DNA from: Deltaproteobacteria bacterium
GTDB lineage: Bacteria; Desulfobacterota; Deferrimicrobia; Deferrimicrobiales; Deferrimicrobiaceae
Length of the DNA stretch: 54,340 nucleotides
Direction of reading: 5' to 3'
Assembly: GCA_025356865.1 (NCBI GenBank)
Contig: JANXQJ010000148.1
Location: 1-54,340 of the forward strand
In this document: in pieces, positions 1 to 54,340 of the stretch
Numbering within the stretch: position 1 is the stretch's first letter
Layout: every line of letters begins with the position of its first letter
The notes under the pieces: generated by a model
Told to the model about the DNA's origin: nothing
Seen by the model: only the letters and a program-made list of their open reading frames with translations
Databases searched by the model: none
Position numbers and translations under genes: made by a program

Positions 1-994
1 CGAAAAAAGAGGCGCACCCTTCCGGAGCCGCGGTCGGGGAGACATTCGAAAGACAACCCACCCGGAAAAAGGAGAACCGCTTCTCGGGGACGTAATGCCA
101 ATGCCCCCGGAAGATACCGGGATTGCGAACCCCGACGTTGAGCGCGAACACCTTGACCCAAGCCAGCCGACGCCCCGCCTCGGCGATCGACCGGGAAACG
201 GCCGGGGTGCGCCGGACCAGCGCGGGGAGCGGGATCGTCGAGATGGCCGCCGTGAAGGGAATGGCCTCCCCTGCGGAAGTCAGCGCAACGCGCCGCCGGA
301 GATCGATCGAGACCACTTCGGCACCGGTCCGGATCCGCCCGGCGAAGGGGGAAGCCATGGCCCGCGGCAGCGCGCCGATACCGCCGCGCTTCGGGTAAAG
401 AAAGGTCGCGTTGTAGCCGGCGTCGCGCCGGCCGGAGCCCTGCGCACCCGCCAGCACCTCGTCGAACGAAGGCACCGGGATGGACCAGTCGGTCCACTCG
501 TAAGTCATCGAGGAAAGCGGCCGACGCCACATTTTCCGGTTGTAGGGAAAGAAAAAGGCGCGGCACATGGCGGCCCCGAACCGCCGTTCGAGCCAGTCGG
601 CGTAGTCCCGCGGCGGTTCGACGCCGCGGACCGCCTCGCGGATCCGTTCGGCCGCGAAGTCTTTCAGGCAGCGCGCGACCAGGCGCGGATCGTGTCCATG
701 CAGGTTGGACTGGAACGGATACGGGGTGAGCCTGCCGCCGAGAAAGACGCCGGCCTCCCGGACCGTATCGCGCCAGGCGACGCCCGGCAACGACCTGAGA
801 CCGGCCCGTATGGCCGGATCGGCGGTGTGCAGGAAATGGCCGCTCATGTCGAACCGGTATCCGGCCACCGAGGAAGAGCGGCACCACCCGCCGGCTTCGA
901 CCTCCTTTTCTAGGACGAGAAACTCGCGCCCGGCCTGCCTGAGGACCTCGGCAGCGGCCAGGCCCGAAACCCCGGCACCCAGGATCAGGATCAT
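1..994 (-). CDS. FAD-dependent oxidoreductase, amine-oxidase / UDP-galactopyranose-mutase-like (C-terminus runs off the window start)
   Basis: Absent from the ORF track because it is open at the window edge. Reverse complement from ATG 992-994 reads MILILGAGVSGLAAAEVLRQAGREFLVLEKEVEAGGWCRS... (GxGxxG Rossmann fold) and later ...FFFPYNRKMW...WHYVPEKRFSFFRVG. It starts 4 nt after the stop of the upstream GT4 gene. Plus-strand ORFs 95-913 and 123-398 are Arg/Pro-rich antisense artefacts. Confidence 0.7.
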   Translation of the reverse strand, partial: MILILGAGVSGLAAAEVLRQAGREFLVLEKEVEAGGWCRSSSVAGYRFDMSGHFLHTADPAIRAGLRSLPGVAWRDTVREAGVFLGGRLTPYPFQSNLHGHDPRLVARCLKDFAAERIREAVRGVEPPRDYADWLERRFGAAMCRAFFFPYNRKMWRRPLSSMTYEWTDWSIPVPSFDEVLAGAQGSGRRDAGYNATFLYPKRGGIGALPRAMASPFAGRIRTGAEVVSIDLRRRVALTSAGEAIPFTAAISTIPLPALVRRTPAVSRSIAEAGRRLAWVKVFALNVGVRNPGIFRGHWHYVPEKRFSFFRVGCLSNVSPTAAPEGCASFF

Positions 995-998
995 CGGT

Positions 999-2024
999 TT
1001 AGAGCGCCATGTCGATCGCCTTGAGCCAGAGCGCGGCGACGACCAGCAGCAGCGCGATGGATCCGTAGGCCAGAAGGGAAACCGGCGCCGTCATGTGCAT
1101 CGCGGCCAGCCCGATCAGCGACGACACGGCGGCGGCAAGGCAGCTGACGAGGACCGTCTGCCCCGTGGTGAGGCGCCACCGGCGAAGACGGAGGCCGAAG
1201 TGGTCCCGGCTGCCGACGAGGATCGAGGCGCCCCGCCGGATCCGGAGCCACGACACGAATGCGATCTCGAAGAGCGGCACCGCGAACAGCGCCAGCGGCG
1301 TGAGCCAGCCGAGCGGGTTGTGCGCCGTATAGTCGCCGCCGATCGCGAGGCCGCCCAGGAAGAAGCCGAGAAAGAGCGAGCCGGTGTCGCCGAGGTAGAT
1401 CTGCGCCGGGGGACGGTTGAATCGGAGAAAACCCAGGAGCGACCCGAGGAGCGCGGCGCACAGGACGAAGCCGATCCGGTTCCCGCCGGCCAGGAAAACC
1501 CACCCGATCGCCACCGCCGACACGCACGCGACGCTTCCGGAAAGGCCGTCCATCACGTCGATGAGGTTGAACCCGTTGGTCATGACGATCATCCAGAGGA
1601 AGGTCAGGGCGATATCGGCCATCGGCGGGAACTGCTCGATCCGGATCCGGATGCCGGACTTGAGGAGCAGGAATATCGCGATGACCTGCCCGAGCAGCTT
1701 GATATGGGGCGACAGCCCGCAGATGTCGTCGATCACGCCGAGAAGAATGATGATCGAGGAGGCCAGCAGCAACCCGATCACCGTATCGCTGAACTGGACG
1801 AATATCGCTCCCGGCAGCAGGGTGGCCAGGAAAACGGCGAGGCCGCCGAAATAGGGAACTGCCTTCTCCTGGACCTTGAGCGCCCCATCGGGACGGTCGA
1901 CGATGCCCATGCGGCGGGCGGAATCTCGGAACAGGGGCGTCAGGTAGAGCGCCAGCATCAATGAAACAAACAGGGCGGCGCCTCCGGCGGCCAGCGGGTG
2001 GGCGAGCGGGGCGGAGGACGGCAC
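999..2024 (-). CDS. Polyprenyl-phosphate HexNAc-1-phosphate transferase (GT4, WecA/WbpL/MraY family)
   Basis: Polytopic membrane protein with MraY/WecA motifs TNGFNLIDVMDGLSG and IYLGDTGSLFLGF. The 5' part of ORF 999-2519 is Arg-rich junk. A GTG at 2022-2024 overlaps the upstream stop by 1 nt; the later ATG (MLALYL) is an alternative start. Confidence 0.85.
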   Translation of the reverse strand: MPSSAPLAHPLAAGGAALFVSLMLALYLTPLFRDSARRMGIVDRPDGALKVQEKAVPYFGGLAVFLATLLPGAIFVQFSDTVIGLLLASSIIILLGVIDDICGLSPHIKLLGQVIAIFLLLKSGIRIRIEQFPPMADIALTFLWMIVMTNGFNLIDVMDGLSGSVACVSAVAIGWVFLAGGNRIGFVLCAALLGSLLGFLRFNRPPAQIYLGDTGSLFLGFFLGGLAIGGDYTAHNPLGWLTPLALFAVPLFEIAFVSWLRIRRGASILVGSRDHFGLRLRRWRLTTGQTVLVSCLAAAVSSLIGLAAMHMTAPVSLLAYGSIALLLVVAALWLKAIDMAL

Positions 2025-2800
2025 TACTTGAAATCCTTCCGGGAAAATATGACGCACGCCAGCAAAAGGACTGCGGCACAATAGCTGAGCATGTAGGCGA
2101 GCGGCAACAGGAGCAGGGAGGCGGAGCGGGCCAGCCCGTAAACGGCCACGTTCTTGAAATTGAATATTTCGAGGTTGGGCAGGAGATAATAAATCGCCTT
2201 CCCGAGCCATGCAGCCGCCGGCGAACCTGATTTTCCCCCGAAGAAAAGCAGCTCGCGGGTGATGTGCCCGATCAGGAACATCGAAAGGGTGAAAATCGCA
2301 CTCAACACCGGCGTCGTGAAAGTTGAAAAGAACGAGGCGAGACAGGTCAGGAGCACAAGCTCCATGTAGATCCCGGCGGCGGCGACGAAGATTCCCGGCT
2401 CGGTGGTTTGGCCGTACCGGTAGCCCGCGTGCACCAGGTAGAGGACGACCGCCATGAAGAACGTGATCAACCCCAGCGTGGCGCACAACCCGAGCGCCTT
2501 TCCCAGGACGAACTCCCACCGCGGAACCGGCTTCGAGAGGATGATGTAGACGGTCTTCCTGTCGATCTCCTGGCTGACCAGGGTAATGCCGATGAAGACG
2601 GCCATGACCACCCCGAACAGGTGGATGCTGGCGAGGCCGAGATCGACAACGACCCGCGCGAGGTCACCGAAGGAGAGATTCGCGAGAAAGGTCGTCATCC
2701 CGATGACGAAGAGGGCGAACGCGAGGATCGCGTAGAGGATCTTGTTGCGGATCGTCTCGCGGAAGGTGTTTGCCGCGACGGAGAGCATGCCGGTCAGCAT
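2024..2800 (-). CDS. ABC-2 type exporter permease
   Basis: 258 aa, about six hydrophobic helices ([34 protein letters not shown]...). The ATG at 2798-2800 overlaps the ATPase stop (TGATG). The upstream part of ORF 2024-3133 is Arg/Gly junk. Confidence 0.8.
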   Translation of the reverse strand: MLTGMLSVAANTFRETIRNKILYAILAFALFVIGMTTFLANLSFGDLARVVVDLGLASIHLFGVVMAVFIGITLVSQEIDRKTVYIILSKPVPRWEFVLGKALGLCATLGLITFFMAVVLYLVHAGYRYGQTTEPGIFVAAAGIYMELVLLTCLASFFSTFTTPVLSAIFTLSMFLIGHITRELLFFGGKSGSPAAAWLGKAIYYLLPNLEIFNFKNVAVYGLARSASLLLLPLAYMLSYCAAVLLLACVIFSRKDFK

Positions 2801-3759
2801 CAGCGGTTTCCATCCCTTCTGCCGGCTTCCACCCGGGCGACGTAGACATCCTCGAGGTGACGTTTGGCCGGGGTCAGTGAGCAGACGCGGGCGCCGGCCG
2901 CGCGGGACAGATCGACCCATCGGTTGGCCTCGTCGACGTCGGGCGCCCTCAAGACCACGGCGCTCCCCTGGACCGACACGGCTTCCGGGGGTATGCCGCA
3001 ACCGAACAGGACGGCTGGAGGAGGAGAGGGAGAGAGCACGATCTCGACGTAAAGAATCTCGCACCCCATCAACTCTCCCACCGTGTCCTCGGCGACCTTC
3101 TCCCCCTTCAGGATCATGATGACCCGGTCGCACAGCGCCTCGACGTCGGAAACGATATGGGAACTGAAGAACACCGTCTTGCCGGCGGCCCTGAGGTCGC
3201 GGATCACGTTCCGGATCTCCATCCGCCCCATGGGGTCAAGCCCCGACATCGGCTCGTCGAGGATCACCAGCTCGGGGTCGTGCAGCAACGCCTGCGCAAG
3301 TCCGAGGCGCTGCATCATCCCCTTTGAATACTTGCGGATCGCCTTGTCCTCGGCCCCTGCGAGCCCGATCCGGTCGAACATTTCCCGGGACCTCGCGACG
3401 ATGGCGTCCCGTTCCATCCCGCACAGCCGCCCGCACAACGCGAGGAACTCGCGGCCGGTGAGGTATTCGTAGAAATAGGGTTGTTCCGGCATGAAACCGA
3501 TCCGGCGACGGAGGTTTGGCGACTTCCCCGCTTCCTCGCCGAACAGCGTGACACGCCCGGAGTCGGGGAACGCGAGGTGGTTCAGGATCTTGATGGTAGT
3601 GGTCTTCCCCGCCCCGTTGGGGCCGAGAAAGCCGACGATCTCGTTGGGCAGGACGGTGAACGAGAGGCCGGAGAGCACGGGAACGCGCTTGCGCCAGAAC
3701 CCCATCGGATACGACTTGGAAAGATTCTCGACGGTGATGACCGGAACCGGGGGGGTCAC
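2800..3759 (-). CDS. ABC transporter ATP-binding protein
   Basis: Walker [10 protein letters not shown], signature-like YSKGMMQR, Walker [14 protein letters not shown]-loop FFSSHIV. The GTG start at 3757-3759 overlaps the upstream stop (GTGA). The remainder of ORF 2800-4440 is out-of-context Arg/Gly sequence. Confidence 0.9.
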
Positions 3760-4610
3760 TTGACGAGCACCTTCAACCGGTTTCTGGAGCGATCGCTGGA
3801 CACTTTCCCCTCCTGATCGATTTGATAAGCCCCTCCGTCGGGCGCGACGGGGACCCGTGCGAGAATCCCCGCCCGCACGAGCTCGGGCAGCGACGCGGGC
3901 GCCCGGCCGTTCGCGGCCCGGTAGGCGTCGACGGCGCGCTCGAGGCGCTGCAGGTCCCGCTCGACCGCCACCTCGCCCGCCCGCCGCTCGAGGATGGCGA
4001 GACGCGACGGGTCTTTCTCCTGCCGGATCATGATCTCGAGGAAGGAGAGCGCCGTCTCGGGATCCCGTCCCTCGGAAAACATCCTTGCGGCCAGCCCCGG
4101 CAGATATCCCGGGCTTCCGGGGAGCCGGGCCGCATCGGCCATCGCCCGCCCGCCCTCGGCGGCTTGCCCGAGGATGAAGTAATGGGTGAACCCGAGGTAG
4201 AAGTGGATCTGCCAACTTTCGGGATGGTTCGCCCGGCCCCGTTCGAGCAGGGCGAGCGCCCGCCGTCCGTGGGCGGGCGACTCCCCGAGGACGAGACCGC
4301 CGAGCAGGAAGATCGTCTCGAACCGCGGATCGAAATTGGCCGCCGTATCCAGCAGGAGCGCCAGCCGGTCGTACTCCGCCGGGGAGAGGGTCCGGTTGCC
4401 CGCCACCTGGATGGCCCCCAGCCAGACCAGGTCGGCGCACGCATTTTGAAAGCCGAGCGCCAGGGAGGGGTGGCGGCTGATCGCGACCACCAGATTGTCG
4501 GCTGCGCCGTTCTCGCCGACCCAGGACATAGGACCGGGCGAAAGGCGAAGGGAGATCAACGCCGACGCTCCGAGGAAGAGCACGGCCGCAATAAGCATCC
4601 CCGCCCTCAC
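3756..4610 (-). CDS. Membrane-anchored helical-repeat (TPR-like) protein, unknown function
   Basis: N-terminal hydrophobic helix (MLIAAVLFLGASALISL), then alpha-helical repeat-like sequence. GTGA overlap with the upstream Wzy_C gene stop. Confidence 0.6.
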   Translation of the reverse strand: MRAGMLIAAVLFLGASALISLRLSPGPMSWVGENGAADNLVVAISRHPSLALGFQNACADLVWLGAIQVAGNRTLSPAEYDRLALLLDTAANFDPRFETIFLLGGLVLGESPAHGRRALALLERGRANHPESWQIHFYLGFTHYFILGQAAEGGRAMADAARLPGSPGYLPGLAARMFSEGRDPETALSFLEIMIRQEKDPSRLAILERRAGEVAVERDLQRLERAVDAYRAANGRAPASLPELVRAGILARVPVAPDGGAYQIDQEGKVSSDRSRNRLKVLVK

Positions 4611-6529
4611 CGGCCCGGGATTCCCTTCATGGTTTCCAGAATCGATGTCACCTTCGCGACGTCCACCTGCAGGAATACCTTGTCCTCCGGTTCGCTCGCC
4701 TTGCCTTGGTAAGTGTAATACACCCGGAGCGCTTTCTCGTAGGCTTCGATCGCCCTGGCGGCGTTTTCAGTCCGCCACAGGTCGCCCAGGAGCGCCCACC
4801 CTTTCGCGTAGCGCGGCTCGTCTTCGAGCGCCCGCGATATCTCACGGCGCGCATCGTCGGGCCGCCCGGTCTCGTCGAGGATGAGCGCCTTCTGGTAGCG
4901 CGCCTCGGCGTTGTGCGGGTTCAAGGCGTTCACACGGTCGAACGCCGCCAGGGCACCGGCGTAGAGCCACCCTCGCCTCGCAGGCGGGACCAGCGAGACC
5001 GCCCGGCTGTAAAGAAACGCGAGCCGCATCGGGTAGATCGCCTCGAGCGGGTTCCGGGTCTCGGCTTCCATCTCCAGTTCGATGGCCTGCCCGATCGTCT
5101 TCCGGGCATCCCCGGTCGAGGCATTTCGAAAGACGACCGCCGAAGCCTTGTCGACGAAGGATGCCCGCCACGGGTCGGTGGCGGACGCCAGGAGATACTG
5201 TTTTTCGGCCGTTGCGGGATCGCCCGCCGAAAAGGCGGCGTTCCCCCGCTGCTCGAAGCACCAACCGACGAAGGAGGTCCCGGAAAAGGCGATCAGGACG
5301 GCGAAGAACGCCGCGCCGGTCCACCGGACCGCGCCCTGCATTCGCAAGGGAATCTCCACGAAGGGATTCCAGGTTCGGGCGCACACCACCGCAAATGCCG
5401 CGGCGTTGATCAGCATCAGGCCGAGGATGTGGTAGTTGCATTCGACCACGGCGTGAAGCCCGGAGATCAACGGGACCATTGCGACCGCCGGAAGATAGGG
5501 ATCGTCCGACGAAAACGCCCGACGCCACGAAATGACTCCGACGACGCCCAGGGCCAGAAACAGGCAGGCGCCGGGAAAGCCCTGCTCCGCCAGCGCGGAG
5601 AAAAACTCGCTGTGTGCCGTATTGGCCTGCTTGGCGAACCGGGCGATCGCCCCCGACGAGGGACCCCGGAAAGCGGGCCAGTAGAACTGGTAGTGTCCGG
5701 GGCCGACTCCGAGCGGATGCGCCACGGCGATGCGCGCCGACGTGCGCCACATCTCGAACCGGTCGAAGGCATACGGGTCGCCCTTCCCCGAAAACCGGTC
5801 GGAGAGCGGATTGGGAACCGTCAACAACGCGAGGACGAGGAGAACCGCGCCACCCAGGACGCGCCACCGGCCGAACCGGCGCGCCAACAGAATGAAGCCG
5901 GCAGCCAGCGCCACCAGGAGCCCACCCCGGGAACGGGTCACCAGCAGCCCCCCGGCCAGGAGGAGAGTCGCCGCCGCCGTTGCTGCGAGGCGTCGCCGGG
6001 CATCGGTGATCCCGGGGATCAACCCCCACGCGGCCGCGCAACCATACAGAAGCAGCTCGGCGAGATCGTTGGCGTTCCCCATCGTTCCCGCCGGACGCGG
6101 GATCGCGAACGCGAAACGCTGGACCAGCACGAGGATCGCCTCCGCCCCGGAAGCGGCGAGGAGCGCAGCCAGGAAAAAGCCGCGCGGCATCCGGCCGTCC
6201 CCCGCCCCTGTCGCCCGGACCACCGAATAGACGAGGAGTCCCAGCGTGAAATTGAGCAGCCACTGGTAGGTGAGCCACGGGTAGCCCGGATGGACGACCC
6301 AGGCCGCGGAGAGGAACCAGAAGGCGAGGACGAGCAGATCGGGGAGCGTCGGGCGGAAGACGAACCGGTCGCGCATAAACAGGAAGACGGCGGAACCGAC
6401 GAAGAGGAGAAGGCGGATCAGGAATGCGGCGGGCGGCCAGTCACCCCCTCCGCAGAGGAGGGCGGGGGAAAAGAGGGCGACAAAAAAAAGGGGGGGCGAA
6501 AAGCCCCCCCTGAACGGTTCCTGGTTCAA
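4607..6529 (-). CDS. O-antigen ligase / Wzy_C-family membrane protein with C-terminal TPR domain
   Basis: About 12 TM helices. It has a Wzy_C-like loop (TRSRGGLLVALAAGFILL ... NTAHSEFFSALAEQGFPG) and a C-terminal TPR-like region (...EARYQKALILDETGRPDDARREISRALEDEPRYAKGWALLGDLW...). It starts 9 nt after the pilA stop. Confidence 0.8.
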   Translation of the reverse strand: MNQEPFRGGFSPPLFFVALFSPALLCGGGDWPPAAFLIRLLLFVGSAVFLFMRDRFVFRPTLPDLLVLAFWFLSAAWVVHPGYPWLTYQWLLNFTLGLLVYSVVRATGAGDGRMPRGFFLAALLAASGAEAILVLVQRFAFAIPRPAGTMGNANDLAELLLYGCAAAWGLIPGITDARRRLAATAAATLLLAGGLLVTRSRGGLLVALAAGFILLARRFGRWRVLGGAVLLVLALLTVPNPLSDRFSGKGDPYAFDRFEMWRTSARIAVAHPLGVGPGHYQFYWPAFRGPSSGAIARFAKQANTAHSEFFSALAEQGFPGACLFLALGVVGVISWRRAFSSDDPYLPAVAMVPLISGLHAVVECNYHILGLMLINAAAFAVVCARTWNPFVEIPLRMQGAVRWTGAAFFAVLIAFSGTSFVGWCFEQRGNAAFSAGDPATAEKQYLLASATDPWRASFVDKASAVVFRNASTGDARKTIGQAIELEMEAETRNPLEAIYPMRLAFLYSRAVSLVPPARRGWLYAGALAAFDRVNALNPHNAEARYQKALILDETGRPDDARREISRALEDEPRYAKGWALLGDLWRTENAARAIEAYEKALRVYYTYQGKASEPEDKVFLQVDVAKVTSILETMKGIPGR

Positions 6530-6538
6530 TCGGGCGAG

Positions 6539-7036
6539 TTAGATGCCGCTCGCCGTGTAACGCAGGATGCGGATGTCGTTCATTTCCCAGCAGTCGAGCG
6601 GATCGGTCGTGCTGTTGTTGGGGTTGCCGCCCGCGCCGATCGTGAACTGGAGGGGCTGGAGGTTCGGCGTGATCCCGTTGAGACCGGTTCTGTTAAGGTC
6701 GCCTGTCCAGGTCGGGCCCGTTCCATCGACGCCTACGTTACGCTTGCCCTGGTGGGTGGCGTCCTCGGTCAGAACGAACGCGCCGTTGGTGGTGTACTGG
6801 TAGCGCGGGATGCCGGTCGGAGCCCAACCGATCTGCGAGAAGTCGCCGTACTGGTTGCTGTCGCCGAAGTAAGAGGTCTCGGCGGTGAAGATGGCGCCCA
6901 GGTTGGTCTTGGCCTCTGCGGTGCGCGACTTCGCCTGGAACTTCATGAAGTTCGGGATGGCGATGGCCGCCAGGATGCCGATGATCGCGACGACGATCAT
7001 CAGTTCGATCAGGGTGAAGCCCTTCTTGTTCAACAT
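6539..7036 (-). CDS. pilA: Type IV (T4a-like) major pilin
   Basis: Class III signal peptide MLNKKG|[24 protein letters not shown] with Glu at +5. AAGGAG lies 7 nt upstream of the ATG at 7034-7036. The longer ORF start at 7078 would bury the prepilin leader. Confidence 0.9.
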
Positions 7037-7080
7037 TGTGTGCTCCTTTCGTTGGTTGGAATCTGCTTTGTCTCTCATAC

Positions 7081-7096
7081 AGCACGAACAGTGCCA
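7081..7096 (-). promoter_or_regulatory. sigma54 (-24/-12) promoter of pilA
   Basis: The minus strand reads TGGCAC-TGTTC-GTGCT. GG and GC have canonical spacing, about 45 nt upstream of the pilA ATG. A sigma54 activator gene (pilR) lies immediately upstream. Confidence 0.7.
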
Positions 7097-7144
7097 ATCG
7101 GACGATGCAAGATCATACCATGAGAAGCCGGTTGCAACGGGAAA

Positions 7145-8668
7145 TCATTCGATCCCGTGCTTGTCGAGCCGATACCTGAGTGACCGAAAGGAAATGTTCA
7201 GCAATTTCGCGGCCCCGGTCCGACTCCCTTCCGCCCTCGAGAGCGCCTTGACCAGGATGTCCTTTTCCATCCACTCCATCGCGACATCGAGCGACAAATC
7301 ACCGGAACTGAAGGATTCCAGCGAGAACTCGGGGAGTACGTGCAGCGAAGTGCCTATTTTCGGCAGTTCGCCAGGCTGGGATTCGCCTGGAGTGACATTA
7401 TTTGTCAGTTCGGCGTTCTCGAACAGGGGAGAACTGACATTATTTGTCAGCCAGGTGACCCCGCCTGCCGCTTCCCCGACCCCTCCCGTGGCAACTGCGG
7501 GGGTAAGCGAGTCGAGGGTGATGATCTCGCCATGCTCGATGATGGTCGCCCGCTCGATGATGTTTTCGAGTTCCCGGACGTTTCCCGGGAAATTGTAGGC
7601 GGCGAGTGCGGCCATCGCGTCGTCGTGAATTCCGTGGATCGGCTTCTCCCGGCGGGCGGCGAACTTCTCGACGAACTGGAGGGCGAGGACCGGGATATCT
7701 TCCCGACGCTCCCGAAGCGGGGGAACGACGATCTGGATCACGTTGAGCCGGAAGAAGAGGTCGTCCCGGAAACGGCCCGCCTTCATCTCGTCCTCGAGAT
7801 TGCGCTTGGATGCGCAGACAATCCGGACGTCGACGGGAATATCCTCGTTGCCGCCGATGCGGCGGATCGACCGCTCCTGGATGGCCCGGAGCAGCTTGCT
7901 CTGCATCGAGGGGGGAAGTTCGCCCACTTCGTCGAGAAACAGGGTTCCCTTGTGGGCGGTCTCGAACAGCCCCTTCTTGGTCTTGACCGCGCCGGTGAAC
8001 GCCCCGCGGACGTGCCCGAACAGTTCGCTCTCCATCAAGGTTTCGGGGATGGCGGCGCAATTGATGGGCACGAACGGAAAATCGCGGCGGGGGCTGCGCC
8101 TGTGGAGCGCGGTGGCGACCAGTTCCTTGCCGGTTCCGCTCTCGCCCAAGATCATGATGTTGGCACCCGTGGGCGCCACCCGATCGATCAGGGCGAACAC
8201 CTTGAGCATCGTCTCGTCGCGCCCGACGATCCCCTCGAAGGAGGCGGTATCGCGGACCTGGGCGCGCAGTTCCTGCGTCCGTTCGGCGACGACGCCCCGC
8301 TTTTCGAGCGCCCGCCGGACCAGCGCCCGCAGGTCGTTGTTGTTGAAGGGCTTCTGGATGTAGTCGTAGGCGCCAAGCCGCATCGCGTCTTTTGCGCTCT
8401 CGATGGTGCCGTAGGCGGTGAGGATCACGACCTGGGTGGCCGGGTCCTTCTGGACGGCTGCGCGAAGGACCTTGAGGCCGTCGTCCTCGGCCGCCATCTT
8501 GAGGTCGGTCAGGACCAGGTCGTAGAGGTTCTGGCCGATGGCCTGGCTTGCGTCCTCGAGGGAGCCGCCCACGTCGACGGAATACCCTTCCTTCTCCAGC
8601 AGCATCTTGAAGAGCTGCCGGAGACTCTGTTCGTCGTCGACGACTAATACTTTAGCCCGCATTTCCAT
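7145..8668 (-). CDS. pilR: sigma54-dependent response regulator (NtrC family), PilR-like
   Basis: Receiver domain (KVLVVDDE...VLTDLKM). AAA+ domain with GESGTGKE Walker A and the sigma54-contact GAFTGA motif. C-terminal Fis-type HTH (RTGAAKLLNISFRSLRYRLDKHGI). Its start overlaps the topA 3' end by 11-17 nt. Confidence 0.85.
   Translation of the reverse strand: MEMRAKVLVVDDEQSLRQLFKMLLEKEGYSVDVGGSLEDASQAIGQNLYDLVLTDLKMAAEDDGLKVLRAAVQKDPATQVVILTAYGTIESAKDAMRLGAYDYIQKPFNNNDLRALVRRALEKRGVVAERTQELRAQVRDTASFEGIVGRDETMLKVFALIDRVAPTGANIMILGESGTGKELVATALHRRSPRRDFPFVPINCAAIPETLMESELFGHVRGAFTGAVKTKKGLFETAHKGTLFLDEVGELPPSMQSKLLRAIQERSIRRIGGNEDIPVDVRIVCASKRNLEDEMKAGRFRDDLFFRLNVIQIVVPPLRERREDIPVLALQFVEKFAARREKPIHGIHDDAMAALAAYNFPGNVRELENIIERATIIEHGEIITLDSLTPAVATGGVGEAAGGVTWLTNNVSSPLFENAELTNNVTPGESQPGELPKIGTSLHVLPEFSLESFSSGDLSLDVAMEWMEKDILVKALSRAEGSRTGAAKLLNISFRSLRYRLDKHGIE
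7393..7450. promoter_or_regulatory. Two identical 16-bp palindromic sites (TGACA-N5/6-TGTCA) 42 bp apart, inside the pilR linker-coding region
   Basis: tgacattatttgtcag occurs at 7393-7408 and again at 7435-7450, with inverted arms TGACA/TGTCA. They are AT-rich in a GC-rich gene, about 300-350 bp upstream of the pilA sigma54 promoter. This is a candidate enhancer (UAS) for PilR or another regulator. Confidence 0.4.
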
Positions 8669-11024
8669 CCGGAACAGCGATCGGCCCGGCCGGTTCCCGC
8701 CGCCCCTTGCACCCCTTGCGGAGGCAGGCGATGAGGGTCTCGCCGCTCTTGCGCGTGCGCTCGGTCATGGCCGGGAAGCCGCACTCGGGGCACGCCAGGG
8801 CGATCGGCTTGGTCCACGAGGCGAACTTGCAGTCGGGATAGCGCGAGCAGCTGAAGAACATCTTGCCGAACCGGGAAACGCGCTCGACCATGTCGCCGTC
8901 GTGGCACTCGGGGCACTTGACCCCGGTCGGCCACGGCTTGCTGTTGCGGCAGTCGGGATAGCCCGAGCAGGCGATGTAGCGCGCGCCCTTCCAGCGCCGG
9001 ACGATCATCGGCTTGCCGCACTTGTCGCAGTCGACGCCGGCCGCCTCGTCGGGCAGGATCTCGACCTTGCCGTCCAGCGTTTCACGGAAGTTGGCGGTGC
9101 TCTTGCACTCGGGATAATTGCGGCACGCCAGGAAGCGGCCCGCACGCCCGACCCGGATGACCATCTCGCCGCCGCACGCCGTGCAGGGTATGCCCGTCGC
9201 GATCAGCTCGTTCTTGACGTTGGGCATCGCGATGTGGGCTTCGGCGAGTTCTTCCGAGAACGGCTTGTAGAAATCCTCGAGCGTCTGGCGGAATTCGCGC
9301 TCGCCCTCTTCGATCTGGTCGAGTTCTTCTTCCATCAGCGCCGTGAACGACACCGCCATCACGCGGGGGAAACTGCTCTGGAGCAGGTCGGTGACGACGT
9401 TGCCCAGTTCGGTCGGGCGGAAACGGCCCTCCTCGAGCCGGACGTAGAGCCGGTCCTTGATGGTCTTGACGATCGAGGCAAAAGTCGACGGGCGCCCGAT
9501 CCCCTGCTCTTCGAGTTCCTTGATGAGGGAACTCTCGCTGAACCTCGGAGGCGGCTGGGTGAAGTGCTGCGCGGGCAGCAGTTCGGCCAGCTCGAGCCGC
9601 TCGCCCTCGGCAAGCGGGGGGAGTTGGGTGTCGGGGTCTTCCTTGTCGGGGTCGGTCGCGGACGTCGTCGCGTCGGCATCGACCGACTCCTGGTAAACTT
9701 CGAGATAACCCGAAAAGCGGGGCACGGAACCGGTGGCGCGAAACAGGTATCCGCCGGCCGGCGCGCCTGCCGGATCACACAGGATGTCGATCGTGGTCTG
9801 GTCGAACTCGGCGGGCGTCATCTGGGATGCGACGAAGCGCTTCCAGATCAGTTCGTAGAGGCGGAACTGGTCGCGGGACAGGATCGATTTGACCTGCTCG
9901 GGAGCATATTCCATCGAGGTCGGGCGGATCGCTTCGTGGGCATCCTGGGCGCTCTTGCGGTTCTTGTACTGGTTGGGCACCTCGGGCAGGTAGGGCTCGC
10001 CGTAAGTCGCGCGGATGTGGTCGCGCACGGCGAGGAGCGCCTCGTCGGCCACGCGCAGCGAATCGGTTCGCATGTAGGTGATGAGGCCCACCAGGCCCGC
10101 CCCCGGGATGTCGACCCCTTCGTAGAGCGTCTGCGCCACCATCATCGTCTTGTAGGGCTGCATCCGCAGGGAGCGCGAGGCCTCCTGCTGCAGCTTGGAG
10201 GTCGTGAACGGCGGCGGCGCGGAGCGGCGGCGCGTCTTTTTCTTGACCTCCTTCACGGCGAAGGGGCCGTTTTCGACCGCCGCTTTCAGCGCCTGCGTTT
10301 CGTCGCCGGTGCGGGGACGAACCTTCTCGCCCCCCGCTTCGGAAAGCCTGGCCAGGAAGGACGGCGGCAAGGCGCCGCTGAAACGGGCCGTAAGCGACCA
10401 GTATTCCTCGGGAAGGAAGGCGCCGATCTGCTTCTCGCGGTCGCAGACGATCTTGACGGCGACCGACTGCACCCGGCCGGCGGAGAGACCTCGCTGCACC
10501 TTGTTCCAGAGAAGCGGGCTGAGCGTGTAGCCCACGAGGCGGTCCAGGATCCGGCGCGCCTGCTGGGCGTCGAATCGCTGCCGGTCGAGGTCGAGCGGAT
10601 TCGCCATCCCCTGCGTGATCCCTTTTTTCGTGATCTCGTGGAACATGACGCGACGGATCTCGACAGGGGTTTTCGGCTTTGCGGCGTCTTCTTTTTTCTT
10701 GCGGCCCTTCTTCTTCAATGCATCGGCCCGGATCGACTCGGCAATGTGCCAGGCGATCGCCTCACCCTCGCGGTCGGGGTCGGGCGCCAGGTAGACGGTG
10801 GTGACGGTCCGTGCCGCCTCGAGGATGTCCCCGAGCACCTTCTTGCGGTCCTTGATGACGACGTAGGACGGCTCGAAGCCGTTGTCGACATCGACCCCGA
10901 TCCGGCTCTTGGGAAGATCCATCACGTGCCCCATCGAGGAGAGCACCTGAAAGCCGCGCCCCAAGATTTTCTGTATGGTTTTTGCCTTGGCCGGCGATTC
11001 GACCACGACGAGAGACTTGGCCAT
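8652..11024 (-). CDS. topA: DNA topoisomerase I
   Basis: TOPRIM N-terminus MAKSLVVVESPAKAKTIQKILG. Four C-terminal C4 zinc ribbons (CTACGGEM..CRNYPEC; CDKCGKPM..CSGYPDC; CPECHDGD..CSRYPDC; CPECGFPA..). 790 aa. Confidence 0.95.
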   Translation of the reverse strand: MAKSLVVVESPAKAKTIQKILGRGFQVLSSMGHVMDLPKSRIGVDVDNGFEPSYVVIKDRKKVLGDILEAARTVTTVYLAPDPDREGEAIAWHIAESIRADALKKKGRKKKEDAAKPKTPVEIRRVMFHEITKKGITQGMANPLDLDRQRFDAQQARRILDRLVGYTLSPLLWNKVQRGLSAGRVQSVAVKIVCDREKQIGAFLPEEYWSLTARFSGALPPSFLARLSEAGGEKVRPRTGDETQALKAAVENGPFAVKEVKKKTRRRSAPPPFTTSKLQQEASRSLRMQPYKTMMVAQTLYEGVDIPGAGLVGLITYMRTDSLRVADEALLAVRDHIRATYGEPYLPEVPNQYKNRKSAQDAHEAIRPTSMEYAPEQVKSILSRDQFRLYELIWKRFVASQMTPAEFDQTTIDILCDPAGAPAGGYLFRATGSVPRFSGYLEVYQESVDADATTSATDPDKEDPDTQLPPLAEGERLELAELLPAQHFTQPPPRFSESSLIKELEEQGIGRPSTFASIVKTIKDRLYVRLEEGRFRPTELGNVVTDLLQSSFPRVMAVSFTALMEEELDQIEEGEREFRQTLEDFYKPFSEELAEAHIAMPNVKNELIATGIPCTACGGEMVIRVGRAGRFLACRNYPECKSTANFRETLDGKVEILPDEAAGVDCDKCGKPMIVRRWKGARYIACSGYPDCRNSKPWPTGVKCPECHDGDMVERVSRFGKMFFSCSRYPDCKFASWTKPIALACPECGFPAMTERTRKSGETLIACLRKGCKGRREPAGPIAVPDGNAG

Positions 11025-11062
11025 CGTTCCTCCGCACCCGGACTACAGCCGGGGTGACTTGT

Positions 11063-12118
11063 TCAAACGGACACCTTTATATAATAATTGCCCGGTTTTT
11101 TCGCGATCAAATTCGCCTGCGTCATCCGGAGCAGGAGCGGGAGCAGTTCGGGAGGCGGCATCCGGAGCCCGCCGGCGATCTCGTCGACGTGTCGCGACTT
11201 GCGGAGGAAACGGAGCACCCGGCCCTCGGGCGAGGCCGGGTCGGGCCCCGGGTTTCCGCCCAGGGCAAGCATCACGTCGCCCGCGCAGGTCACGAACCCC
11301 GCGCCATCCCGGAGCAACCGGTTGCTCCCCGCCGTATGCGGATAAAACGGGGTCCCGGGGACCGCAAGCACCTCGCGCCCCTGCTCGACCGCGGCCCGGG
11401 CCGTGATGAGGGCGCCGCTCCGGAGCGGTGCCTCGGCCACCACGGTCGCCAGGCACATCCCGCTGACGATGCGGTTGCGGGCGGGAAATCGCCAGGAGAG
11501 CGGACAGCTGCCGGGGGCGTATTCGGAGACGATCGCGCCCCGGTCGACGATCCGCTCCCGCAACCGGCCCGACTCGGGCGGATAGACGACATCGACGCCA
11601 CACCCGAGCACGGCGACCGTCATGCCGCCCCCCTCGAGCGCGCCTTCGTGCGCCGCCGTGTCGATCCCGCGCGCCATCCCGCTGACCACCGTCAGGCCTC
11701 CGGCCGCAAGATCGCCCGAGAGTTCCCTGGCAAACCCTTTCCCGGCCGGTGTCGGGGCCCGGCTTCCGACGACGGCCACCCCGTTTTCGCCGTTCCACCT
11801 TTTCCCGAGCCAGAACAGGAGGAGCGGGGCATCGGGGATCGACCCGAGAAGACGGGGATATTCGGGCGAGCCGGCCGGAATGATCCGGATGCCGCCCGTT
11901 TCGCATTTTTCACGGGTGCGATCGGCCTGCTCCCCCGCAAATCGGGAAACCGCCGCCTCATACCCTTTTTCGAGGACACCCGCCGGCGGAGGCCCGGCAT
12001 CGGCACCCGGGAGCGACCGCGGCGCTCCGCAACCCAAGCGCCGGAGGTGACGGACCGTGAACCCTTCGATCGTGGAGAGGCGGAGCAGCAGGTCCAGTGC
12101 CGGTGATGCGTTCGTCAC
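11063..12118 (-). CDS. dprA: DNA-processing protein DprA (Smf)
   Basis: GMARGIDTAAHEGALEGGGMTVAVLGCGVDVVYPPE Rossmann-like core, with the conserved dprA-topA order. The GTG at 12116-12118 is preceded by GGAGGA. The track start at 12139 is a TTG lying directly against a hairpin. Confidence 0.9.
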   Translation of the reverse strand: MTNASPALDLLLRLSTIEGFTVRHLRRLGCGAPRSLPGADAGPPPAGVLEKGYEAAVSRFAGEQADRTREKCETGGIRIIPAGSPEYPRLLGSIPDAPLLLFWLGKRWNGENGVAVVGSRAPTPAGKGFARELSGDLAAGGLTVVSGMARGIDTAAHEGALEGGGMTVAVLGCGVDVVYPPESGRLRERIVDRGAIVSEYAPGSCPLSWRFPARNRIVSGMCLATVVAEAPLRSGALITARAAVEQGREVLAVPGTPFYPHTAGSNRLLRDGAGFVTCAGDVMLALGGNPGPDPASPEGRVLRFLRKSRHVDEIAGGLRMPPPELLPLLLRMTQANLIAKKPGNYYIKVSV

Positions 12119-12143
12119 GAGGTTTCCTCCGGGAACCAAATGA

Positions 12144-12175
12144 AATGCGCCGGCCCGAGCAGGGACCGGCGCATT
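12144..12175 (-). terminator. Hairpin downstream of the LysM gene (possible attenuator or terminator)
   Basis: 10-bp perfect stem aatgcgccgg/ccggcgcatt with a 12-nt loop. On the minus strand it is followed by TCATTTGGTT, only a weakly T-rich tail. Confidence 0.35.
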
Positions 12176-12232
12176 GTTCCCATCAAACCCCGTGCCTGCG
12201 TTGCGTGGTTCCCCGCGCAGGCCTCGACCCGG

Positions 12233-13360
12233 CTACCGGGCCAGGCCGCGAACTGCCGTGACCCCGGACGGAAAAGACTGCCGCCCCTCGACGACGAAGG
12301 CCGTCGCGAAAGTCGAAGACGTGCGGAGCACGACTGCGCGCGCCACCTCGATGCGGGGAGCGACTTCCTGGGTTACTTCGTCCATCTTTCCGGAGTCCTC
12401 GCTGAAGATCCGGAAGACGTTGCCGACCGCAACGCCCGACTTGTCGCCCTTGTCGAGATAGACGAAATCACCGGTTGCCATTTCGCGATTTTCACGGCGC
12501 CCCGTGATGACGACGGTCTTGAGATCATCGGCGCCCGGGTTGATCGTCACCGGGGTGTATGCGGGGATCTCGTCGGTGATCAAATCCGCCACGACGATAT
12601 CCTCGAACGAAAACCGGACCTTTCCGGTCGTGACGCCGTCTTCGGTTCCGGTCACCTGGATGACGCCGATCAGATATTTCACGAACCCCGTGAACGGCCT
12701 GGCCGAAGGGATCGTGACCGGCCCCCGCACCCGGTAGACGCCGAGCAACTGCCCGTCCGGAAGCGGCAATTTCATCGTGAGAAAAACCTTGTCGCCCTCG
12801 GAGAAGGCCTGCCGGTGCACCTCGCCGCCCCGGATCGTGGCAATCGCCTTGGGGAGGGACCGCATGAACTCGCCCGAACGCACGAAATCGGACGGCTTGA
12901 TGTCGAGCGTGCGGGGACCGGACGCGACGGCCGGACGGGCCGCCTTTTTTACTACGACCGGAGCCTGGGTCGGAAGCGGTTCGGGTTCGGCGACCGGAAC
13001 CGGAGCGGGATTCTGGGCGCTCGCGACCGGAACCGGACGAGGCGCCTCACCCGCCATCGGATAATCGCGGGTCGGCGGCGGAAAGATCGTGACCTCCGTG
13101 CCCGGATAGACGAAGTGCGGATTGGTCAGGAAGCGGTTGCGCTCCCACAACTCGACCCACTTCCATGGCGATCCGAGATATTTCCCGGCCAGGCCCCACA
13201 ACGTATCGCCGGCCGCAACCTTGTACCGCAGGCCGTCGGGCCAGGCAGCGGCTCCCTTCGGAGCATCCGACCCGCCCTCGGCGGCGGCATGGAGCGCCCC
13301 CGGAAGGACGCCAGCGCCCAGAACGGCGCAAAACGCCAGAACTGCAATCCGTCTATTCAT
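12233..13360 (-). CDS. Secreted LysM-domain peptidoglycan-binding protein
   Basis: Signal peptide MNRRIAVLAFCAVLGAGVLPGALHA. LysM motif YKVAAGDTLWGLAGKYLGSPWKWVELWERN...VYPGTEV. GAGGTG lies upstream of the ATG at 13358-13360. Confidence 0.8.
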   Translation of the reverse strand: MNRRIAVLAFCAVLGAGVLPGALHAAAEGGSDAPKGAAAWPDGLRYKVAAGDTLWGLAGKYLGSPWKWVELWERNRFLTNPHFVYPGTEVTIFPPPTRDYPMAGEAPRPVPVASAQNPAPVPVAEPEPLPTQAPVVVKKAARPAVASGPRTLDIKPSDFVRSGEFMRSLPKAIATIRGGEVHRQAFSEGDKVFLTMKLPLPDGQLLGVYRVRGPVTIPSARPFTGFVKYLIGVIQVTGTEDGVTTGKVRFSFEDIVVADLITDEIPAYTPVTINPGADDLKTVVITGRRENREMATGDFVYLDKGDKSGVAVGNVFRIFSEDSGKMDEVTQEVAPRIEVARAVVLRTSSTFATAFVVEGRQSFPSGVTAVRGLAR

Positions 13361-13394
13361 GCCATGCACCTCGCTTGGACGCTCTTAATAAGAA

Positions 13395-13423
13395 AAACTA
13401 CCTTTCGACCCCGGGGAAGTCAA
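13395..13423 (-). promoter_or_regulatory. Candidate sigma70-type promoter for the LysM gene
   Basis: The minus strand reads TTGACT-N17-TAGTTT in the 150-bp intergenic region. Confidence 0.3.
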
Positions 13424-13520
13424 GGAACTCGAACACTGGGCACGTCTCCTCACCGGCAAGATATCCGAAAACATCCAATCCGAAAAGGCGACCGGTGGGA
13501 CAAACTGATTGAATCCAACC

Positions 13521-15416
13521 CTATAGTACGGGCAATTCCGCCAGCCGGATCGCCCCGTCTGCCTTAAGAAGTTTCATGGTCCCCACGAGTTCCCGGACCT
13601 TGGACGTATCCTTTTCGTTCAGCGTCATGTACCCGTAACCCTTCCGAAGCCTGGACAATTCCGGGCCGTTGATCAGCACGTGAGTGATCCCTTCCCGCCT
13701 GAGGCGCGCCGCGAGGGCGGCTCCGTCGGTGCTTTCCGCCACCCAACGGGCGAGGCGGGGGGCGTCGTATGCGGATGCAAACAGGACACGCCGTTCGAAG
13801 TAGAGGGGTCTTGTCTCTCCCACGAAGAGGATCACCGCCTCCTTGGGGATGTGACCGTTTGCCCACCGTGCCATGGAGGTATAGGGAAGAACGGCATTCA
13901 GGTATTCGTCCCTTGAAGAGGCCCCCGAGAGCAGGGAGGCGAGTTCCCCTCCCGGGTTATAGAGGGCTCTTTCCACGAGAGCGAATCGATAGATATTGAC
14001 GGAGGCTCCCCCAAGCAGAAGCACCCCGGCAACGATGCGCCACTGGCGTCCGCGCGCCGAAAGTGCAGAGAGAGCGGCGCCTCCGGCGACGGCCGCGGCC
14101 GGAAATACCGGGTAAAGATATCGCGTCGCCTTAGGCCCCGTTCCCCATAACAGGAGGAACAGGAACGATGCGACGGCAAGAGGTTTCCACTGTCGCCGGC
14201 CGATTCCCAGCACCGCAAGCGTGAGAAAACCGATCGGAAGGAGGATGCCCGGATCACCCCCCGCGCCAAGCCTGCCGGAAAGCAGCGCACTCAGCAGCGC
14301 CCCTCCTTGGGAAATACTGAAATGAGGGAGATCGCGGGCGATCCGGTCCAGGGCATAGGAACCGGCTGCGCTTCCGCCGAAGAGGCCGGGAAAAGCGGGA
14401 TAGACCGGGTTCCCGTAGACCAGCAGGTTGCGCACGTACCACGGCGAAGCAAGGAGCAATGCCGGACAGGCCATGGCTGCAGTATTTTTGCACCGTTCCC
14501 GGAAAGAGATCGTGGAGGGACCGCTCAGTACCAGCGGCACCAAAGCCGCAACGAGGTAGAGGCCGGTGTACTTGGAGCCGGCCAGCAGCGCCAACGGGAA
14601 AGCGGCGAGGATCAACGGACGCCACCCCTCCCCCTGCGCAGACTCGCGGCTTTCGACGAAACCTGCCAGTGCCATGGCGCCCGCGAAAGCCATTCCGACG
14701 TCCACGGATGACAGGGTCGCCATGATGGCCACTCCGGGCACACAAGCCAGTATCGCAACCGCAGGCCATGAATCTCCGTTGTCGGTTCGGCCTGCGAAAA
14801 TTCCTGCCAGTTCGGCCGTTGCGGCCAAGGCAAGCATCAAAAGAAGAAGACCAAGCCCCTTTGCGGCTGCGACTCCACCGAGGGCCAACGCAGCGCCGAA
14901 AACCAGATCGATGGTGGCCGGGAAGGAAGCGTGCACCACATCCGGCAGAGATGGGATCCACCCCGTAAGCAGATACTGGGACGGGAGTCCGAGGTGGTAA
15001 TAAAGTGCGTCATAGAAAATTTCAGGCGCGAGAACAGCCGGAAGGAGGACGAACACCGAAGCGAACGTCACACCCGCAGCGGGAAGATCCGCGATTGCGC
15101 CTTGGAGACTTTCCTTGATTCCCCGCCGGATTTCCGAAAACGCCGTCCTGCTGCGAACGGCTGACAGGGGACCGGCCAACAGCAGGAGTGCGCAGGTGGT
15201 CGGCGTGTAAAATCCTGCGAAGCCTGAAAGCGCGAGGGCGGTTCCGTATAGCGTCAATCCGATAGAGACTCCCCACAACCAGGTGGAGCGCCGGTTCGTG
15301 CAGTCGGGACGAATCTTCCTGGCCACGGGGAGCCCCAAGAGAGTCAGTGACAGGAAAGCCCCGAACAGGGCTATGCCCTTCAGAAGGAAAGCACCGTATG
15401 TTTCCAAAAACACCAT
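13521..15416 (-). CDS. Large polytopic membrane protein, GT-C-fold glycosyltransferase-like (ArnT/PMT-like) with C-terminal soluble domain
   Basis: At least 12 hydrophobic helices. The first-loop acidic/aromatic motif EIFYDALYYHLG resembles GT-C loop motifs. There is a ~150-aa non-membrane C-terminus. The family call is by architecture only. Confidence 0.55.
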   Translation of the reverse strand: MVFLETYGAFLLKGIALFGAFLSLTLLGLPVARKIRPDCTNRRSTWLWGVSIGLTLYGTALALSGFAGFYTPTTCALLLLAGPLSAVRSRTAFSEIRRGIKESLQGAIADLPAAGVTFASVFVLLPAVLAPEIFYDALYYHLGLPSQYLLTGWIPSLPDVVHASFPATIDLVFGAALALGGVAAAKGLGLLLLMLALAATAELAGIFAGRTDNGDSWPAVAILACVPGVAIMATLSSVDVGMAFAGAMALAGFVESRESAQGEGWRPLILAAFPLALLAGSKYTGLYLVAALVPLVLSGPSTISFRERCKNTAAMACPALLLASPWYVRNLLVYGNPVYPAFPGLFGGSAAGSYALDRIARDLPHFSISQGGALLSALLSGRLGAGGDPGILLPIGFLTLAVLGIGRRQWKPLAVASFLFLLLWGTGPKATRYLYPVFPAAAVAGGAALSALSARGRQWRIVAGVLLLGGASVNIYRFALVERALYNPGGELASLLSGASSRDEYLNAVLPYTSMARWANGHIPKEAVILFVGETRPLYFERRVLFASAYDAPRLARWVAESTDGAALAARLRREGITHVLINGPELSRLRKGYGYMTLNEKDTSKVRELVGTMKLLKADGAIRLAELPVL

Positions 15417-15424
15417 CTTTTCGA

Positions 15425-16261
15425 TTATATCGCTTCCAGTGCCGGGTCTGGCGGGCGAACGACTTCGAGCAGGATGAACACTTCCCGGTTCCCTTTCGGA
15501 CCCGCCAGACGGCTTTCCGCCTGCCCCAGAAGGCGGAAGCCGTGCCCTTCGGCGAAGGACGCGATCCCTTCGACCGCGAGCAGGCGAATCGCGTCGTCCC
15601 GGACGACGCCGCCCTTGCCGACCCCATCCCGGCCCACTTCGAACTGGGGCTTCACCATCGCCAGCACCCTGGCGCCGGGGGCGAGCAGCGCCTCGAGCGG
15701 AACGAGAATGTGGCGCAGGGAAATGAACGAGACGTCGACGGTGGCGAGCGTCGCCTTTTCGGGCAGCAACTCCGGCGTCGCATGCCGGAAGTTGACCCGC
15801 TCGATGACGTTTACCCGCGGGTCGGTCCGGAGGCGCTCGTCGATGAGCCGTTCACCGACGTCGACCGCGTAGACGCGAGCCGCGCCCCGGCGGAGGAGAC
15901 AATCGGTGAATCCCCCTGTCGAGGCGCCGACATCGAGCGCGACGGCACCCTGGACGGAAACCCCGAGGTCTTCGATCGCACCGTCGAGTTTCTCCCCGCC
16001 GCGCGAGACGAAGGGGCGGCCGGCATCCTTGAGGGAGATCGACTGACTCTCCCGGACGGTAGTTCCGCACTTGTCGACGGGGACGCCGTCCACCAGCACG
16101 ATGCCGGACAGGATCAGCGCCTGCGCCTTCGCACGCGTTTCGGCAAGGGCACGGTCCACGAGCGCCACGTCGAGCCGGCCGCGGGCGGCCTTGGGGCGGG
16201 AATGGGAAGCGTGATTTTCTCCCGGGGAGGGAGAATCCTGCACTTTCACGGCTTGCCGCAC
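15425..16261 (-). CDS. tlyA: TlyA-family rRNA 2'-O-methyltransferase (S4 + FtsJ-like domains)
   Basis: RLDVALVDRALAETRAKAQALILSGIVLVDG (S4 domain) and LDVGASTGGFTDCLLRRGAARVYAVDVG (SAM-binding motif). The exact start is uncertain; it overlaps the dxs stop. Confidence 0.85.
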   Translation of the reverse strand: MRQAVKVQDSPSPGENHASHSRPKAARGRLDVALVDRALAETRAKAQALILSGIVLVDGVPVDKCGTTVRESQSISLKDAGRPFVSRGGEKLDGAIEDLGVSVQGAVALDVGASTGGFTDCLLRRGAARVYAVDVGERLIDERLRTDPRVNVIERVNFRHATPELLPEKATLATVDVSFISLRHILVPLEALLAPGARVLAMVKPQFEVGRDGVGKGGVVRDDAIRLLAVEGIASFAEGHGFRLLGQAESRLAGPKGNREVFILLEVVRPPDPALEAI

Positions 16262-18120
16262 ATCCGGGCCGCCTCGTCGGCGATCGAGTCGCCGTCGAGC
16301 CCGAGCGCCGCGCGAAGCTCGGCGGGGCTGCCGTGCTCGACGAATGCGTCACGAACGCCCAGCCGCCGGAATTGTGCGGGGAAGGCGCCAGCCCCTTCGA
16401 ACGATTCGAGGAGGGATGCCCCGAACCCGCCCGAGAGCACGTTTTCCTCGACCGTCAGGACCCGGCCGATCCTGAGCGCCAGCGGGAGGATCAGGCCGAT
16501 GTCGAGCGGCTTGATGAAACGGGCATTGACCACGGCGGCCGAGATGCCGCGCTGCGCCAGCCGATCGGCTGCGTAGAGGGCGGGGAGCACCGAGGCGCCG
16601 ACCGCGACGATCAGGATGTCCTTGCCGTCGACCGCTAGTTCGCCCTTGCCCCACGGCAGGCGCATCGGTTCCGGTGGTTTCGGCTTGCCCGACCCGGATC
16701 CGCGGGGAAATCGGATGGCGACCGGCCCACCGGAAGCGACCGCCGCGCGGAGCATCGCGGGCAGTTCGTGTTCGTCTCCCGGCGCCATGATGGTCAGGTT
16801 GGGAATGTGGCCGAGGAAGGAGAGGTCGAAGAGCCCTTGATGCGTGGCCCCGTCGGCACCGACGAAACCGGCCCGGTCGACCGCGAAAACCACCGGCAGT
16901 TTCTGCAGGCAGACGTCGTGTATGACCTGGTCGTAGGCGCGCTGAAGGAACGTCGAGTAGATCGCGACGATCGGGACCTTCCCCTCGCGGGCCAGGCCCG
17001 CGGCGAAGGTGACGGCGTGCCCCTCGGCGATTCCCACGTCGAAGAACCGGTCGGGGAAGGCATCGCGGAAAGCATTCAGTCCGGTGCCGCTGCACATGGC
17101 GGCCGTGATCGCCACGACGTCGGGATTGCCGCGCGCGATCTCGACGATCGCCTCGCCGAACACGTCGGTGTAGGAGGGAACCGTCTCTTTCTTCGCCCCT
17201 TCGCCCGTGTCCGGATCGAATACGCCGACGCCGTGGAAATATTCGGGGTTCTCTTCGGCCGGGGCGAATCCCTTTCCCTTGGAGGTCACGACGTGGACCA
17301 GCAGCGGCCCCTCGAGGTTTTCGAGGTTCTCGAACGTGCTCAGCAGGTCGTCGAAGCTGTGCCCGGGTATGGGACCGACATAGGTGAAGCCCAGTTCCTC
17401 GAACAGCAACCCCGGGACGATGAACCCCTTGGCCAGTTCCTCGGCCTTCTTGCCGATTCGGGCCATGAGCTGCCCGTGCGGCAGCGACTTGAGGAATGTC
17501 TCGACCCGGCGGCGGAGCGAGGTGTAGAACCGGCCCGTCATGATCCGGTTCAGGTATCCGGAAAGCGCCCCCACGTTCTGCGAGATCGACCACTCGTTGT
17601 CGTTGAGCACGACGATCAGGTTGCGATCGAGGTGCCCCGCGTGGTTCAGCCCCTCGAATGCCAGGCCGGACGAGAGCGAACCATCTCCGATGACTGCGAT
17701 CACCTTGTTGCTTTTTCCGGAGAGGTCGCGCGCCGCAGCCATTCCGAGCGCGGCCGAAATCGAGGTGCCCGAGTGGCCGACTCCGAAGGCGTCGTGCCCG
17801 CTTTCGCAGATGCGCGGAAATCCGGAGATGCCGCCGAGCGTGCGGAGCGTGGGAAAGGCATCCCGCCGCCCGGTCAGGATCTTGTGGGCATAGGCCTGGT
17901 GCCCGACGTCCCAGACGATCCGGTCTGAAGGACTGTCGAACAGGTAGTGAAGGGCCAGGGTGAGTTCGACGACGCCCAGGCTGGACGCCAGGTGCCCCCC
18001 CGTGCGGGAAACGGTCCGGACGATCTCGTCACGCAACTCGGCGGCGACCTCGGGCAGTTTTTCACGAGGCACCTTGCGGAGATCTTCGGGCGAGCCGATT
18101 CCGTCGAGCCAGCGGATCAT
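16246..18120 (-). CDS. dxs: 1-deoxy-D-xylulose-5-phosphate synthase
   Basis: GGHLASSLGVVELTLALHYLF, ThDP motif GDGSLSSGLAFEGLNHAG. 624 aa, with the conserved xseB-ispA-dxs context. Confidence 0.95.
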   Translation of the reverse strand: MIRWLDGIGSPEDLRKVPREKLPEVAAELRDEIVRTVSRTGGHLASSLGVVELTLALHYLFDSPSDRIVWDVGHQAYAHKILTGRRDAFPTLRTLGGISGFPRICESGHDAFGVGHSGTSISAALGMAAARDLSGKSNKVIAVIGDGSLSSGLAFEGLNHAGHLDRNLIVVLNDNEWSISQNVGALSGYLNRIMTGRFYTSLRRRVETFLKSLPHGQLMARIGKKAEELAKGFIVPGLLFEELGFTYVGPIPGHSFDDLLSTFENLENLEGPLLVHVVTSKGKGFAPAEENPEYFHGVGVFDPDTGEGAKKETVPSYTDVFGEAIVEIARGNPDVVAITAAMCSGTGLNAFRDAFPDRFFDVGIAEGHAVTFAAGLAREGKVPIVAIYSTFLQRAYDQVIHDVCLQKLPVVFAVDRAGFVGADGATHQGLFDLSFLGHIPNLTIMAPGDEHELPAMLRAAVASGGPVAIRFPRGSGSGKPKPPEPMRLPWGKGELAVDGKDILIVAVGASVLPALYAADRLAQRGISAAVVNARFIKPLDIGLILPLALRIGRVLTVEENVLSGGFGASLLESFEGAGAFPAQFRRLGVRDAFVEHGSPAELRAALGLDGDSIADEAARMCGKP

Positions 18121-18127
18121 GGCCGTT

Positions 18128-19021
18128 TCATCCCCTCCTCACGGATACCACGCGAACGATTTCACGCAGGGCCTCCGCCTCGGGACCGAATGCGACCAAC
18201 CCGGCCAGCGCCTCGTCCCTCAACGAACCGGCGCGGGCGACCGAGGCATCGATCCCGTAGACCACGGGCCAGGTCGCCTTCCCCCTGCCGCGATCCTTGG
18301 CGACCGCCTTCCCCATTTCCTCGAAACTTCCCGTTTCGTCGAGGATGTCGTCAGTGACCTGGAAAAGCAGTCCGAGCGCCCGCCCGTAGCCGCACATCCG
18401 GTCGATCGCCTCTTCGGAAGCCCCGCCGAGGATCGCGCCCATCCCCGCGGCCGCGCTGAAGAGTGCGGCCGTCTTCCCTTCGTGGATCGCCCGGACATCC
18501 GCCTCGCCCGGACGCGTCCGCTCGGCATCCACGTCGAGTTGCTGGCCGCCCACCATGCCCGACGCGCCGGCTGCGCGCGCCAGCATCGAAAGCGCCCGAA
18601 GCGCCCTTCCGGGCTCGCGTCCGGCCAGCGCCGACTCGCCCATCGCCCGGAACGCCTCGGTCAGCAGCGCGTCGCCCGCCAGGATCGCGGTGGCCTCGTC
18701 GAATGCCTTGTGGCAGGTGGGGCGCCCCCGACGGAAATCGTCGTCGTCCATCGCCGGCAGGTCGTCGTGGATGAGCGAATAGGTGTGGATGTATTCGATG
18801 GCGCAGGCGAACGGGAGTGTGGCCTCCTCATCGCCACCCGACAGCGCAACCGCGGAGAGCAGGACGACCGGGCGCATCCGTTTGCCGCCCGCGGTCAGGG
18901 AATATTCGACCGCCTTGCGAAGCCTGTCGGGCATCGCGCAGACACCGTGCCCGAGAAACAGGGGAAGCGCCGCATCGACCCGCTCCCTCCGCTTCGAAAG
19001 CTCGGCGGAAACGTCACCCAC
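18128..19021 (-). CDS. ispA: (2E,6E)-farnesyl diphosphate synthase / polyprenyl synthetase
   Basis: First Asp-rich motif LIHDDLPAMDDDDFRRGRPT and second motif FQVTDDILD. The start is uncertain: GTG at 19021 or 19027, and the track start 19075 would overlap xseB by 60 nt. Confidence 0.9.
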   Translation of the reverse strand: MGDVSAELSKRRERVDAALPLFLGHGVCAMPDRLRKAVEYSLTAGGKRMRPVVLLSAVALSGGDEEATLPFACAIEYIHTYSLIHDDLPAMDDDDFRRGRPTCHKAFDEATAILAGDALLTEAFRAMGESALAGREPGRALRALSMLARAAGASGMVGGQQLDVDAERTRPGEADVRAIHEGKTAALFSAAAGMGAILGGASEEAIDRMCGYGRALGLLFQVTDDILDETGSFEEMGKAVAKDRGRGKATWPVVYGIDASVARAGSLRDEALAGLVAFGPEAEALREIVRVVSVRRG

Positions 19022-19271
19022 CCGCACGCCCTTCGGACCCCAGGATGTCGGACTCGTCTTCGGATTCGACGGCAACGCCTTCGGGCTTGCGAAGCAGCAA
19101 CTCGATCTTGCGGTCGGCCTCGTCGAGCCGTCTCTGGCAGATGCCGGAAAGGGACATCCCCTCCTCGAACAGGCGGATCGATTCCTCGAGCGGTACGTCG
19201 CCCGCCTCGAGTTTCCCGACGACTGCCTCGAGCGATTTCATGGCTTCTTCGAATGCAACCTGTTTTTTCAT
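19014..19271 (-). CDS. xseB: Exodeoxyribonuclease VII small subunit
   Basis: 85 aa, FEEAMKSLEAVVGKLEAGDVPLEESIRLFEEGMSLSGICQRRLDEA. Confidence 0.9.
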   Translation of the reverse strand: MKKQVAFEEAMKSLEAVVGKLEAGDVPLEESIRLFEEGMSLSGICQRRLDEADRKIELLLRKPEGVAVESEDESDILGSEGRAGG

Positions 19272-19310
19272 AGGTCTCCCATTATACGCCGGGATATCTT
19301 TCCGGGGGCA

Positions 19311-20213
19311 CTACCGATTCTCGACCAACCCGGGGAGCGACGCGGGATCGACGCGCGCACCGGTCACGCGAAGCCCGAAGTGGAGGTGAGGCCCCGTGGC
19401 TCGCCCGGTCGCCCCGACGCTTCCGATCCGCTCGCCCCGGCGAACCGCCTGCCCTTCGGAAACGGCGCGCTCGGCCAGGTGGAAGTACATGCTGAAGATG
19501 CCGCCGCCATGGTCGATCAGCAATTCGTTCCCGCCGAAAAACTGCTCGCCCGAAAAGACGACGCGGCCATCCGCGATCGAATGGACCGGCACGCCGGCCG
19601 GAAGGGTCATGTCGCCACCGGTGTGCGGGTTGCGCGGCTCACCGTTGATCACGCGGCGCGCACCGAAATGGGCGGGAACGAATCCGGGGACGGGCGGCTG
19701 GAACGGCGACCCCCATGACGGCAGGGAAGGCGGGGCGTCATACCGCTCCCTGAACAGCTTCGCCTCGGCCTCGATCCGCCGCACGAGCGCCGGGTCCTGC
19801 ACATCCTTTTCCTTCGGCACCTGAAACGCCTGGAGCGGGAAAACCCGCTCGCGCACCTCGATCTCGACATCGGCCCTGAGCGCCCCGCCGCCCCGGCTCG
19901 CCATCACCGTCAGCGTGTGACGACCCGGCGCCTCGGCGAGATCGATCCCGGCCAGCGCCTCGAAACAGCCGACACCGCACCCTTTCATCGGCCAGCTGCG
20001 CCCTTTCCAGTGGATCACGCCGTTGTCCGGCGAAGGCGTTCCCATCAGTTCGACCCGAACGATCGCCCCTTGTTCCGGGGCGGAATGGTCCACGGAAATG
20101 GCGATCGAGCCGTCGACCGGCCTCGCGGAAGGATCGGCGGCGTATCCGGGCGACGCGAGAAACGCCATCGCCAGCAGGAGCCCCCCGAAAACGGAACGGC
20201 GGGCGGGGGTCAA
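19311..20213 (-). CDS. Secreted M23 (LytM-type) metallopeptidase
   Basis: HxxxD (HTGGD), LIDHGGGIFSMYFHL and GPHLHFGL motifs. The TTG start at 20211-20213 gives the signal peptide (M)TPARRSVFGGLLLAMAFLASPGYA|A. The rest of ORF 19311-20867 is junk overlapping xseA. Confidence 0.85.
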   Translation of the reverse strand: MTPARRSVFGGLLLAMAFLASPGYAADPSARPVDGSIAISVDHSAPEQGAIVRVELMGTPSPDNGVIHWKGRSWPMKGCGVGCFEALAGIDLAEAPGRHTLTVMASRGGGALRADVEIEVRERVFPLQAFQVPKEKDVQDPALVRRIEAEAKLFRERYDAPPSLPSWGSPFQPPVPGFVPAHFGARRVINGEPRNPHTGGDMTLPAGVPVHSIADGRVVFSGEQFFGGNELLIDHGGGIFSMYFHLAERAVSEGQAVRRGERIGSVGATGRATGPHLHFGLRVTGARVDPASLPGLVENR

Positions 20214-21559
20214 GGCTTTCCTTCGACCCTGGCGGCGAAAGCCCCTTCGGCGACCCGGACGTGCAACCGTTCGCCCGGCAATATGTCGGCGGCCGAGCGC
20301 ACGGCCTTGCCGCTCTCTTCGGACGTGACGATGGCATAGCCGCGCGTCAGGACGGATTTCGGGTCGAGGGCGAGCAATTTGCCCCGAACCAGGGACAGCG
20401 CGGCGGCGCGGTCGGCCTGCCGCGCCAGTACGGGACGGGTCGCCCGCTCTTTCATGACGTCCAGCTCTCCCCTGCGCCGGGCGAGCCATGCCTCGGGCGA
20501 ATGGGCCCGAACCGCCGCGAGAAGGCGTGCCGCATCCGCGCGTCCGGCCCGTATCTTTGCCCGGACCCGTTCCGTCGCCCCGTTGACCGCCTCGGCCACC
20601 GCGAACCGGCGTGCGTGCAACAACGGCCTGGGATCCTGGAGCGTTCCGGATACGGCCCGCAACTCGCGGCGGAACGAATCCCGCCGCCAGGCCTCGGCGC
20701 GGCTGGCGCGACGGACCAGCGCCTCGACGCGTTGCGCCACCTCGGCCCGGTCGGGCACCGCCATCTGGGCGGCCGCCGTGGGCGTCGGCGCCCGGTGGTC
20801 GGCCGCGAGGTCGGCCAGGGTGAAATCGGTCTCGTGCCCCACCGCGCTGATCGTCGGAACCGGGCACGCGGCCAGGGCGCGAACGACGGCTTCCTCATTG
20901 AACGCCCAGAGGTCTTCGATCGATCCGCCGCCCCGGCCGGCGATGATCAATTCGACCGCCGTGTTGCCCGCAAGAGCCCTTATGGCATCCGCGATATCGG
21001 CCGCCGCCCCCTCGCCCTGGACCTGTGCGGGAGCCAGCGTGATGCGGATGGCGGGCCAGCGACTGCGGGCTATCCGGATCATGTCGCGAAGGACCGCGCC
21101 CTGGCGAGAGGTCACGATCCCGATATGGCGGGGAAAGGGAGGAAGAGGACGCTTGCGGGACTCGTCGAACAGCCCTTCGGCCGCAAGACGCGCCTTGAGT
21201 TTCTCGAGTTCGAGAAGCAGGGCGCCGCGCCCACGGACTTCGGCCGACTGCGCGTAGATCTGGTAGTCGCCCTTCTTCTCGAAAACAGCGACCTGCCCCG
21301 TGACCATCACGGTCTGGCCGTCGCGGATCTCGCCGGTTATGAACCGCTCGCGACCCTTGAACAGGACGACGCGGATCGTCGCCTCGTCGTCCTTCAGGGA
21401 GAAGTAGCGGTGCCCCGACGGGTAGTACTTGTAGTTGGAGACCTCGCCCTCGACCTGAACCTGGCGAAAATTGCCTTCGAGGCACCGCTTGATGCGTGCC
21501 GTCAACTGGCCGACGGAGAGGACCCCTCCGCCGGCGGCTTCGAACAGCGTGGCACTCAT
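20210..21559 (-). CDS. xseA: Exodeoxyribonuclease VII large subunit
   Basis: 449 aa. N-terminal OB-fold region (LSVGQLTARIKRCLEGNFRQVQVEGEVSNYKYYPSGHRYFSLKD) and typical core (GIVTS..GAVLRDM..RGGGSIEDLWAFNEE). Confidence 0.9.
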   Translation of the reverse strand: MSATLFEAAGGGVLSVGQLTARIKRCLEGNFRQVQVEGEVSNYKYYPSGHRYFSLKDDEATIRVVLFKGRERFITGEIRDGQTVMVTGQVAVFEKKGDYQIYAQSAEVRGRGALLLELEKLKARLAAEGLFDESRKRPLPPFPRHIGIVTSRQGAVLRDMIRIARSRWPAIRITLAPAQVQGEGAAADIADAIRALAGNTAVELIIAGRGGGSIEDLWAFNEEAVVRALAACPVPTISAVGHETDFTLADLAADHRAPTPTAAAQMAVPDRAEVAQRVEALVRRASRAEAWRRDSFRRELRAVSGTLQDPRPLLHARRFAVAEAVNGATERVRAKIRAGRADAARLLAAVRAHSPEAWLARRRGELDVMKERATRPVLARQADRAAALSLVRGKLLALDPKSVLTRGYAIVTSEESGKAVRSAADILPGERLHVRVAEGAFAARVEGKP

Positions 21560-21593
21560 GGCTCCGCCGGTGCCTGGCGAGACCCGCCGGCTG

Positions 21594-22976
21594 TCAGGCC
21601 TTCGGCTTGTCGACGAAGCGCGACTTGAAGATTTCCCAGCCCTTGAGCAGTTCGACCGCCCGGTCGAGCTGGACGTCCTTGACGTCTTCCTTCTTGGGCT
21701 CGTCGATCATCGGGGCGTCCTTGCGGCTGCCGTTCTTCTTGGCGCCCGCGTCGTCCTTCTTTTCGGGCGGAGTCGTGACGTCGGGCTTTTGGGCCTTGGC
21801 CGCGTCTTCTCCTTCACCCTTGAGATGCCGGTCGATATCCTTCTCGCGCATCATGCCGTGCCCGTCCGCCGGCTCGCGGCCGTCGCTGACGACGATGTCG
21901 GGCTCGATCCCCTTGGCCTGGATCGAGCGGCCGTTGGGCGTATAGTAGCGCGCCGTGGTCAACCGGAGCGCCGAACCGTCGTCGAGCGGCAGGATGGTCT
22001 GGACGGACGCCTTGCCGAACGTTCGCACGCCGAGGATGATGGCGCGTCCGTGATCCTGGAGGCACCCCGCCACGATCTCGGAGGCGGAAGCGGAGCCGGC
22101 ATTGACGAGGACGACGATCGGGAACCCGTTGTAGGTCCCCTCCTTGTGGGCGACGTATTTCACCTTCTGGTTTTCGATGCGCCCGTCGGTGTAGACGATG
22201 AGCCCGGACTCGACGAATTTATCGGAAACCTTGACCGCCTGGTCGAGCAGCCCGCCCGGGTTGTTGCGCAGGTCGAGCACGAGTCCCTTGAGCCCCGCTT
22301 TCGTCTTGAGCTGCTCCTGGAGCGCCTTCTCGAGTTCGGCATCGGTGTCGGCCTGGAACTGGTTGAGTTTGACGTAGCCGATCCCGTCGCCCAGATCCTT
22401 GGCCTTGACGCTCTTGATCTTGATGATCGCACGGGTGAGGGTGAAGGCCTTGGGCTCGGTGAACCCTTCGCGGGCGATCCAGATGGTCACCTTGGTGTCG
22501 GGTTCGCCGCGCATCCGCTTGACGGCATCGTTGATCGTCATTTCGCGCGTGGGATCGTTCTCGATCTTGACGATCGTGTCGCCGGCCTTGAGGCCGGCGC
22601 GCGACGCCGGCGTGTCGTCGATCGGGGCTATGATCGTCAGCATGCCGTCCTTGACGCCGATCTCGATGCCCAGGCCGCCGAACGCCCCGCGCGTTTCGAC
22701 CTCGACCTGCTTCAGCATGTCGGGGGTGAGGTAGGAGCTGTGCGGGTCGAGCGTCTGGACCATCCCCCGGATCGCGCCCTGGACCAGGTTGTCGGTGCTG
22801 GGTTCCTCGACGTAGCTGTTCTGGATGACCGAGAGGACGTCACCGAAAACCTTGAGCTTGTTGTATGCGACGGTGGCCTGGGCCGAGTGGCGTGAGGTAG
22901 TCAGGTCTCCGGAAACGAACCCCACCACGAACACACCCAGCAACAGCACCGGGGCCAGCCATTTTTTGCCTTTCAT
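21594..22976 (-). CDS. ctpA: C-terminal processing (tail-specific) peptidase, family S41
   Basis: Signal anchor MKGKKWLAPVLLLGVFVVGF. PDZ domain (GGLGIEIGVKDGMLTIIAPIDDTPASRAGLKAGD). Catalytic Ser/Lys context VLVNAGSASASEIVAG...TFGKASVQ. Confidence 0.9.
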   Translation of the reverse strand: MKGKKWLAPVLLLGVFVVGFVSGDLTTSRHSAQATVAYNKLKVFGDVLSVIQNSYVEEPSTDNLVQGAIRGMVQTLDPHSSYLTPDMLKQVEVETRGAFGGLGIEIGVKDGMLTIIAPIDDTPASRAGLKAGDTIVKIENDPTREMTINDAVKRMRGEPDTKVTIWIAREGFTEPKAFTLTRAIIKIKSVKAKDLGDGIGYVKLNQFQADTDAELEKALQEQLKTKAGLKGLVLDLRNNPGGLLDQAVKVSDKFVESGLIVYTDGRIENQKVKYVAHKEGTYNGFPIVVLVNAGSASASEIVAGCLQDHGRAIILGVRTFGKASVQTILPLDDGSALRLTTARYYTPNGRSIQAKGIEPDIVVSDGREPADGHGMMREKDIDRHLKGEGEDAAKAQKPDVTTPPEKKDDAGAKKNGSRKDAPMIDEPKKEDVKDVQLDRAVELLKGWEIFKSRFVDKPKA

Positions 22977-22986
22977 TCGATGCTCC

Positions 22987-24216
22987 TCATTGAATGGATA
23001 TGACGGACAACGGGTCGATGGCGGTTCCGCCCGCCCTGAGTTCCAAGTATAACACCGATTTGCCGGACGGGTCGGCGGGCAGGCGCCCGACCTCGTCGCC
23101 CGCGGCGACCGATGCGCCCTGCTTGACGCCGAAAGTGCCCGCCTTTCCGTACACCGAGAAAAGACCGCTGCCATGCTGCAGGATGAGCACCTTCCCGAAT
23201 CCCGCGACCGTCCCGATGAAGACGACTTCGCCCTTCCCGACCGCCTTGATCGCCGAACCGGACTGCGCCTCGATCTCCACCCCCCGGTTTTCGATATCGA
23301 CGTCGAAAACCGCATCGTGCTGCCGCCCGAACCGTCCCACGACCTTGCCCGCCAGCGGGGCGCTCATGCCGCCCGAAACCGCGGCAAACCGCTTCGGAGC
23401 CGCGGCCCGTTTCCGGCCGCCCCCGGCCTGTTTTTCGGGCTGCTTTCCTTCCTTGTCGCGGGCCAGACGCTCGCGTTCGCGCGCTTCCCGCTCGATCCGG
23501 CTGACCAGGGAATCCATCCGGGCTATGCGGGCGCGCAGATCGGCCAGTTCGGCCTGCTTCTTCTTTTTCTGACCCTCGATCTGCGACAACTTGAGCCGCT
23601 CGGCCTCCTGGCGGGACAGCAGCGTCTCGCCCACCTTTTTTTCTCTCGCCATCTGGCGTTCGGACGACTCGATCTTCTGCTCGATCCCCGAAAGCTGCTC
23701 CTCTTTCCGCTCCCGGTCGGCCGTCACCGATTCGAGGCGCCGGTGCCCTTGCGACAGGAGCCGGACCGCGAAATCGCGGTGAAGTTCCGCGCCTGCGGAA
23801 CCGGCCATGCGCGGGGACGGTTCCCGGGCGGCCAGGAAAGCTGCATGCACTCCGTCGCCCAGGTGCCTGCGCGTCTTTTCCTGGCGTGCCTCGAGCGCCT
23901 TGACCTCAAGCTCGGTCCGGTCCATCTCGGCCGAAAGGATGGACACTTTCCGGTCTATCTCGACGATAAAACGGTGCTGCCTTTCGATCCGATCCCGCAG
24001 GTCGCCGACGCGTTCCCGCGATTTTTTCTCTTTCCGGAGCGTTTCGGTCAGCTCGGCCGCTGTTTTTTCGGCTTTCCGGCGCATCTCGACCAATCGGGCC
24101 TTCTCGCGGCGCAGTTCGGCCATCGGATCGGCCGCAAAGGCGTGCCCCGCAAGCAGGAACAGCATCAACGCCGCGCACGCCCGGAAAAGCACAAGGATCC
24201 GGGGGGGGCCGATCAT
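22987..24216 (-). CDS. envC: EnvC-like murein hydrolase activator (coiled coil + LytM domain)
   Basis: Signal peptide MIGPPRILVLFRACAALMLFLLAGHAFA. Long Glu/Arg/Lys coiled coil. C-terminal LytM fold (GVEIEAQSGSAIKAVGKGEVVF..GFGKVLILQHGSGLFSVYG). ATGA overlap with the ftsX stop. Confidence 0.85.
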   Translation of the reverse strand: MIGPPRILVLFRACAALMLFLLAGHAFAADPMAELRREKARLVEMRRKAEKTAAELTETLRKEKKSRERVGDLRDRIERQHRFIVEIDRKVSILSAEMDRTELEVKALEARQEKTRRHLGDGVHAAFLAAREPSPRMAGSAGAELHRDFAVRLLSQGHRRLESVTADRERKEEQLSGIEQKIESSERQMAREKKVGETLLSRQEAERLKLSQIEGQKKKKQAELADLRARIARMDSLVSRIEREARERERLARDKEGKQPEKQAGGGRKRAAAPKRFAAVSGGMSAPLAGKVVGRFGRQHDAVFDVDIENRGVEIEAQSGSAIKAVGKGEVVFIGTVAGFGKVLILQHGSGLFSVYGKAGTFGVKQGASVAAGDEVGRLPADPSGKSVLYLELRAGGTAIDPLSVISIQ

Positions 24217-25106
24217 TTTCCGGGGTTGTGGAATTTCGACGCGCGCCAGCCGTAAAGGGAGGCCACGAAGATCAGGCAGGGGACGGTCGCAAGATAGAGC
24301 ACCACGAAAGGGAACGCACCGGAACGGACCACGCCTTCGACCGGGCCCAGGATTGACGCAAGCGCCGGAAAACGGACGGTCGCCGCGGAGATCACCATTC
24401 CGGCTGCACCGGTGGCCGGCAGGGCCAGCAGGCCGGCCACGAGCGCGCTGCCGGCCGCCCGCCCGGTCATGATGGCGGCGGGAGAGATGCCCCGGTCCGC
24501 GAGAAAACCGAAGTCGGAGCGGAGCGCCCGGGCCCGCGAGGCCTCCTGCATGGCGCACACGGAAAAGAGAAGGACCGACAGAAGGAGAAAGAAGCCCCAG
24601 AGCGCCAGGTTGACCCACTCGCGGACCCTGAGCAGGCGCGGGAGCGTTTTTGCGCCTGTGAACACCTTCTCGACCTGTGGAAGCGGCTTGAGCGCGTTCT
24701 CGACCGCGGCGATATCCTCCGCCGTCAACCGTTCGGGAAGGAGGCGGATCTGGAGATAGCCGGGCACCGGGTTCCCGCCCTCGAGACGCAGCGATTCAAG
24801 TCCGGGATAATCGGCGAGGAATTCACTCCAGGCCGCCTCGGGGTCCTTGTAGACGACCGAGCGGACTGCGGCCATTTTCCGGGCCTTCGCGGCAATGCCC
24901 ACCCCTTCCGCAGCGGACACGTTCAAGCGGAGCACGGCGTTGACGACCCACTGTTCGGAGAGGAACCGGTTGACACCCTTTCCCGCCAGCATCGTGAGCA
25001 GGAAACCGCCCACCAGGAAAAACATGACGAACCGGTTCAGCCACTCGCGGGCGAGCGACTTTCCGGCCAGTTTCCAGTCTATCCAGATCAACGACACCTT
25101 GTTCAC
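24213..25106 (-). CDS. ftsX: FtsX-like cell-division ABC permease
   Basis: 297 aa with four TM helices and a large first periplasmic loop. It sits between the ftsE-like and envC-like genes with 4-nt overlaps on both sides. Confidence 0.8.
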   Translation of the reverse strand: MNKVSLIWIDWKLAGKSLAREWLNRFVMFFLVGGFLLTMLAGKGVNRFLSEQWVVNAVLRLNVSAAEGVGIAAKARKMAAVRSVVYKDPEAAWSEFLADYPGLESLRLEGGNPVPGYLQIRLLPERLTAEDIAAVENALKPLPQVEKVFTGAKTLPRLLRVREWVNLALWGFFLLLSVLLFSVCAMQEASRARALRSDFGFLADRGISPAAIMTGRAAGSALVAGLLALPATGAAGMVISAATVRFPALASILGPVEGVVRSGAFPFVVLYLATVPCLIFVASLYGWRASKFHNPGK

Positions 25107-25813
25107 CCGACTGCCTCCCCTGGACTTCCCGCCATCAGTTGCGTCAACAGGAAGGGCCCGCAGCGGGTGCCCTCCGTCACCGGCTTCATGGGAAAGAGCG
25201 GCGGGAGCTCCCGCTCGGCGAAAACGATGATCCGGCCTTCGCGGGCCAGGGCGCGGAACAGGGCACTGAGCATTTCAGTCCACTCCTTCCCGATTCGGGC
25301 GATCGGGGCGTCGAGCAGAAGCACCCGGGGACCCCGGAACAGTTCGATGGCCAGCGCGGCCCGGGCCTGCTCGGACAGCGACAGCGACCGGAAAACGAAA
25401 CCTGCGGATCCGGGAAGCCCCACCATCGAGAGCAGGGCCGCCTCCCGTGCCTTGCGTTCGGATTCCGGCACATCGCCCGCAGCCAGCGACGCCAGGCGAA
25501 ACAGGTCGCCTACCGTATGGGTGCCGACGTCGAGGGCCTCGCCCACGATGCCCGAGACGCGCCGGAATCGGGGGACCGACTCGGACGTTCCGCGATAAAG
25601 GGGGACGCCGTCGAGCATCACGTCGCCGGCATCGGGCTTCCCCTCCCCGTGCAGCACGCCGAGCAGGCGGCTCTTCCCGGAGGAGGGAGGACCGGTCACG
25701 GCCCAGACATCGCCGTCGCGGAAGGCGGCGTCGAACCCGTCGAACAACGTCCCTGCGCGCCCGATCATCCCGATCCGAAACAGCTCAAGCATCCGCGGAA
25801 GGTTCCTCGTCAT
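25103..25813 (-). CDS. ftsE: FtsE-like ABC ATPase with degenerate catalytic motifs
   Basis: Walker A GPPSSGKS is intact. The signature is LSLSEQAR (not LSGGQ), Walker B is VLLLDAP (catalytic Glu replaced by Ala), and the H-loop position reads FAERE (no His). Confidence 0.75.
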   Translation of the reverse strand: MTRNLPRMLELFRIGMIGRAGTLFDGFDAAFRDGDVWAVTGPPSSGKSRLLGVLHGEGKPDAGDVMLDGVPLYRGTSESVPRFRRVSGIVGEALDVGTHTVGDLFRLASLAAGDVPESERKAREAALLSMVGLPGSAGFVFRSLSLSEQARAALAIELFRGPRVLLLDAPIARIGKEWTEMLSALFRALAREGRIIVFAERELPPLFPMKPVTEGTRCGPFLLTQLMAGSPGEAVG

Positions 25814-26078
25814 CGGGCAGTTGAATCGCGCCGGAGAGCAGCTTGCGGATCTCCTCGAGATGCTGCGCCTTCATCCGGTCCTTCAACCGGTCCTGCCAGC
25901 CGGGGTTCTCGACGATATCGGCATAGGAAGAACGGACGCTGTCCAGGATCACGCCGCCGATGAACGTGTGCGTCACGATGTTCGGACTCGTGCGTCCGCC
26001 GTCTTCGGTCTGGATGTGGTAAGTACGCCCGTTGTGCTTGATGTTGTGATTGAATCCGGAAAGCATCCGGACGGCCAT
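25785..26078 (-). CDS. Small soluble protein of unknown function
   Basis: 97 aa, non-junk composition (…NGRTYHIQTEDGGRTSPNIVTHTFIGGVILDS…). It starts 4 nt after the metH stop and overlaps the ftsE start. Confidence 0.55.
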   Translation of the reverse strand: MAVRMLSGFNHNIKHNGRTYHIQTEDGGRTSPNIVTHTFIGGVILDSVRSSYADIVENPGWQDRLKDRMKAQHLEEIRKLLSGAIQLPDDEEPSADA

Positions 26079-26082
26079 GCCC

Positions 26083-28541
<2,459 letters not shown>

Positions 28542-28545
<4 letters not shown>

Positions 28546-29345
28546 AACGCGATCCGTTCGACCGTTTCCATTCGCCCCCCGTAGAACCTTTCACCGACCG
28601 CCGCGAACCGCTCGGGATCGTCCGTCACCAGAAATCGAACTTCGCCGCCCCGTTCGCCCCGCCATTTCAGGTCGCTCTCGGAAAGGAGGATATCGACGAC
28701 ATGCGCCGCCTCCTCGCCCGAATCGATCAGCGTCACGCCGTCGCCCAGAAGTTCGCGAATCGGTTCCTTGAGCACCGGGTAATGGGTACAGCCGAGAATC
28801 AGCGAGTCGGGCGGTTGCCGGCGAAACGGTTCGAGGTATTCGGTCACGACTGCCTGGGCGATGACGCCGGCGGTAATCCCCTCCTCGACCAGGGAGACGA
28901 AGAGCGGGCAGGCGAGGGACCGGACCGCCGCACCGGGAATGGCGACCTTGAGCGCCTCGTCGTAGGCGCCCGACCGGATGGTTCCGGAGGTGCCGATGAC
29001 TCCGATGGATGCGTGGCGCTGCAACGCCGCCGCGCGACGCACGCACGGGTCGACCATCCCGACCACGGGGATCTTGTATATCTTGCGAAGAACCGGCAAG
29101 GAGAGCGAGGAAGCCGTGTTGCAGGCGACGACCAGCATCTTGATATCGTGCCGCACGATCAGGTGATTGGCGATCTCTATGGCGTAGCGCGTGACGGTTT
29201 CGCGCGATTTCGTGCCATAGGGAACGCGGGCCGTGTCGCCAAAATAGACGAACCGTTCCTGCGGGAGGGTGCGGACCAGTTCCCTCAGCACGGTCAGCCC
29301 ACCCACGCCGGAATCGAATACCCCGATCGGCCGGTCCACCTGCAC
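28542..29345 (-). CDS. murI: Glutamate racemase
   Basis: IGVFDSGVGGLTVLRE, VVACNTASS and LGCTHYP catalytic Cys motifs. Confidence 0.9.
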
Positions 29346-29357
29346 TCCTTCAATACT

Positions 29358-29386
29358 TTGATTTTTCTAACTTAGGACGCTATCGT
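29358..29386 (+). promoter_or_regulatory. Candidate sigma70-type promoter for the plus-strand gene pair
   Basis: TTGATT-N17-TATCGT in the murI-divergent intergenic region. Confidence 0.3.
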
Positions 29387-29435
29387 ATCCTTGTCAACCA
29401 AACGCCGGAAATGCACGGACGAGGGGAAGAAATCA

Positions 29436-29720
29436 ATGAATGCTTTCATCGAGTCGCTCGCCACCTCCAACATCCTCGCCATGGCGAAACATCCCCTGGC
29501 GCTGACCGCCGTCGGAGTCATGGTTGTCCTCTCGATCCTGTTCCGCTGGAAAATGGTCCTGCTCCTGGTCTTCGCGGTGGGCGCGATCCTGGCGGTTATC
29601 CGGTACTCGTCCCTCCAGACCACGGCGGAACCGTTCGGCAAGGACATGGCCATCTTCGGGGGCGGAACCGCGTTCGTCGCCCTCATCGTCATCTACTTCC
29701 TGTTCATCAAAGGCGACTAG
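29436..29720 (+). CDS. Small membrane protein (3 predicted TM helices), unknown function
   Basis: MNAFIESLATSNILAMAKHPLALTAVGVMVVLSILF...; hydrophobic, non-junk composition. The start was chosen at the ATG after GGGGAAGAAATCA. Confidence 0.5.
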   Translation: MNAFIESLATSNILAMAKHPLALTAVGVMVVLSILFRWKMVLLLVFAVGAILAVIRYSSLQTTAEPFGKDMAIFGGGTAFVALIVIYFLFIKGD

Positions 29721-29731
29721 CAGGAGTCCTT

Positions 29732-30706
29732 GTGCGCGTCGGATTCACCACCACCATACCGGTCGAACTGCTTTTCGCCGGCAGCCACGTTCCCGTCGAC
29801 CTCAACAACATCTTCATCGGGTCCGATTCCCCCTCCGACTTCATCCGCGCCGCCGAGAGCGACGGGTTTCCGAGAAACTGCTGCGGCTGGATCAAGGGGA
29901 TCTACGGCGTGGTGCGGGCCCGCGATTTCCGGGACGTGATCGCCGTGACGCAGGGAGATTGCAGTTACACTCAGGCGCTGATGGAAGTGCTTCGGCACCG
30001 GGGGGTCAACGCGGTTCCGTTCGCATTCCCGTTCGACCGGGATCCGGCATTTCTCGCGAACGAACTCGACAAGATGGCCTCCCGCTTCGGGAGCACGCTT
30101 GCCGAAGGCGAGCGATGGAAAACGAGACTCGACATCGTCCGCGCGGTCGCCCTCGAAATCGACCGGCTCACCTATGAAACCGGAAAGGTGACCGGGGAGG
30201 AGAATCACCTCTGGCTGGTCGGTTGCTCCGACTTCGAAGGCGATCCGGCCCGCTACGAAACCCGTGCGCGAAAGTTCCTGGCCGAAGCGACCGGACGCCC
30301 GCCGCGGGACAGCGGCACCCGAATCGGCATCGTCGGCGTCCCCCCGATCATCTCCGGATTGCACGCCGCATTCGAAGAGGCCGGCTCCAGGGTCGTATTC
30401 AACGAGGTGGCACGGCAGTTCGCCATGCCGGGCGATTCAGCGACGCTCCCGGAACAGTACCTGCGATACACCTATCCCTATTCGATCTTCGAACGGATCG
30501 ACGACATCCGGGCCGAAATCAAACGGCGGGAGATCGACGGGATCGTCCACTACGTGCAGTCGTTCTGCTTCCGGCAGATCGAGGACATCCTGCTTCGCGA
30601 GGAGATCGGGGTCCCGGTGCTGACGCTCGAGGGCGAAAACCCCGGGCCCGTGGACGAGCGGACCCGAATCCGGATCCAGGCGTTCATCGAGATGCTGAGC
30701 GGATGA
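29732..30706 (+). CDS. 2-hydroxyacyl-CoA dehydratase / BcrBC-HgdAB family protein (single subunit)
   Basis: VRVGFTTTIPVELLFAGSHVPVDLNN...GWIKGIYG...VTQGDCSYT...IDGIVHYVQSFCFRQIED, typical of the family. GTG at 29732 follows CAGGAG. The N-terminal 107 codons of ORF 29411-30706 overlap the small membrane gene out of frame. Confidence 0.75.
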   Translation: MRVGFTTTIPVELLFAGSHVPVDLNNIFIGSDSPSDFIRAAESDGFPRNCCGWIKGIYGVVRARDFRDVIAVTQGDCSYTQALMEVLRHRGVNAVPFAFPFDRDPAFLANELDKMASRFGSTLAEGERWKTRLDIVRAVALEIDRLTYETGKVTGEENHLWLVGCSDFEGDPARYETRARKFLAEATGRPPRDSGTRIGIVGVPPIISGLHAAFEEAGSRVVFNEVARQFAMPGDSATLPEQYLRYTYPYSIFERIDDIRAEIKRREIDGIVHYVQSFCFRQIEDILLREEIGVPVLTLEGENPGPVDERTRIRIQAFIEMLSG

Positions 30707-30894
30707 TCTCGGGCACAGCATAGCCGTGTGCCCGATCTCCCTTCCGATCCGGGGAGGGGGCATTCGCCTCCGTTGTCAGCCGCAACACTTCTATCCACCG
30801 GCACTTCGCTCAGACCCCATCCCCTACTCTCCGGGAACAAGGCACACGGCAAATCTGCCCAAGACATCCGGGAGGGTGTGGGGTCCAATAAATT

Positions 30895-30930
30895 GAATCG
30901 CCCCCCGGGATTGCTCCCGGGGGGCGATTC
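30895..30930 (-). terminator. Strong GC hairpin downstream of the nfnB-like gene
   Basis: gaatcgccccccggga-ttgc-tcccggggggcgattc forms a 16-bp perfect stem. On the minus strand it is followed by AATTTATT. Confidence 0.5.
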
Positions 30931-30951
30931 GTTGCGTCGGTTAAAGCGCGG

Positions 30952-32382
30952 TTACCAGTTGCCGGTCAGCAGGTAGTCGTTCATGGCCGCGGCGGCCTTG
31001 CGGCCCGCACCCATGGCGAGGATGACCGTGGCGGCGCCGATGACGATGTCGCCGCCGGCAAACACGCCCTTCTTGCTCGTCTTGCCGGTCTCCTGGTCGG
31101 CCAGGATGTTGCCCCACTTGTTGGTGTCGAGCCCCGGAGTCGTGGCCGGAACCAGCGGGTTGGCGCCGTTGCCGATCGACATGATGACGACGTCGATGGG
31201 CAACTTGTATTCGGAGCCCTTGATGGGCACGGGACGGCGGCGTCCGGATGCGTCGGGCTCGCCCAGTTCCATCTTTTCGCACTCGACCTCGGTCACCCAG
31301 CCGTCCTCGTTGCCGATGAACTGAAGCGGATTGTTGAGGAGCCGGAAATCGATCCCCTCTTCCTCGGCGTGGTGGATCTCCTCGATGCGGGCCGGCATCT
31401 CCTTCTTGGAGCGGCGGTAGATGACGTAGACGTTCTCGGCCCCCATCCGCTTGGCCGTGCGCGCCGCGTCCATGGCGACGTTGCCGCCGCCGACGACCGC
31501 GACGTTGTTGACCTTGGAGAGCGGCGTGTCGGAAGTGGGGAAGTCGTACGCCTTCATCAGGTTGGCGCGGGTGAGATATTCGTTGGCGGAGTAGACGCCG
31601 ATGAGGTTTTCGCCCGGGATGTTCATGAAATAGGGCAGGCCGGCGCCGGTGCCGATGAAGACGGCGTCGAAACCTTCTTCCTCGAGCAACTCGTCGACCG
31701 TGATCGTCTTGCCGATGACCACGTCGCACTCGAGCTTGGCGCCGCACTTCTGGATGTATTCGATCTCGGCCTGGACGATGTCTTTCGGGAGGCGGAATTC
31801 GGGGATGCCGTACATGAGCACGCCGCCCGCCTTGTGGAGCGCTTCGAAGATGGTGACGTCGTGGCCGAACTGGATCAGGTCGCCCGCGACGGTGAGTCCG
31901 GCCGGCCCGCCGCCGACGATGGCGACCTTCTTGCCGGTGGGCGTTCCGGGCTTGGGAATCTCGACGTTTCCGGTGACGCGCTCGTAGTCGGCAACGAAAC
32001 GCTCAAGCCGCCCGATGGCGACCGGCTCGCCTTTCTTGCCGAGGACGCAGGGCGCCTCGCACTGCTCTTCCTGCGGGCAGACACGGCCGCACACTGCGGG
32101 CAGTGCGTTTGTTTCCTTGATTTTCTTGGCGGCTTCGGCGAATTTTCCCTTGGCGACCAGGTCGATGAACTCGGGAATCTGGACGCTGACGGGGCAGCCC
32201 TTGACGCAAGCAGGATTCTTGCACTGGATGCAACGCTGCGCCTCGAGGACCGCGAGGTCGGCCGTGAAACCGTAGGGGACTTCGTTGAAATTGTTGACCC
32301 GCACCGAAGGCGGCTGCTCGGGCATCGGCTGCCGCGGGATGCTGAACGGTTTCGGGCGAGGTTTGGTCGTGATTTCGGCCAT
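30952..32382 (-). CDS. NADPH-dependent glutamate-synthase-beta-like oxidoreductase (NfnB/SudA-type)
   Basis: Two [4Fe-4S] Cys clusters (CIQCKNPACVKGCP; CGRVCPQEEQCEAPC). Two dinucleotide folds (VAIVGGGPAGLT; VAVVGGGNVAMD). ATG at 32380-32382 overlaps the upstream stop by 1 nt. Confidence 0.85.
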   Translation of the reverse strand: MAEITTKPRPKPFSIPRQPMPEQPPSVRVNNFNEVPYGFTADLAVLEAQRCIQCKNPACVKGCPVSVQIPEFIDLVAKGKFAEAAKKIKETNALPAVCGRVCPQEEQCEAPCVLGKKGEPVAIGRLERFVADYERVTGNVEIPKPGTPTGKKVAIVGGGPAGLTVAGDLIQFGHDVTIFEALHKAGGVLMYGIPEFRLPKDIVQAEIEYIQKCGAKLECDVVIGKTITVDELLEEEGFDAVFIGTGAGLPYFMNIPGENLIGVYSANEYLTRANLMKAYDFPTSDTPLSKVNNVAVVGGGNVAMDAARTAKRMGAENVYVIYRRSKKEMPARIEEIHHAEEEGIDFRLLNNPLQFIGNEDGWVTEVECEKMELGEPDASGRRRPVPIKGSEYKLPIDVVIMSIGNGANPLVPATTPGLDTNKWGNILADQETGKTSKKGVFAGGDIVIGAATVILAMGAGRKAAAAMNDYLLTGNW

Positions 32383-33233
32383 CAGTTGGACCCTCCCATG
32401 CACTTCCCATCCTTGTGCTCGTATTTCTCCATTGCGACCTTCTCCTCGCGGAGGTAGGCCCGATTTCGCATCGTCAGTTCCTTGAAGTCGACCAGATGTC
32501 CGTCGAACTCGGGGCCGTCGACGCAGACGAACTTGACCTCGCCGCCGACGGTCACGCGGCAGGCGCCGCACATGCCCGTCGCGTCGACCATGATCGGGTT
32601 GAGACTCACCATGGTCTTGAGCCCGTGGGGGCGCGTCACTTCGGAGACGGCACGCATCATGGGAACAGGGCCGATAGCGATGACCAGGTCGATCTTGACC
32701 TTGGCGTCGATCATTTCCTGGAGCGCAGTGGTGACGAACCCCTTCTTCGCGTAGGATCCGTCGTCGGTGGTCACGATGAGTTCGTCTGAAATGGCCTTCA
32801 TCTCGTCTTCGAGAATGAGGAGTTCCTTGTTGCGCGCCCCGATGATGGAAACCAGCTTGTTGCCGGCATTCTTGATCGAGGTGGCGATCGGGAGCAGCGG
32901 TGCGGTTCCGATGCCGCCGCAGACGCAGACCACGGTGCCGAAGTTCTCGATATGCGTAGCCAGGCCCAGCGGGCCGACCACGTCCTGCAGTTCTTCGCCC
33001 GCCTTCATCTTCGAAAGCTCGGCGGTCGACTTGCCGACCACCTGATAGATGATGGTTACCGTCCCCCCGATCGGATCGGAGTCGACGATGGTGAGCGGAA
33101 TCCGCTCGCCGCCTTCACCCTTTCGGATGATGAGGAACTGGCCTGCCTTGCGCTTCTTCGCGATCCGCGGAGCCTGGATCTTCTGGAAGAAGACGTTCTT
33201 GGCGATCTCTCTGCTTTCTACGATTGGGAACAC
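32382..33233 (-). CDS. Ferredoxin-NADP reductase-like FAD/[2Fe-2S] subunit (NfnA/SudB/PyrK-type)
   Basis: RIPLTIVDSD FAD motif, VCVCGGIGTAPLLP NAD fold, C-terminal GMCGACRV...FVCVDGP cluster. GTG start preceded by GGAGGG. Confidence 0.85.
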   Translation of the reverse strand: MFPIVESREIAKNVFFQKIQAPRIAKKRKAGQFLIIRKGEGGERIPLTIVDSDPIGGTVTIIYQVVGKSTAELSKMKAGEELQDVVGPLGLATHIENFGTVVCVCGGIGTAPLLPIATSIKNAGNKLVSIIGARNKELLILEDEMKAISDELIVTTDDGSYAKKGFVTTALQEMIDAKVKIDLVIAIGPVPMMRAVSEVTRPHGLKTMVSLNPIMVDATGMCGACRVTVGGEVKFVCVDGPEFDGHLVDFKELTMRNRAYLREEKVAMEKYEHKDGKCMGGSN

Positions 33234-33326
33234 GGATTACCCTCCATGCCCGCCGGAAAACCGACGGAGCTGCCGAGATGTCATGCGCATATTGGATGGT
33301 GCCGACCGACGAAAATAAACTGGGTA

Positions 33327-33355
33327 AAGATAACCGCTTGCGAGGAAAATTTCAA
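33327..33355 (-). promoter_or_regulatory. Candidate sigma70-type promoter for the nfnAB-like operon
   Basis: The minus strand reads TTGAAA-N17-TATCTT in the 118-bp gap. The -35 element overlaps the engB stop. Confidence 0.3.
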
Positions 33356-33948
33356 GTTGAAAAAGCGTTTCGGATATCTTTCCAGAGGGCATCGATCCCG
33401 GTACGGGTTTCGGCGGAACAAACCGCCGGCGGCCCCCCCGCATCAAGCCACGCCGTACCGGACAACCGGTCGATCGCCCCCTTGAGTTCGGTTCGCTTGA
33501 GTTTGTCGACCTTGGTCGCCACCCACCGGTACGGGACTCCGGCCGCGGACAGGTATTCGGCGAGCATTCGCTCCTCTTCCTCGGGCCCACGCCGCGCGTC
33601 CACCAGCAGGTAGACCTTGCGGAGACGGGTACAGGTGGAAAAATAACTTTCGAGAAGAATTTTCCAGGAGTCGCGCTCGTCACGCGACACCTTGGCGAAG
33701 CCGTATCCCGGCAGGTCGGCAAATGCGTACCGCGCCTCGATTTCGAAGAATACGATGCCGCGCGTCCGGCCCGGCGTCCGGCTGGTACGGGCCAGGTGCT
33801 TCTGTCCGGTCAGCGCGTTGAGCAACGACGACTTCCCGACATTGGAGCGACCCGCAAAGGCGACCTGGGGAAGCGCGACCTTGGGCCACGCGTCGCCGAC
33901 CGAATCGAATATGAGAAAGCGGGCCGGGGGGGCAGAGGGTCTGGGCAC
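33352..33948 (-). CDS. engB: Ribosome-biogenesis GTPase EngB/YihA
   Basis: G1 GRSNVGKSSLLNAL, G3 DLPGYGFA. 198 aa. Confidence 0.9.
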   Translation of the reverse strand: MPRPSAPPARFLIFDSVGDAWPKVALPQVAFAGRSNVGKSSLLNALTGQKHLARTSRTPGRTRGIVFFEIEARYAFADLPGYGFAKVSRDERDSWKILLESYFSTCTRLRKVYLLVDARRGPEEEERMLAEYLSAAGVPYRWVATKVDKLKRTELKGAIDRLSGTAWLDAGGPPAVCSAETRTGIDALWKDIRNAFST

Positions 33949-33958
33949 CAGTCGCCTG

Positions 33959-35710
33959 CTAACTCTGCCCGGCGGATTCGAGCGCTTCGAGATTGCTGAA
34001 AAACTCGTCGAAACTCTGGCCGGAATCGCGGCTGTACTCGAGAACGGAAATCTTGAATGAAAGATGCCCGTCGGAGAGTCGTTTTTCTCCGTAGAAGGTG
34101 AACGTGCCCAGGTCTTTCATGAGTTGATCGATCAGGTACTGACCCTGCTCGCGGTTCTTTCCCGGGAAAAGGGCGAGAAACGTGGCTCCGAAACAGCGGG
34201 CCGGGACAACGCCCATGACCTCCTGCCCCTTGAGCATTTCGGCGGTCTTCTGGAGGACGAAATCGCCCCGTTGATAGCCGTTGAGCTCGTTGTATTCCTT
34301 GAAGTTGGCCAGGTAGACGAGTCCGGCTGCGAACGGGACCTTGTCGCGGAGGGAGGTCGCGATGAACTCTTCGGCGAGCCCCTTGACGTGCCTGAGGTGG
34401 AACAGCCCGGTCAGCCGGTCGCGATTTTCGAGTTCCTGCGCCGCTTTCCGTATGCTCTGGACCTGGATCGTGTTCTCGATGAGAGAGGCCATCTTGTAGG
34501 CGAAATTTTCGATCGCCTCGACGTCGTCGGACGTCAGCGGACGGCGGCTCATCTTGTTGTCCACACCGAGAACGCCGATGACCCTGTCCTTGGTGCAGAG
34601 CGGGAACACGGCAAACGACTTGGAGCGGAGTGAGCGGATATTGCTTTGGGGCGCAAGGAGGCGGAGGTCTGAAGGCACCGCGTTCGATTCGTCGACGTGG
34701 ATGCTTTTCTTGGTCATGAAGACGCGCGCCATCGCCCCCCCCTGGGAAGAGAGCGGCACGCTGATCTTTTCTTCGGACTCGAACACGTTGCCGACCGAAG
34801 CGCGGCAACGGAGCGTCTTGCCTTCGTCATCGGGCATCATCAGCAGAATGCGGTCGACATCGAAACGTTCCTGGGCGACTCCGAGCACCAGCGGAAGGTG
34901 GGATTCGAGGAAACCCGAATATTGCATCGCGATGCTGAGGTCGTAGAGGCGGGTCAGGCTGTTGCCCGCCTTTTCGAGCTTCTTGCGTGACGCCGTGAGT
35001 TCCTGGTTCATCATTTCAAGGCGGCGATTGGATTCTTCCTGCTCTTTGTAGTAAGGCCTGATGATGATGCTCATCGCAAACCACGTGAACGCGACGACGA
35101 GGACGGCCATCGCCACGCAGGTGATCATGATGACCCGCTTGATCCGGTCGAGTTCGGAATAGGCGGTGGATTTCGGCTGGTCTACGGCGATCAGCCACCC
35201 CTTTTCCTTGATGACCCGGAACGCGATGATCTTGTTGTCGCCCAGCAGGGTATATTCGCCGAAGCCGCCATCGAACTTCTCGAGCAGTTCCTGCAGCTTG
35301 GCCTTGTGGACCATGTTTTTTTCGCCGAGTTGCTGGATCGGTCTCTCGGCGACGTTGAGATTGACGTAGGTGTCGCCGATGTAGGTCTGCGCCTCGACCA
35401 TGTTGCGGAATTTCGGATCCATGTGGGCGATCAGGAAGCCGTTCCGGTCCATCACCCAGGCGGCGCCGAACTTGTCGACCTTCATCGAGGTCAGCGCGTC
35501 GACCAGCACGGCACTGCCGGCATTCTCGTCCTCCGACTTGAACGAACTGATCTCGCGCGCAAGATCGCGCGCCGTCTTTTGGGCATCCACCTTGATGGCG
35601 TCTTCGCTGATCTTGAAGACCATGACGCCGCCGAGGCTGATGGTCACCAGCGCCAGCAGCATCGAGGTGATGATGAGTTTGAATCCGAGGGAACCGTAGA
35701 TTTTTTTCAC
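33959..35710 (-). CDS. Membrane sensor: periplasmic Cache-like domain, GAF domain and degenerate GGDEF domain
   Basis: Two TM helices flank a ~170-aa periplasmic domain, followed by a GAF-like region (…RILLMMPDDEGKTLRCRASVG…DRVIGVLGVDN). The GGDEF fold begins RDRLTGLFHLRH, but the active-site position reads FGATF instead of GG(D/E)EF. GTG start after GGGAGG. Confidence 0.8.
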   Translation of the reverse strand: MKKIYGSLGFKLIITSMLLALVTISLGGVMVFKISEDAIKVDAQKTARDLAREISSFKSEDENAGSAVLVDALTSMKVDKFGAAWVMDRNGFLIAHMDPKFRNMVEAQTYIGDTYVNLNVAERPIQQLGEKNMVHKAKLQELLEKFDGGFGEYTLLGDNKIIAFRVIKEKGWLIAVDQPKSTAYSELDRIKRVIMITCVAMAVLVVAFTWFAMSIIIRPYYKEQEESNRRLEMMNQELTASRKKLEKAGNSLTRLYDLSIAMQYSGFLESHLPLVLGVAQERFDVDRILLMMPDDEGKTLRCRASVGNVFESEEKISVPLSSQGGAMARVFMTKKSIHVDESNAVPSDLRLLAPQSNIRSLRSKSFAVFPLCTKDRVIGVLGVDNKMSRRPLTSDDVEAIENFAYKMASLIENTIQVQSIRKAAQELENRDRLTGLFHLRHVKGLAEEFIATSLRDKVPFAAGLVYLANFKEYNELNGYQRGDFVLQKTAEMLKGQEVMGVVPARCFGATFLALFPGKNREQGQYLIDQLMKDLGTFTFYGEKRLSDGHLSFKISVLEYSRDSGQSFDEFFSNLEALESAGQS

Positions 35711-35717
35711 CGCGCGT

Positions 35718-37310
35718 TTATCCTCCCGCGGGGGGCATTGGGGGTAGCTCGAACATCAAACCGGGGGGATGGCACTTGTCGCAACCGCCTTTGACCTGAA
35801 GTTTGATCTCGTCGGATGCGTGCGGGACGTGGCAGGAATTGCATGCCAGGTTGCCCTGCTTGTCGAGCTTGACCGGACGATCTGTTTTGGGGGGAACACC
35901 CCACGGGTGCGTGTGGTTCATCCGGCTCAGATTGCTGTGGCAGGAAAGACAAAGGTCGTTTCCCGGAAACTTGAGGAACGCGTCGTTTCGGGCCGACGAG
36001 TGGGCATCGTGGCACCCGGTGCAATTGCCGTCGCTGACGGGCTTGTGGACAACCTTGCGGAACGAGACGGATTTCAGGCTCTCATGGCACATGACGCAGA
36101 GGTCGCCGACGTATCGGCGCAGCGTGAACTTCTCGTTGGACGAGTGCGGATTGTGGCAGATGGCGCAAAGCCCAGCCGACATGGGACCGTGAAGGAACGT
36201 CTTGACCAGCTCTTTTCGCTTGTCTTCGTGGCACTTGAAACAGAGTTCCTGGCCGGATGCCATCGGTTCGTACCGGTGGGGCCTGCTGGAGAAGTTGTGG
36301 CAGGGTGCACAACCGCCAACGGGTATGGGACCATGAACGTGTTTCTGGCTGGTCAGTTCCTTGTGGCACCCCAAGCAGAACTGCGTCGCGGTCGCGAAAC
36401 CCTGCGCCCCGCCTTCGGGTGGGTTGAGGTCGTGGCATTTCTTGCAGGGGCCTTCGTTCTTCTCGGTGTGGAAATAGTAGATCGGGAAGGGAGATTCGAT
36501 CCCTGAACCGATCTTGGGTTCCCGGAAAATGACGATTCCCTGGTTGACCTTGCCACCGAGGTCGTCGACGACCTGGACTTCGATGTAGTTCGACCCCAGC
36601 GACAACGGCGTGCGGATGTAGAACAGGTCTCTCATGGAGGTGATGTTCTGCTGGGAGCCGCCGTTGAGCGACAACGACAATTTGCTGCCCGGCTTCGACG
36701 TGCCCACGACGTAGACGGAATCCTGATAGGTTTTCGAGAAGTTGGCCGGCAGGAAGACCTGCAGCGGAAGTTCTTTCATCAGTTTCTCGACGCCCGTCTC
36801 GCCCCGGATGACGCGACCGAGAACATCTTCGAGCGTCTTGAGGTCTTCGGGGGAGGCGCCTGTCGACAGGTAGCGGACGAAACCTTCCTTGTCGATGACG
36901 ATGTGGGCCGGGATTGACTGGATATCGAATGGCCGGGATGCAGCCAGTTTTTCGTCTACGATGAACGGGTACTTGATTATGGAGCTGTAGCCCCGGTAAA
37001 ACCGCTTGACCCGGGCGAGTCCGTAAACGTCGAGGTTAAGCCCCACGATCTGGAGGTCCGACGGCTTGAATTTTTTCTGGATTCGGGCGACATCCTCCAG
37101 CGAGGTCACGCACGTGGAGCAGTATATGGAGCCGAACTTGAGGAGTATGACCTTCTTTCCAAGGTAGGCGCCGAGGTCGACCCGGGTTCCGTCGAGCCCG
37201 TCGCCCTTGATAGCCACTGCCTTGTCGCCGATATTGGCCGCTTGAACAGCCCCCGGAAAGAGCAGCAGAGCTGCGCCGAAAAGGGCGGCGAAGGCAAAAC
37301 CCTTCATCAT
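35718..37310 (-). CDS. Exported fusion protein: TlpA/AhpC-TSA-like thioredoxin-fold domain + beta-sandwich linker + decahaem c-type cytochrome
   Basis: Signal peptide MMKGFAFAALFGAALLLFPGAVQA. Redoxin CxxC (FGSIYCSTC). Ten CxxCH motifs (CKKCH, CLGCH, CAPCH, CFKCH, CAICH, CVMCH, CTGCH, CLSCH, CNSCH, CDKCH) in the last ~230 aa, plus 11 additional His. Starts 4 nt after the TlpA gene stop. Confidence 0.85.
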   Translation of the reverse strand: MMKGFAFAALFGAALLLFPGAVQAANIGDKAVAIKGDGLDGTRVDLGAYLGKKVILLKFGSIYCSTCVTSLEDVARIQKKFKPSDLQIVGLNLDVYGLARVKRFYRGYSSIIKYPFIVDEKLAASRPFDIQSIPAHIVIDKEGFVRYLSTGASPEDLKTLEDVLGRVIRGETGVEKLMKELPLQVFLPANFSKTYQDSVYVVGTSKPGSKLSLSLNGGSQQNITSMRDLFYIRTPLSLGSNYIEVQVVDDLGGKVNQGIVIFREPKIGSGIESPFPIYYFHTEKNEGPCKKCHDLNPPEGGAQGFATATQFCLGCHKELTSQKHVHGPIPVGGCAPCHNFSSRPHRYEPMASGQELCFKCHEDKRKELVKTFLHGPMSAGLCAICHNPHSSNEKFTLRRYVGDLCVMCHESLKSVSFRKVVHKPVSDGNCTGCHDAHSSARNDAFLKFPGNDLCLSCHSNLSRMNHTHPWGVPPKTDRPVKLDKQGNLACNSCHVPHASDEIKLQVKGGCDKCHPPGLMFELPPMPPAGG

Positions 37311-37314
37311 GCCC

Positions 37315-37902
37315 TCACTTCTTGAGAACGGACTGGATTGCTTTTTCGAGCTCCTCTTCCTTGATTCGTCCCGACCTGGCCATGGTGACGTTCCCGGCAC
37401 GATCGATGATGAAGATGGTCGGGGTACCGCCCACACCGTAAGGATCGGCGACCTTGAACATCTCCTTGGCATCGAGTTCGTCGATGAGCGTCCGGATCGA
37501 GTAGTTTTCCTGCTTGATGAAGCCGTCGATGCTGCTCTTGAGGGGTTCTCCGTCAAGAACCACCGAGATCACTTCGAGCCCCGCGGCCTTGTTCTTGTCG
37601 GCCAGTTTCTGGATGACCGGCATCTCGAAGCGGCACGGTTCGCAGAAGATGGACCAGAACACGATGACGACCGGTTTCTTGCCCTTGAGGTCGGCGAGAT
37701 GGAACGACTCACCCTTCGTGTCCTTGAGGGTGAAATCTGGGGCGGCCGCCCCCAGGTCAAGCATCTTGATGCCTTCAATCATCGGGATCCCGCCACCTAG
37801 CGGCGTCATCGCCTTTTCCTCGGCGAGACAGACCGTGCCGAAGATGGAAAGAACCGTTGCTGCTGCGACGAGGAGTACCCCGGACTTCGCAAGGAAGCGC
37901 AT
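37315..37902 (-). CDS. Periplasmic thiol:disulfide oxidoreductase (TlpA/ResA/CcmG-like)
   Basis: Signal anchor MRFLAKSGVLLVAAATVLSIFG. VVIVFWSIFCEPCRFEMP CxxC thioredoxin motif. AGGAGG lies upstream of the ATG. Confidence 0.85.
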   Translation of the reverse strand: MRFLAKSGVLLVAAATVLSIFGTVCLAEEKAMTPLGGGIPMIEGIKMLDLGAAAPDFTLKDTKGESFHLADLKGKKPVVIVFWSIFCEPCRFEMPVIQKLADKNKAAGLEVISVVLDGEPLKSSIDGFIKQENYSIRTLIDELDAKEMFKVADPYGVGGTPTIFIIDRAGNVTMARSGRIKEEELEKAIQSVLKK

Positions 37903-37904
37903 AC

Positions 37905-38846
37905 CTATTTTCTCCTCCTGACCTTTTGGATGAGGTTGTTTCCGGTGTCGGCCACCAGAATGTCTTCCCCGAAAACATCGTTGATGAAAAAACCCTCTGG
38001 CTTCTTGAAAGGAGAATGTCCCTTTCGGAGGTCGCCCAGCATTTCACCGGCCCGGTCGAAAAGCACCATCCGATCGTTGACGGTATCGGCAATATACACT
38101 GTATACCTGCGGGGTTCAATCCGAATTCGGGCCGGCCCGCAAACCAGCCCTTCACCCTTCTGAAGCATCGACCAGACAGCGACGGAGAGGCCGTCCATGT
38201 CATATTTCCGGATGGAACAATCGGCTGTCAGGACATAAAGAAACCCGAAAGCTTCGTCGGAGTAAGCGATCGACACCGGCTTTTCGAGATCGTTTCCTTT
38301 TCGCTGCTGGGCGTAACGGCCCCATTCCTCGAGAAAGGCACCCGTCGGATCGAACTTCTGCAACCGGTTGTTGCCCGGGTCTGCAACGAACAGGTTTCCT
38401 TTCCGATCCAGTGCAAGGTCTGAGGGTTTGTTGAATTCGCCACGACCCGATCCAAGCCGGCCGAACTCGAGGATGTATTTACCGGCCAGATCGAACTTCT
38501 GGATGCGGTTGTTGCCGGTATCGAGCACGTATAGAACGCCGGCACCCCGGTCGATCACGATCCCCGACGGGTTGTCGAAGGATCCCTTTCCGAACCCGCG
38601 GCCACCCCATTCGCGCAGAAACCGCCCCCTGCGGTCGAGAACCTGCACGCGGTTGTTGCCCCGGTCGACGATATACATGTTTTCGTCCCGGTCGCCGACC
38701 AGGTCGGCCGGATGGTCGAAGGCCTCTCGGCCGATCCCGAAACGTCCCCACGCCTCGTCGGACTCGAACACAGGATCGGAAAAGGCTGCCCCGCCGAGTG
38801 CGAGAAGCAGTAGCAACGCAATGGTCGGTATCCTCAGGTTCCTCAC
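37905..38846 (-). CDS. Secreted NHL-repeat six-bladed beta-propeller protein
   Basis: Repeats GNNRVQVLD, GNNRIQKFD, GNNRLQKFD, VNDRMVLFD, GNNLIQKV. The GTG at 38844-38846 gives the signal peptide (M)RNLRIPTIALLLLLALGGAAFS. An alternative ATG at 38900 has no RBS. Confidence 0.8.
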   Translation of the reverse strand: MRNLRIPTIALLLLLALGGAAFSDPVFESDEAWGRFGIGREAFDHPADLVGDRDENMYIVDRGNNRVQVLDRRGRFLREWGGRGFGKGSFDNPSGIVIDRGAGVLYVLDTGNNRIQKFDLAGKYILEFGRLGSGRGEFNKPSDLALDRKGNLFVADPGNNRLQKFDPTGAFLEEWGRYAQQRKGNDLEKPVSIAYSDEAFGFLYVLTADCSIRKYDMDGLSVAVWSMLQKGEGLVCGPARIRIEPRRYTVYIADTVNDRMVLFDRAGEMLGDLRKGHSPFKKPEGFFINDVFGEDILVADTGNNLIQKVRRRK

Positions 38847-38907
38847 GAGGCAGCCCCCCCTTTCGTCCCGTTTGACGGCATTGCCGCCCGGTTCATTCAA
38901 ATCAGGA

Positions 38908-39999
38908 TCAGATCTTGGGGAGCAGCGACTCCGTGATCACGATCTTTGCCTTGGCCTTCAGAGGCGCGAGGAAAGCCTCGACCGCCTTGCGCTTCTTGTC
39001 GTCCTGGAGGAACGAGACGATCTGGCTGCGCACTTCGGCCAACGGCATGACTTTCCCGCCCTTGCTGAACATTTCCTTGTGGTCGTTGTAGGTGGCCTCG
39101 ATTTCCTTGTCGGAGACGACCAGGTCCTTGAAGATGACCTTCTCGGCAAGCAGTCCGATGAGGACCGAGTTCTCGAGCAGGGAACGGTCGAGTTCGAGCC
39201 AGCGCCCTTTTTCTCCCCCCTGCTGCTTTGCATAGGCCAAGAGGGATCGATTCGACAGTTCCTGCCCGATGACGCTCGTGAGCGCCTTTTCGTCCTTCGA
39301 GAAATCTTTTCCGGAGTGCTGGCCGCCGCCGGCCGCCATCCCCTTCTCGATCAAGACCTTGGCTTCGCCGTAGGTGATCTTGTCGGCGCCGACCTGGCCG
39401 ACCACCGTGTCGTCGGCCACTTTTTCGCCCTTGCCGATCCGGCCGATGACGGCGGTATCGATCTTTTCGGGAAACGCCTTGCGCGCCGCTTCCGAAACCT
39501 CGGTCTGGACCTGCGAAAGCTTGCTGCCGAAAACCGCCTGTCCCGCCTGGAGACGGGCATCGGTGGGCTTGAGGTTGTTGTCCTTGGCCATCAGGCCCTT
39601 GGCGGCCGTTTCGATTTCGCTTTCGGCCTTCTTGCCCCGTGCGTCGAGTTCCTTCCGGAAGAGCCCCTTGATGACGATCCCCGGCTCGCCGGCGCGAACG
39701 GCGTCCTTGAATTCCTTTGTGTTGTCGAGACCCTGCGTGCGCGCCTCCTGCGCAAGAATGCGCGTCTCGGCAATCTGCTCGACGATCTTCTTTTTCTGTT
39801 CCTTGTCGAAATTGGGCGCGGATACCAGCCCCCCCGGGATGCCGATCGCTTCCCGGACTTCCATCACCGTGATGCGGTTGCCGTTGACGGTCGCAACGGT
39901 TTCGTTGATGGATTCATCGGACGTGCAACCCGAAAACAGAACGGATGCTGCCGCAACGGCGACGGCCCCCATGATCAGTCTTGATTTGATGCGTTCCAA
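38908..39999 (-). CDS. SurA-N/PrsA-like periplasmic chaperone lipoprotein (no recognisable rotamase domain)
   Basis: Lipobox LFSGC. VATVNGNRITVMEVREAI is typical of SurA_N-type chaperones, and the body is Lys/Glu-rich and helical. The TTG at 39997-39999 follows GGAGAATTAC. The track start 40056 would include the upstream terminator hairpin. Confidence 0.6.
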   Translation of the reverse strand: MERIKSRLIMGAVAVAAASVLFSGCTSDESINETVATVNGNRITVMEVREAIGIPGGLVSAPNFDKEQKKKIVEQIAETRILAQEARTQGLDNTKEFKDAVRAGEPGIVIKGLFRKELDARGKKAESEIETAAKGLMAKDNNLKPTDARLQAGQAVFGSKLSQVQTEVSEAARKAFPEKIDTAVIGRIGKGEKVADDTVVGQVGADKITYGEAKVLIEKGMAAGGGQHSGKDFSKDEKALTSVIGQELSNRSLLAYAKQQGGEKGRWLELDRSLLENSVLIGLLAEKVIFKDLVVSDKEIEATYNDHKEMFSKGGKVMPLAEVRSQIVSFLQDDKKRKAVEAFLAPLKAKAKIVITESLLPKI

Positions 40000-40028
40000 C
40001 GTAATTCTCCCCTCTGTGATTCGAAATA

Positions 40029-40064
40029 ACGCACCCTTGGCGCGCGTTGGCGCCAAGGGTGCGT
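40029..40064 (-). terminator. Intrinsic terminator or attenuator between the lipoprotein gene and the chaperone gene
   Basis: 15-bp perfect stem acgcacccttggcgc/gcgccaagggtgcgt with a 6-nt loop. On the minus strand it is followed by TTATTT. Confidence 0.5.
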
Positions 40065-40103
40065 ATCGTTCAGGAACCGGTGCCGCCCCGTGTGAAAAGC
40101 GGG

Positions 40104-41225
40104 CTATTTGGCAGGCGCTTCAGCCGGAGCCGGCTCGGGGGCAGGCGCAGGCGCCGGTGCTTCGGCTGCGGGCGTCGCCGGAGCCGCTGCCGGGGCCGGT
40201 TCGGCCGATGGAGCGGGTTCGGGGGCCGGAGCGGGCGCCGGAGCCGCCTTCTTGGCGGCAGCGGCTTCTTCTTCGGCCTTCTTTTTCGCCTCTTCGATGG
40301 CCTTGCGGTCATCCTCGAGTTTTTTCTGCTCTTCGGAGACCTTCTTCTTTTCCATCTCGACCTTCAGCTTGTCCTGGTCGATCTCCTGCTGCTGCTGCTG
40401 GGTCTTGGCTTTTTCGGACTCGAGCGCCGCCTTCTGGAGCTCCATGTCGGACTTGAGCGCCTCGACTTCCTTGGAAGCGCTGTCCTTGATCCCCTTGGCC
40501 TCGGCCTTCGCCTTGTCGAGCTGTTCCTGGATCTTGCCGGTCTCGCCCTTGAGCGCCTTGAGACGGAGCTCTTCCTTCGAGGCCTCGTTCTTGAGATCGG
40601 CGATGATCCCCTTCTTTTCACGGTCGCGCGCCCTGACGACATGGGCGGTCATCGAGTCGCCCAGATAGCGGACCGCCTCGCGGGCCACCTCGATGTCGGT
40701 CTTGCCCTCGGTAACGCCGAACACCTTCCCGACCGTCAGCCCGCCGTAGGCGCTGACGTTGCCGACCCACAGGACGGTGCCGGTCGAGGGATCGACCATG
40801 GCCATGTCCATCGTGACCTGGGATGCCGAATCCTTCTCCTTGCCCTTCCCGTAAAGAAGCAGTTTGCCGTAGAGGATTCCCTGGACGTTCATTTCGTCGC
40901 CGAGTTTCTTGAGAACTTCCTTCTCGAGACTTTCGGTCGAGGTGATCTTGAGCTTTTTCATCGAATCTCGAACGAACCGGGTGTCTTCGACCTCGTCGAA
41001 AATCCCTTCGGAACGCAGCGTGGGAATGAGAAGCGCCTCGATGGAACGCTCGGCCTCCTTGGTATCGGAGTAATTTTCAAACGGGAATACCGCTACCCGC
41101 TTGACTTTCGTGTACTGGTCTTTCGTCTTCGAGGGCAACGCGTTGTCTCTCAGCATCGGGCGGGAACACCCGACTGCGAGCAGCAACAGCGCAAACCCCA
41201 GACCGATCGTCCTCGTGGTACCCAT
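40104..41225 (-). CDS. Lipoprotein: LpoB/DUF799/TolB-N-like alpha-beta domain + long coiled coil + Pro/Ala-rich tail
   Basis: Lipobox LLLAVGC|S. VAVFPFENYSDTKEAE...VQGILYGKL motif typical of that lipoprotein fold. ~150 aa Lys/Glu heptad-like region (…QQQQQEIDQDKLKVEMEKKKVSEEQKKLEDDRKAIEEAKKKAEEE). AAGGAGG lies 6 nt before the ATG at 41223-41225. Confidence 0.7.
   Translation of the reverse strand: MGTTRTIGLGFALLLLAVGCSRPMLRDNALPSKTKDQYTKVKRVAVFPFENYSDTKEAERSIEALLIPTLRSEGIFDEVEDTRFVRDSMKKLKITSTESLEKEVLKKLGDEMNVQGILYGKLLLYGKGKEKDSASQVTMDMAMVDPSTGTVLWVGNVSAYGGLTVGKVFGVTEGKTDIEVAREAVRYLGDSMTAHVVRARDREKKGIIADLKNEASKEELRLKALKGETGKIQEQLDKAKAEAKGIKDSASKEVEALKSDMELQKAALESEKAKTQQQQQEIDQDKLKVEMEKKKVSEEQKKLEDDRKAIEEAKKKAEEEAAAAKKAAPAPAPAPEPAPSAEPAPAAAPATPAAEAPAPAPAPEPAPAEAPAK
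40107..40247 (-). repeat. Low-complexity Pro/Ala(Glu) coding repeat (C-terminal 47 aa of the lipoprotein)
   Basis: AAPAPAPAPEPAPSAEPAPAAAPATPAAEAPAPAPAPEPAPAEAPAK. Confidence 0.7.
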
Positions 41226-41252
41226 CAGCTCCTCCTTGCTCACCTGGCTGGA

Positions 41253-43127
41253 TTAAAAATTGTACTTGAAATCGACGCCTACCTTATAACTTTCATCAAG
41301 CAACAGCGACAACGTCTTGGTCTGGTTGTAACTCAGCGAGAAATCCCATTTTTTCGCGGTCCAGGTCCCCTTCCAGTCGAAGGTCCACTTGTTGGCCTTG
41401 TCGGCCCTCAGGTTCCGGTCGTACTTGTACGTTGCGTTCCATCCGAAGGCCGAATATTTGTAGTCGACCTTGACCCCGAAATTCTCGGTGACGTCCGGCC
41501 CGTCGGCATCGCCGCTCGTGTCGTTTGCAGAACGGGAAAAGTCGAGCCCGCCGGTGTAATCGGGGACGACATCCTTGATCGTGACGTTGCCCGACGACGA
41601 ATCGGAACGCGTGATGTTGTTGAGGACGGGGTCCTTGTGGCCTTTCTCCTGCTTGCGCCCGTAAGTGTGGTCGACCTTGAACTCGATCGTGCGCGTCACC
41701 AGCACGGTCTTGGCGACCTTGACCTTGAAGTCGCGCGTGTCGATGACCTCGCGTGCGGAGATGTCGAGGTTCGTGTAATCGCGCTTGATGCCGATGTCGT
41801 AGCTCGGTTCGATCAACAGGTCGAGCCGCTTGAAATCCAACGGCCCTTTCAACCCGTACTTGGTCTCGGAAGTCTTGAGAAACCGGCTTCGCAAGACAGT
41901 GAAGTCGTCGGTGTCGGTCTTGTCGTAGGTGATGGACGGCTTCCAGAAGGGAAGCAACTCACCGTTCCAGCTCGCGGAACGGGCTGTGTTTCCGGTCCGT
42001 TTCGAGGGGGCGCCCGGGTTCTCGATCAGGATGTTGTGCCGCGCATACTTGCCGTTCAACTGGAGTTTCGGACCGAAATCGCCCTTGGTTTCGAGCGTCC
42101 ATCCGTCGTCGATGTTGATGCCCGGAGCCAGCGTGTGCCGAACGTCGGTCTTGGCCCGCGTGAACTCTCCCCTGAGCTCGATCGGCCGTCCGACCTTCTG
42201 GCTGACCCGAACCGCCGTGTTGGTCGTGATGGTGTGTTCCTCAAGCGAGAGCAGGGGGGAGACTGCCTTCGGGACCATCGTCTGCTTCAGGTCGTAATCG
42301 TAGGTGGCGTCGAAAGACGTAACGTCGAACGGACGGAATGAAAAGGTGTTTTTCGAGGTGTGCGCCTGGTCTTCCTTCACGGATTCGCCCTTGGCGGCTC
42401 CGTTGTCGAAGAAGGTAGCACCGCGCGAAAACTCGGATTTCCACTCGGAGCCGAGTTTGAGCTTGTCGGAAAGGAAATGCCGGACCCCGCTCGTGAAACT
42501 GTATTTCTCTTCCCGCGTGACCGGCGTGAGTTTCGGGTCGACGACATCCTTCCGGAAACGCTCGTCATCGTTGCTCCAGGTGTAGTCGCCCTTTACGTTG
42601 AACCACTCGGCGGGCTGGTAGTTCGACGAGAGCGTCACGGTCTGCTTGAACTTGTCGGTCTGGCCGACCTGCGTGTCGAGGTCGGCCCCGTATTTGGCCT
42701 TGAGGTCCGGCGTCCCGAAACGGAACGGCTTGTAGAGCAGTTCGACAAAGTAGGAGTCGGTGACCTTCTGCGGGGTGTCGGGTTCCTGGGTGACCGACCG
42801 CTTGGATCCCGCTCCCCAGTAGGATCCCTTGTAGGTCAGCGTGATCGCCGGGTACATGCGGACCTTGGCTTCGGTCGTGGACCCCTTGTCGTAATCGATC
42901 TTGAAGGTGAGTTCGTTCTCGATGACAGGCGACAGGAACCCTGAATATTTCGTGTCGAGCGTTTGCTTGAACGTGCGGGTGTCCTTGTATTCGGTCTTTT
43001 TCTGGACATCCTGGGTCCACCCCAGCGTGTATGAACCGCTGACAAACCCCTTGGCCGATGCCGAACCGCAAGGGATGGCCAGCAGCGCAGCGATGGCCAC
43101 GGCGGCGAGGGTGCGGGAGAAACTCAT
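41253..43127 (-). CDS. Outer-membrane beta-barrel protein (~600 aa mature), family unassigned
   Basis: Signal peptide MSFSRTLAAVAIAALLAIPCGSASA. Alternating-hydrophobicity strands rich in Y/K/D/T/S/N. C-terminal YKVGVDFKYNF with terminal Phe (BAM-type signature). ATGA overlap with the protease gene stop. Confidence 0.7.
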   Translation of the reverse strand: MSFSRTLAAVAIAALLAIPCGSASAKGFVSGSYTLGWTQDVQKKTEYKDTRTFKQTLDTKYSGFLSPVIENELTFKIDYDKGSTTEAKVRMYPAITLTYKGSYWGAGSKRSVTQEPDTPQKVTDSYFVELLYKPFRFGTPDLKAKYGADLDTQVGQTDKFKQTVTLSSNYQPAEWFNVKGDYTWSNDDERFRKDVVDPKLTPVTREEKYSFTSGVRHFLSDKLKLGSEWKSEFSRGATFFDNGAAKGESVKEDQAHTSKNTFSFRPFDVTSFDATYDYDLKQTMVPKAVSPLLSLEEHTITTNTAVRVSQKVGRPIELRGEFTRAKTDVRHTLAPGINIDDGWTLETKGDFGPKLQLNGKYARHNILIENPGAPSKRTGNTARSASWNGELLPFWKPSITYDKTDTDDFTVLRSRFLKTSETKYGLKGPLDFKRLDLLIEPSYDIGIKRDYTNLDISAREVIDTRDFKVKVAKTVLVTRTIEFKVDHTYGRKQEKGHKDPVLNNITRSDSSSGNVTIKDVVPDYTGGLDFSRSANDTSGDADGPDVTENFGVKVDYKYSAFGWNATYKYDRNLRADKANKWTFDWKGTWTAKKWDFSLSYNQTKTLSLLLDESYKVGVDFKYNF

Positions 43128-46100
43128 CGAGAGATGCGCTCCCGCACGTCCGGGACGGAAAGCGGGCCGGGACGGTCGCCTCCGAAGCGACGAACCAGAA
43201 GCGCCGCGGCAGCCATCAGCCAAAGAACGGCCAGCTTGCCGGCAAGGCCGGTTCCGGCATAGAACCCGGCAAACAGCGCGGCCGGTGCGAGGGCGAAGCG
43301 CGCGGCGGCGCGCAGGAACGGACGCGTGGCGATGAAATCGGCCAAGGGGGGACTTGCCTTATAGTAGAAGGCAACCAGCGAGCGTCCGACCGGATTGGCC
43401 AGCAGGAACCCGTCCCGGAAACGGCGCAGCGTTTCGACCTCGGGCGCCATCTCGGAACCGTAGGCGGCCGTCGCGATGAAACACCCGCCGACGAGCAGGC
43501 CGTCCTTGAACGGGGCGACCGGCTTCCAGGTGGCCTGCCGGCTGATGGACGGACCGGTAACCGGCTTGTAGGTCGCCGTGATGATGGTCGAGGGCTTGAT
43601 GACGGCGATGCGCCTGAACGTCGACACGTTGTCGGATGACCCGAGCGAGAAACCGAAGCGGCCGGCGAAGACGTTGTCGGCAGTTCGGGCCAGCGACACC
43701 GTGATGCCCCCCGCCGTCGAACCGGCGCTCGACGAGACCAGGACGGTGAGGACGTTGTCGGCCGCAGGCACGTTTTCGTCGAGCACGGTGACGAAGGCGA
43801 CGGCGCCTTCGTTCAGGTAGGTGTCGCGGTCGAGCGTCATGGATGCGCCCGATCCGAACCGGACCGCGCCGGAATTCTTCGTGCCGAACCAGACGTTGAA
43901 TCCGCCGTCGCTGAACGCGCCGATGAGGTCGCAAACGAAACTGCTGCTCGCGATCTGGCGGGCCGGCTGGAACGGGAAGTTCCGCTTGGGGTCAAGAGGC
44001 GACAGGGCGGGATTGTCCTTGAATACGGTCCGGGCCGCCTCGTACCATCCGCCCGTGCGCGCGATGCGCCGGTTCGCCATGGCGGCGACGTCGATCCGTT
44101 CGGCCCCCCCGCCGGCTCCCTCGGTCAGGACCGAGGGTTCGCCGTGCGAAACCCAGATGACGCCGTTGTCCTGGCCGTTCATCTGGAGCACCACGCCGGT
44201 CGGGACCACGCTCGTTGTAAACCCGGAAGGATATATCTCGGCTGGAAGCGGGATATAGCCCGAGAATACGTCGAGCACGCCGTCGCCATTCATGTCGTAT
44301 GGGTCGAAGAAACTTTTTCCGGGGGCCTCGTGATATTCCCCCCGGTCGTAGGGCAACAGGCCCTGGTTGGTCGCAATCCAGAGCGTGCCGGCCCCGTCGA
44401 CCGACATCCCGTAGACGGACGACGGCACCGGGCCGGGCAACGGCATCTCCTCGAACTTGAGGGTCTGCGAAAAGAACAGGTCGTCGACGTTCCCGGAGGC
44501 CGGGTAAAGCGGGTAGAGGAGGGCCCCGTTGTCGGGTCGCGCGTTGCGGAAGACACGCCCCTGGCTGGTCCCGATGTAGAGGACGTCCTTGAAGGGAAGC
44601 GGGTCGGCCGGGTTGGACGAAATGATGTTGTTGTCGATCGCGAGGCAGGTGATCGTTTCGCCGGCGTTGAGCCCGCCTTCGGTCTGCCCGGAGCGGAACA
44701 ACCGCAGGTTGACCCCCGACTGAAGTTCGTTGGAGGAAGAGGTCGTGTCGAAAACGACGTTGAGCGCGGCCCCGCCGCCCGTCACGACCCACTTCTTGGA
44801 CTGCCGGTCGATCAGGAGCAGCTTGACGTTGAGGTTGGGCGGGAACGTCAAGACCGGGGGCAGGAAGCGTTCCCCCTGGACGCGGTCGAGCGACTGGCTG
44901 GTTCCGACCCACATGGTGTTGGATGCGACATCGTAGGCCATGGCCTGAACGGAGGCGGGAACGACCTGGGTCAGGTGGGTCCATTTGTTGATGGCGTAGA
45001 TCCAGATGCCCTGAAGTTCGGTGCCGATCCAGGTGCGGCCCGAACTGTCGGCGGCGTAGCACAGCACGCGCGGCCCCAGTTCCCCCTGCCCCGGAACCTC
45101 GGTGAAGTTTCTCCAATAGGGCATATCGGCAACGAAGTCGAATGCGGCGGAGAAGAACTGGACGACGAGTTGCCACCCCACATCGAGGGCGCTTCTCAGC
45201 GTCCAGGGCGCCAGGTTGGTTTCGTTGGCGCCGTCGACGGGCGTCTTGCGGTCGATACGGCTGCCGGACCCGAAATAATCGCCGGCGGAACCGAAATAGT
45301 AGGCGTTGGATGCCGTGATCACGTTGTCGGGGATGGTGCGCACCAGGTGCGGGATGAATGGAGACCCCGGGAAATTGGCGAGGTCGGGCAGGTCGGCTTC
45401 CATCACCGAGAGCGCCAGGTGCGGGTAGGCGGCCGTGTTGTCGTTGTTGACCGGCGGACGGAGCAGCGGCGTGGTGGACGACTTGCGCCACGCTTCCATC
45501 TTGGCGCCGTCGACGCGCCAGACCAGGATGCCGCCGCCGGGAAGGCCCCCATCGAAGAGCGTGCCGCCCGTGCCCGGCTGCCGGTTTTCGAGCAGGACGA
45601 ACTGGGTCTCGTCACCCGGGCCGTTGGGGTAGATCTTGAAGGCGGCCAGGCTGGTCTCGGCAGCGGGAACCGAAAGCCCCGCGACCGAGCGGGAGACGAC
45701 CGTCGGATTGAACCACCCGAGCTCGATCTTGGACCAGGCCGAGAGGTGTGACGGCGATTCGGTGCCGGGAGGCGCCCCGGAAAGGAGGGTGCCCGGCCTG
45801 CGGCCCGCCGAGACGGGGCTTCCCCACATGCCGTAGCCCATGAGGTCGAAGACGCCGACGCCGGAATAGTCGGCCAGCGCCTGCCCCTGTTCGCCCGTTC
45901 CGGTGGGGTAGAGATCGGGAAGCCCGAGCAGGTGCCCCATCTCGTGGGCGACGACCCCGACGCCGATCAACCGGTCGTTGAGGATATTGTTGACCCAGGC
46001 GCTCCCCGTGTTGTTGTTTTCGGTGTCGTTGTAGTACTGGAGCGACGGCACGAGCATATAGTCGGTTATGACCGAGTTGTCGGAGGTCCGGATCGGCGTG

Positions 46101-46858
46101 GTGAGCGGCGCGGAATGGGAATAGGGGTCGCTCGAATCGCCCGAGTCTTCCTGGCCGTATCCCGGGTGCACGATGATGACCGACGGGATGACATTGGTGC
46201 CGGGGGCCCGGTATCGGGTGAAATCGACGCCGAAAGTGCCATTGTCGAGATAGTTTACCGCCGAGGTGAGCAGCGATTCGACATTGGCGACTGAAACGCC
46301 GGCGATCGACGCGGGTCCGTTGATGGTTGCGCGGAAATTGCCGGTCGTGTCGCCTGCCCCAAGCGTGGGTCGGAGCCATTCGGATGCGAACATCGCCAGG
46401 GGATCGGGTGTGATGTCCGCCGGGGACGCCAGGGCGGAAACGACGAACCTGCCCCTCGATACCTCGGCCCAGTAGTTCTTGAGACTGGGACCGCCCCCGT
46501 AGAGGAGCGCGCCCATCGTGGCTCGGGTCGCGACGGGCGACGCGACGCGGGTAGCGAAATCGATCATCAGCACCAGCGGTCGAACGGCGTTGTCGAGCGG
46601 GGAGATCGCCATTGGGCGCAGCGCGGTGCGTGTTTTCGCCAGATAGGCGGCCGCATAGGGGTATTTCCCGCCTTCGGTTGAAAGGCGGGGCGCGACGGGG
46701 CGAGGGGGGGCTGGCACCCGGGCGCCCGTCGTCCGGTACCGTCCCGTGTATGGGTCGACGAGCCCCGGACGAGGCGGCGGCATTGCGTCGGCGCTCGAAA
46801 TGATGACCGGGATCAGTAACAAAAAAAGAAACAGCCCGTATAATTTCCGAGACGGCAT
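43124..46858 (-). CDS. Exported M6 (immune-inhibitor-A-like) zinc metalloprotease + beta-propeller repeats + Ig-like module + CFIATAAYGS / TM C-terminal tail
   Basis: Signal peptide MPSRKLYGLFLFLLLIPVIISSADA, with AAGGAG upstream of the ATG at 46856-46858. HEMGHLLGLPDLY zinc site. Repeats WIGTELQGIWIY, MWVGTSQSLDRV, LYIGTSQGRVF, LWIATNQGLLPYD, VWFGTKNSGAVRF. C-terminus GGCFIATAAYGSEMAPEVETLRRFRD... followed by a hydrophobic helix and RRF. Confidence 0.85.
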   Translation of the reverse strand: MPSRKLYGLFLFLLLIPVIISSADAMPPPRPGLVDPYTGRYRTTGARVPAPPRPVAPRLSTEGGKYPYAAAYLAKTRTALRPMAISPLDNAVRPLVLMIDFATRVASPVATRATMGALLYGGGPSLKNYWAEVSRGRFVVSALASPADITPDPLAMFASEWLRPTLGAGDTTGNFRATINGPASIAGVSVANVESLLTSAVNYLDNGTFGVDFTRYRAPGTNVIPSVIIVHPGYGQEDSGDSSDPYSHSAPLTTPIRTSDNSVITDYMLVPSLQYYNDTENNNTGSAWVNNILNDRLIGVGVVAHEMGHLLGLPDLYPTGTGEQGQALADYSGVGVFDLMGYGMWGSPVSAGRRPGTLLSGAPPGTESPSHLSAWSKIELGWFNPTVVSRSVAGLSVPAAETSLAAFKIYPNGPGDETQFVLLENRQPGTGGTLFDGGLPGGGILVWRVDGAKMEAWRKSSTTPLLRPPVNNDNTAAYPHLALSVMEADLPDLANFPGSPFIPHLVRTIPDNVITASNAYYFGSAGDYFGSGSRIDRKTPVDGANETNLAPWTLRSALDVGWQLVVQFFSAAFDFVADMPYWRNFTEVPGQGELGPRVLCYAADSSGRTWIGTELQGIWIYAINKWTHLTQVVPASVQAMAYDVASNTMWVGTSQSLDRVQGERFLPPVLTFPPNLNVKLLLIDRQSKKWVVTGGGAALNVVFDTTSSSNELQSGVNLRLFRSGQTEGGLNAGETITCLAIDNNIISSNPADPLPFKDVLYIGTSQGRVFRNARPDNGALLYPLYPASGNVDDLFFSQTLKFEEMPLPGPVPSSVYGMSVDGAGTLWIATNQGLLPYDRGEYHEAPGKSFFDPYDMNGDGVLDVFSGYIPLPAEIYPSGFTTSVVPTGVVLQMNGQDNGVIWVSHGEPSVLTEGAGGGAERIDVAAMANRRIARTGGWYEAARTVFKDNPALSPLDPKRNFPFQPARQIASSSFVCDLIGAFSDGGFNVWFGTKNSGAVRFGSGASMTLDRDTYLNEGAVAFVTVLDENVPAADNVLTVLVSSSAGSTAGGITVSLARTADNVFAGRFGFSLGSSDNVSTFRRIAVIKPSTIITATYKPVTGPSISRQATWKPVAPFKDGLLVGGCFIATAAYGSEMAPEVETLRRFRDGFLLANPVGRSLVAFYYKASPPLADFIATRPFLRAAARFALAPAALFAGFYAGTGLAGKLAVLWLMAAAALLVRRFGGDRPGPLSVPDVRERISR

Positions 46859-47042
46859 CTCACTCCTTGGGGTCGCAAACAGGGCGTCAAAAGACGCACC
46901 GCAAACGTGTTCGGACAAGTATAGTCAAACTGCGTGCCAGATCGACAATTATATTCGTTTTCAATCCTCATTCCGTTTGCCCATTCCCCCAGTTTCGTAC
47001 GGGTATACTATGTTTACAAATTTGTCCGAGAGGAGAGATGGC

Positions 47043-49517
47043 ATGAGAAGAAAGGTGATTGTTGCGGCCTCTTTGGCCGGGGCCTTCGCGATGCTCCTGG
47101 CCGCCTGCGGCGGAAACGAAACCGGGGAACCGGGGGGCGGCAAACGGATCGCCCTGAACGGCGGCACCGGAACCAGCGGTGCGAACGGAGGCGCCGGGGG
47201 AAGATTCCTGGTCGACTCTTATGCGAGCGTCGCGTTCAGGACCTCCGGCAACATCGATGCATCTTTCACCCTCTCCGACTACACGTTCTCCTATGTCTCC
47301 GGCAGCAACGGGGCGCTGGTCGCCTCGAACACGGCCGTCGTCCTCGTCAAGTCCGGCGACCCGGAACCCCCGGCCGGAACGCTTTACGTGACGCCCGGAA
47401 CCGGAACCCGTTACCTCTACAAGTCGAACGGAGACGATCTTCCCGGCCTTGACAACGACGTCGTCACCGGACTCCGGATCGCGGCAGGCGCCACGATGAC
47501 GGTTCCGGCCAACCTCGACACGAACGCCCTCTCGACCCCGGATACCCCGGTACGCGATACCGTCGGACTGTCCTTCGCGAACGACCTGGTCGTCGAAGGC
47601 ACGATCAAATCGGGCGGACTCGACGAAAGCACCCTGGGGGCCTTCCCGCAGCGCCACTCGGCGCGCGACATGGCAGGCATCGCCCTCGGCGCAAGACGTA
47701 TCCGCCTCGCATCCGGCGGTTCGATCATCACCCGTGGCGGCGACGGCACGGCGGCCGGGCAACGGGGCGGCGACGCCGGCTTCGTGCACCTCGTCGCTGA
47801 GTCCCTGCTGGTCAATGGCGGTTCGATCCTCGCCTCGGGCGGCAACGGCAACGGGGCGGACGGCGGAAACGGCCCCGCCTCATACGATGGCGTCGACATC
47901 GACTCGGTGAGCCTCGCCTGCAGCAACGGCAATATCATCAACACCGGCAACGTCGCCAGTTCAGGCGGAAGCGGCACGACCGGCGGCTGGGGCGGCAAGA
48001 TCGAGATGAACAGCGCGACCAATCTCGCCAACACCGGTTCACTGAACGCAGGCGGGGGAACCGGGTCGACCGGCGCCGGCGGAAACGGCGGCAACTTCAA
48101 CTTCTACGCCACCCACGGCAGCATTTCCAACTCCGGCGCGCTTGAAGCCCCGGGGGGGGCTGGAGGATCGGGCGGCGGGAACGGCGGCAATCTCCGTTTC
48201 TACTCGAACGACGTCGGCGGCAATGACGGATTCACGGGCAGGATTCTCAATTCCGGCAGCGCACGGCTCTCCGGCGGCAACGCCACCATTTCCGGGCCCG
48301 GCGGTGCCGGCGGCGGCATCGAATTCTTCGCGTGCGGCCGGATCGCCAATGCCGGTTCGCTTGCCACCGTCGGCGGGAACGCCCGGGGCGCGGACAATTT
48401 CGCCGGCCCCGGCGGCAACCTGTACGTCGAATCCTATTACGGCCAGACCGACAACAGTTATCTCTACGGGAATGCGCCCGGCTCGGCCTCGTACGGCACC
48501 GCCGCGGGCCCGATCCGGTTCTCATCCGACATCACGCTCAACGGCGGCAATTCCGAGGGGGCGAATGCCCATTCCGGAAACGGAGGACAGATCGAGGTCT
48601 ACACGTATCCGCGGCGGCTCGGCCTCACGCCGGTCGTGAACGGGAACGCGCTTCCGCCCGTTCTCCCGGTCGAGTTCGTCGGCTACGCCAGCATCTCGGC
48701 AAACGGCGGCAGCGGCATCGGCTATCAGTTCGAACAGGAGTCGTTCAGCGATGCCGGGACGCTTGAAATCTACACGCACGCGGCAGCCAGCATCAACGGC
48801 ATCGAGCTCCCCATCCCCCCGATCCACAACGACGTGCCCGTCGAGCTCCTGGGCGGCAACGCGACCGCCCCCGGCGCCTTCGGCGGGAACGGCGGACGCT
48901 TCTGGCTGGCCACCATGACCCACTTCATGGAGGAGAACCCGGGGCAGAACAATTTTGCCGCGATCGACGGCGGGCTCGGAGTCCAGACGACGGTCACCAA
49001 CACCGGCAACATCGACGCCCGAGGGGGCACGGCCTCGGGCGCGGACGGCGTCGGGGGATTCGGGGGCGAGATCTACCTGTTCGGCTACGGGAAAGTCGCC
49101 AACACGGGCGCCATTGACGGCAGCGGCGGTGATGCGACCGGTGCCGGCGGCGCGGGGGGTGACAGCTGCGGCCCCTACAAGCTCGAGTCGGCCGGCGACA
49201 TCGTGAACCGCGGCACGATCCTCCTGAACGGCGGGAACGGCCTCGGCACGAACGGCAAGGGCGGGAACGCGGACGGCACCCGGTCGAACATCTGGCTCTA
49301 CCTGACCGCGGGAGGCCTTGTCGACTCGACCGGAACCCTTTCGGCCAAAGGCGGGAGCGCGACCGGAAGCGGGATCAACGGACGCGGCGGCAACATCGGG
49401 CTCTACAGCCAGAACGGTCCCTCGGTATTCGGCACGCTCGAAGTCGGCAAGGGGAGCGGCGGAACGGGCGGAACCAACGGGACCACGCGGATCGACGTGT
49501 GGACTCCCCTTCCCTAA
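47043..49517 (+). CDS. Gly-rich repetitive lipoprotein, predicted beta-solenoid, unknown family
   Basis: Lipobox MLLAAC|G, with GGAGAG upstream of the ATG. About 14 units of the type xIxN(S/T)GxLxxxGGxG....GGxGGx(I/L)x(F/L/V)x, e.g. GGWGGKIEMNS, GGNGGNFNFYA, GGNGGNLRFYS, GGAGGGIEFFA, GNGGQIEVYT, GGNGGRFWLAT, GGFGGEIYLFG, GRGGNIGLYS. Confidence 0.75.
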   Translation: MRRKVIVAASLAGAFAMLLAACGGNETGEPGGGKRIALNGGTGTSGANGGAGGRFLVDSYASVAFRTSGNIDASFTLSDYTFSYVSGSNGALVASNTAVVLVKSGDPEPPAGTLYVTPGTGTRYLYKSNGDDLPGLDNDVVTGLRIAAGATMTVPANLDTNALSTPDTPVRDTVGLSFANDLVVEGTIKSGGLDESTLGAFPQRHSARDMAGIALGARRIRLASGGSIITRGGDGTAAGQRGGDAGFVHLVAESLLVNGGSILASGGNGNGADGGNGPASYDGVDIDSVSLACSNGNIINTGNVASSGGSGTTGGWGGKIEMNSATNLANTGSLNAGGGTGSTGAGGNGGNFNFYATHGSISNSGALEAPGGAGGSGGGNGGNLRFYSNDVGGNDGFTGRILNSGSARLSGGNATISGPGGAGGGIEFFACGRIANAGSLATVGGNARGADNFAGPGGNLYVESYYGQTDNSYLYGNAPGSASYGTAAGPIRFSSDITLNGGNSEGANAHSGNGGQIEVYTYPRRLGLTPVVNGNALPPVLPVEFVGYASISANGGSGIGYQFEQESFSDAGTLEIYTHAAASINGIELPIPPIHNDVPVELLGGNATAPGAFGGNGGRFWLATMTHFMEENPGQNNFAAIDGGLGVQTTVTNTGNIDARGGTASGADGVGGFGGEIYLFGYGKVANTGAIDGSGGDATGAGGAGGDSCGPYKLESAGDIVNRGTILLNGGNGLGTNGKGGNADGTRSNIWLYLTAGGLVDSTGTLSAKGGSATGSGINGRGGNIGLYSQNGPSVFGTLEVGKGSGGTGGTNGTTRIDVWTPLP
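47700..49427 (+). repeat. Degenerate coding repeat array (Gly-rich solenoid units) within the lipoprotein gene
   Basis: Recurrent ggcggcaacggcggc-type DNA and the peptide units listed for the CDS. Unit spacing is irregular (about 30-60 residues). Confidence 0.6.
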
Positions 49518-49545
49518 TAGAGCTGGAGATCATTCTCCGCACGTG

Positions 49546-49587
49546 ATACGGGAGGGTGCCTTCACGGCGCCCTCCCGTATTTTTTTT
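49546..49587 (+). terminator. Rho-independent terminator of the solenoid-lipoprotein gene, shared with the convergent gene end
   Basis: atacgggagggtgcc-ttcac-ggcgccctcccgtat stem (one mismatch) followed by eight T. The stop codon of the convergent minus-strand gene (49586-49588) lies in the T-run. Confidence 0.75.
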
Positions 49588-51181
49588 ACCGGTTCACCAG
49601 GTCCTTCCGGATGTAGACCGGCCCCATTCCCGGCGAGAACTCTTCCTTCAACAACGAATAGACGCCCTCGTGGCTCGACAGGAATTTTTCGGCAACACGG
49701 CTCCAGCCCGGAGGATAGTTCGCCTCCAGCCAGGAGAGGGCGATGAGGGCCGGCGGAGCCGCTTCCAGAGTCGCCTTGAAAAGATCGGGGTCGAACGCCC
49801 GCTTGAGCGGATCACCTTCCGGAAGCGCCACGGAATGGCTGGGAATCTCGTCGAACGTGATGAACGTGGCATCCCGACGGAACATCGGGTGAATCGGCCA
49901 CACGGCCACGACGCGCTCGTTCCGGGGAACGAGTTCAAGCAACCGCTCGTACTTCGCCGCGAACCTTGGCCACGACGGAACCCGGACCACCCCGATGTCA
50001 CCCGCGAGCCGCAGGTGGGTCGGTGTCGCTCCCCGGACGTTCAGGGGCGTCTCCCCGAACTCGCGCAGGACGGTTCCGCTTTCCGCGACGAGCGTGACCA
50101 GCGCGCCAACCGCCAGGAGCAGGCGTGCCGCCCGTTTCACTTCCGGGGAGAACGACAGGGACACGAAGGCAAACGGGAGGAAAAACGCGAGGCAGAGCAG
50201 GACAGGGGAAAGATATTCCTCCTTGAAGCTTTTCGTGACCAGGGCCGAGGCCATCACCCCGCACAGGACGCCCACCCCCCCCAGCACCAACCGGCTGCGG
50301 CTGCGCCAGGCGAACGCGAGCCAACCGGAGATCCCCAGCACCATGGCGATGCCCGCAACGGGGTTCTCGAGCATGAACGCCCCCGCATAGAACAGGGTCG
50401 GGTCGAACGCGGGCGCGCCGGAAAGGAACCGGCCCTCGAGAACGGCGTACCGGAACTGGAGCAGGAAGGAATACCGGATGTTCCTGGCCACGGACTCCCC
50501 CCCCCAGTGGAAGAGGAGGAGGACGGCCACTCCACCGAGCGCGATACCGAGGGCGGCGGCGACAAGAACGCGCGACATCCGGCGTTTTTCCCTGCAGCAA
50601 CAGGCCATGTATCCCGACAGGCCGAAGATGAGGGGAAGCGGGTATTTCGGCATGATCGCGACCGAAACGACGGATAGCGCCGCCGCAACCGCCACGTTCC
50701 GGGGAGCCGGGTCCGAGAAAAACAGATAGATGGCGCCGAAGGCCGCCAGGGCCGACAGGTGGTCGACGCTGTATTCGGAATGATAGACGCCGAGGGCCGG
50801 CGCGGTCACGACCAGCAGGAACGACAGCAGGCCGGGGATCCAGTCGTTCGCCACGCGCCGGGAATGCAGCGCGAACAGGGCGCCGATACCCGAGGCCAGG
50901 AGGATCGAGACGATCCGGAGCGGCAGGATCGCGGACGGCGACTCGGGCAGGAAACGCATCAGGGGAAGCATCGCCAGGAATCCCGCCATCGGATGGGGGG
51001 CGAAGAAATCGACGTTGGACTCGAGGCCGGTCGAGAGGAGCCATAGATAGTGCACGCGCAACGCCTCGTCGAAGAACGGGACGTGGGTCAGGGCGTGGAC
51101 GACCAGGATGACGGCGGCCAGGACGGCGGAGAGAACCGCCGCCCGGAACGTGAGCGAATCGAGGGTGCTCTCCCGCGTCAT
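49586..51181 (-). CDS. Polytopic membrane protein, GT-C-fold glycosyltransferase-like (ArnT/PMT-like) with C-terminal soluble domain
   Basis: About 11-12 TM helices. First-loop motif VPFFDEALRVHY (DE-type GT-C motif). ~170-aa soluble C-terminus. ATGA overlap with the rSAM gene stop. The upstream 135 codons of ORF 49586-51586 are Arg/Pro junk. Confidence 0.6.
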   Translation of the reverse strand: MTRESTLDSLTFRAAVLSAVLAAVILVVHALTHVPFFDEALRVHYLWLLSTGLESNVDFFAPHPMAGFLAMLPLMRFLPESPSAILPLRIVSILLASGIGALFALHSRRVANDWIPGLLSFLLVVTAPALGVYHSEYSVDHLSALAAFGAIYLFFSDPAPRNVAVAAALSVVSVAIMPKYPLPLIFGLSGYMACCCREKRRMSRVLVAAALGIALGGVAVLLLFHWGGESVARNIRYSFLLQFRYAVLEGRFLSGAPAFDPTLFYAGAFMLENPVAGIAMVLGISGWLAFAWRSRSRLVLGGVGVLCGVMASALVTKSFKEEYLSPVLLCLAFFLPFAFVSLSFSPEVKRAARLLLAVGALVTLVAESGTVLREFGETPLNVRGATPTHLRLAGDIGVVRVPSWPRFAAKYERLLELVPRNERVVAVWPIHPMFRRDATFITFDEIPSHSVALPEGDPLKRAFDPDLFKATLEAAPPALIALSWLEANYPPGWSRVAEKFLSSHEGVYSLLKEEFSPGMGPVYIRKDLVNR

Positions 51182-52077
51182 TCGCCGGATTCGATCGTCA
51201 CGGACGTGTGGCCGTCCCGCTGGAACCGGTCGGTCTTCGTCTTCACGTCGCACGGATTGCAGTGGCCGAAGTGGTCGCAGCTGCGGAAGCGGTCGTCGAT
51301 GCGGAAGGAAGCGTCCAGGATGTGGCCGACCGGTTCGCGCCCCTCGTAGAGGTCGGCGTGGCACCGGAACACGTCGCCTCCGGGCCCGATCAGGAGTTCG
51401 GTCGTCCGGCAGCGGACCCGCTTCCGGAAGTGCCCCTCGCACGCGCCGGGAAAGGCATAATGGCCGTGCAGCGTGTCCTCGTGCATCCCGAGGAATTCCT
51501 TCGTCCGGAAATCGATGCCCCGCTCGAGGCAGTATGCCTGCGCGCGCAGGACCGCTTCCGCGCTGCCGGGGTGGAGCACGCCCCATATGCCGACGGAGTA
51601 ACCGCCCGAAAGGAGCGTCAGCACCTTTTCCGCGAGCGGTTCCACCGTCATCGTTTCCGGGTGGTAACTGACCCGGATGGAGGCGTACGGCGCCTCCCGC
51701 TTCATCCTGCCGGGGGGGATCTCATTCATGAAGCGTCCGACGTCGAGCTCGAGGTTGGTCAGGAGGTCGACGGGGAGCACGGGGCGGATTCCCGAGACGA
51801 TGGCGTGGAAGTCGGGGTGCATGGTCGGTTCCCCGCCCTGGAGCGTCACCGGCAGGTCGGGGCGGGTGACGAGCCGGCTCAGCCCTTTCGCCCACTCGTT
51901 GGCGTTCAGCGTGCGCCCTTTCCGCGTGAGGCGGCCGAACCGGTTGAGGCAGTAGCCGCAGCGGAGGGTGCAATCGAAGGTCAGGAACACCCCGACGTAG
52001 TTGTAGCCGGCCGGAAGCGCGACCCGCGGCAACGCGCCGCCGTCTTGCCCGACCCGATCCGCCTGGTCACCGTTCAT
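51178..52077 (-). CDS. Radical SAM protein with C-terminal auxiliary Cys cluster (SPASM/twitch-like)
   Basis: CX3CX2C motif FDCTLRCGYC, GGEPTMH SAM-binding motif, and C-terminal Cys set C..RC......CDHFGHCNPC. Confidence 0.8.
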   Translation of the reverse strand: MNGDQADRVGQDGGALPRVALPAGYNYVGVFLTFDCTLRCGYCLNRFGRLTRKGRTLNANEWAKGLSRLVTRPDLPVTLQGGEPTMHPDFHAIVSGIRPVLPVDLLTNLELDVGRFMNEIPPGRMKREAPYASIRVSYHPETMTVEPLAEKVLTLLSGGYSVGIWGVLHPGSAEAVLRAQAYCLERGIDFRTKEFLGMHEDTLHGHYAFPGACEGHFRKRVRCRTTELLIGPGGDVFRCHADLYEGREPVGHILDASFRIDDRFRSCDHFGHCNPCDVKTKTDRFQRDGHTSVTIESGE

Positions 52078-52600
52078 GTTCGCTGCCTTTCTTCAACAGG
52101 ACCTTTTTCAGCGCCACCATGCCGCGCGCGATCGTCAACACCAACGGACTGCCGATATGATAGCGCCCTTCGCGGAGTACGACCTGTCCGGTGCCGAGCA
52201 GTCGCGCGATCCGCTTTCCGACGATTTCACCGGCGCCGTACCGTGCGGCCAGTTCCCCGTGGGACAGCGCGCCGCCCGCTTCGTGCAGTTCGCGGAGCAG
52301 CCGGATCCGCCGCGCCGTCTCGCCCAGGTTGACGAAATGGAAGTGGCAGTAGCCGAGGGCCGCGTAGCAACCAAGCGACAGCAGGACACGGAACGCGGCA
52401 TCGACCGGCGGGGCCGCTCCGGACGAAACGCTCCGGGCCGCACCTGCGACGACCATGACGCCCGCAAGCCCGGCCGCGAATCCCAGGTATTCGGAGCGGA
52501 GCAGACCGATCGCCGGACGGCCGCGAAAGGTGGCGACCTGGACGGCGACGTTGAGCGCCAGGCCGAGAACCGGCGAGAGCGCGGAGAACCATTCCGCCAT
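52067..52600 (-). CDS. Small membrane protein (3-4 TM) with C-terminal winged-helix-like domain; paralog of the upstream gene
   Basis: MAEWFSALSPVLGLALNVAV... ; C-terminus ...RIRLLRELHEAGGALSHGELAARYG..IVGKRIARLLGTGQVVLREGRYHIG. The ATG at 52598-52600 lies 5 nt after the upstream stop and is preceded by a G-rich RBS. Confidence 0.5.
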   Translation of the reverse strand: MAEWFSALSPVLGLALNVAVQVATFRGRPAIGLLRSEYLGFAAGLAGVMVVAGAARSVSSGAAPPVDAAFRVLLSLGCYAALGYCHFHFVNLGETARRIRLLRELHEAGGALSHGELAARYGAGEIVGKRIARLLGTGQVVLREGRYHIGSPLVLTIARGMVALKKVLLKKGSEHER

Positions 52601-52605
52601 CGCGC

Positions 52606-53127
52606 TCACCCCCCCTTCCCCGCCCCGAGCAGCCACCGATGGCGTATGAACAGCCGCGCCATCCGCACCCCTTTGGGGGTCAGCCGGTACAACCCGTCTT
52701 CTTCGCGGATCAACCCGTCGCGCAGCAGGTCGCGAATCCGGGGTTCAACCAGAAGGGCGTCGCTCATGCCCTGATCGAACTCGGACTCGGGCAGGCCGCC
52801 CGGCCCGGCCCGGTCGATCGCGAGGACCATGACGAGGGAGGGGCTGTCGACCTCGACCGCGGAGTAGGTGATCATGTAGGCCAGTGTGACGGCCGTCACG
52901 AATCCTGAAATCGAGAGGTAGCTCGGCATCGGCACCGGCACCGGGATGCGGAGCGCGGGCCACGAGGCGGCCAGCACGGGCAGCAGCAGCAGCGCAGTGG
53001 CCAGCGTTCCGAAGAAGATCGCCAGGACGGCCCGCGTCTGCCTTTCCGGCACCCGGACGCGCCAGGCAACCAGGTGGATGGCGAAGGCGGCCAGCACGGT
53101 TCCCGCCGAGATGACGAACTCGCCCAT
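52606..53127 (-). CDS. Small membrane protein (3-4 TM) with C-terminal winged-helix-like domain
   Basis: MGEFVISAGTVLAAFAIHLVAW... ; C-terminus ...LLVEPRIRDLLRDGLIREEDGLYRLTPKG. ATG at 53125-53127 overlaps the B12-rSAM stop by 1 nt. Confidence 0.5.
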   Translation of the reverse strand: MGEFVISAGTVLAAFAIHLVAWRVRVPERQTRAVLAIFFGTLATALLLLPVLAASWPALRIPVPVPMPSYLSISGFVTAVTLAYMITYSAVEVDSPSLVMVLAIDRAGPGGLPESEFDQGMSDALLVEPRIRDLLRDGLIREEDGLYRLTPKGVRMARLFIRHRWLLGAGKGG

Positions 53128-54340
53128 CAGAAACTCTTCCGGAAGCGGAGCAGGAAACGGGCGGCGCCCCACAGCGACAGCCCCCGTTCGGCCTTGTAGC
53201 GCAGCACCGTCCCGGCGAACAGGAACGGGTAGTAGCACCATGAGGCCGTCACCCGCCGGACGGCCCATTCGGCGACCCCGAGCAGGGACGGGTATTTCAC
53301 CAGGAAATAGGCGATCCGCTGCAGGTTCTCGATCCGCCGGCGATCGGGGAGGTCAAGCACGCTCCGGGTGAGGAACGATTCCGGGAGGTCGCCGAATCCG
53401 AAGTCCGCGGGCAGGTACCCCTTTTCGACGCAGTAGCCGGCCAGCTTCGTCCCCGGGAACGGCAGGAAGAGCGGCGTGAAGACGAAGTCGGCCCCGATCC
53501 GGACGTTGAGCCGGACCGTGGCGAAGGCGTCTTCGAGCGTTTCGTCGGGCAGGCAGAACATGTTCGACGTCTGCACCCGGATCCCTTCGGCGTGAAGCAA
53601 CCCGGCGCAGCGGGCGATCTCGTCGTCGCCGATCGCCTTTCCGAGGACCTGTTTCCGGAGCCGCTCGTTTCCGCTCTCGACGCCGAAGCTGACGGTGCGG
53701 CAGCCCGCCTCCCGGAGCAGGCGCGCCGTTTCGGCGTCGATGCGGTCGGCGCGGGTGACGCACATGAACGGGATGCCGATCCGCTCCCGGTAAAATCGCC
53801 CGAATTCGGCCAGCCACCGGTTGTCGGACGCGAACAGATCGTCGGCGAAGAAGATCGACCGGATCGGCGAGAGGGCGCGGGCCGCCTCGATTTCAGAGAT
53901 CAGGTGCGCAGGCGCCTTCATCCGGACGCGGCCCCACTCGCCGGGAAACAGGTCGAGCAGCCGCTCGTTGAAGCAGAACGCGCACCGGTAAGGGCATCCC
54001 CTGGACGCGACGAACTGCTTCTGCTCGTCGTCGCGCAGCATCCCATACCGGCGATAATAGACCATCCGATCCTCGAGGGGGCCGTCGAGTCCGGGCAGGA
54101 GCGACGCCCGCCCCTCGATTACCGGCAGCCCGTCCACCCCCCTGTACCCGATCCCCGGGATCGCCGCAAGCGGGTTGCCGTCGCGCAGGGCGGCGCAGAA
54201 GGAGACCAGTGTTCCCTCGCCTTCCCCGGTGCAGACAAAATCGACTTCCGGGATCGACAGCACCGCTTCGGGGTACAGGATGGCGTGAACCCCGCCGACG
54301 ACAACCGGGACTCCCGGCAGCGACGCCTTGATGCGCGCGG
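53127..54340 (-). CDS. B12-binding-domain radical SAM protein (class B), N-terminus beyond the window end
   Basis: The frame stays open to the window edge: ...ARIKASLPGVPVVVGGVHAILYPEAVLSIPEVDFVCTGEGEG (cobalamin-binding domain), then SRGCPYRCAFC (CX3CX2C). The track start at 54263 is an internal GTG. Confidence 0.85.
   Translation of the reverse strand, partial: ARIKASLPGVPVVVGGVHAILYPEAVLSIPEVDFVCTGEGEGTLVSFCAALRDGNPLAAIPGIGYRGVDGLPVIEGRASLLPGLDGPLEDRMVYYRRYGMLRDDEQKQFVASRGCPYRCAFCFNERLLDLFPGEWGRVRMKAPAHLISEIEAARALSPIRSIFFADDLFASDNRWLAEFGRFYRERIGIPFMCVTRADRIDAETARLLREAGCRTVSFGVESGNERLRKQVLGKAIGDDEIARCAGLLHAEGIRVQTSNMFCLPDETLEDAFATVRLNVRIGADFVFTPLFLPFPGTKLAGYCVEKGYLPADFGFGDLPESFLTRSVLDLPDRRRIENLQRIAYFLVKYPSLLGVAEWAVRRVTASWCYYPFLFAGTVLRYKAERGLSLWGAARFLLRFRKSF

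Follow-up and report, generated by a model that had tools for sequence, protein, structure and literature searches.

A conserved bacterial envelope module of beta-barrel, PelC-fold lipoprotein, NHL propeller and redoxin-decahaem fusion: a possible outer-membrane redox conduit

What is the function of a gene block that encodes envelope proteins throughout, among them a protease, a beta-barrel, redoxins and a multihaem cytochrome? The question is raised by a window of 54,340 nucleotides (the whole stretch of DNA analysed) from an uncultured bacterium of sediment and groundwater. ORF calling with refined starts gave eight consecutive co-directional minus-strand genes at 33959-46858, as originally predicted, and a signal peptide, lipobox or transmembrane segment was read from the translations of all eight products. 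The genes (A to H) and adjoining features are as follows.

A, 33959-35710, minus strand: 583-aa inner-membrane sensor with a periplasmic Cache-like domain, GAF and a degenerate GGDEF domain; frequent, replaceable
B, 35718-37310, minus strand: 530-aa exported redoxin-Ig-decahaem fusion; core, signature protein of the module
C, 37315-37902, minus strand: 195-aa exported ResA/TlpA-like thiol-disulfide oxidoreductase with CEPC motif; core
D, 37905-38846, minus strand: 313-aa periplasmic six-bladed NHL beta-propeller; core
E, 38908-39972, minus strand: 354-aa lipoprotein with a SurA/PrsA-type chaperone module; accessory
Hairpin, 40029-40064, minus strand: perfect 15-bp stem, 6-nt loop and TATTT tail, between F and E
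F, 40104-41225, minus strand: 373-aa outer-membrane lipoprotein with a PelC/GNA1162/LpoB-fold head; core
G, 41253-43127, minus strand: 624-aa outer-membrane beta-barrel of about 30 strands; core
H, 43124-46858, minus strand: 1244-aa secreted M6 (InhA-type) metalloprotease with propeller repeats and CFI-box-CTERM; accessory
Plus-strand neighbour, 47043-49517, plus strand: divergent Gly-rich lipoprotein; outside the system

The compact layout was found as described before, with a 4-nt overlap (ATGA) between H and G, 27 nt between G and F, and 2-7 nt in the D-C, C-B and B-A intervals. The hairpin between F and E is likely an intra-operon attenuator, terminator or RNA stabiliser; in 10 related loci, a hairpin of different sequence, GC-rich and with a T-rich tail, occupies the same position. 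Pfam and NCBIfam profile searches bore out the domain calls of the eight genes and matched no secretin, POTRA, T5SS or T9SS component, in line with the original prediction. The plus-strand gene, which that prediction had included, showed no family match in Pfam or NCBIfam and had no counterpart in any related locus; it was therefore excluded from the system.

The expected synteny in related genomes was recovered in about 90 related loci on independent contigs, which served as comparison set. Linkage was counted in 76 non-identical loci retrieved via B alone, scoring neighbours where the flank sufficed. C lay directly upstream of B in 62/64 loci and D was present in 42/43; with their gaps of 2-7 nt, D, C and B are the tightest trio. 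F was found in 17/18, G in 13/13 and A in 21/29 loci, always in the order G-F-(E)-D-C-B-(A), and B was in turn present in all six G-anchored loci long enough to judge. In the closest relatives, synteny runs on into housekeeping EngB, NfnA-like and GltD-like genes and therefore proves little. The same order was seen in several lineages with GC contents of 36-71% and unrelated neighbourhoods: the modules of loci L010, L011 and L014 (43-45% identity in B) sit between pilus/SLT-LysM and NUDIX genes and not beside EngB, and L013 and L091 have a GC content of 37-40%. Since about 90 independent contigs repeat the gene order, partly in different contexts, the arrangement is far beyond chance.

Judged from this census, G, F, D, C and B are the conserved core and H, E and A are accessory. 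Barrel and lipoprotein accompany NHL protein, redoxin and cytochrome without protease or chaperone in L010, L011, L014, L034 and L090, and F and D genes abut or overlap in the E-less L014 and L034. The earlier division into an H-G-F and an E-to-A unit thus does not describe an evolutionary unit, and H, present upstream of the barrel gene in 5/10 B-anchored loci with sufficient flank, is accessory and lineage-restricted and not, as had been proposed, the centre of the system. Sensor A appears to be a frequent but replaceable regulator: its GGDEF active-site motif is replaced (RCFGATF in the window, RC[FY]G[AS]T[FM] in all lineages), and in L034 and L090 it is swapped for a PAS histidine kinase and a sigma-54 response regulator. 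In the part of the literature surveyed, this conserved envelope system is unnamed and undescribed.

In B, a ResA-like redoxin with the motif CSTC is joined through an Ig-like middle domain to an MtrA/DmsE-like decahaem domain with 10 CXXCH motifs, an architecture retained in >300 homologues. B scored 100 bits with the DmsE-family model TIGR03508, below the curated cut-off of 192. MtrA (6r2q_A) was the best PDB match of the single sequence (E = 5e-12) and topped all PDB chains when the family profile was used (E = 4.1e-24). The c7-like identity first assigned to the haem domain was rejected on these NCBIfam and PDB matches. Across 21 diverse homologues, no substitution occurs in the CXXC, at the cis-Pro or at any of the 20 haem cysteines, and the CXXC motifs of B and C and the ten CXXCH are invariant in lineages of 37% to 70% GC, which points to a fused redoxin working in redox and not to a remnant. 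B is the single multihaem ORF of the window; neither a second cytochrome nor a candidate filament subunit was found in its whole length. C matched AhpC-TSA and Redoxin (E = 1e-23 to 1e-22) with ResA (4nmu, E = 2e-20) as best PDB match, and its FCEPC[RK] motif is invariant across lineages. D matched the NHL family PF01436 with 82.8 bits, and the NHL domains of Thin and TRIM71 in the PDB (E = 1e-52 to 1e-45).

The AlphaFold2 model of G (pLDDT 86) comprises 30 strands from residue 28 to the C-terminus (FKYNF), with neither a plug nor a periplasmic domain. Its best Foldseek match in the PDB was MtrB (6r2q_B, E = 8.5e-11, TMq 0.41), followed by 22-strand TonB-dependent transporters. By standard barrel geometry, a lumen lined by 30 strands would be wider than that of the 26-strand MtrB. 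Searches of Pfam and NCBIfam gave a weak Porin_4 match and nothing else, in particular no match to the MtrB/PioB models, and PDB sequences gave no match even at E = 10. Family members are rare: a search of 5.8 billion clusters yielded 48 proteins, and one of 1.84 billion proteins yielded 65 representatives; none of these 65 relatives bears a name or an NCBIfam family, in agreement with the view that the barrel lies outside characterised families.

F carries the lipobox LLAVGC; its head (approximately residues 20-175) leads into a long coiled coil, and the chain ends in a tail rich in Pro and Ala. Orthologues from other lineages (about 250 aa) consist of the head alone, so that F is a core member with conservation limited to its head. 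The LpoB model matched 7/8 orthologues. Top Foldseek matches of the modelled head (pLDDT 81) were PelC dodecamer chains (5t10, 5t11, 5t0z; E about 1e-11, TMt ≤0.82), also with PelBC (9h80) among them; GNA1162, FlgT, CsgG and LpoB ranked lower.

From the observed parts list, folds, invariant redox motifs and cross-lineage linkage, we tentatively favour, with somewhat less than even confidence, the reading that the module is a variant porin-cytochrome conduit ending in a thiol-disulfide relay on the periplasmic side. The decahaem rod at the C-terminus of B would enter G, as MtrA enters MtrB, and provide a haem wire across the outer membrane, with the bulky N-terminal redoxin and Ig domains remaining periplasmic. 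There, the innermost haems, redoxin C and clients held by D would be the electron-exchange partners of B's CXXC, in a proposed electron flow between haem and thiol. With its anchor in the inner leaflet of the outer membrane, F is inferred to form a ring, a PelC-like collar beneath G, and its coiled coil and Pro/Ala tail would span the periplasm in this lineage. H may act as surface partner or processing enzyme, E as folding helper and A as regulator, all three lineage-specific. Such a conduit, if true, would connect the thiol-disulfide chemistry of the periplasm with electron donors or acceptors outside the cell. Of the original working hypothesis, the porin-cytochrome option is thereby favoured (MtrA, E = 4e-24; MtrB fold). 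Protease-dependent processing was given up as the core function, since H is accessory.

Several observations count against a conduit. B remains under the DmsE-family cut-off (100 versus 192 bits), the TM-score of G to MtrB is just 0.41 with no MtrB/PioB or PDB sequence match, the redoxins of B and C could be simple dedicated maturation factors, and the window holds no extracellular cytochrome. The usual role of ResA-like redoxins is cytochrome c maturation, and we are aware of no earlier case in which c-type haems pass electrons directly to or from a thioredoxin-fold CXXC. In favour of a conduit, L034 carries an extra cytochrome with at least 11 haem motifs, encoded upstream of the barrel where an outer partner would be expected.

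An unlikely alternative, which was the main option of the original working hypothesis, is a machine for cytochrome export, assembly or processing in the style of Geobacter osc/oec, with B as its cargo. Here, C and the N-terminal redoxin of B would mature B, chaperone E would fold it, D would organise it and the F collar would guide it through G to the surface, where present with H cutting off the redoxin pro-domain. To our knowledge, PelC-type collars are known from exporters and not from electron conduits; F, with the fold of an exporter component, therefore suits a conduit no better than secretion, and perhaps less well. ResA-like redoxins are classical cytochrome-maturation factors, and H, directly upstream of G with the 4-nt overlap, is predicted to be an active metalloprotease: HEMGHLLGLPD is kept across orthologues. 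H exceeded the cut-offs of PF05547 (M6; 26.7 bits, cut-off 22) and NF041770 (CFI-box-CTERM, a domain carrying a C-terminal TM helix; 94.8 bits, cut-off 40), stayed below that of TIGR03296 (104 bits, cut-off 110.8) and matched Reg_prop repeats. The parts also parallel the osc cluster (PMC13194489) and OmcE clusters (bioRxiv 10.1101/2025.10.22.684050). However, H is missing from half of the loci and E, found in 8/18 with sufficient flank and hence accessory, from more than half; thus, processing and dedicated folding are not core steps. The predicted SurA-N-like character of E was recovered in weak SurA_N_3, SurA_N_2 and EpsD-family PPIase matches, with the correction that E has lost its parvulin PPIase domain: a clean gap of about 97 residues stands where the L012, L013 and L091 orthologues retain Rotamase_2. 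It would be an odd design to fuse a maturation factor one-to-one with its substrate and to conserve it without change, B is like MtrA and unlike the filament subunits OmcS, OmcE and OmcZ, the window offers no second cytochrome or filament subunit, and an exhaustive barrel search gave no named Geobacter protein.

We consider it rather improbable that the system is a purely periplasmic thiol-redox system in which B, as soluble electron carrier, supplies electrons to, or withdraws them from, the NHL protein and both TlpA-like redoxins, so that periplasmic proteins such as cytochromes or cuproproteins can be matured or repaired, with barrel and lipoprotein serving separate transport and tied in through co-regulation alone. 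The tightness of the D-C-B trio would fit, as would the pairing of Trx-like and NHL domains within the single proteins NHLRC2 (6gc1) and SOQ1 (7djj), both among the PDB matches of the B-redoxin profile and of D. TlpA reduces copper-site cysteines, and a MopE-like copper protein adjoins the module upstream of the barrel in L091. Against this, the presence of G in 13/13 and F in 17/18 loci in unrelated contexts would be difficult to account for if barrel and lipoprotein had no physical or functional tie to the rest, F and D overlap in some lineages, and MtrA-family decahaems sit in barrels (6r2q).

Slightly more doubtful again is an export or anchoring system for large surface proteins, with G and the F collar as conduit and the redoxins and cytochrome acting on the invariant CFI-box Cys by disulfide or covalent-anchor chemistry. 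In several lineages, a large secreted protein is encoded directly upstream of the barrel, and these candidate clients comprise M6 proteases with CFIATAAYGS (window, L001-L009, L012), an FG-GAP/beta-helix protein with the CFI-like ending C[FY]VA[ST]AS[YF]D (L013, L091), Big_1/Invasin_D3 proteins (L003, L004, L013, L034) and the MopE-like protein. The window's one CFI box belongs to H and contains its sole invariant Cys. This motif resemblance is, however, the single basis of the proposal, which gives the ten-haem wire no clear role, and L010, L011, L014 and L090 have neither a CFI-box ORF within 10 kb nor a large secreted protein upstream of the barrel. That unrelated envelope genes stand together by chance, through common ancestry within a single narrow lineage, is very improbable, although the EngB, NfnA-like and GltD-like synteny of the closest relatives might be taken to speak for it; the idea is practically refuted by the cross-lineage census, the core order being kept under different flanking genes and a GC content of 37-70%.

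Among known systems, the predicted likeness to accessory loci of Geobacter cytochrome filaments is real at the level of the parts list (PPIase chaperone, NHL propellers, large barrel). The osc cluster encodes the PPIase chaperone OscH, channel-like OscEFG and propeller-like OscD (PMC13194489), OmcE clusters encode two propeller lipoproteins and a large barrel (bioRxiv 10.1101/2025.10.22.684050), and Uet, with a large barrel (28-strand UetC), NHL propellers, PPIase and multihaem cytochromes, has been read as an electron conduit (bioRxiv 10.1101/2022.05.06.490989; PMC10734462). OmcS, OmcE and OmcZ are filament subunits, whereas B resembles the barrel-inserted MtrA. With Pel, the module has a fold in common: that of PelC, the ring around the PelB barrel. 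The haem domain of B and the fold of G are nearest to MtrA and MtrB, two parts of one Mtr complex in which the decahaem is inserted in the barrel (6r2q), and we infer the same insertion of B in G; the MtrA and MtrB genes are, however, adjacent, whereas B and G lie three or four genes apart, and MtrB has 26 strands as compared with about 30 in the G model.

Refinement of start sites in the open reading frame (ORF) listing, combined with domain searches, confirmed the coordinates and anatomy originally predicted for a block of eight minus-strand envelope genes, here designated A to H.

Features of the block and its surroundings (genes A to H from the ORF listing after start refinement)
30952-33948, minus strand: EngB and an NfnAB-like pair (DHODB_Fe-S_bind plus GltD-like gene), adjoining the module
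33959-35710, minus strand: gene A, GGDEF-like sensor
35718-37310, minus strand: gene B, redoxin-Ig-decahaem fusion
37315-37902, minus strand: gene C, redoxin
37905-38846, minus strand: gene D, NHL propeller
38908-39972, minus strand: gene E, SurA-like chaperone
40029-40064: perfect 15-bp hairpin with a T-rich tail, between F and E
40104-41225, minus strand: gene F, PelC-like lipoprotein
41253-43127, minus strand: gene G, barrel
43124-46858, minus strand: gene H, M6/CFI-box protease
47043-49517, plus strand: gene I, 824-aa Gly-rich lipoprotein with lipobox LLAACGG and GGxGG-type repeats
49545-49581: strong 16-bp hairpin with a T run, terminator after gene I, common to gene I and the convergent gene 49586-51586
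51178-52077 and 53127-54263: two radical SAM genes past gene I

Genes H and G share an ATGA overlap, G and F are separated by 27 nt, and the D-C, C-B and B-A gaps span 2-7 nt. The window is chromosomal DNA of high GC (58-68%), the remainder of which consists of core housekeeping genes (topA, dprA, dxs, ispA, xseA, ftsEX, ctpA, metH, murI, EngB and the NfnAB-like pair); tRNA and Rfam scans of the window gave no match. Scans of the full 54 kb identified B as the sole ORF with more than one CXXCH motif and H as the sole CFI-box protein. The divergent gene I had been counted as part of the block; it has no Pfam or NCBIfam match and no counterpart in any related locus, and was ruled out as a member. 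From its translation, the 666-aa product of the gene convergent to it (49586-51586) looks like a polytopic membrane protein, with no family match. L001 and L004 have radical SAM/B12-binding and glycosyltransferase genes on the upstream side of H as well (L-numbers denote related loci compared with the window).

The nearest relatives of the window, referred to as the close lineage (barrel identity 38-67%), all keep the order H-G-F-E-D-C-B-A. There the synteny runs on into EngB, the NfnA-like gene and the GltD-like gene and, for this reason, is weak evidence when taken alone; it is also kept in L012 and L031, and is lost in more distant lineages. In L010, L011 and L014 (B identity 43-45%, 63-70% GC), the order is G-F-D-C-B-A between pilus/SLT-LysM genes and NUDIX genes, with H, E and CFI-box ORFs all absent within 10 kb. 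L013 and L091 (37-40% GC) carry G-F-E-D-C-B, with an E that contains a PPIase domain, and in L034 and L090 (~55% GC), genes for a PAS histidine kinase and a sigma-54 regulator come after G-F-D-C-B. For a census with profile HMMs, 76 non-identical loci were fetched via B alone, and a neighbor entered the count only if the flank reached far enough to show it. Among the loci that qualified for each gene, C was encoded in 62/64, D in 42/43, F in 17/18 and G in 13/13, compared with 21/29 for A, 8/18 for E and 5/10 for H; in the single locus lacking F, a TPR protein takes its place. In the window, C, D, E and F lie between B and G; across the loci, the two nonetheless always belong to one co-directional array. 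The census and the distant B homologues thus define G-F-D-C-B as the evolutionary unit, with H, E and A as accessories and I unrelated. Two framings of the original prediction did not survive this comparison. Its partition into one unit of protease, barrel and lipoprotein and a second with the rest was ruled out as a functional unit, since G-F-D-C-B occurs without H or E (L010, L011, L014, L090). Protease-centered processing was ruled out as the core function, H being an accessory found in only five of ten loci.

The product of gene B joins a ResA-like redoxin domain (CSTC) and an Ig-like middle domain to a haem domain with ten CXXCH motifs. As a single sequence it matched MtrA best in the PDB (6r2q_A, E 5e-12), and a profile of 21 diverse homologues placed MtrA (6r2q_A, E 4.1e-24) ahead of every other PDB chain. 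Against the NCBIfam DmsE-family model TIGR03508, B scored 100.3 bits with a curated cut-off of 192.2; it is related to the DmsE/MtrA family, yet is no member by the curated threshold. On the DmsE model match and the top PDB match, the haem domain is MtrA/DmsE-like and not, as had been proposed, c7-like. In B homologues of 41-84% identity, the FGSIYCS[ST]C motif, the cis-Pro, the twenty haem cysteines and the distal histidines are all invariant, and the fused redoxin-decahaem architecture is common to >300 proteins. One distant homologue is labeled 'Deferrisomatales bacterium' and the window's own lineage only 'Deltaproteobacteria bacterium'; scattered 'Syntrophaceae', 'Methanoperedens', 'Methylomirabilis' and 'Actinobacteria' labels among the matches probably reflect mis-binning. 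The N-terminal domain of B matches ResA structures. Together with C, a ResA/TlpA-like redoxin (CEPC), this domain (CS[ST]C) represents an exported thioredoxin fold with CXXC and cis-Pro; the motifs are invariant in both, and the best PDB matches are ResA. Neither the window nor the 10-kb flanks of the related loci examined contained CcdA/DsbD or Ccm/Ccs genes. The NHL propeller D matched TRIM-type NHL domains in the PDB far better than SOQ1 or NHLRC2.

In Pfam/NCBIfam searches, the barrel protein G showed a signal peptide, a sub-threshold Porin_4 match only and FKYNF at the C-terminus; the MtrB/PioB models gave no match. Its family is small: 5.8 billion clusters yielded 48 proteins, an exhaustive HMMER profile search of 1.84 billion proteins 65 representatives, and 185,579 GTDB genomes five species, all of them 'Deltaproteobacteria bacterium' or unclassified 'bacterium' MAGs. 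The 65 are unnamed metagenome proteins; for subsets of ten each, NCBIfam gave no family and the cluster-member list no informative or organism name. Sequence searches of the PDB returned nothing, even with the family profile at E 10. An AlphaFold2 model built from 48 sequences (pLDDT 86) has ~30 strands, is entirely barrel from residue 28 to the C-terminus and has no plug, POTRA or TPR domain. The best Foldseek match of this model in the PDB was MtrB of the Mtr complex (6r2q_B, E 8.5e-11, TMq 0.41), followed by 22-strand TonB-dependent transporters. A match to a well-characterized unrelated barrel family, which would speak against the original prediction, was looked for and not found. In L034, the barrel gene encodes a protein that is homologous to G but diverged (hhalign probability 96%).

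F is a lipoprotein with a conserved lipobox; its head, GNA1162/LpoB-like at sub-threshold score, is followed by a coiled coil and a Pro/Ala tail. The LpoB model matched 7/8 F orthologues, and the family profile gave weak PDB matches to PelC and GNA1162. Foldseek searches with the AlphaFold2 model of the head (pLDDT 81) ranked chains of the PelC dodecamer on top (5t10, 5t11, 5t0z; E ~1e-11, TMt 0.68-0.82); other matches were the PelBC transporter 9h80 and then GNA1162, FlgT, CsgG and LpoB. The original description of the head as LpoB/DUF799-like was right. As modeled, its closest solved relative is PelC, a lipoprotein that rings the underside of an outer-membrane barrel.

E is a lipoprotein with a SurA_N-like module. 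In E and in its close L003 orthologue, a clean deletion of ~97 residues has removed exactly the parvulin PPIase domain, which is kept by more distant orthologues (L012:7002-8384, L013:6800-8176, L091:6860-8275); in the lineage of the window, the chaperone arms without PPIase seem to be enough. Immediately behind the F stop codon, a GC-rich hairpin with a T-rich tail is conserved in position and not in sequence, and was also found in L001, L003, L005, L008, L012, L017, L027, L028, L030 and L031. It suggests regulated read-through or differential mRNA stability within the operon and, in the close lineage, fits differential expression of H-G-F versus E-A. L014 and L034 have no spacer at this place, F and D abutting or overlapping there. 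In the sensor A, two transmembrane segments flank a Cache-like domain, followed by GAF and a GGDEF domain with the signature RCFGATF. This signature reads RC[FY]G[AS]T[FM] in every lineage, indicating that the degeneracy is ancient and maintained, which would fit a receptor or scaffold rather than a cyclase.

Protease H consists of a signal peptide, an M6 metalloprotease domain, Reg_prop-type propeller repeats, a CFI-box-CTERM domain and a hydrophobic tail. It scored 26.7 bits against PF05547 (cut-off 22), 104.4 bits against TIGR03296, just under the cut-off of 110.8, and 94.8 bits against NF041770 (CFI-box-CTERM, cut-off 40; CFIATAAYGS, then the hydrophobic tail). The HEXXHXXGXXD motif is present as HEMGHLLGLPD and conserved. 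Sequence searches against solved structures gave no match for H, and a literature search of partial coverage returned no papers on CFI-box-CTERM. One close relative has a second gene for a CFI-box-CTERM protein (L004:1-418, CFIATAAWGS), which lies upstream of the M6 protease at a distance of a few kb. In the low-GC lineage, an FG-GAP plus beta-helix protein is encoded upstream of the barrel (L013:846-3875, L091:1-2657); it ends in C[FY]VA[ST]AS[YF]D, which resembles the CFI box in shortened form and has no transmembrane tail. As the box occurs there on a different passenger, it may mark partners of the module whatever their passenger domain. In one locus, the gene next to the barrel on its upstream side (L091:2664-4121) encodes a MopE-like copper-binding protein (PF11617, 21 Cys). 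Because TlpA-type redoxins service copper sites, this neighbor hints at a copper connection of the module. In the L034 lineage, an extra cytochrome and a Big_1/Invasin_D3 protein are encoded upstream of the barrel (L034:106-2334 and L034:2349-4709), the former with at least 11 haem motifs (9 CXXCH and 2 CX3-4CH in 742 visible residues). Big_1/Invasin_D3 proteins also occur upstream in L003, L004 and L013.

The best-supported reading is a porin-cytochrome-type complex, to which we give somewhat less than an even chance; the insertion, the ring, the haem-to-thiol transfer and the direction are all inferred. The MtrA-like decahaem domain of B would be inserted in G, with its redoxin and Ig domains kept at the periplasmic mouth; F would form a PelC-like collar, and C and D would act as periplasmic partners. 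The conduit reading is favored because the closest solved relatives of B and G, MtrA and MtrB, share one complex, because G is large and plug-less, because G and B are strictly linked and because the redox motifs are invariant. It is further favored by the extra upstream cytochrome of one lineage (L034), and by published analogues (Uet) that are read as conduits (bioRxiv 10.1101/2022.05.06.490989; PMC10734462). The observed envelope block is confirmed. Of its original interpretation, the conduit option, named second after cytochrome export, is favored, and the protease-centered, two-unit frame is not.

If B is the wire of such a conduit, the permanent and invariant fusion of a CXXC redoxin to it suggests that the thiol centre is its working terminus, as does the presence of a second redoxin and an NHL propeller, a pairing that is also found fused in NHLRC2 and SOQ1. 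A mere maturation aid would not need such an arrangement. More speculatively, and with odds we consider low, the module may represent a conduit across the outer membrane of a new class, in which a thiol-disulfide oxidoreductase takes the place of a periplasmic cytochrome pool as the end point. Such a conduit would carry electrons between donors or acceptors outside the cell and cysteines in the periplasm, via the barrel-inserted decahaem, the fused CXXC and redoxin C to NHL-bound clients. CFI-box surface proteins are possible cysteine clients of this relay. If this holds true, anaerobes could drive the reduction or formation of disulfides in the periplasm with neither CcdA/DsbD nor DsbB.

A machine for the export, assembly or processing of B, similar to the Geobacter osc system, is a possible though rather unlikely alternative. 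The parts list resembles that of the osc and OmcE clusters, as far as these are covered by the available descriptions (PMC13194489; bioRxiv 10.1101/2025.10.22.684050), and PelC, the fold relative of F, belongs to an exporter. However, several lineages dispense with the protease and the chaperone, B is MtrA-like and not filament-like, and the window contains no filament subunit. A purely periplasmic thiol-redox system next to an unrelated transporter is contradicted by the linkage of G (13/13) and F (17/18), and appears unlikely. The export and anchoring of large surface proteins, those with a CFI box among them, combined with redox chemistry at the CFI cysteine, would agree with the suggestive neighbors in three lineage groups but not with the other lineages, which lack them; we consider this reading distinctly doubtful. 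Chance juxtaposition of the genes is highly improbable.

Porin-cytochrome conduits are the known route for electrons across the Gram-negative outer membrane. To our knowledge, few architectures have been described: Mtr/Pio/Mto, the Geobacter Pcc and Ext complexes, Uet and PCC3. The module would add a distinct one, with a tiny, nameless barrel family, a PelC-like collar and an MtrA-like wire permanently fused to a thiol-disulfide oxidoreductase. Its hosts are uncultured Desulfobacterota-like and Deferrisomatales-like bacteria from groundwater, sediments and wetlands (source environments include Hainich groundwater, the White Oak River and wetland soils), and the module is widespread in anoxic-subsurface metagenomes. 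If the fusion acts as a redox relay, extracellular electron transfer would be tied to the cysteine chemistry of the periplasm, a link of which an incomplete literature search found no description. The five genes provide a compact signature for metagenome mining, and the locus gives a first genomic context for the uncharacterized CFI-box-CTERM domain. The design is unusual and testable, the function a proposed one.

Among known systems, MtrAB, PioAB and MtoAB (Mtr, PDB 6r2q) share with the module an MtrA/DmsE-type decahaem cytochrome and a very large plug-less outer-membrane barrel. PioAB and MtoAB are two-component versions without an outer cytochrome (PMC10734462). In contrast to MtrAB, G has ~30 strands (26 in MtrB) and could not be linked to MtrB/PioB by sequence, B scores under the DmsE-family cut-off and has a redoxin and Ig-like domains at its N-terminal end, the cytochrome and barrel genes are not adjacent, and the PelC-like lipoprotein, the NHL propeller and a second redoxin are obligatory additional partners. 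With DmsE below cut-off, no MtrB/PioB match and the genes apart, the module falls outside the Mtr family by curated thresholds.

The uet cluster of 'Ca. Tenderia electrophaga' encodes UetB (PPIase), UetC (28-strand barrel), UetH/UetI (NHL), UetJ (undecahaem), UetA and UetDEG, and was interpreted as an outer-membrane electron conduit (bioRxiv 10.1101/2022.05.06.490989; PMC10734462). Both systems have a barrel larger than that of MtrB, NHL propellers and a multihaem cytochrome; to the PPIase-type chaperone of uet corresponds E, whose PPIase domain is deleted in the window. Compared by description, the module differs from uet by its single, redoxin-fused cytochrome, by lacking triheme/tetrahaem partners, cupredoxin and ccsAB, and by its PelC-like lipoprotein and free TlpA-like redoxin. 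The Geobacter osc (OmcS-companion) and OmcE clusters are described as having a chaperone of PPIase lineage, propellers and a large barrel or channel beside the cytochrome genes; propeller and barrel recur in the module, and its chaperone E has PPIase-bearing orthologues (PMC13194489, summarizing Shen et al. 2025; bioRxiv 10.1101/2025.10.22.684050). Measured against this second-hand description, the module has no OmcS- or OmcE-like filament subunit, its cytochrome is MtrA-like and redoxins are central. Of the traits common to Uet, osc and oec, a barrel of >26 strands encoded with a multihaem cytochrome (~30 strands in the G model; with B in 13/13 loci) and a beta-propeller (D, NHL, in 42/43 loci) are present. 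E is orthologous to the PPIase-bearing proteins of L012, L013 and L091, with the domain deleted in the window, and is absent from 10/18 loci; an extracellular cytochrome or filament subunit (OmcS, OmcE, UetA, UetJ), the defining trait of these clusters, was not found in the 54-kb window, an extra cytochrome occurring only in the L034 lineage.

The PelBC exopolysaccharide exporter (PelC dodecamer; 5t10, 5t11, 9h80) likewise has a PelC-fold lipoprotein encoded beside an outer-membrane barrel; unlike PelBC, G has ~30 strands and no TPR domain, F has a coiled coil and a Pro/Ala tail, and pel biosynthesis genes were not found in the window. ResA/TlpA/CcmG share fold, CXXC and cis-Pro with C and the N-terminal domain of B, and NHLRC2 and SOQ1 likewise combine a Trx-like domain and an NHL propeller. 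The module differs from the former by the lack of CcdA/DsbD, Ccm or Ccs genes and by the covalent fusion of one redoxin to a decahaem domain, and from the latter by a propeller closer to TRIM-type NHL domains. In outline, the module resembles Mtr, Uet, osc and oec (Osc and Uet by description only), from which it is distinguished by its barrel family, its PelC-fold lipoprotein, the redoxin-decahaem fusion and its single cytochrome.

Follow-up and report, generated by a model that had tools for sequence, protein, structure and literature searches.

The gene at 35718..37310 (minus strand) of the window, by which we mean the whole 54,340 nucleotide stretch of DNA that was analysed, encodes a real, strongly conserved and unstudied fusion protein of uncultured subsurface bacteria. 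Its 530 aa comprise a signal peptide, a ResA/TlpA-fold redoxin, an Ig-like sandwich and a decahaem domain, as seen from the ORF and its translation, from Pfam and NCBIfam domains and from more than 110 clusters of full-length homologues. The best explanation of our observations is a hitherto undescribed, porin-cytochrome-like module that has the fusion as its sole cytochrome, and the conserved neighbours of the fusion suggest a link between periplasmic thiol chemistry and electron transfer across the outer membrane.

The fusion gene and its family

The reading frame runs uninterrupted on the minus strand from the ATG at 37310 to the stop at 35718, and the ATG, which is preceded by GAGGG, lies 4 nt past the stop of the upstream gene. 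The first 24 residues (37239..37310, minus strand) form a Sec-type signal peptide ending in AVQA/AN, which reads MMKGFAFAALFGAALLLFPGAVQA/AN in the translation and has its counterpart in a hydrophobic N-terminal segment of all aligned homologues; neither a twin-Arg motif nor a lipobox was found in it when the translation was read. The original prediction had described a signal peptide, a redoxin, an all-beta linker and ten CxxCH motifs within one ORF, and every one of these elements was present.

It had also been proposed to search for the spread of this architecture, and the window protein proved not to be a singleton. Full-length proteins with Redoxin and Paired_CXXCH domains make up more than 110 clusters at 90% identity in JGI, ENA, NCBI and Logan assemblies, which share it at 41-85% identity, and the same fused architecture occurs at 40 loci in species-representative genomes, all of them uncultured MAGs; clusters and loci together span 37-85% identity. 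The fusion family is small and recurrent, with roughly 4-6 clusters at 50% identity and about 40 species-level MAGs. That a sequencing or assembly frameshift had joined two genes, the error against which the original prediction had cautioned, can for practical purposes be dismissed and the fusion taken as genuine, as the same continuous architecture is shared by these independent assemblies and MAG loci and the redoxin-to-cytochrome junction FREPKxGxGIESPFPxYxFH is itself highly conserved. The stand-alone redoxin upstream of the fusion is encoded by a gene of its own, which is intact and ends in a separate stop codon.

The names carried by the homologues are only automatic ('redoxin domain-containing protein', 'cytochrome c3 family protein', 'predicted CXXCH cytochrome'), the fusion as a whole passes the cut-off of no NCBIfam or Pfam model, and a PDB profile search returned no solved structure with this architecture. 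As far as sequence, domain and structure databases go, these results agree with the earlier claim that such a fusion is not described as yet.

The thioredoxin-fold domain and the adjacent redoxin

The TlpA/ResA-like thioredoxin-fold domain covers aa 27-170 (36801..37232, minus strand). Pfam placed Redoxin at aa 28-164 (E 1.3e-16) and also matched AhpC-TSA (E 1.4e-15), while a PDB profile search matched ResA (E 1.8e-18). The AF2 model of the domain has a block-mean pLDDT of ~70-93 and was superposed by Foldseek on ResA/DsbE with TM 0.86-0.91 and rmsd 1.7-2.3 A; a TlpA-type thioredoxin fold with its central insert is thus predicted, and the fold of the redoxin, for which a structural check had been suggested, stands as ResA-like.

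The active site C64-S-T-C67 (37110..37121, minus strand) was located by conservation in homologues within an invariant FGSIYCxxCxxS. Both Cys and all ten CxxCH are kept in 121/121 full-length members (37-100% identity), the CxxC dipeptide is S-[ST] in 111/114 motif-bearing homologues, and P134 is invariant at the cis-Pro position, its cis state being assigned from the family. The consensus of the fused site is CS[ST]C-[VI]-x-S, with an invariant Ser70. Judged by the invariance of the CxxC, P134 and the ten CxxCH across the alignment of 121 members, the fused thioredoxin domain is under strong selection.

Periplasmic redoxins such as ResA, CcmG and TlpA reduce the CxxCH cysteines of apocytochromes in trans and receive their electrons from CcdA/DsbD. 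The fused domain resembles ResA, CcmG (DsbE) and TlpA in fold, in the CxxC, in the invariant Pro at the cis-Pro position and in periplasmic secretion. However, its Y-C-S-[ST]-C-x-x-S has neither the dipeptide Pro nor an acidic residue behind the motif, its link to a cytochrome is covalent whereas they act in trans, and no CcdA/DsbD is encoded nearby. In the family alignment the acidic residue of CxxC-x-x-E is absent from the fused domain and Ser70 stands there instead, at the position of ResA Glu80, the acidic residue that ResA/CcmG-type reductases need for apocytochrome reduction. The fused domain reached 51.9 bits with the ResA model NF002854, under its cut-off of 170, and gave no match to TIGR00385 (DsbE). 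As the original prediction had stated, no CcdA/DsbD is encoded in the window: a Pfam scan of its ~36 ORFs found no DsbD/CcdA-family domain, and none occurs in the annotated flanks of loci L001-L005.

The gene directly upstream (37315..37902, minus strand) encodes a stand-alone ResA-type redoxin of 195 aa, FWSIFCEPCRFEMP (AhpC-TSA E 9.5e-24, Redoxin E 1e-22, ResA NF002854 E 4.7e-27), which directly precedes the fusion in every locus with upstream sequence. Its site, FCEPC[KR]xE[ML]P, is of the exact ResA type and essentially invariant. The fused and adjacent redoxins are 23% identical and differ in their active sites (CS[ST]C-xx-S against CEPC[KR]xE[ML]P), which speaks for distinct roles and against redundancy. 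A recent tandem duplication of the neighbour as the source of the fused domain is unsupported at 23% identity, although both share an unusual SI[YF]C context.

A redoxin in cis with its electron-exchange partner is also known from PilB (Trx-MsrA-MsrB), DipZ (CcdA-Trx-beta-sandwich), QSOX and VKOR-Trx, and in DipZ the Trx is likewise paired with a beta-sandwich; the Trx domains of PilB, DipZ and Msr proteins gave direct sequence and structure matches to the fused redoxin. On the other hand, the partner in those proteins uses Cys, flavin or quinone, while that of the fusion is a c-type haem chain, and we know of no characterised example of a Trx fused to a c-type haem chain.

The Ig-like and decahaem domains

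The all-beta linker is an Ig-like beta-sandwich at aa 183-262 (36525..36764, minus strand) with conserved NFTKTxQD, LNGG, RTPLSLGSN and FR, recognised by its AF2 strands, a weak Glucodextran_B match and invariant columns. Seven strands were predicted by AF2 at aa 183-260 with pLDDT 57-76, and the linker that joins the domain to the Trx is variable and ~20 residues long.

The decahaem domain, aa 275-514 (35769..36488, minus strand), carries ten CxxCH, which span C289 to H514 (226 aa), and nine conserved distal-His candidates. It was defined by Pfam (Paired_CXXCH_1, E 6e-36) and NCBIfam (DmsE-family TIGR03508, E 1.2e-28 and 100.3 bits, below the cut-off of 192.2), by conservation and by a match to MtrA of the Mtr complex (6r2q_A, E 2e-15 with a profile and 7e-11 with a single sequence, in an alignment that is partial and shifted in register). 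The 11 spare His noted originally were found again by count in the window protein, nine of them being essentially invariant across the family, and the CxxCHxxH spacing noted with them occurs in the window sequence at haems 5, 7 and 9. Among the 121 members nine spare His are thus conserved and no Met is, one His short of what bis-His ligation of all ten haems would need.

The unfused Ig-decahaem relatives have ten invariant spare His, one of which lies within the Ig-like domain. In the main fused clade nine are left, the Ig-domain position being Tyr or Trp in 113/121 members, while a Trx-bearing variant without the CxxC retains the Ig-domain His. This pattern suggests, on alignment evidence, that an N-terminal haem may have changed its coordination after the Trx was acquired, and is a clue in favour of a direct interplay of thiol and haem. 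Because two deep-branching fused members (P0319 and P0172) still have the Ig-domain His, the link between ligand loss and fusion amounts essentially to a single evolutionary event; a strict coupling of Trx gain with loss of this His was rejected on the same two members, and the pattern is suggestive only. The AF2 model of the haem domain, built from a 23-sequence alignment, has pLDDT <50, too low for a distance between CxxC and haem to be read from it; that there is no structure with the CxxC close to a haem counts against the conduit proposed below.

The conserved gene module

The fusion belongs to a co-directional module, the order of which (barrel, PelC-like lipoprotein, NHL protein, ResA-type Trx, fusion, signalling protein) is found again in loci with as little as 36% identity, with genes 0-10 nt apart where the starts are clear. 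Within +/-10 kb, 43/44 related loci have no multihaem ORF other than the fusion, and no other ORF of the window has more than one CxxCH. Since the fusion is the sole multihaem ORF of the module, the two redoxins are the only periplasmic redox partners encoded there. The second redoxin, the NHL propeller, the large barrel with its lipoprotein and the degenerate GGDEF domain had not been part of the original prediction.

Beside the stand-alone redoxin, in a conserved position, lies the gene of an NHL-repeat beta-propeller with a signal peptide (37905..38900, minus strand; NHL E 1.2e-23; true start uncertain), in which a Cys pair is found in only about half of the loci. The fusion family profile also matched the Trx of SOQ1 (7djj) and NHLRC2 (6gc1), and the module likewise always pairs a redoxin gene with an adjacent NHL gene; unlike in those proteins, its redoxin and NHL protein are separate polypeptides in a bacterial outer-membrane and cytochrome context, with other active-site motifs. 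The following gene (38908..40056, minus strand, probable start near 39972) encodes a SurA-N/PPIase-like lipoprotein with weak SurA_N and Rotamase matches and the lipobox LFSGC, and is confined to some clades (13/44 related loci).

The PelC/LpoB/GNA1162-like lipoprotein (40104..41243, minus strand) has the lipobox LAVGC, a long coiled coil and an Ala/Pro-rich tail. It was recognised by weak GNA1162-like and LpoB Pfam matches and by a match of its N-domain to PDB 5t11/5t10 (E ~1e-3), and its position upstream of the NHL gene is conserved. The next gene (41253..43127, minus strand) encodes, according to AF2 and Foldseek, an outer-membrane beta-barrel of 624 aa with ~30 strands and the C-terminus FKYNF, which is upstream in 28/29 loci with enough flank. 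Its model (mean pLDDT 85.6) has 30 long strands and is plug-less; the best Foldseek match among all PDB chains was MtrB (6r2q_B, E 2e-10), with a modest TM of 0.43, while TonB-dependent receptors, LptD and ushers gave TM 0.19-0.37. No sequence likeness to MtrB/PioB was detected in Pfam (no PF11854) or PDB, even with a 47-sequence profile. The M6-like metallopeptidase further upstream (1264-aa ORF, 43124..46918, minus strand; weak Peptidase_M6 match) is accessory: it is found in 8/44 related loci, in the closer clade only (L004/L015, L012-L014, L016, L018), and therefore cannot be a general part of the mechanism.

Downstream of the fusion by 7 nt lies the gene of a membrane protein (33959..35710, minus strand) with a periplasmic Cache-like domain, a GAF domain and a degenerate GGDEF domain in Pfam, and this signalling gene adjoins the fusion directly in about 30 loci. 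FGATF replaces GGDEF in the window protein and [FY]G[AS]TF is conserved in all orthologues with a recognised motif region, which implies a receptor or transducer and not a cyclase. In locus L003 a HisKA protein and a sigma-54 activator stand at this position instead.

The weak PelC match, the neighbouring barrel and the GAF and degenerate-GGDEF membrane protein recall the Pel export system (PelC ring, PelB barrel, PelD). On the other hand, no PelA/E/F/G-like gene or glycosyltransferase was seen in the module, and the PelB porin is only about half as large as the barrel of the module. PelD is unsupported as the identity of the GAF-GGDEF protein, as it was not among the PDB matches of that protein and no I-site was seen.

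Some loci depart from this arrangement. L019, on one complete MAG chromosome, has the NHL, Trx and fusion genes without an adjacent barrel, and L046 has an orthologous module with a decahaem protein lacking the fused Trx, so that the Trx is not indispensable for the module. Another, more distant unfused relative adjoins the cytochrome-maturation genes ResB/CcsA. We also looked for a conserved Cys client outside the two CxxC sites and the 20 haem-binding Cys; the periplasmic domain of the sensor, the barrel and the lipoprotein have no conserved Cys, and a thiol-switch client in any of them was rejected.

A possible haem conduit with a dithiol end

We tentatively propose, as a reading that is possible rather than probable, that the fusion is an MtrAB/PioAB-like outer-membrane haem conduit, the periplasmic end of which is a tethered dithiol/disulfide centre. 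In the outer-membrane haem conduits known so far, the feeding partner is a soluble or membrane cytochrome, and PioAB/MtoAB conduits carry a single cytochrome, with a long N-terminal extension on PioA. Like MtrA-MtrB of Shewanella MtrCAB and PioAB/MtoAB, the module has a ~250-aa decahaem of paired-CXXCH units homologous to MtrA and a co-encoded, very large, plug-less outer-membrane barrel with MtrB as best structural match, and like PioAB/MtoAB it has one cytochrome per module. It differs from these systems in the ~30 strands of its barrel as against 26, with no detectable sequence likeness, in the TIGR03508 score under the cut-off, in having no extracellular cytochrome and nine rather than ten conserved distal His, in an N-terminal extension that is a folded redoxin plus Ig-like domain, and in the added PelC-like lipoprotein, NHL propeller and second redoxin.

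According to this proposal, the MtrA-like C-terminal decahaem would lie within the co-encoded barrel and reach across the outer membrane, in the manner of MtrA in MtrB and of PioA/MtoA in PioB/MtoB. The Ig-like and thioredoxin-fold domains would stay at the periplasmic mouth, the Trx being tethered by its variable linker, and the invariant C-S-[ST]-C would exchange electrons with the first haems, so that the periplasmic plug of the wire would be a dithiol/disulfide couple and not a soluble cytochrome. This couple would probably communicate with the neighbouring ResA-type redoxin and the NHL propeller. Electrons would flow from the dithiol to the haems and on to an external acceptor, making the fusion a disulfide-generating electron sink functionally like QSOX, the VKOR-Trx fusions and Mia40-Erv1-cytochrome c. 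This direction is favoured because transfer from thiolate to ferric haem is facile and roughly isopotential or downhill, and because it is very unfavourable for bis-His haems to reduce a disulfide by one electron. We infer the barrel insertion, the periplasmic location of the Trx, the direct thiol-haem exchange and the direction of flow. The original prediction had offered, as one option, a haem wire serving a thiol or peroxide centre; its thiol part has gained support from the barrel and lipoprotein context, from the lack of any other encoded redox partner and from the loss of a haem ligand.

Several observations count against the conduit. The barrel has no sequence likeness to MtrB/PioB, has ~30 strands and not 26, and matches MtrB with a modest TM (0.43); with a PelC-like lipoprotein beside it, it could be an export channel. 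Furthermore, L019 has no adjacent barrel and L046 has a decahaem without a fused Trx, and we know of no well-established precedent for direct electron exchange between haem and disulfide without a flavin, an Fe-S cluster or a quinone. A further form of the proposal, which we consider unlikely, is that the CxxC reacts directly at or ligates an N-terminal c-type haem that has lost its distal His, as a haem-thiolate/disulfide centre which, together with the ~30-strand barrel, would form a disulfide relay across the outer membrane. Such a centre would turn the two-electron chemistry of thiols into one-electron hops between haems, with no flavin, Fe-S cluster or quinone involved, and extracellular minerals would then set or drain the periplasmic thiol redox state independently of DsbB/VKOR or CcdA/DsbD.

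Of the known routes for oxidation or reduction of periplasmic thiols, those of DsbB and VKOR lead to quinones, while that of CcdA/DsbD draws on cytoplasmic thioredoxin. A conserved CxxC redoxin on an MtrA-like decahaem with its own giant barrel would connect the fields of thiol redox and haem conduits, and suggests that some subsurface anaerobes may use extracellular electron acceptors or donors for their disulfide chemistry. The fusion is a compact system on which electron exchange between haem and thiol can be tested; all of its carriers are uncultured.

Alternative explanations

A doubtful though serious alternative is that the redoxin is a maturation device, which leaves Sec first and serves the 20 haem-binding Cys of its own protein as an in-cis reductase or holdase, with no role in the mature wire. 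With much the same doubt it can be added that the ResA-type neighbour would recharge the redoxin, drawing on a CcdA encoded elsewhere, and that the Trx may later be clipped off, a processing reported for PioA, in its N-terminal extension, and for OmcZ; the variable Trx-Ig linker could be the cleavage region. The TlpA/ResA/CcmG family classically reduces apocytochrome CxxCH and ResA is the best match of the fused domain in both fold and sequence, a bona fide ResA-type gene is adjacent wherever upstream sequence is present, and besides the two CxxC sites the only universally conserved Cys of the module are those that bind haem. The distant unfused relative beside ResB/CcsA points in the same direction, and the unfused orthologue L046 indicates that the wire can exist without a fused Trx. 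However, Ser70 stands in place of the acidic residue that is needed by ResA/CcmG reductases and present in the stand-alone neighbour, most multihaem cytochromes do without a redoxin of their own, the conservation of the CxxC in 121/121 members is stronger than expected for a helper replaceable by general machinery, and the distal-His loss in the fused clade is left unexplained. The original prediction had offered, as another option, a built-in apocytochrome reductase perhaps later removed by the neighbouring protease; this option is weakened by the M6-like gene, which is not a conserved neighbour (8/44 loci), by Ser70 and by the separate ResA-type gene upstream, and the reductase role is kept as a rival of fairly low probability. 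Even if the redoxin were merely a maturation aid, the module would be a new barrel/lipoprotein/decahaem class with which gene catalogues for extracellular electron transfer could be extended, and the fusion an example of a multihaem protein carrying its own assembly factor.

We consider it rather unlikely that the fusion is a redox sensor, the third option of the original prediction, in which the haem wire would report the extracellular or periplasmic potential to a thiol/disulfide or haem-thiolate switch in the Trx. The read-out, to which we give an equally low probability, would be the adjacent Cache-GAF-degenerate-GGDEF protein, or in L003 the histidine kinase and sigma-54 regulator, in control of surface behaviour. 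The signalling gene directly follows the fusion in about 30 loci and its position is kept in L003 though its type changes, the degenerate GGDEF befits a receptor or transducer, and the Cache-like domain is periplasmic; moreover, thiolate-switch haem sensors are known, and a haem without a fixed sixth ligand beside a CxxC resembles them. Against this, a ten-haem wire with a 30-strand barrel would be a heavy investment for a sensor, the signalling protein has no conserved periplasmic Cys, no RxxD I-site was seen by eye in the GGDEF protein of the window, and the adjacency may merely reflect operon regulation.

A haem-fed thiol peroxidase or other detoxifying reductase, with the redoxin as a peroxiredoxin-like centre fed by the haems, is very improbable, and here the peroxide part of the original option did not stand. 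A match to AhpC-TSA in Pfam points to it, as do weak matches to peroxiredoxin models in NCBIfam (E 3e-4 or weaker, and far from reaching the cut-offs) and Bcp/AhpE structures among the lower Foldseek matches. However, a peroxiredoxin of the AhpC/TSA or Bcp kind was rejected, as the site reads LLKFGSIYCSTC with Leu at -7 and has no PxxxT/SxxC; the CxxC and the invariant Pro at the cis-Pro position are as in thiol:disulfide oxidoreductases, and the ResA/DsbE matches are far stronger than the peroxiredoxin ones.

Conservation and architecture of the fusion gene

The fusion is read at 35718-37310 (-) as a single ORF of 530 codons by ORF calling and translation; its ATG, preceded by a GAGGG ribosome-binding site, lies 4 nt past the upstream gene's stop. 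The translated product begins with a Sec-type signal peptide (…GAVQA/AN), followed by a Redoxin/AhpC-TSA domain at aa 27-164 (Pfam/NCBIfam, E 1e-16), an Ig-like domain at aa 183-263 with a weak Glucodextran_B match in Pfam and, at aa 280-514, three Paired_CXXCH_1 units together with cytochrome c3/c7 matches (E 6e-36). A variable linker of ~20 residues (aa 165-185) leads from the redoxin domain to the Ig-like sandwich, for which AF2 predicts seven strands and which runs straight into haem 1. Ten CxxCH motifs were read directly from C289 to H514, with eleven more His within that stretch and CxxCHxxH spacing at haems 5, 7 and 9. Thus translation, Pfam and NCBIfam bore out every sequence statement of the original prediction, namely the domains, the ten CxxCH motifs, the spare His (those outside the motifs) and the CxxCHxxH spacing. 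Its proviso that a frameshift might have joined two genes is excluded, as the same architecture recurs across more than 110 clusters and 40 loci. We retrieved 309 homologues from a search of 5.8 billion proteins, the clusters (at 90% identity; from JGI, ENA, NCBI and Logan assemblies) with the full-length Redoxin + Paired_CXXCH architecture having 41-85% identity to the window protein; at 50% clustering the fused family amounts to about 4-6 representatives. The 40 loci, obtained by scanning one genome per GTDB species, all come from MAGs of uncultured organisms, which are labelled Deltaproteobacteria, Deferrisomatales, Thermodesulfobacteriota or Rokubacteria. Within the branch that diverges most (L037, L039, L040, L044 and L045, of Rokubacteria type; 36-39% identity) the fusion ORF has 8-9 canonical CxxCH motifs, not 10.

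Among 121 full-length members no substitution occurs at the CxxC cysteines C64 and C67 or at any of the thirty Cys/His positions of the ten CxxCH motifs (100% conservation), and the Ig-to-haem junction FREPKxGxGIESPFPxYxFH is also conserved. Of 114 motif-bearing homologues, 111 have S-[ST] between the two cysteines of the CxxC. The original prediction had allowed that this might prove an already annotated family; the names on homologues are all automatic ('redoxin domain-containing protein', 'cytochrome c3 family protein', 'predicted CXXCH cytochrome family protein'), and for the whole protein every curated Pfam/NCBIfam model stays below its own cut-off. It scores 52 on the ResA model NF002854 against a cut-off of 170, and 100 on the DmsE family model TIGR03508 against 192. 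The fold of the redoxin domain, which had been left to structure prediction, was upheld by a confident AF2 model (block-mean pLDDT about 70-93) that superposes on ResA and DsbE with TM 0.86-0.91. The haem domain is homologous to MtrA, as the family profile matched PDB chain 6r2q_A at E 2e-15. This 333-aa multihaem chain is MtrA; the local PDB sequence file names it 'Cystathionine beta-synthase', a labelling error, the entry actually being the Mtr complex. AF2 pLDDT falls below 50 in the haem domain, too poor for placing the CxxC relative to the haems.

The fusion belongs to a conserved gene module

It is the gene context which most changes the picture of the fusion. The fusion gene forms part of a closely packed string of genes in the same orientation, with gaps of 0-10 nt where starts are clear, that runs on the minus strand from an M6-like peptidase (43124-46918) through a 624-aa barrel (41253-43127), a PelC/LpoB-like lipoprotein (40104-41243), a SurA-like lipoprotein (38908-40056), an NHL propeller (37905-38900), a stand-alone redoxin (37315-37902), the fusion itself and a Cache-GAF-GGDEF membrane protein (33959-35710) to EngB (33352-33948) and an NfnAB-like pair (30952-33233). 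The sole strong terminator-like hairpin, GC-rich and of 16 bp, stands at the string's end (30895-30930). When 44 related loci (L001-L045 minus L006) were compared, the core order NHL, redoxin, fusion and signalling protein was essentially universal, and lipoprotein and barrel were found upstream at every locus with enough DNA, save that L019 lacks an adjacent barrel; a profile of the barrel was positive in 28 of 29 such loci. Only in the closer clade are there also an M6 peptidase, a SurA-like gene, EngB and Nfn. In that clade (73-98% identity) EngB and the NfnAB/sulfide-dehydrogenase-like pair, a DHODB Fe-S/NAD-binding subunit and a Fer4_20/Pyr_redox_2 subunit, continue the module on the same strand. 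The fusion is the sole multihaem ORF in the window, and in 43 of the 44 related loci it alone, within ±10 kb, has at least three CxxCH motifs. The absence of CcdA/DsbD from the window, noted originally, was corroborated, as no DsbD/CcdA-family gene was found among the window ORFs scanned, nor in the annotated flanks of L001-L005.

The barrel protein carries a signal peptide, its C-terminus reads …FKYNF, and AF2 (mean pLDDT 85.6) models it as a plug-less barrel of about 30 long antiparallel strands. It matched no PDB sequence even with a 47-sequence profile, no Pfam family exceeded its threshold, and MtrB_PioB gave no match. Among 350,000 chains its best structural match was MtrB (6r2q_B, E 2e-10, TM 0.43), while TonB-dependent receptors, LptD and ushers ranked behind at TM 0.19-0.37. 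MtrB and LptD have 26 strands against the ~30 predicted here, and as modelled the barrel represents a separate family of giant barrels that is so far uncharacterised. All of its 47 homologues are named 'hypothetical' or 'predicted porin'. The stand-alone redoxin has an essentially invariant ResA-type site, FWSIFCEPC[KR]xE[ML]P, and shares only 23% identity with the fused domain. The pairing of Trx and NHL in the module recalls SOQ1 and NHLRC2, both of which match the family profile.

Proposed function of the fusion

Each part is of a known kind: the redoxin has a ResA fold, the decahaem is MtrA-like, and the barrel is a large one of the outer-membrane type. The protein nevertheless stays below the curated cut-offs of each parent family and lacks some of the features that define it. 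We know of no characterised protein in which a CxxC thioredoxin fold is joined to a multihaem chain, although an earlier description is possible; the closest functional analogies are QSOX, VKOR-Trx, PilB and DipZ, in which a redoxin is fused to an electron sink or client. We tentatively propose, as the best supported of the possible readings, that the fusion acts in a single-cytochrome outer-membrane conduit like MtrAB, PioAB or MtoAB, with a tethered dithiol/disulfide centre as its periplasmic terminus. This CxxC centre would cooperate with the ResA-type redoxin and perhaps with the NHL propeller too. The N-terminus of MtrA is periplasmic, and by analogy the N-terminal Trx-Ig part would stay in the periplasm. 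On chemical grounds electrons would flow from the dithiol through the haems to an outside acceptor, because a thiolate readily reduces ferric haem and two electrons are well accommodated by a chain of ten haems, while reduction of a disulfide by a low-spin haem in one-electron steps is very unfavourable.

The fused redoxin might alternatively be an in-cis maturation aid that helps the assembly of its own cytochrome, which we consider doubtful. The ResA-type neighbour suits a maturation kit and, beyond the two CxxC sites, the only universal Cys of the module are the 20 haem-binding ones, no conserved Cys being found across orthologues in the periplasmic part of the sensor, the barrel or the lipoprotein. 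In the NHL propeller, 16 of ~31 orthologues have a Cys pair (C228 and C254 in the window protein), which is possibly a clade-specific disulfide or a redoxin client. However, the fused active site, Y-C-S-[ST]-C-[VI]-x-S, whose dipeptide is without Pro, has Ser70 where ResA/CcmG-type apocytochrome reductases have their acidic post-motif residue, a residue with a role in these enzymes, and so lacks the ResA hallmark. The retention of CxxC in 121 of 121 members also speaks against a maturation aid, as does the M6 protease, which is not conserved; the original suggestion that this neighbour processes the protein is not sustained, since a peptidase confined to the closer clade is not a core part of the module.

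A redox sensor that signals to the adjacent signalling protein is, in our estimate, unlikely. The GGDEF domain of that neighbour is degenerate: the motif reads FGATF in the window protein and [FY]G[AS]TF in every orthologue with a recognised motif region. By eye the first metal-binding Asp region (LANFKEYNE) seems changed too, and we noticed no RxxD I-site. To judge from these motifs, the protein is probably no diguanylate cyclase but a receptor or transducer, and in L003 a histidine kinase and a sigma-54 regulator take its place. The barrel, for its part, could instead be an export channel. The PelC/LpoB/GNA1162-like N-domain of the lipoprotein in the module weakly matches PDB 5t10/5t11 (E about 1e-3), which we take to be PelC, and this PelC-like protein favours export, but the other Pel components are absent from the module and the PDB matches do not include PelD. 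The N-domain, to which alignment is limited in more distant loci, is followed by a ~130-residue Lys/Glu/Gln-rich coiled coil and an Ala/Pro-rich tail (APAPAPEPAP...). A peroxidase-like role of the redoxin domain is highly improbable, and the peroxide centre entertained originally gives way to an active site of thiol:disulfide oxidoreductase type, because P134 is invariant at the cis-Pro position, which marks the domain, as judged from its sequence, as a thiol:disulfide oxidoreductase and not a peroxiredoxin; the PxxxT/SxxC motif is absent from it.

Unfused relatives and apparent loss of a haem ligand

An exhaustive HMM search also returned unfused proteins of ~350-400 aa that match only the Ig-like and decahaem part of the family profile. 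The closest of these, P0186 (locus L046), is most closely related to fused proteins (about 44% identity), and its gene is flanked on one side by the end of a TlpA-like gene and on the other by a Cache/GAF/GGDEF homologue; therefore the same module exists without a fused redoxin. Spare His number ten in the unfused proteins and are invariant; the Ig-like domain contributes one of them (xFHxxxxL). MtrA-type decahaems likewise have ten distal His, whereas the fused family conserves nine invariant spare His only and no Met (121 members). At the Ig-domain position, aa 231 (window ~36618-36620), 98 of these 121 fused members have Tyr, 15 Trp and one His. The 423-aa homologue P0230, with a Trx-like domain without CxxC (FGSIYSSAG) and fewer haems, has kept the Ig-domain His, and so has P0172, a deep-branching fused member. 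Because both retain it, it appears that fusion came first and that the distal ligand of one of haems 1-3 was lost later. One N-terminal haem may be five-coordinate, or may have a ligand which is neither His nor Met. As the loss is effectively one evolutionary event, it is a hint, not a statistic, that points to an altered haem site beside the tethered CxxC. P0230 and P0186 provide two natural 'controls', a Trx-like domain without CxxC and a decahaem without Trx.

Elsewhere in the window, at 6539-8668 (-), the gene of a sigma-54 response regulator (507 aa) is followed immediately by that of a type IV pilin (179 aa; N_methyl + Pilin_PilA). In Geobacter-like bacteria pilR and pilA are arranged likewise, and the pair may be relevant to extracellular electron transfer by the organism.
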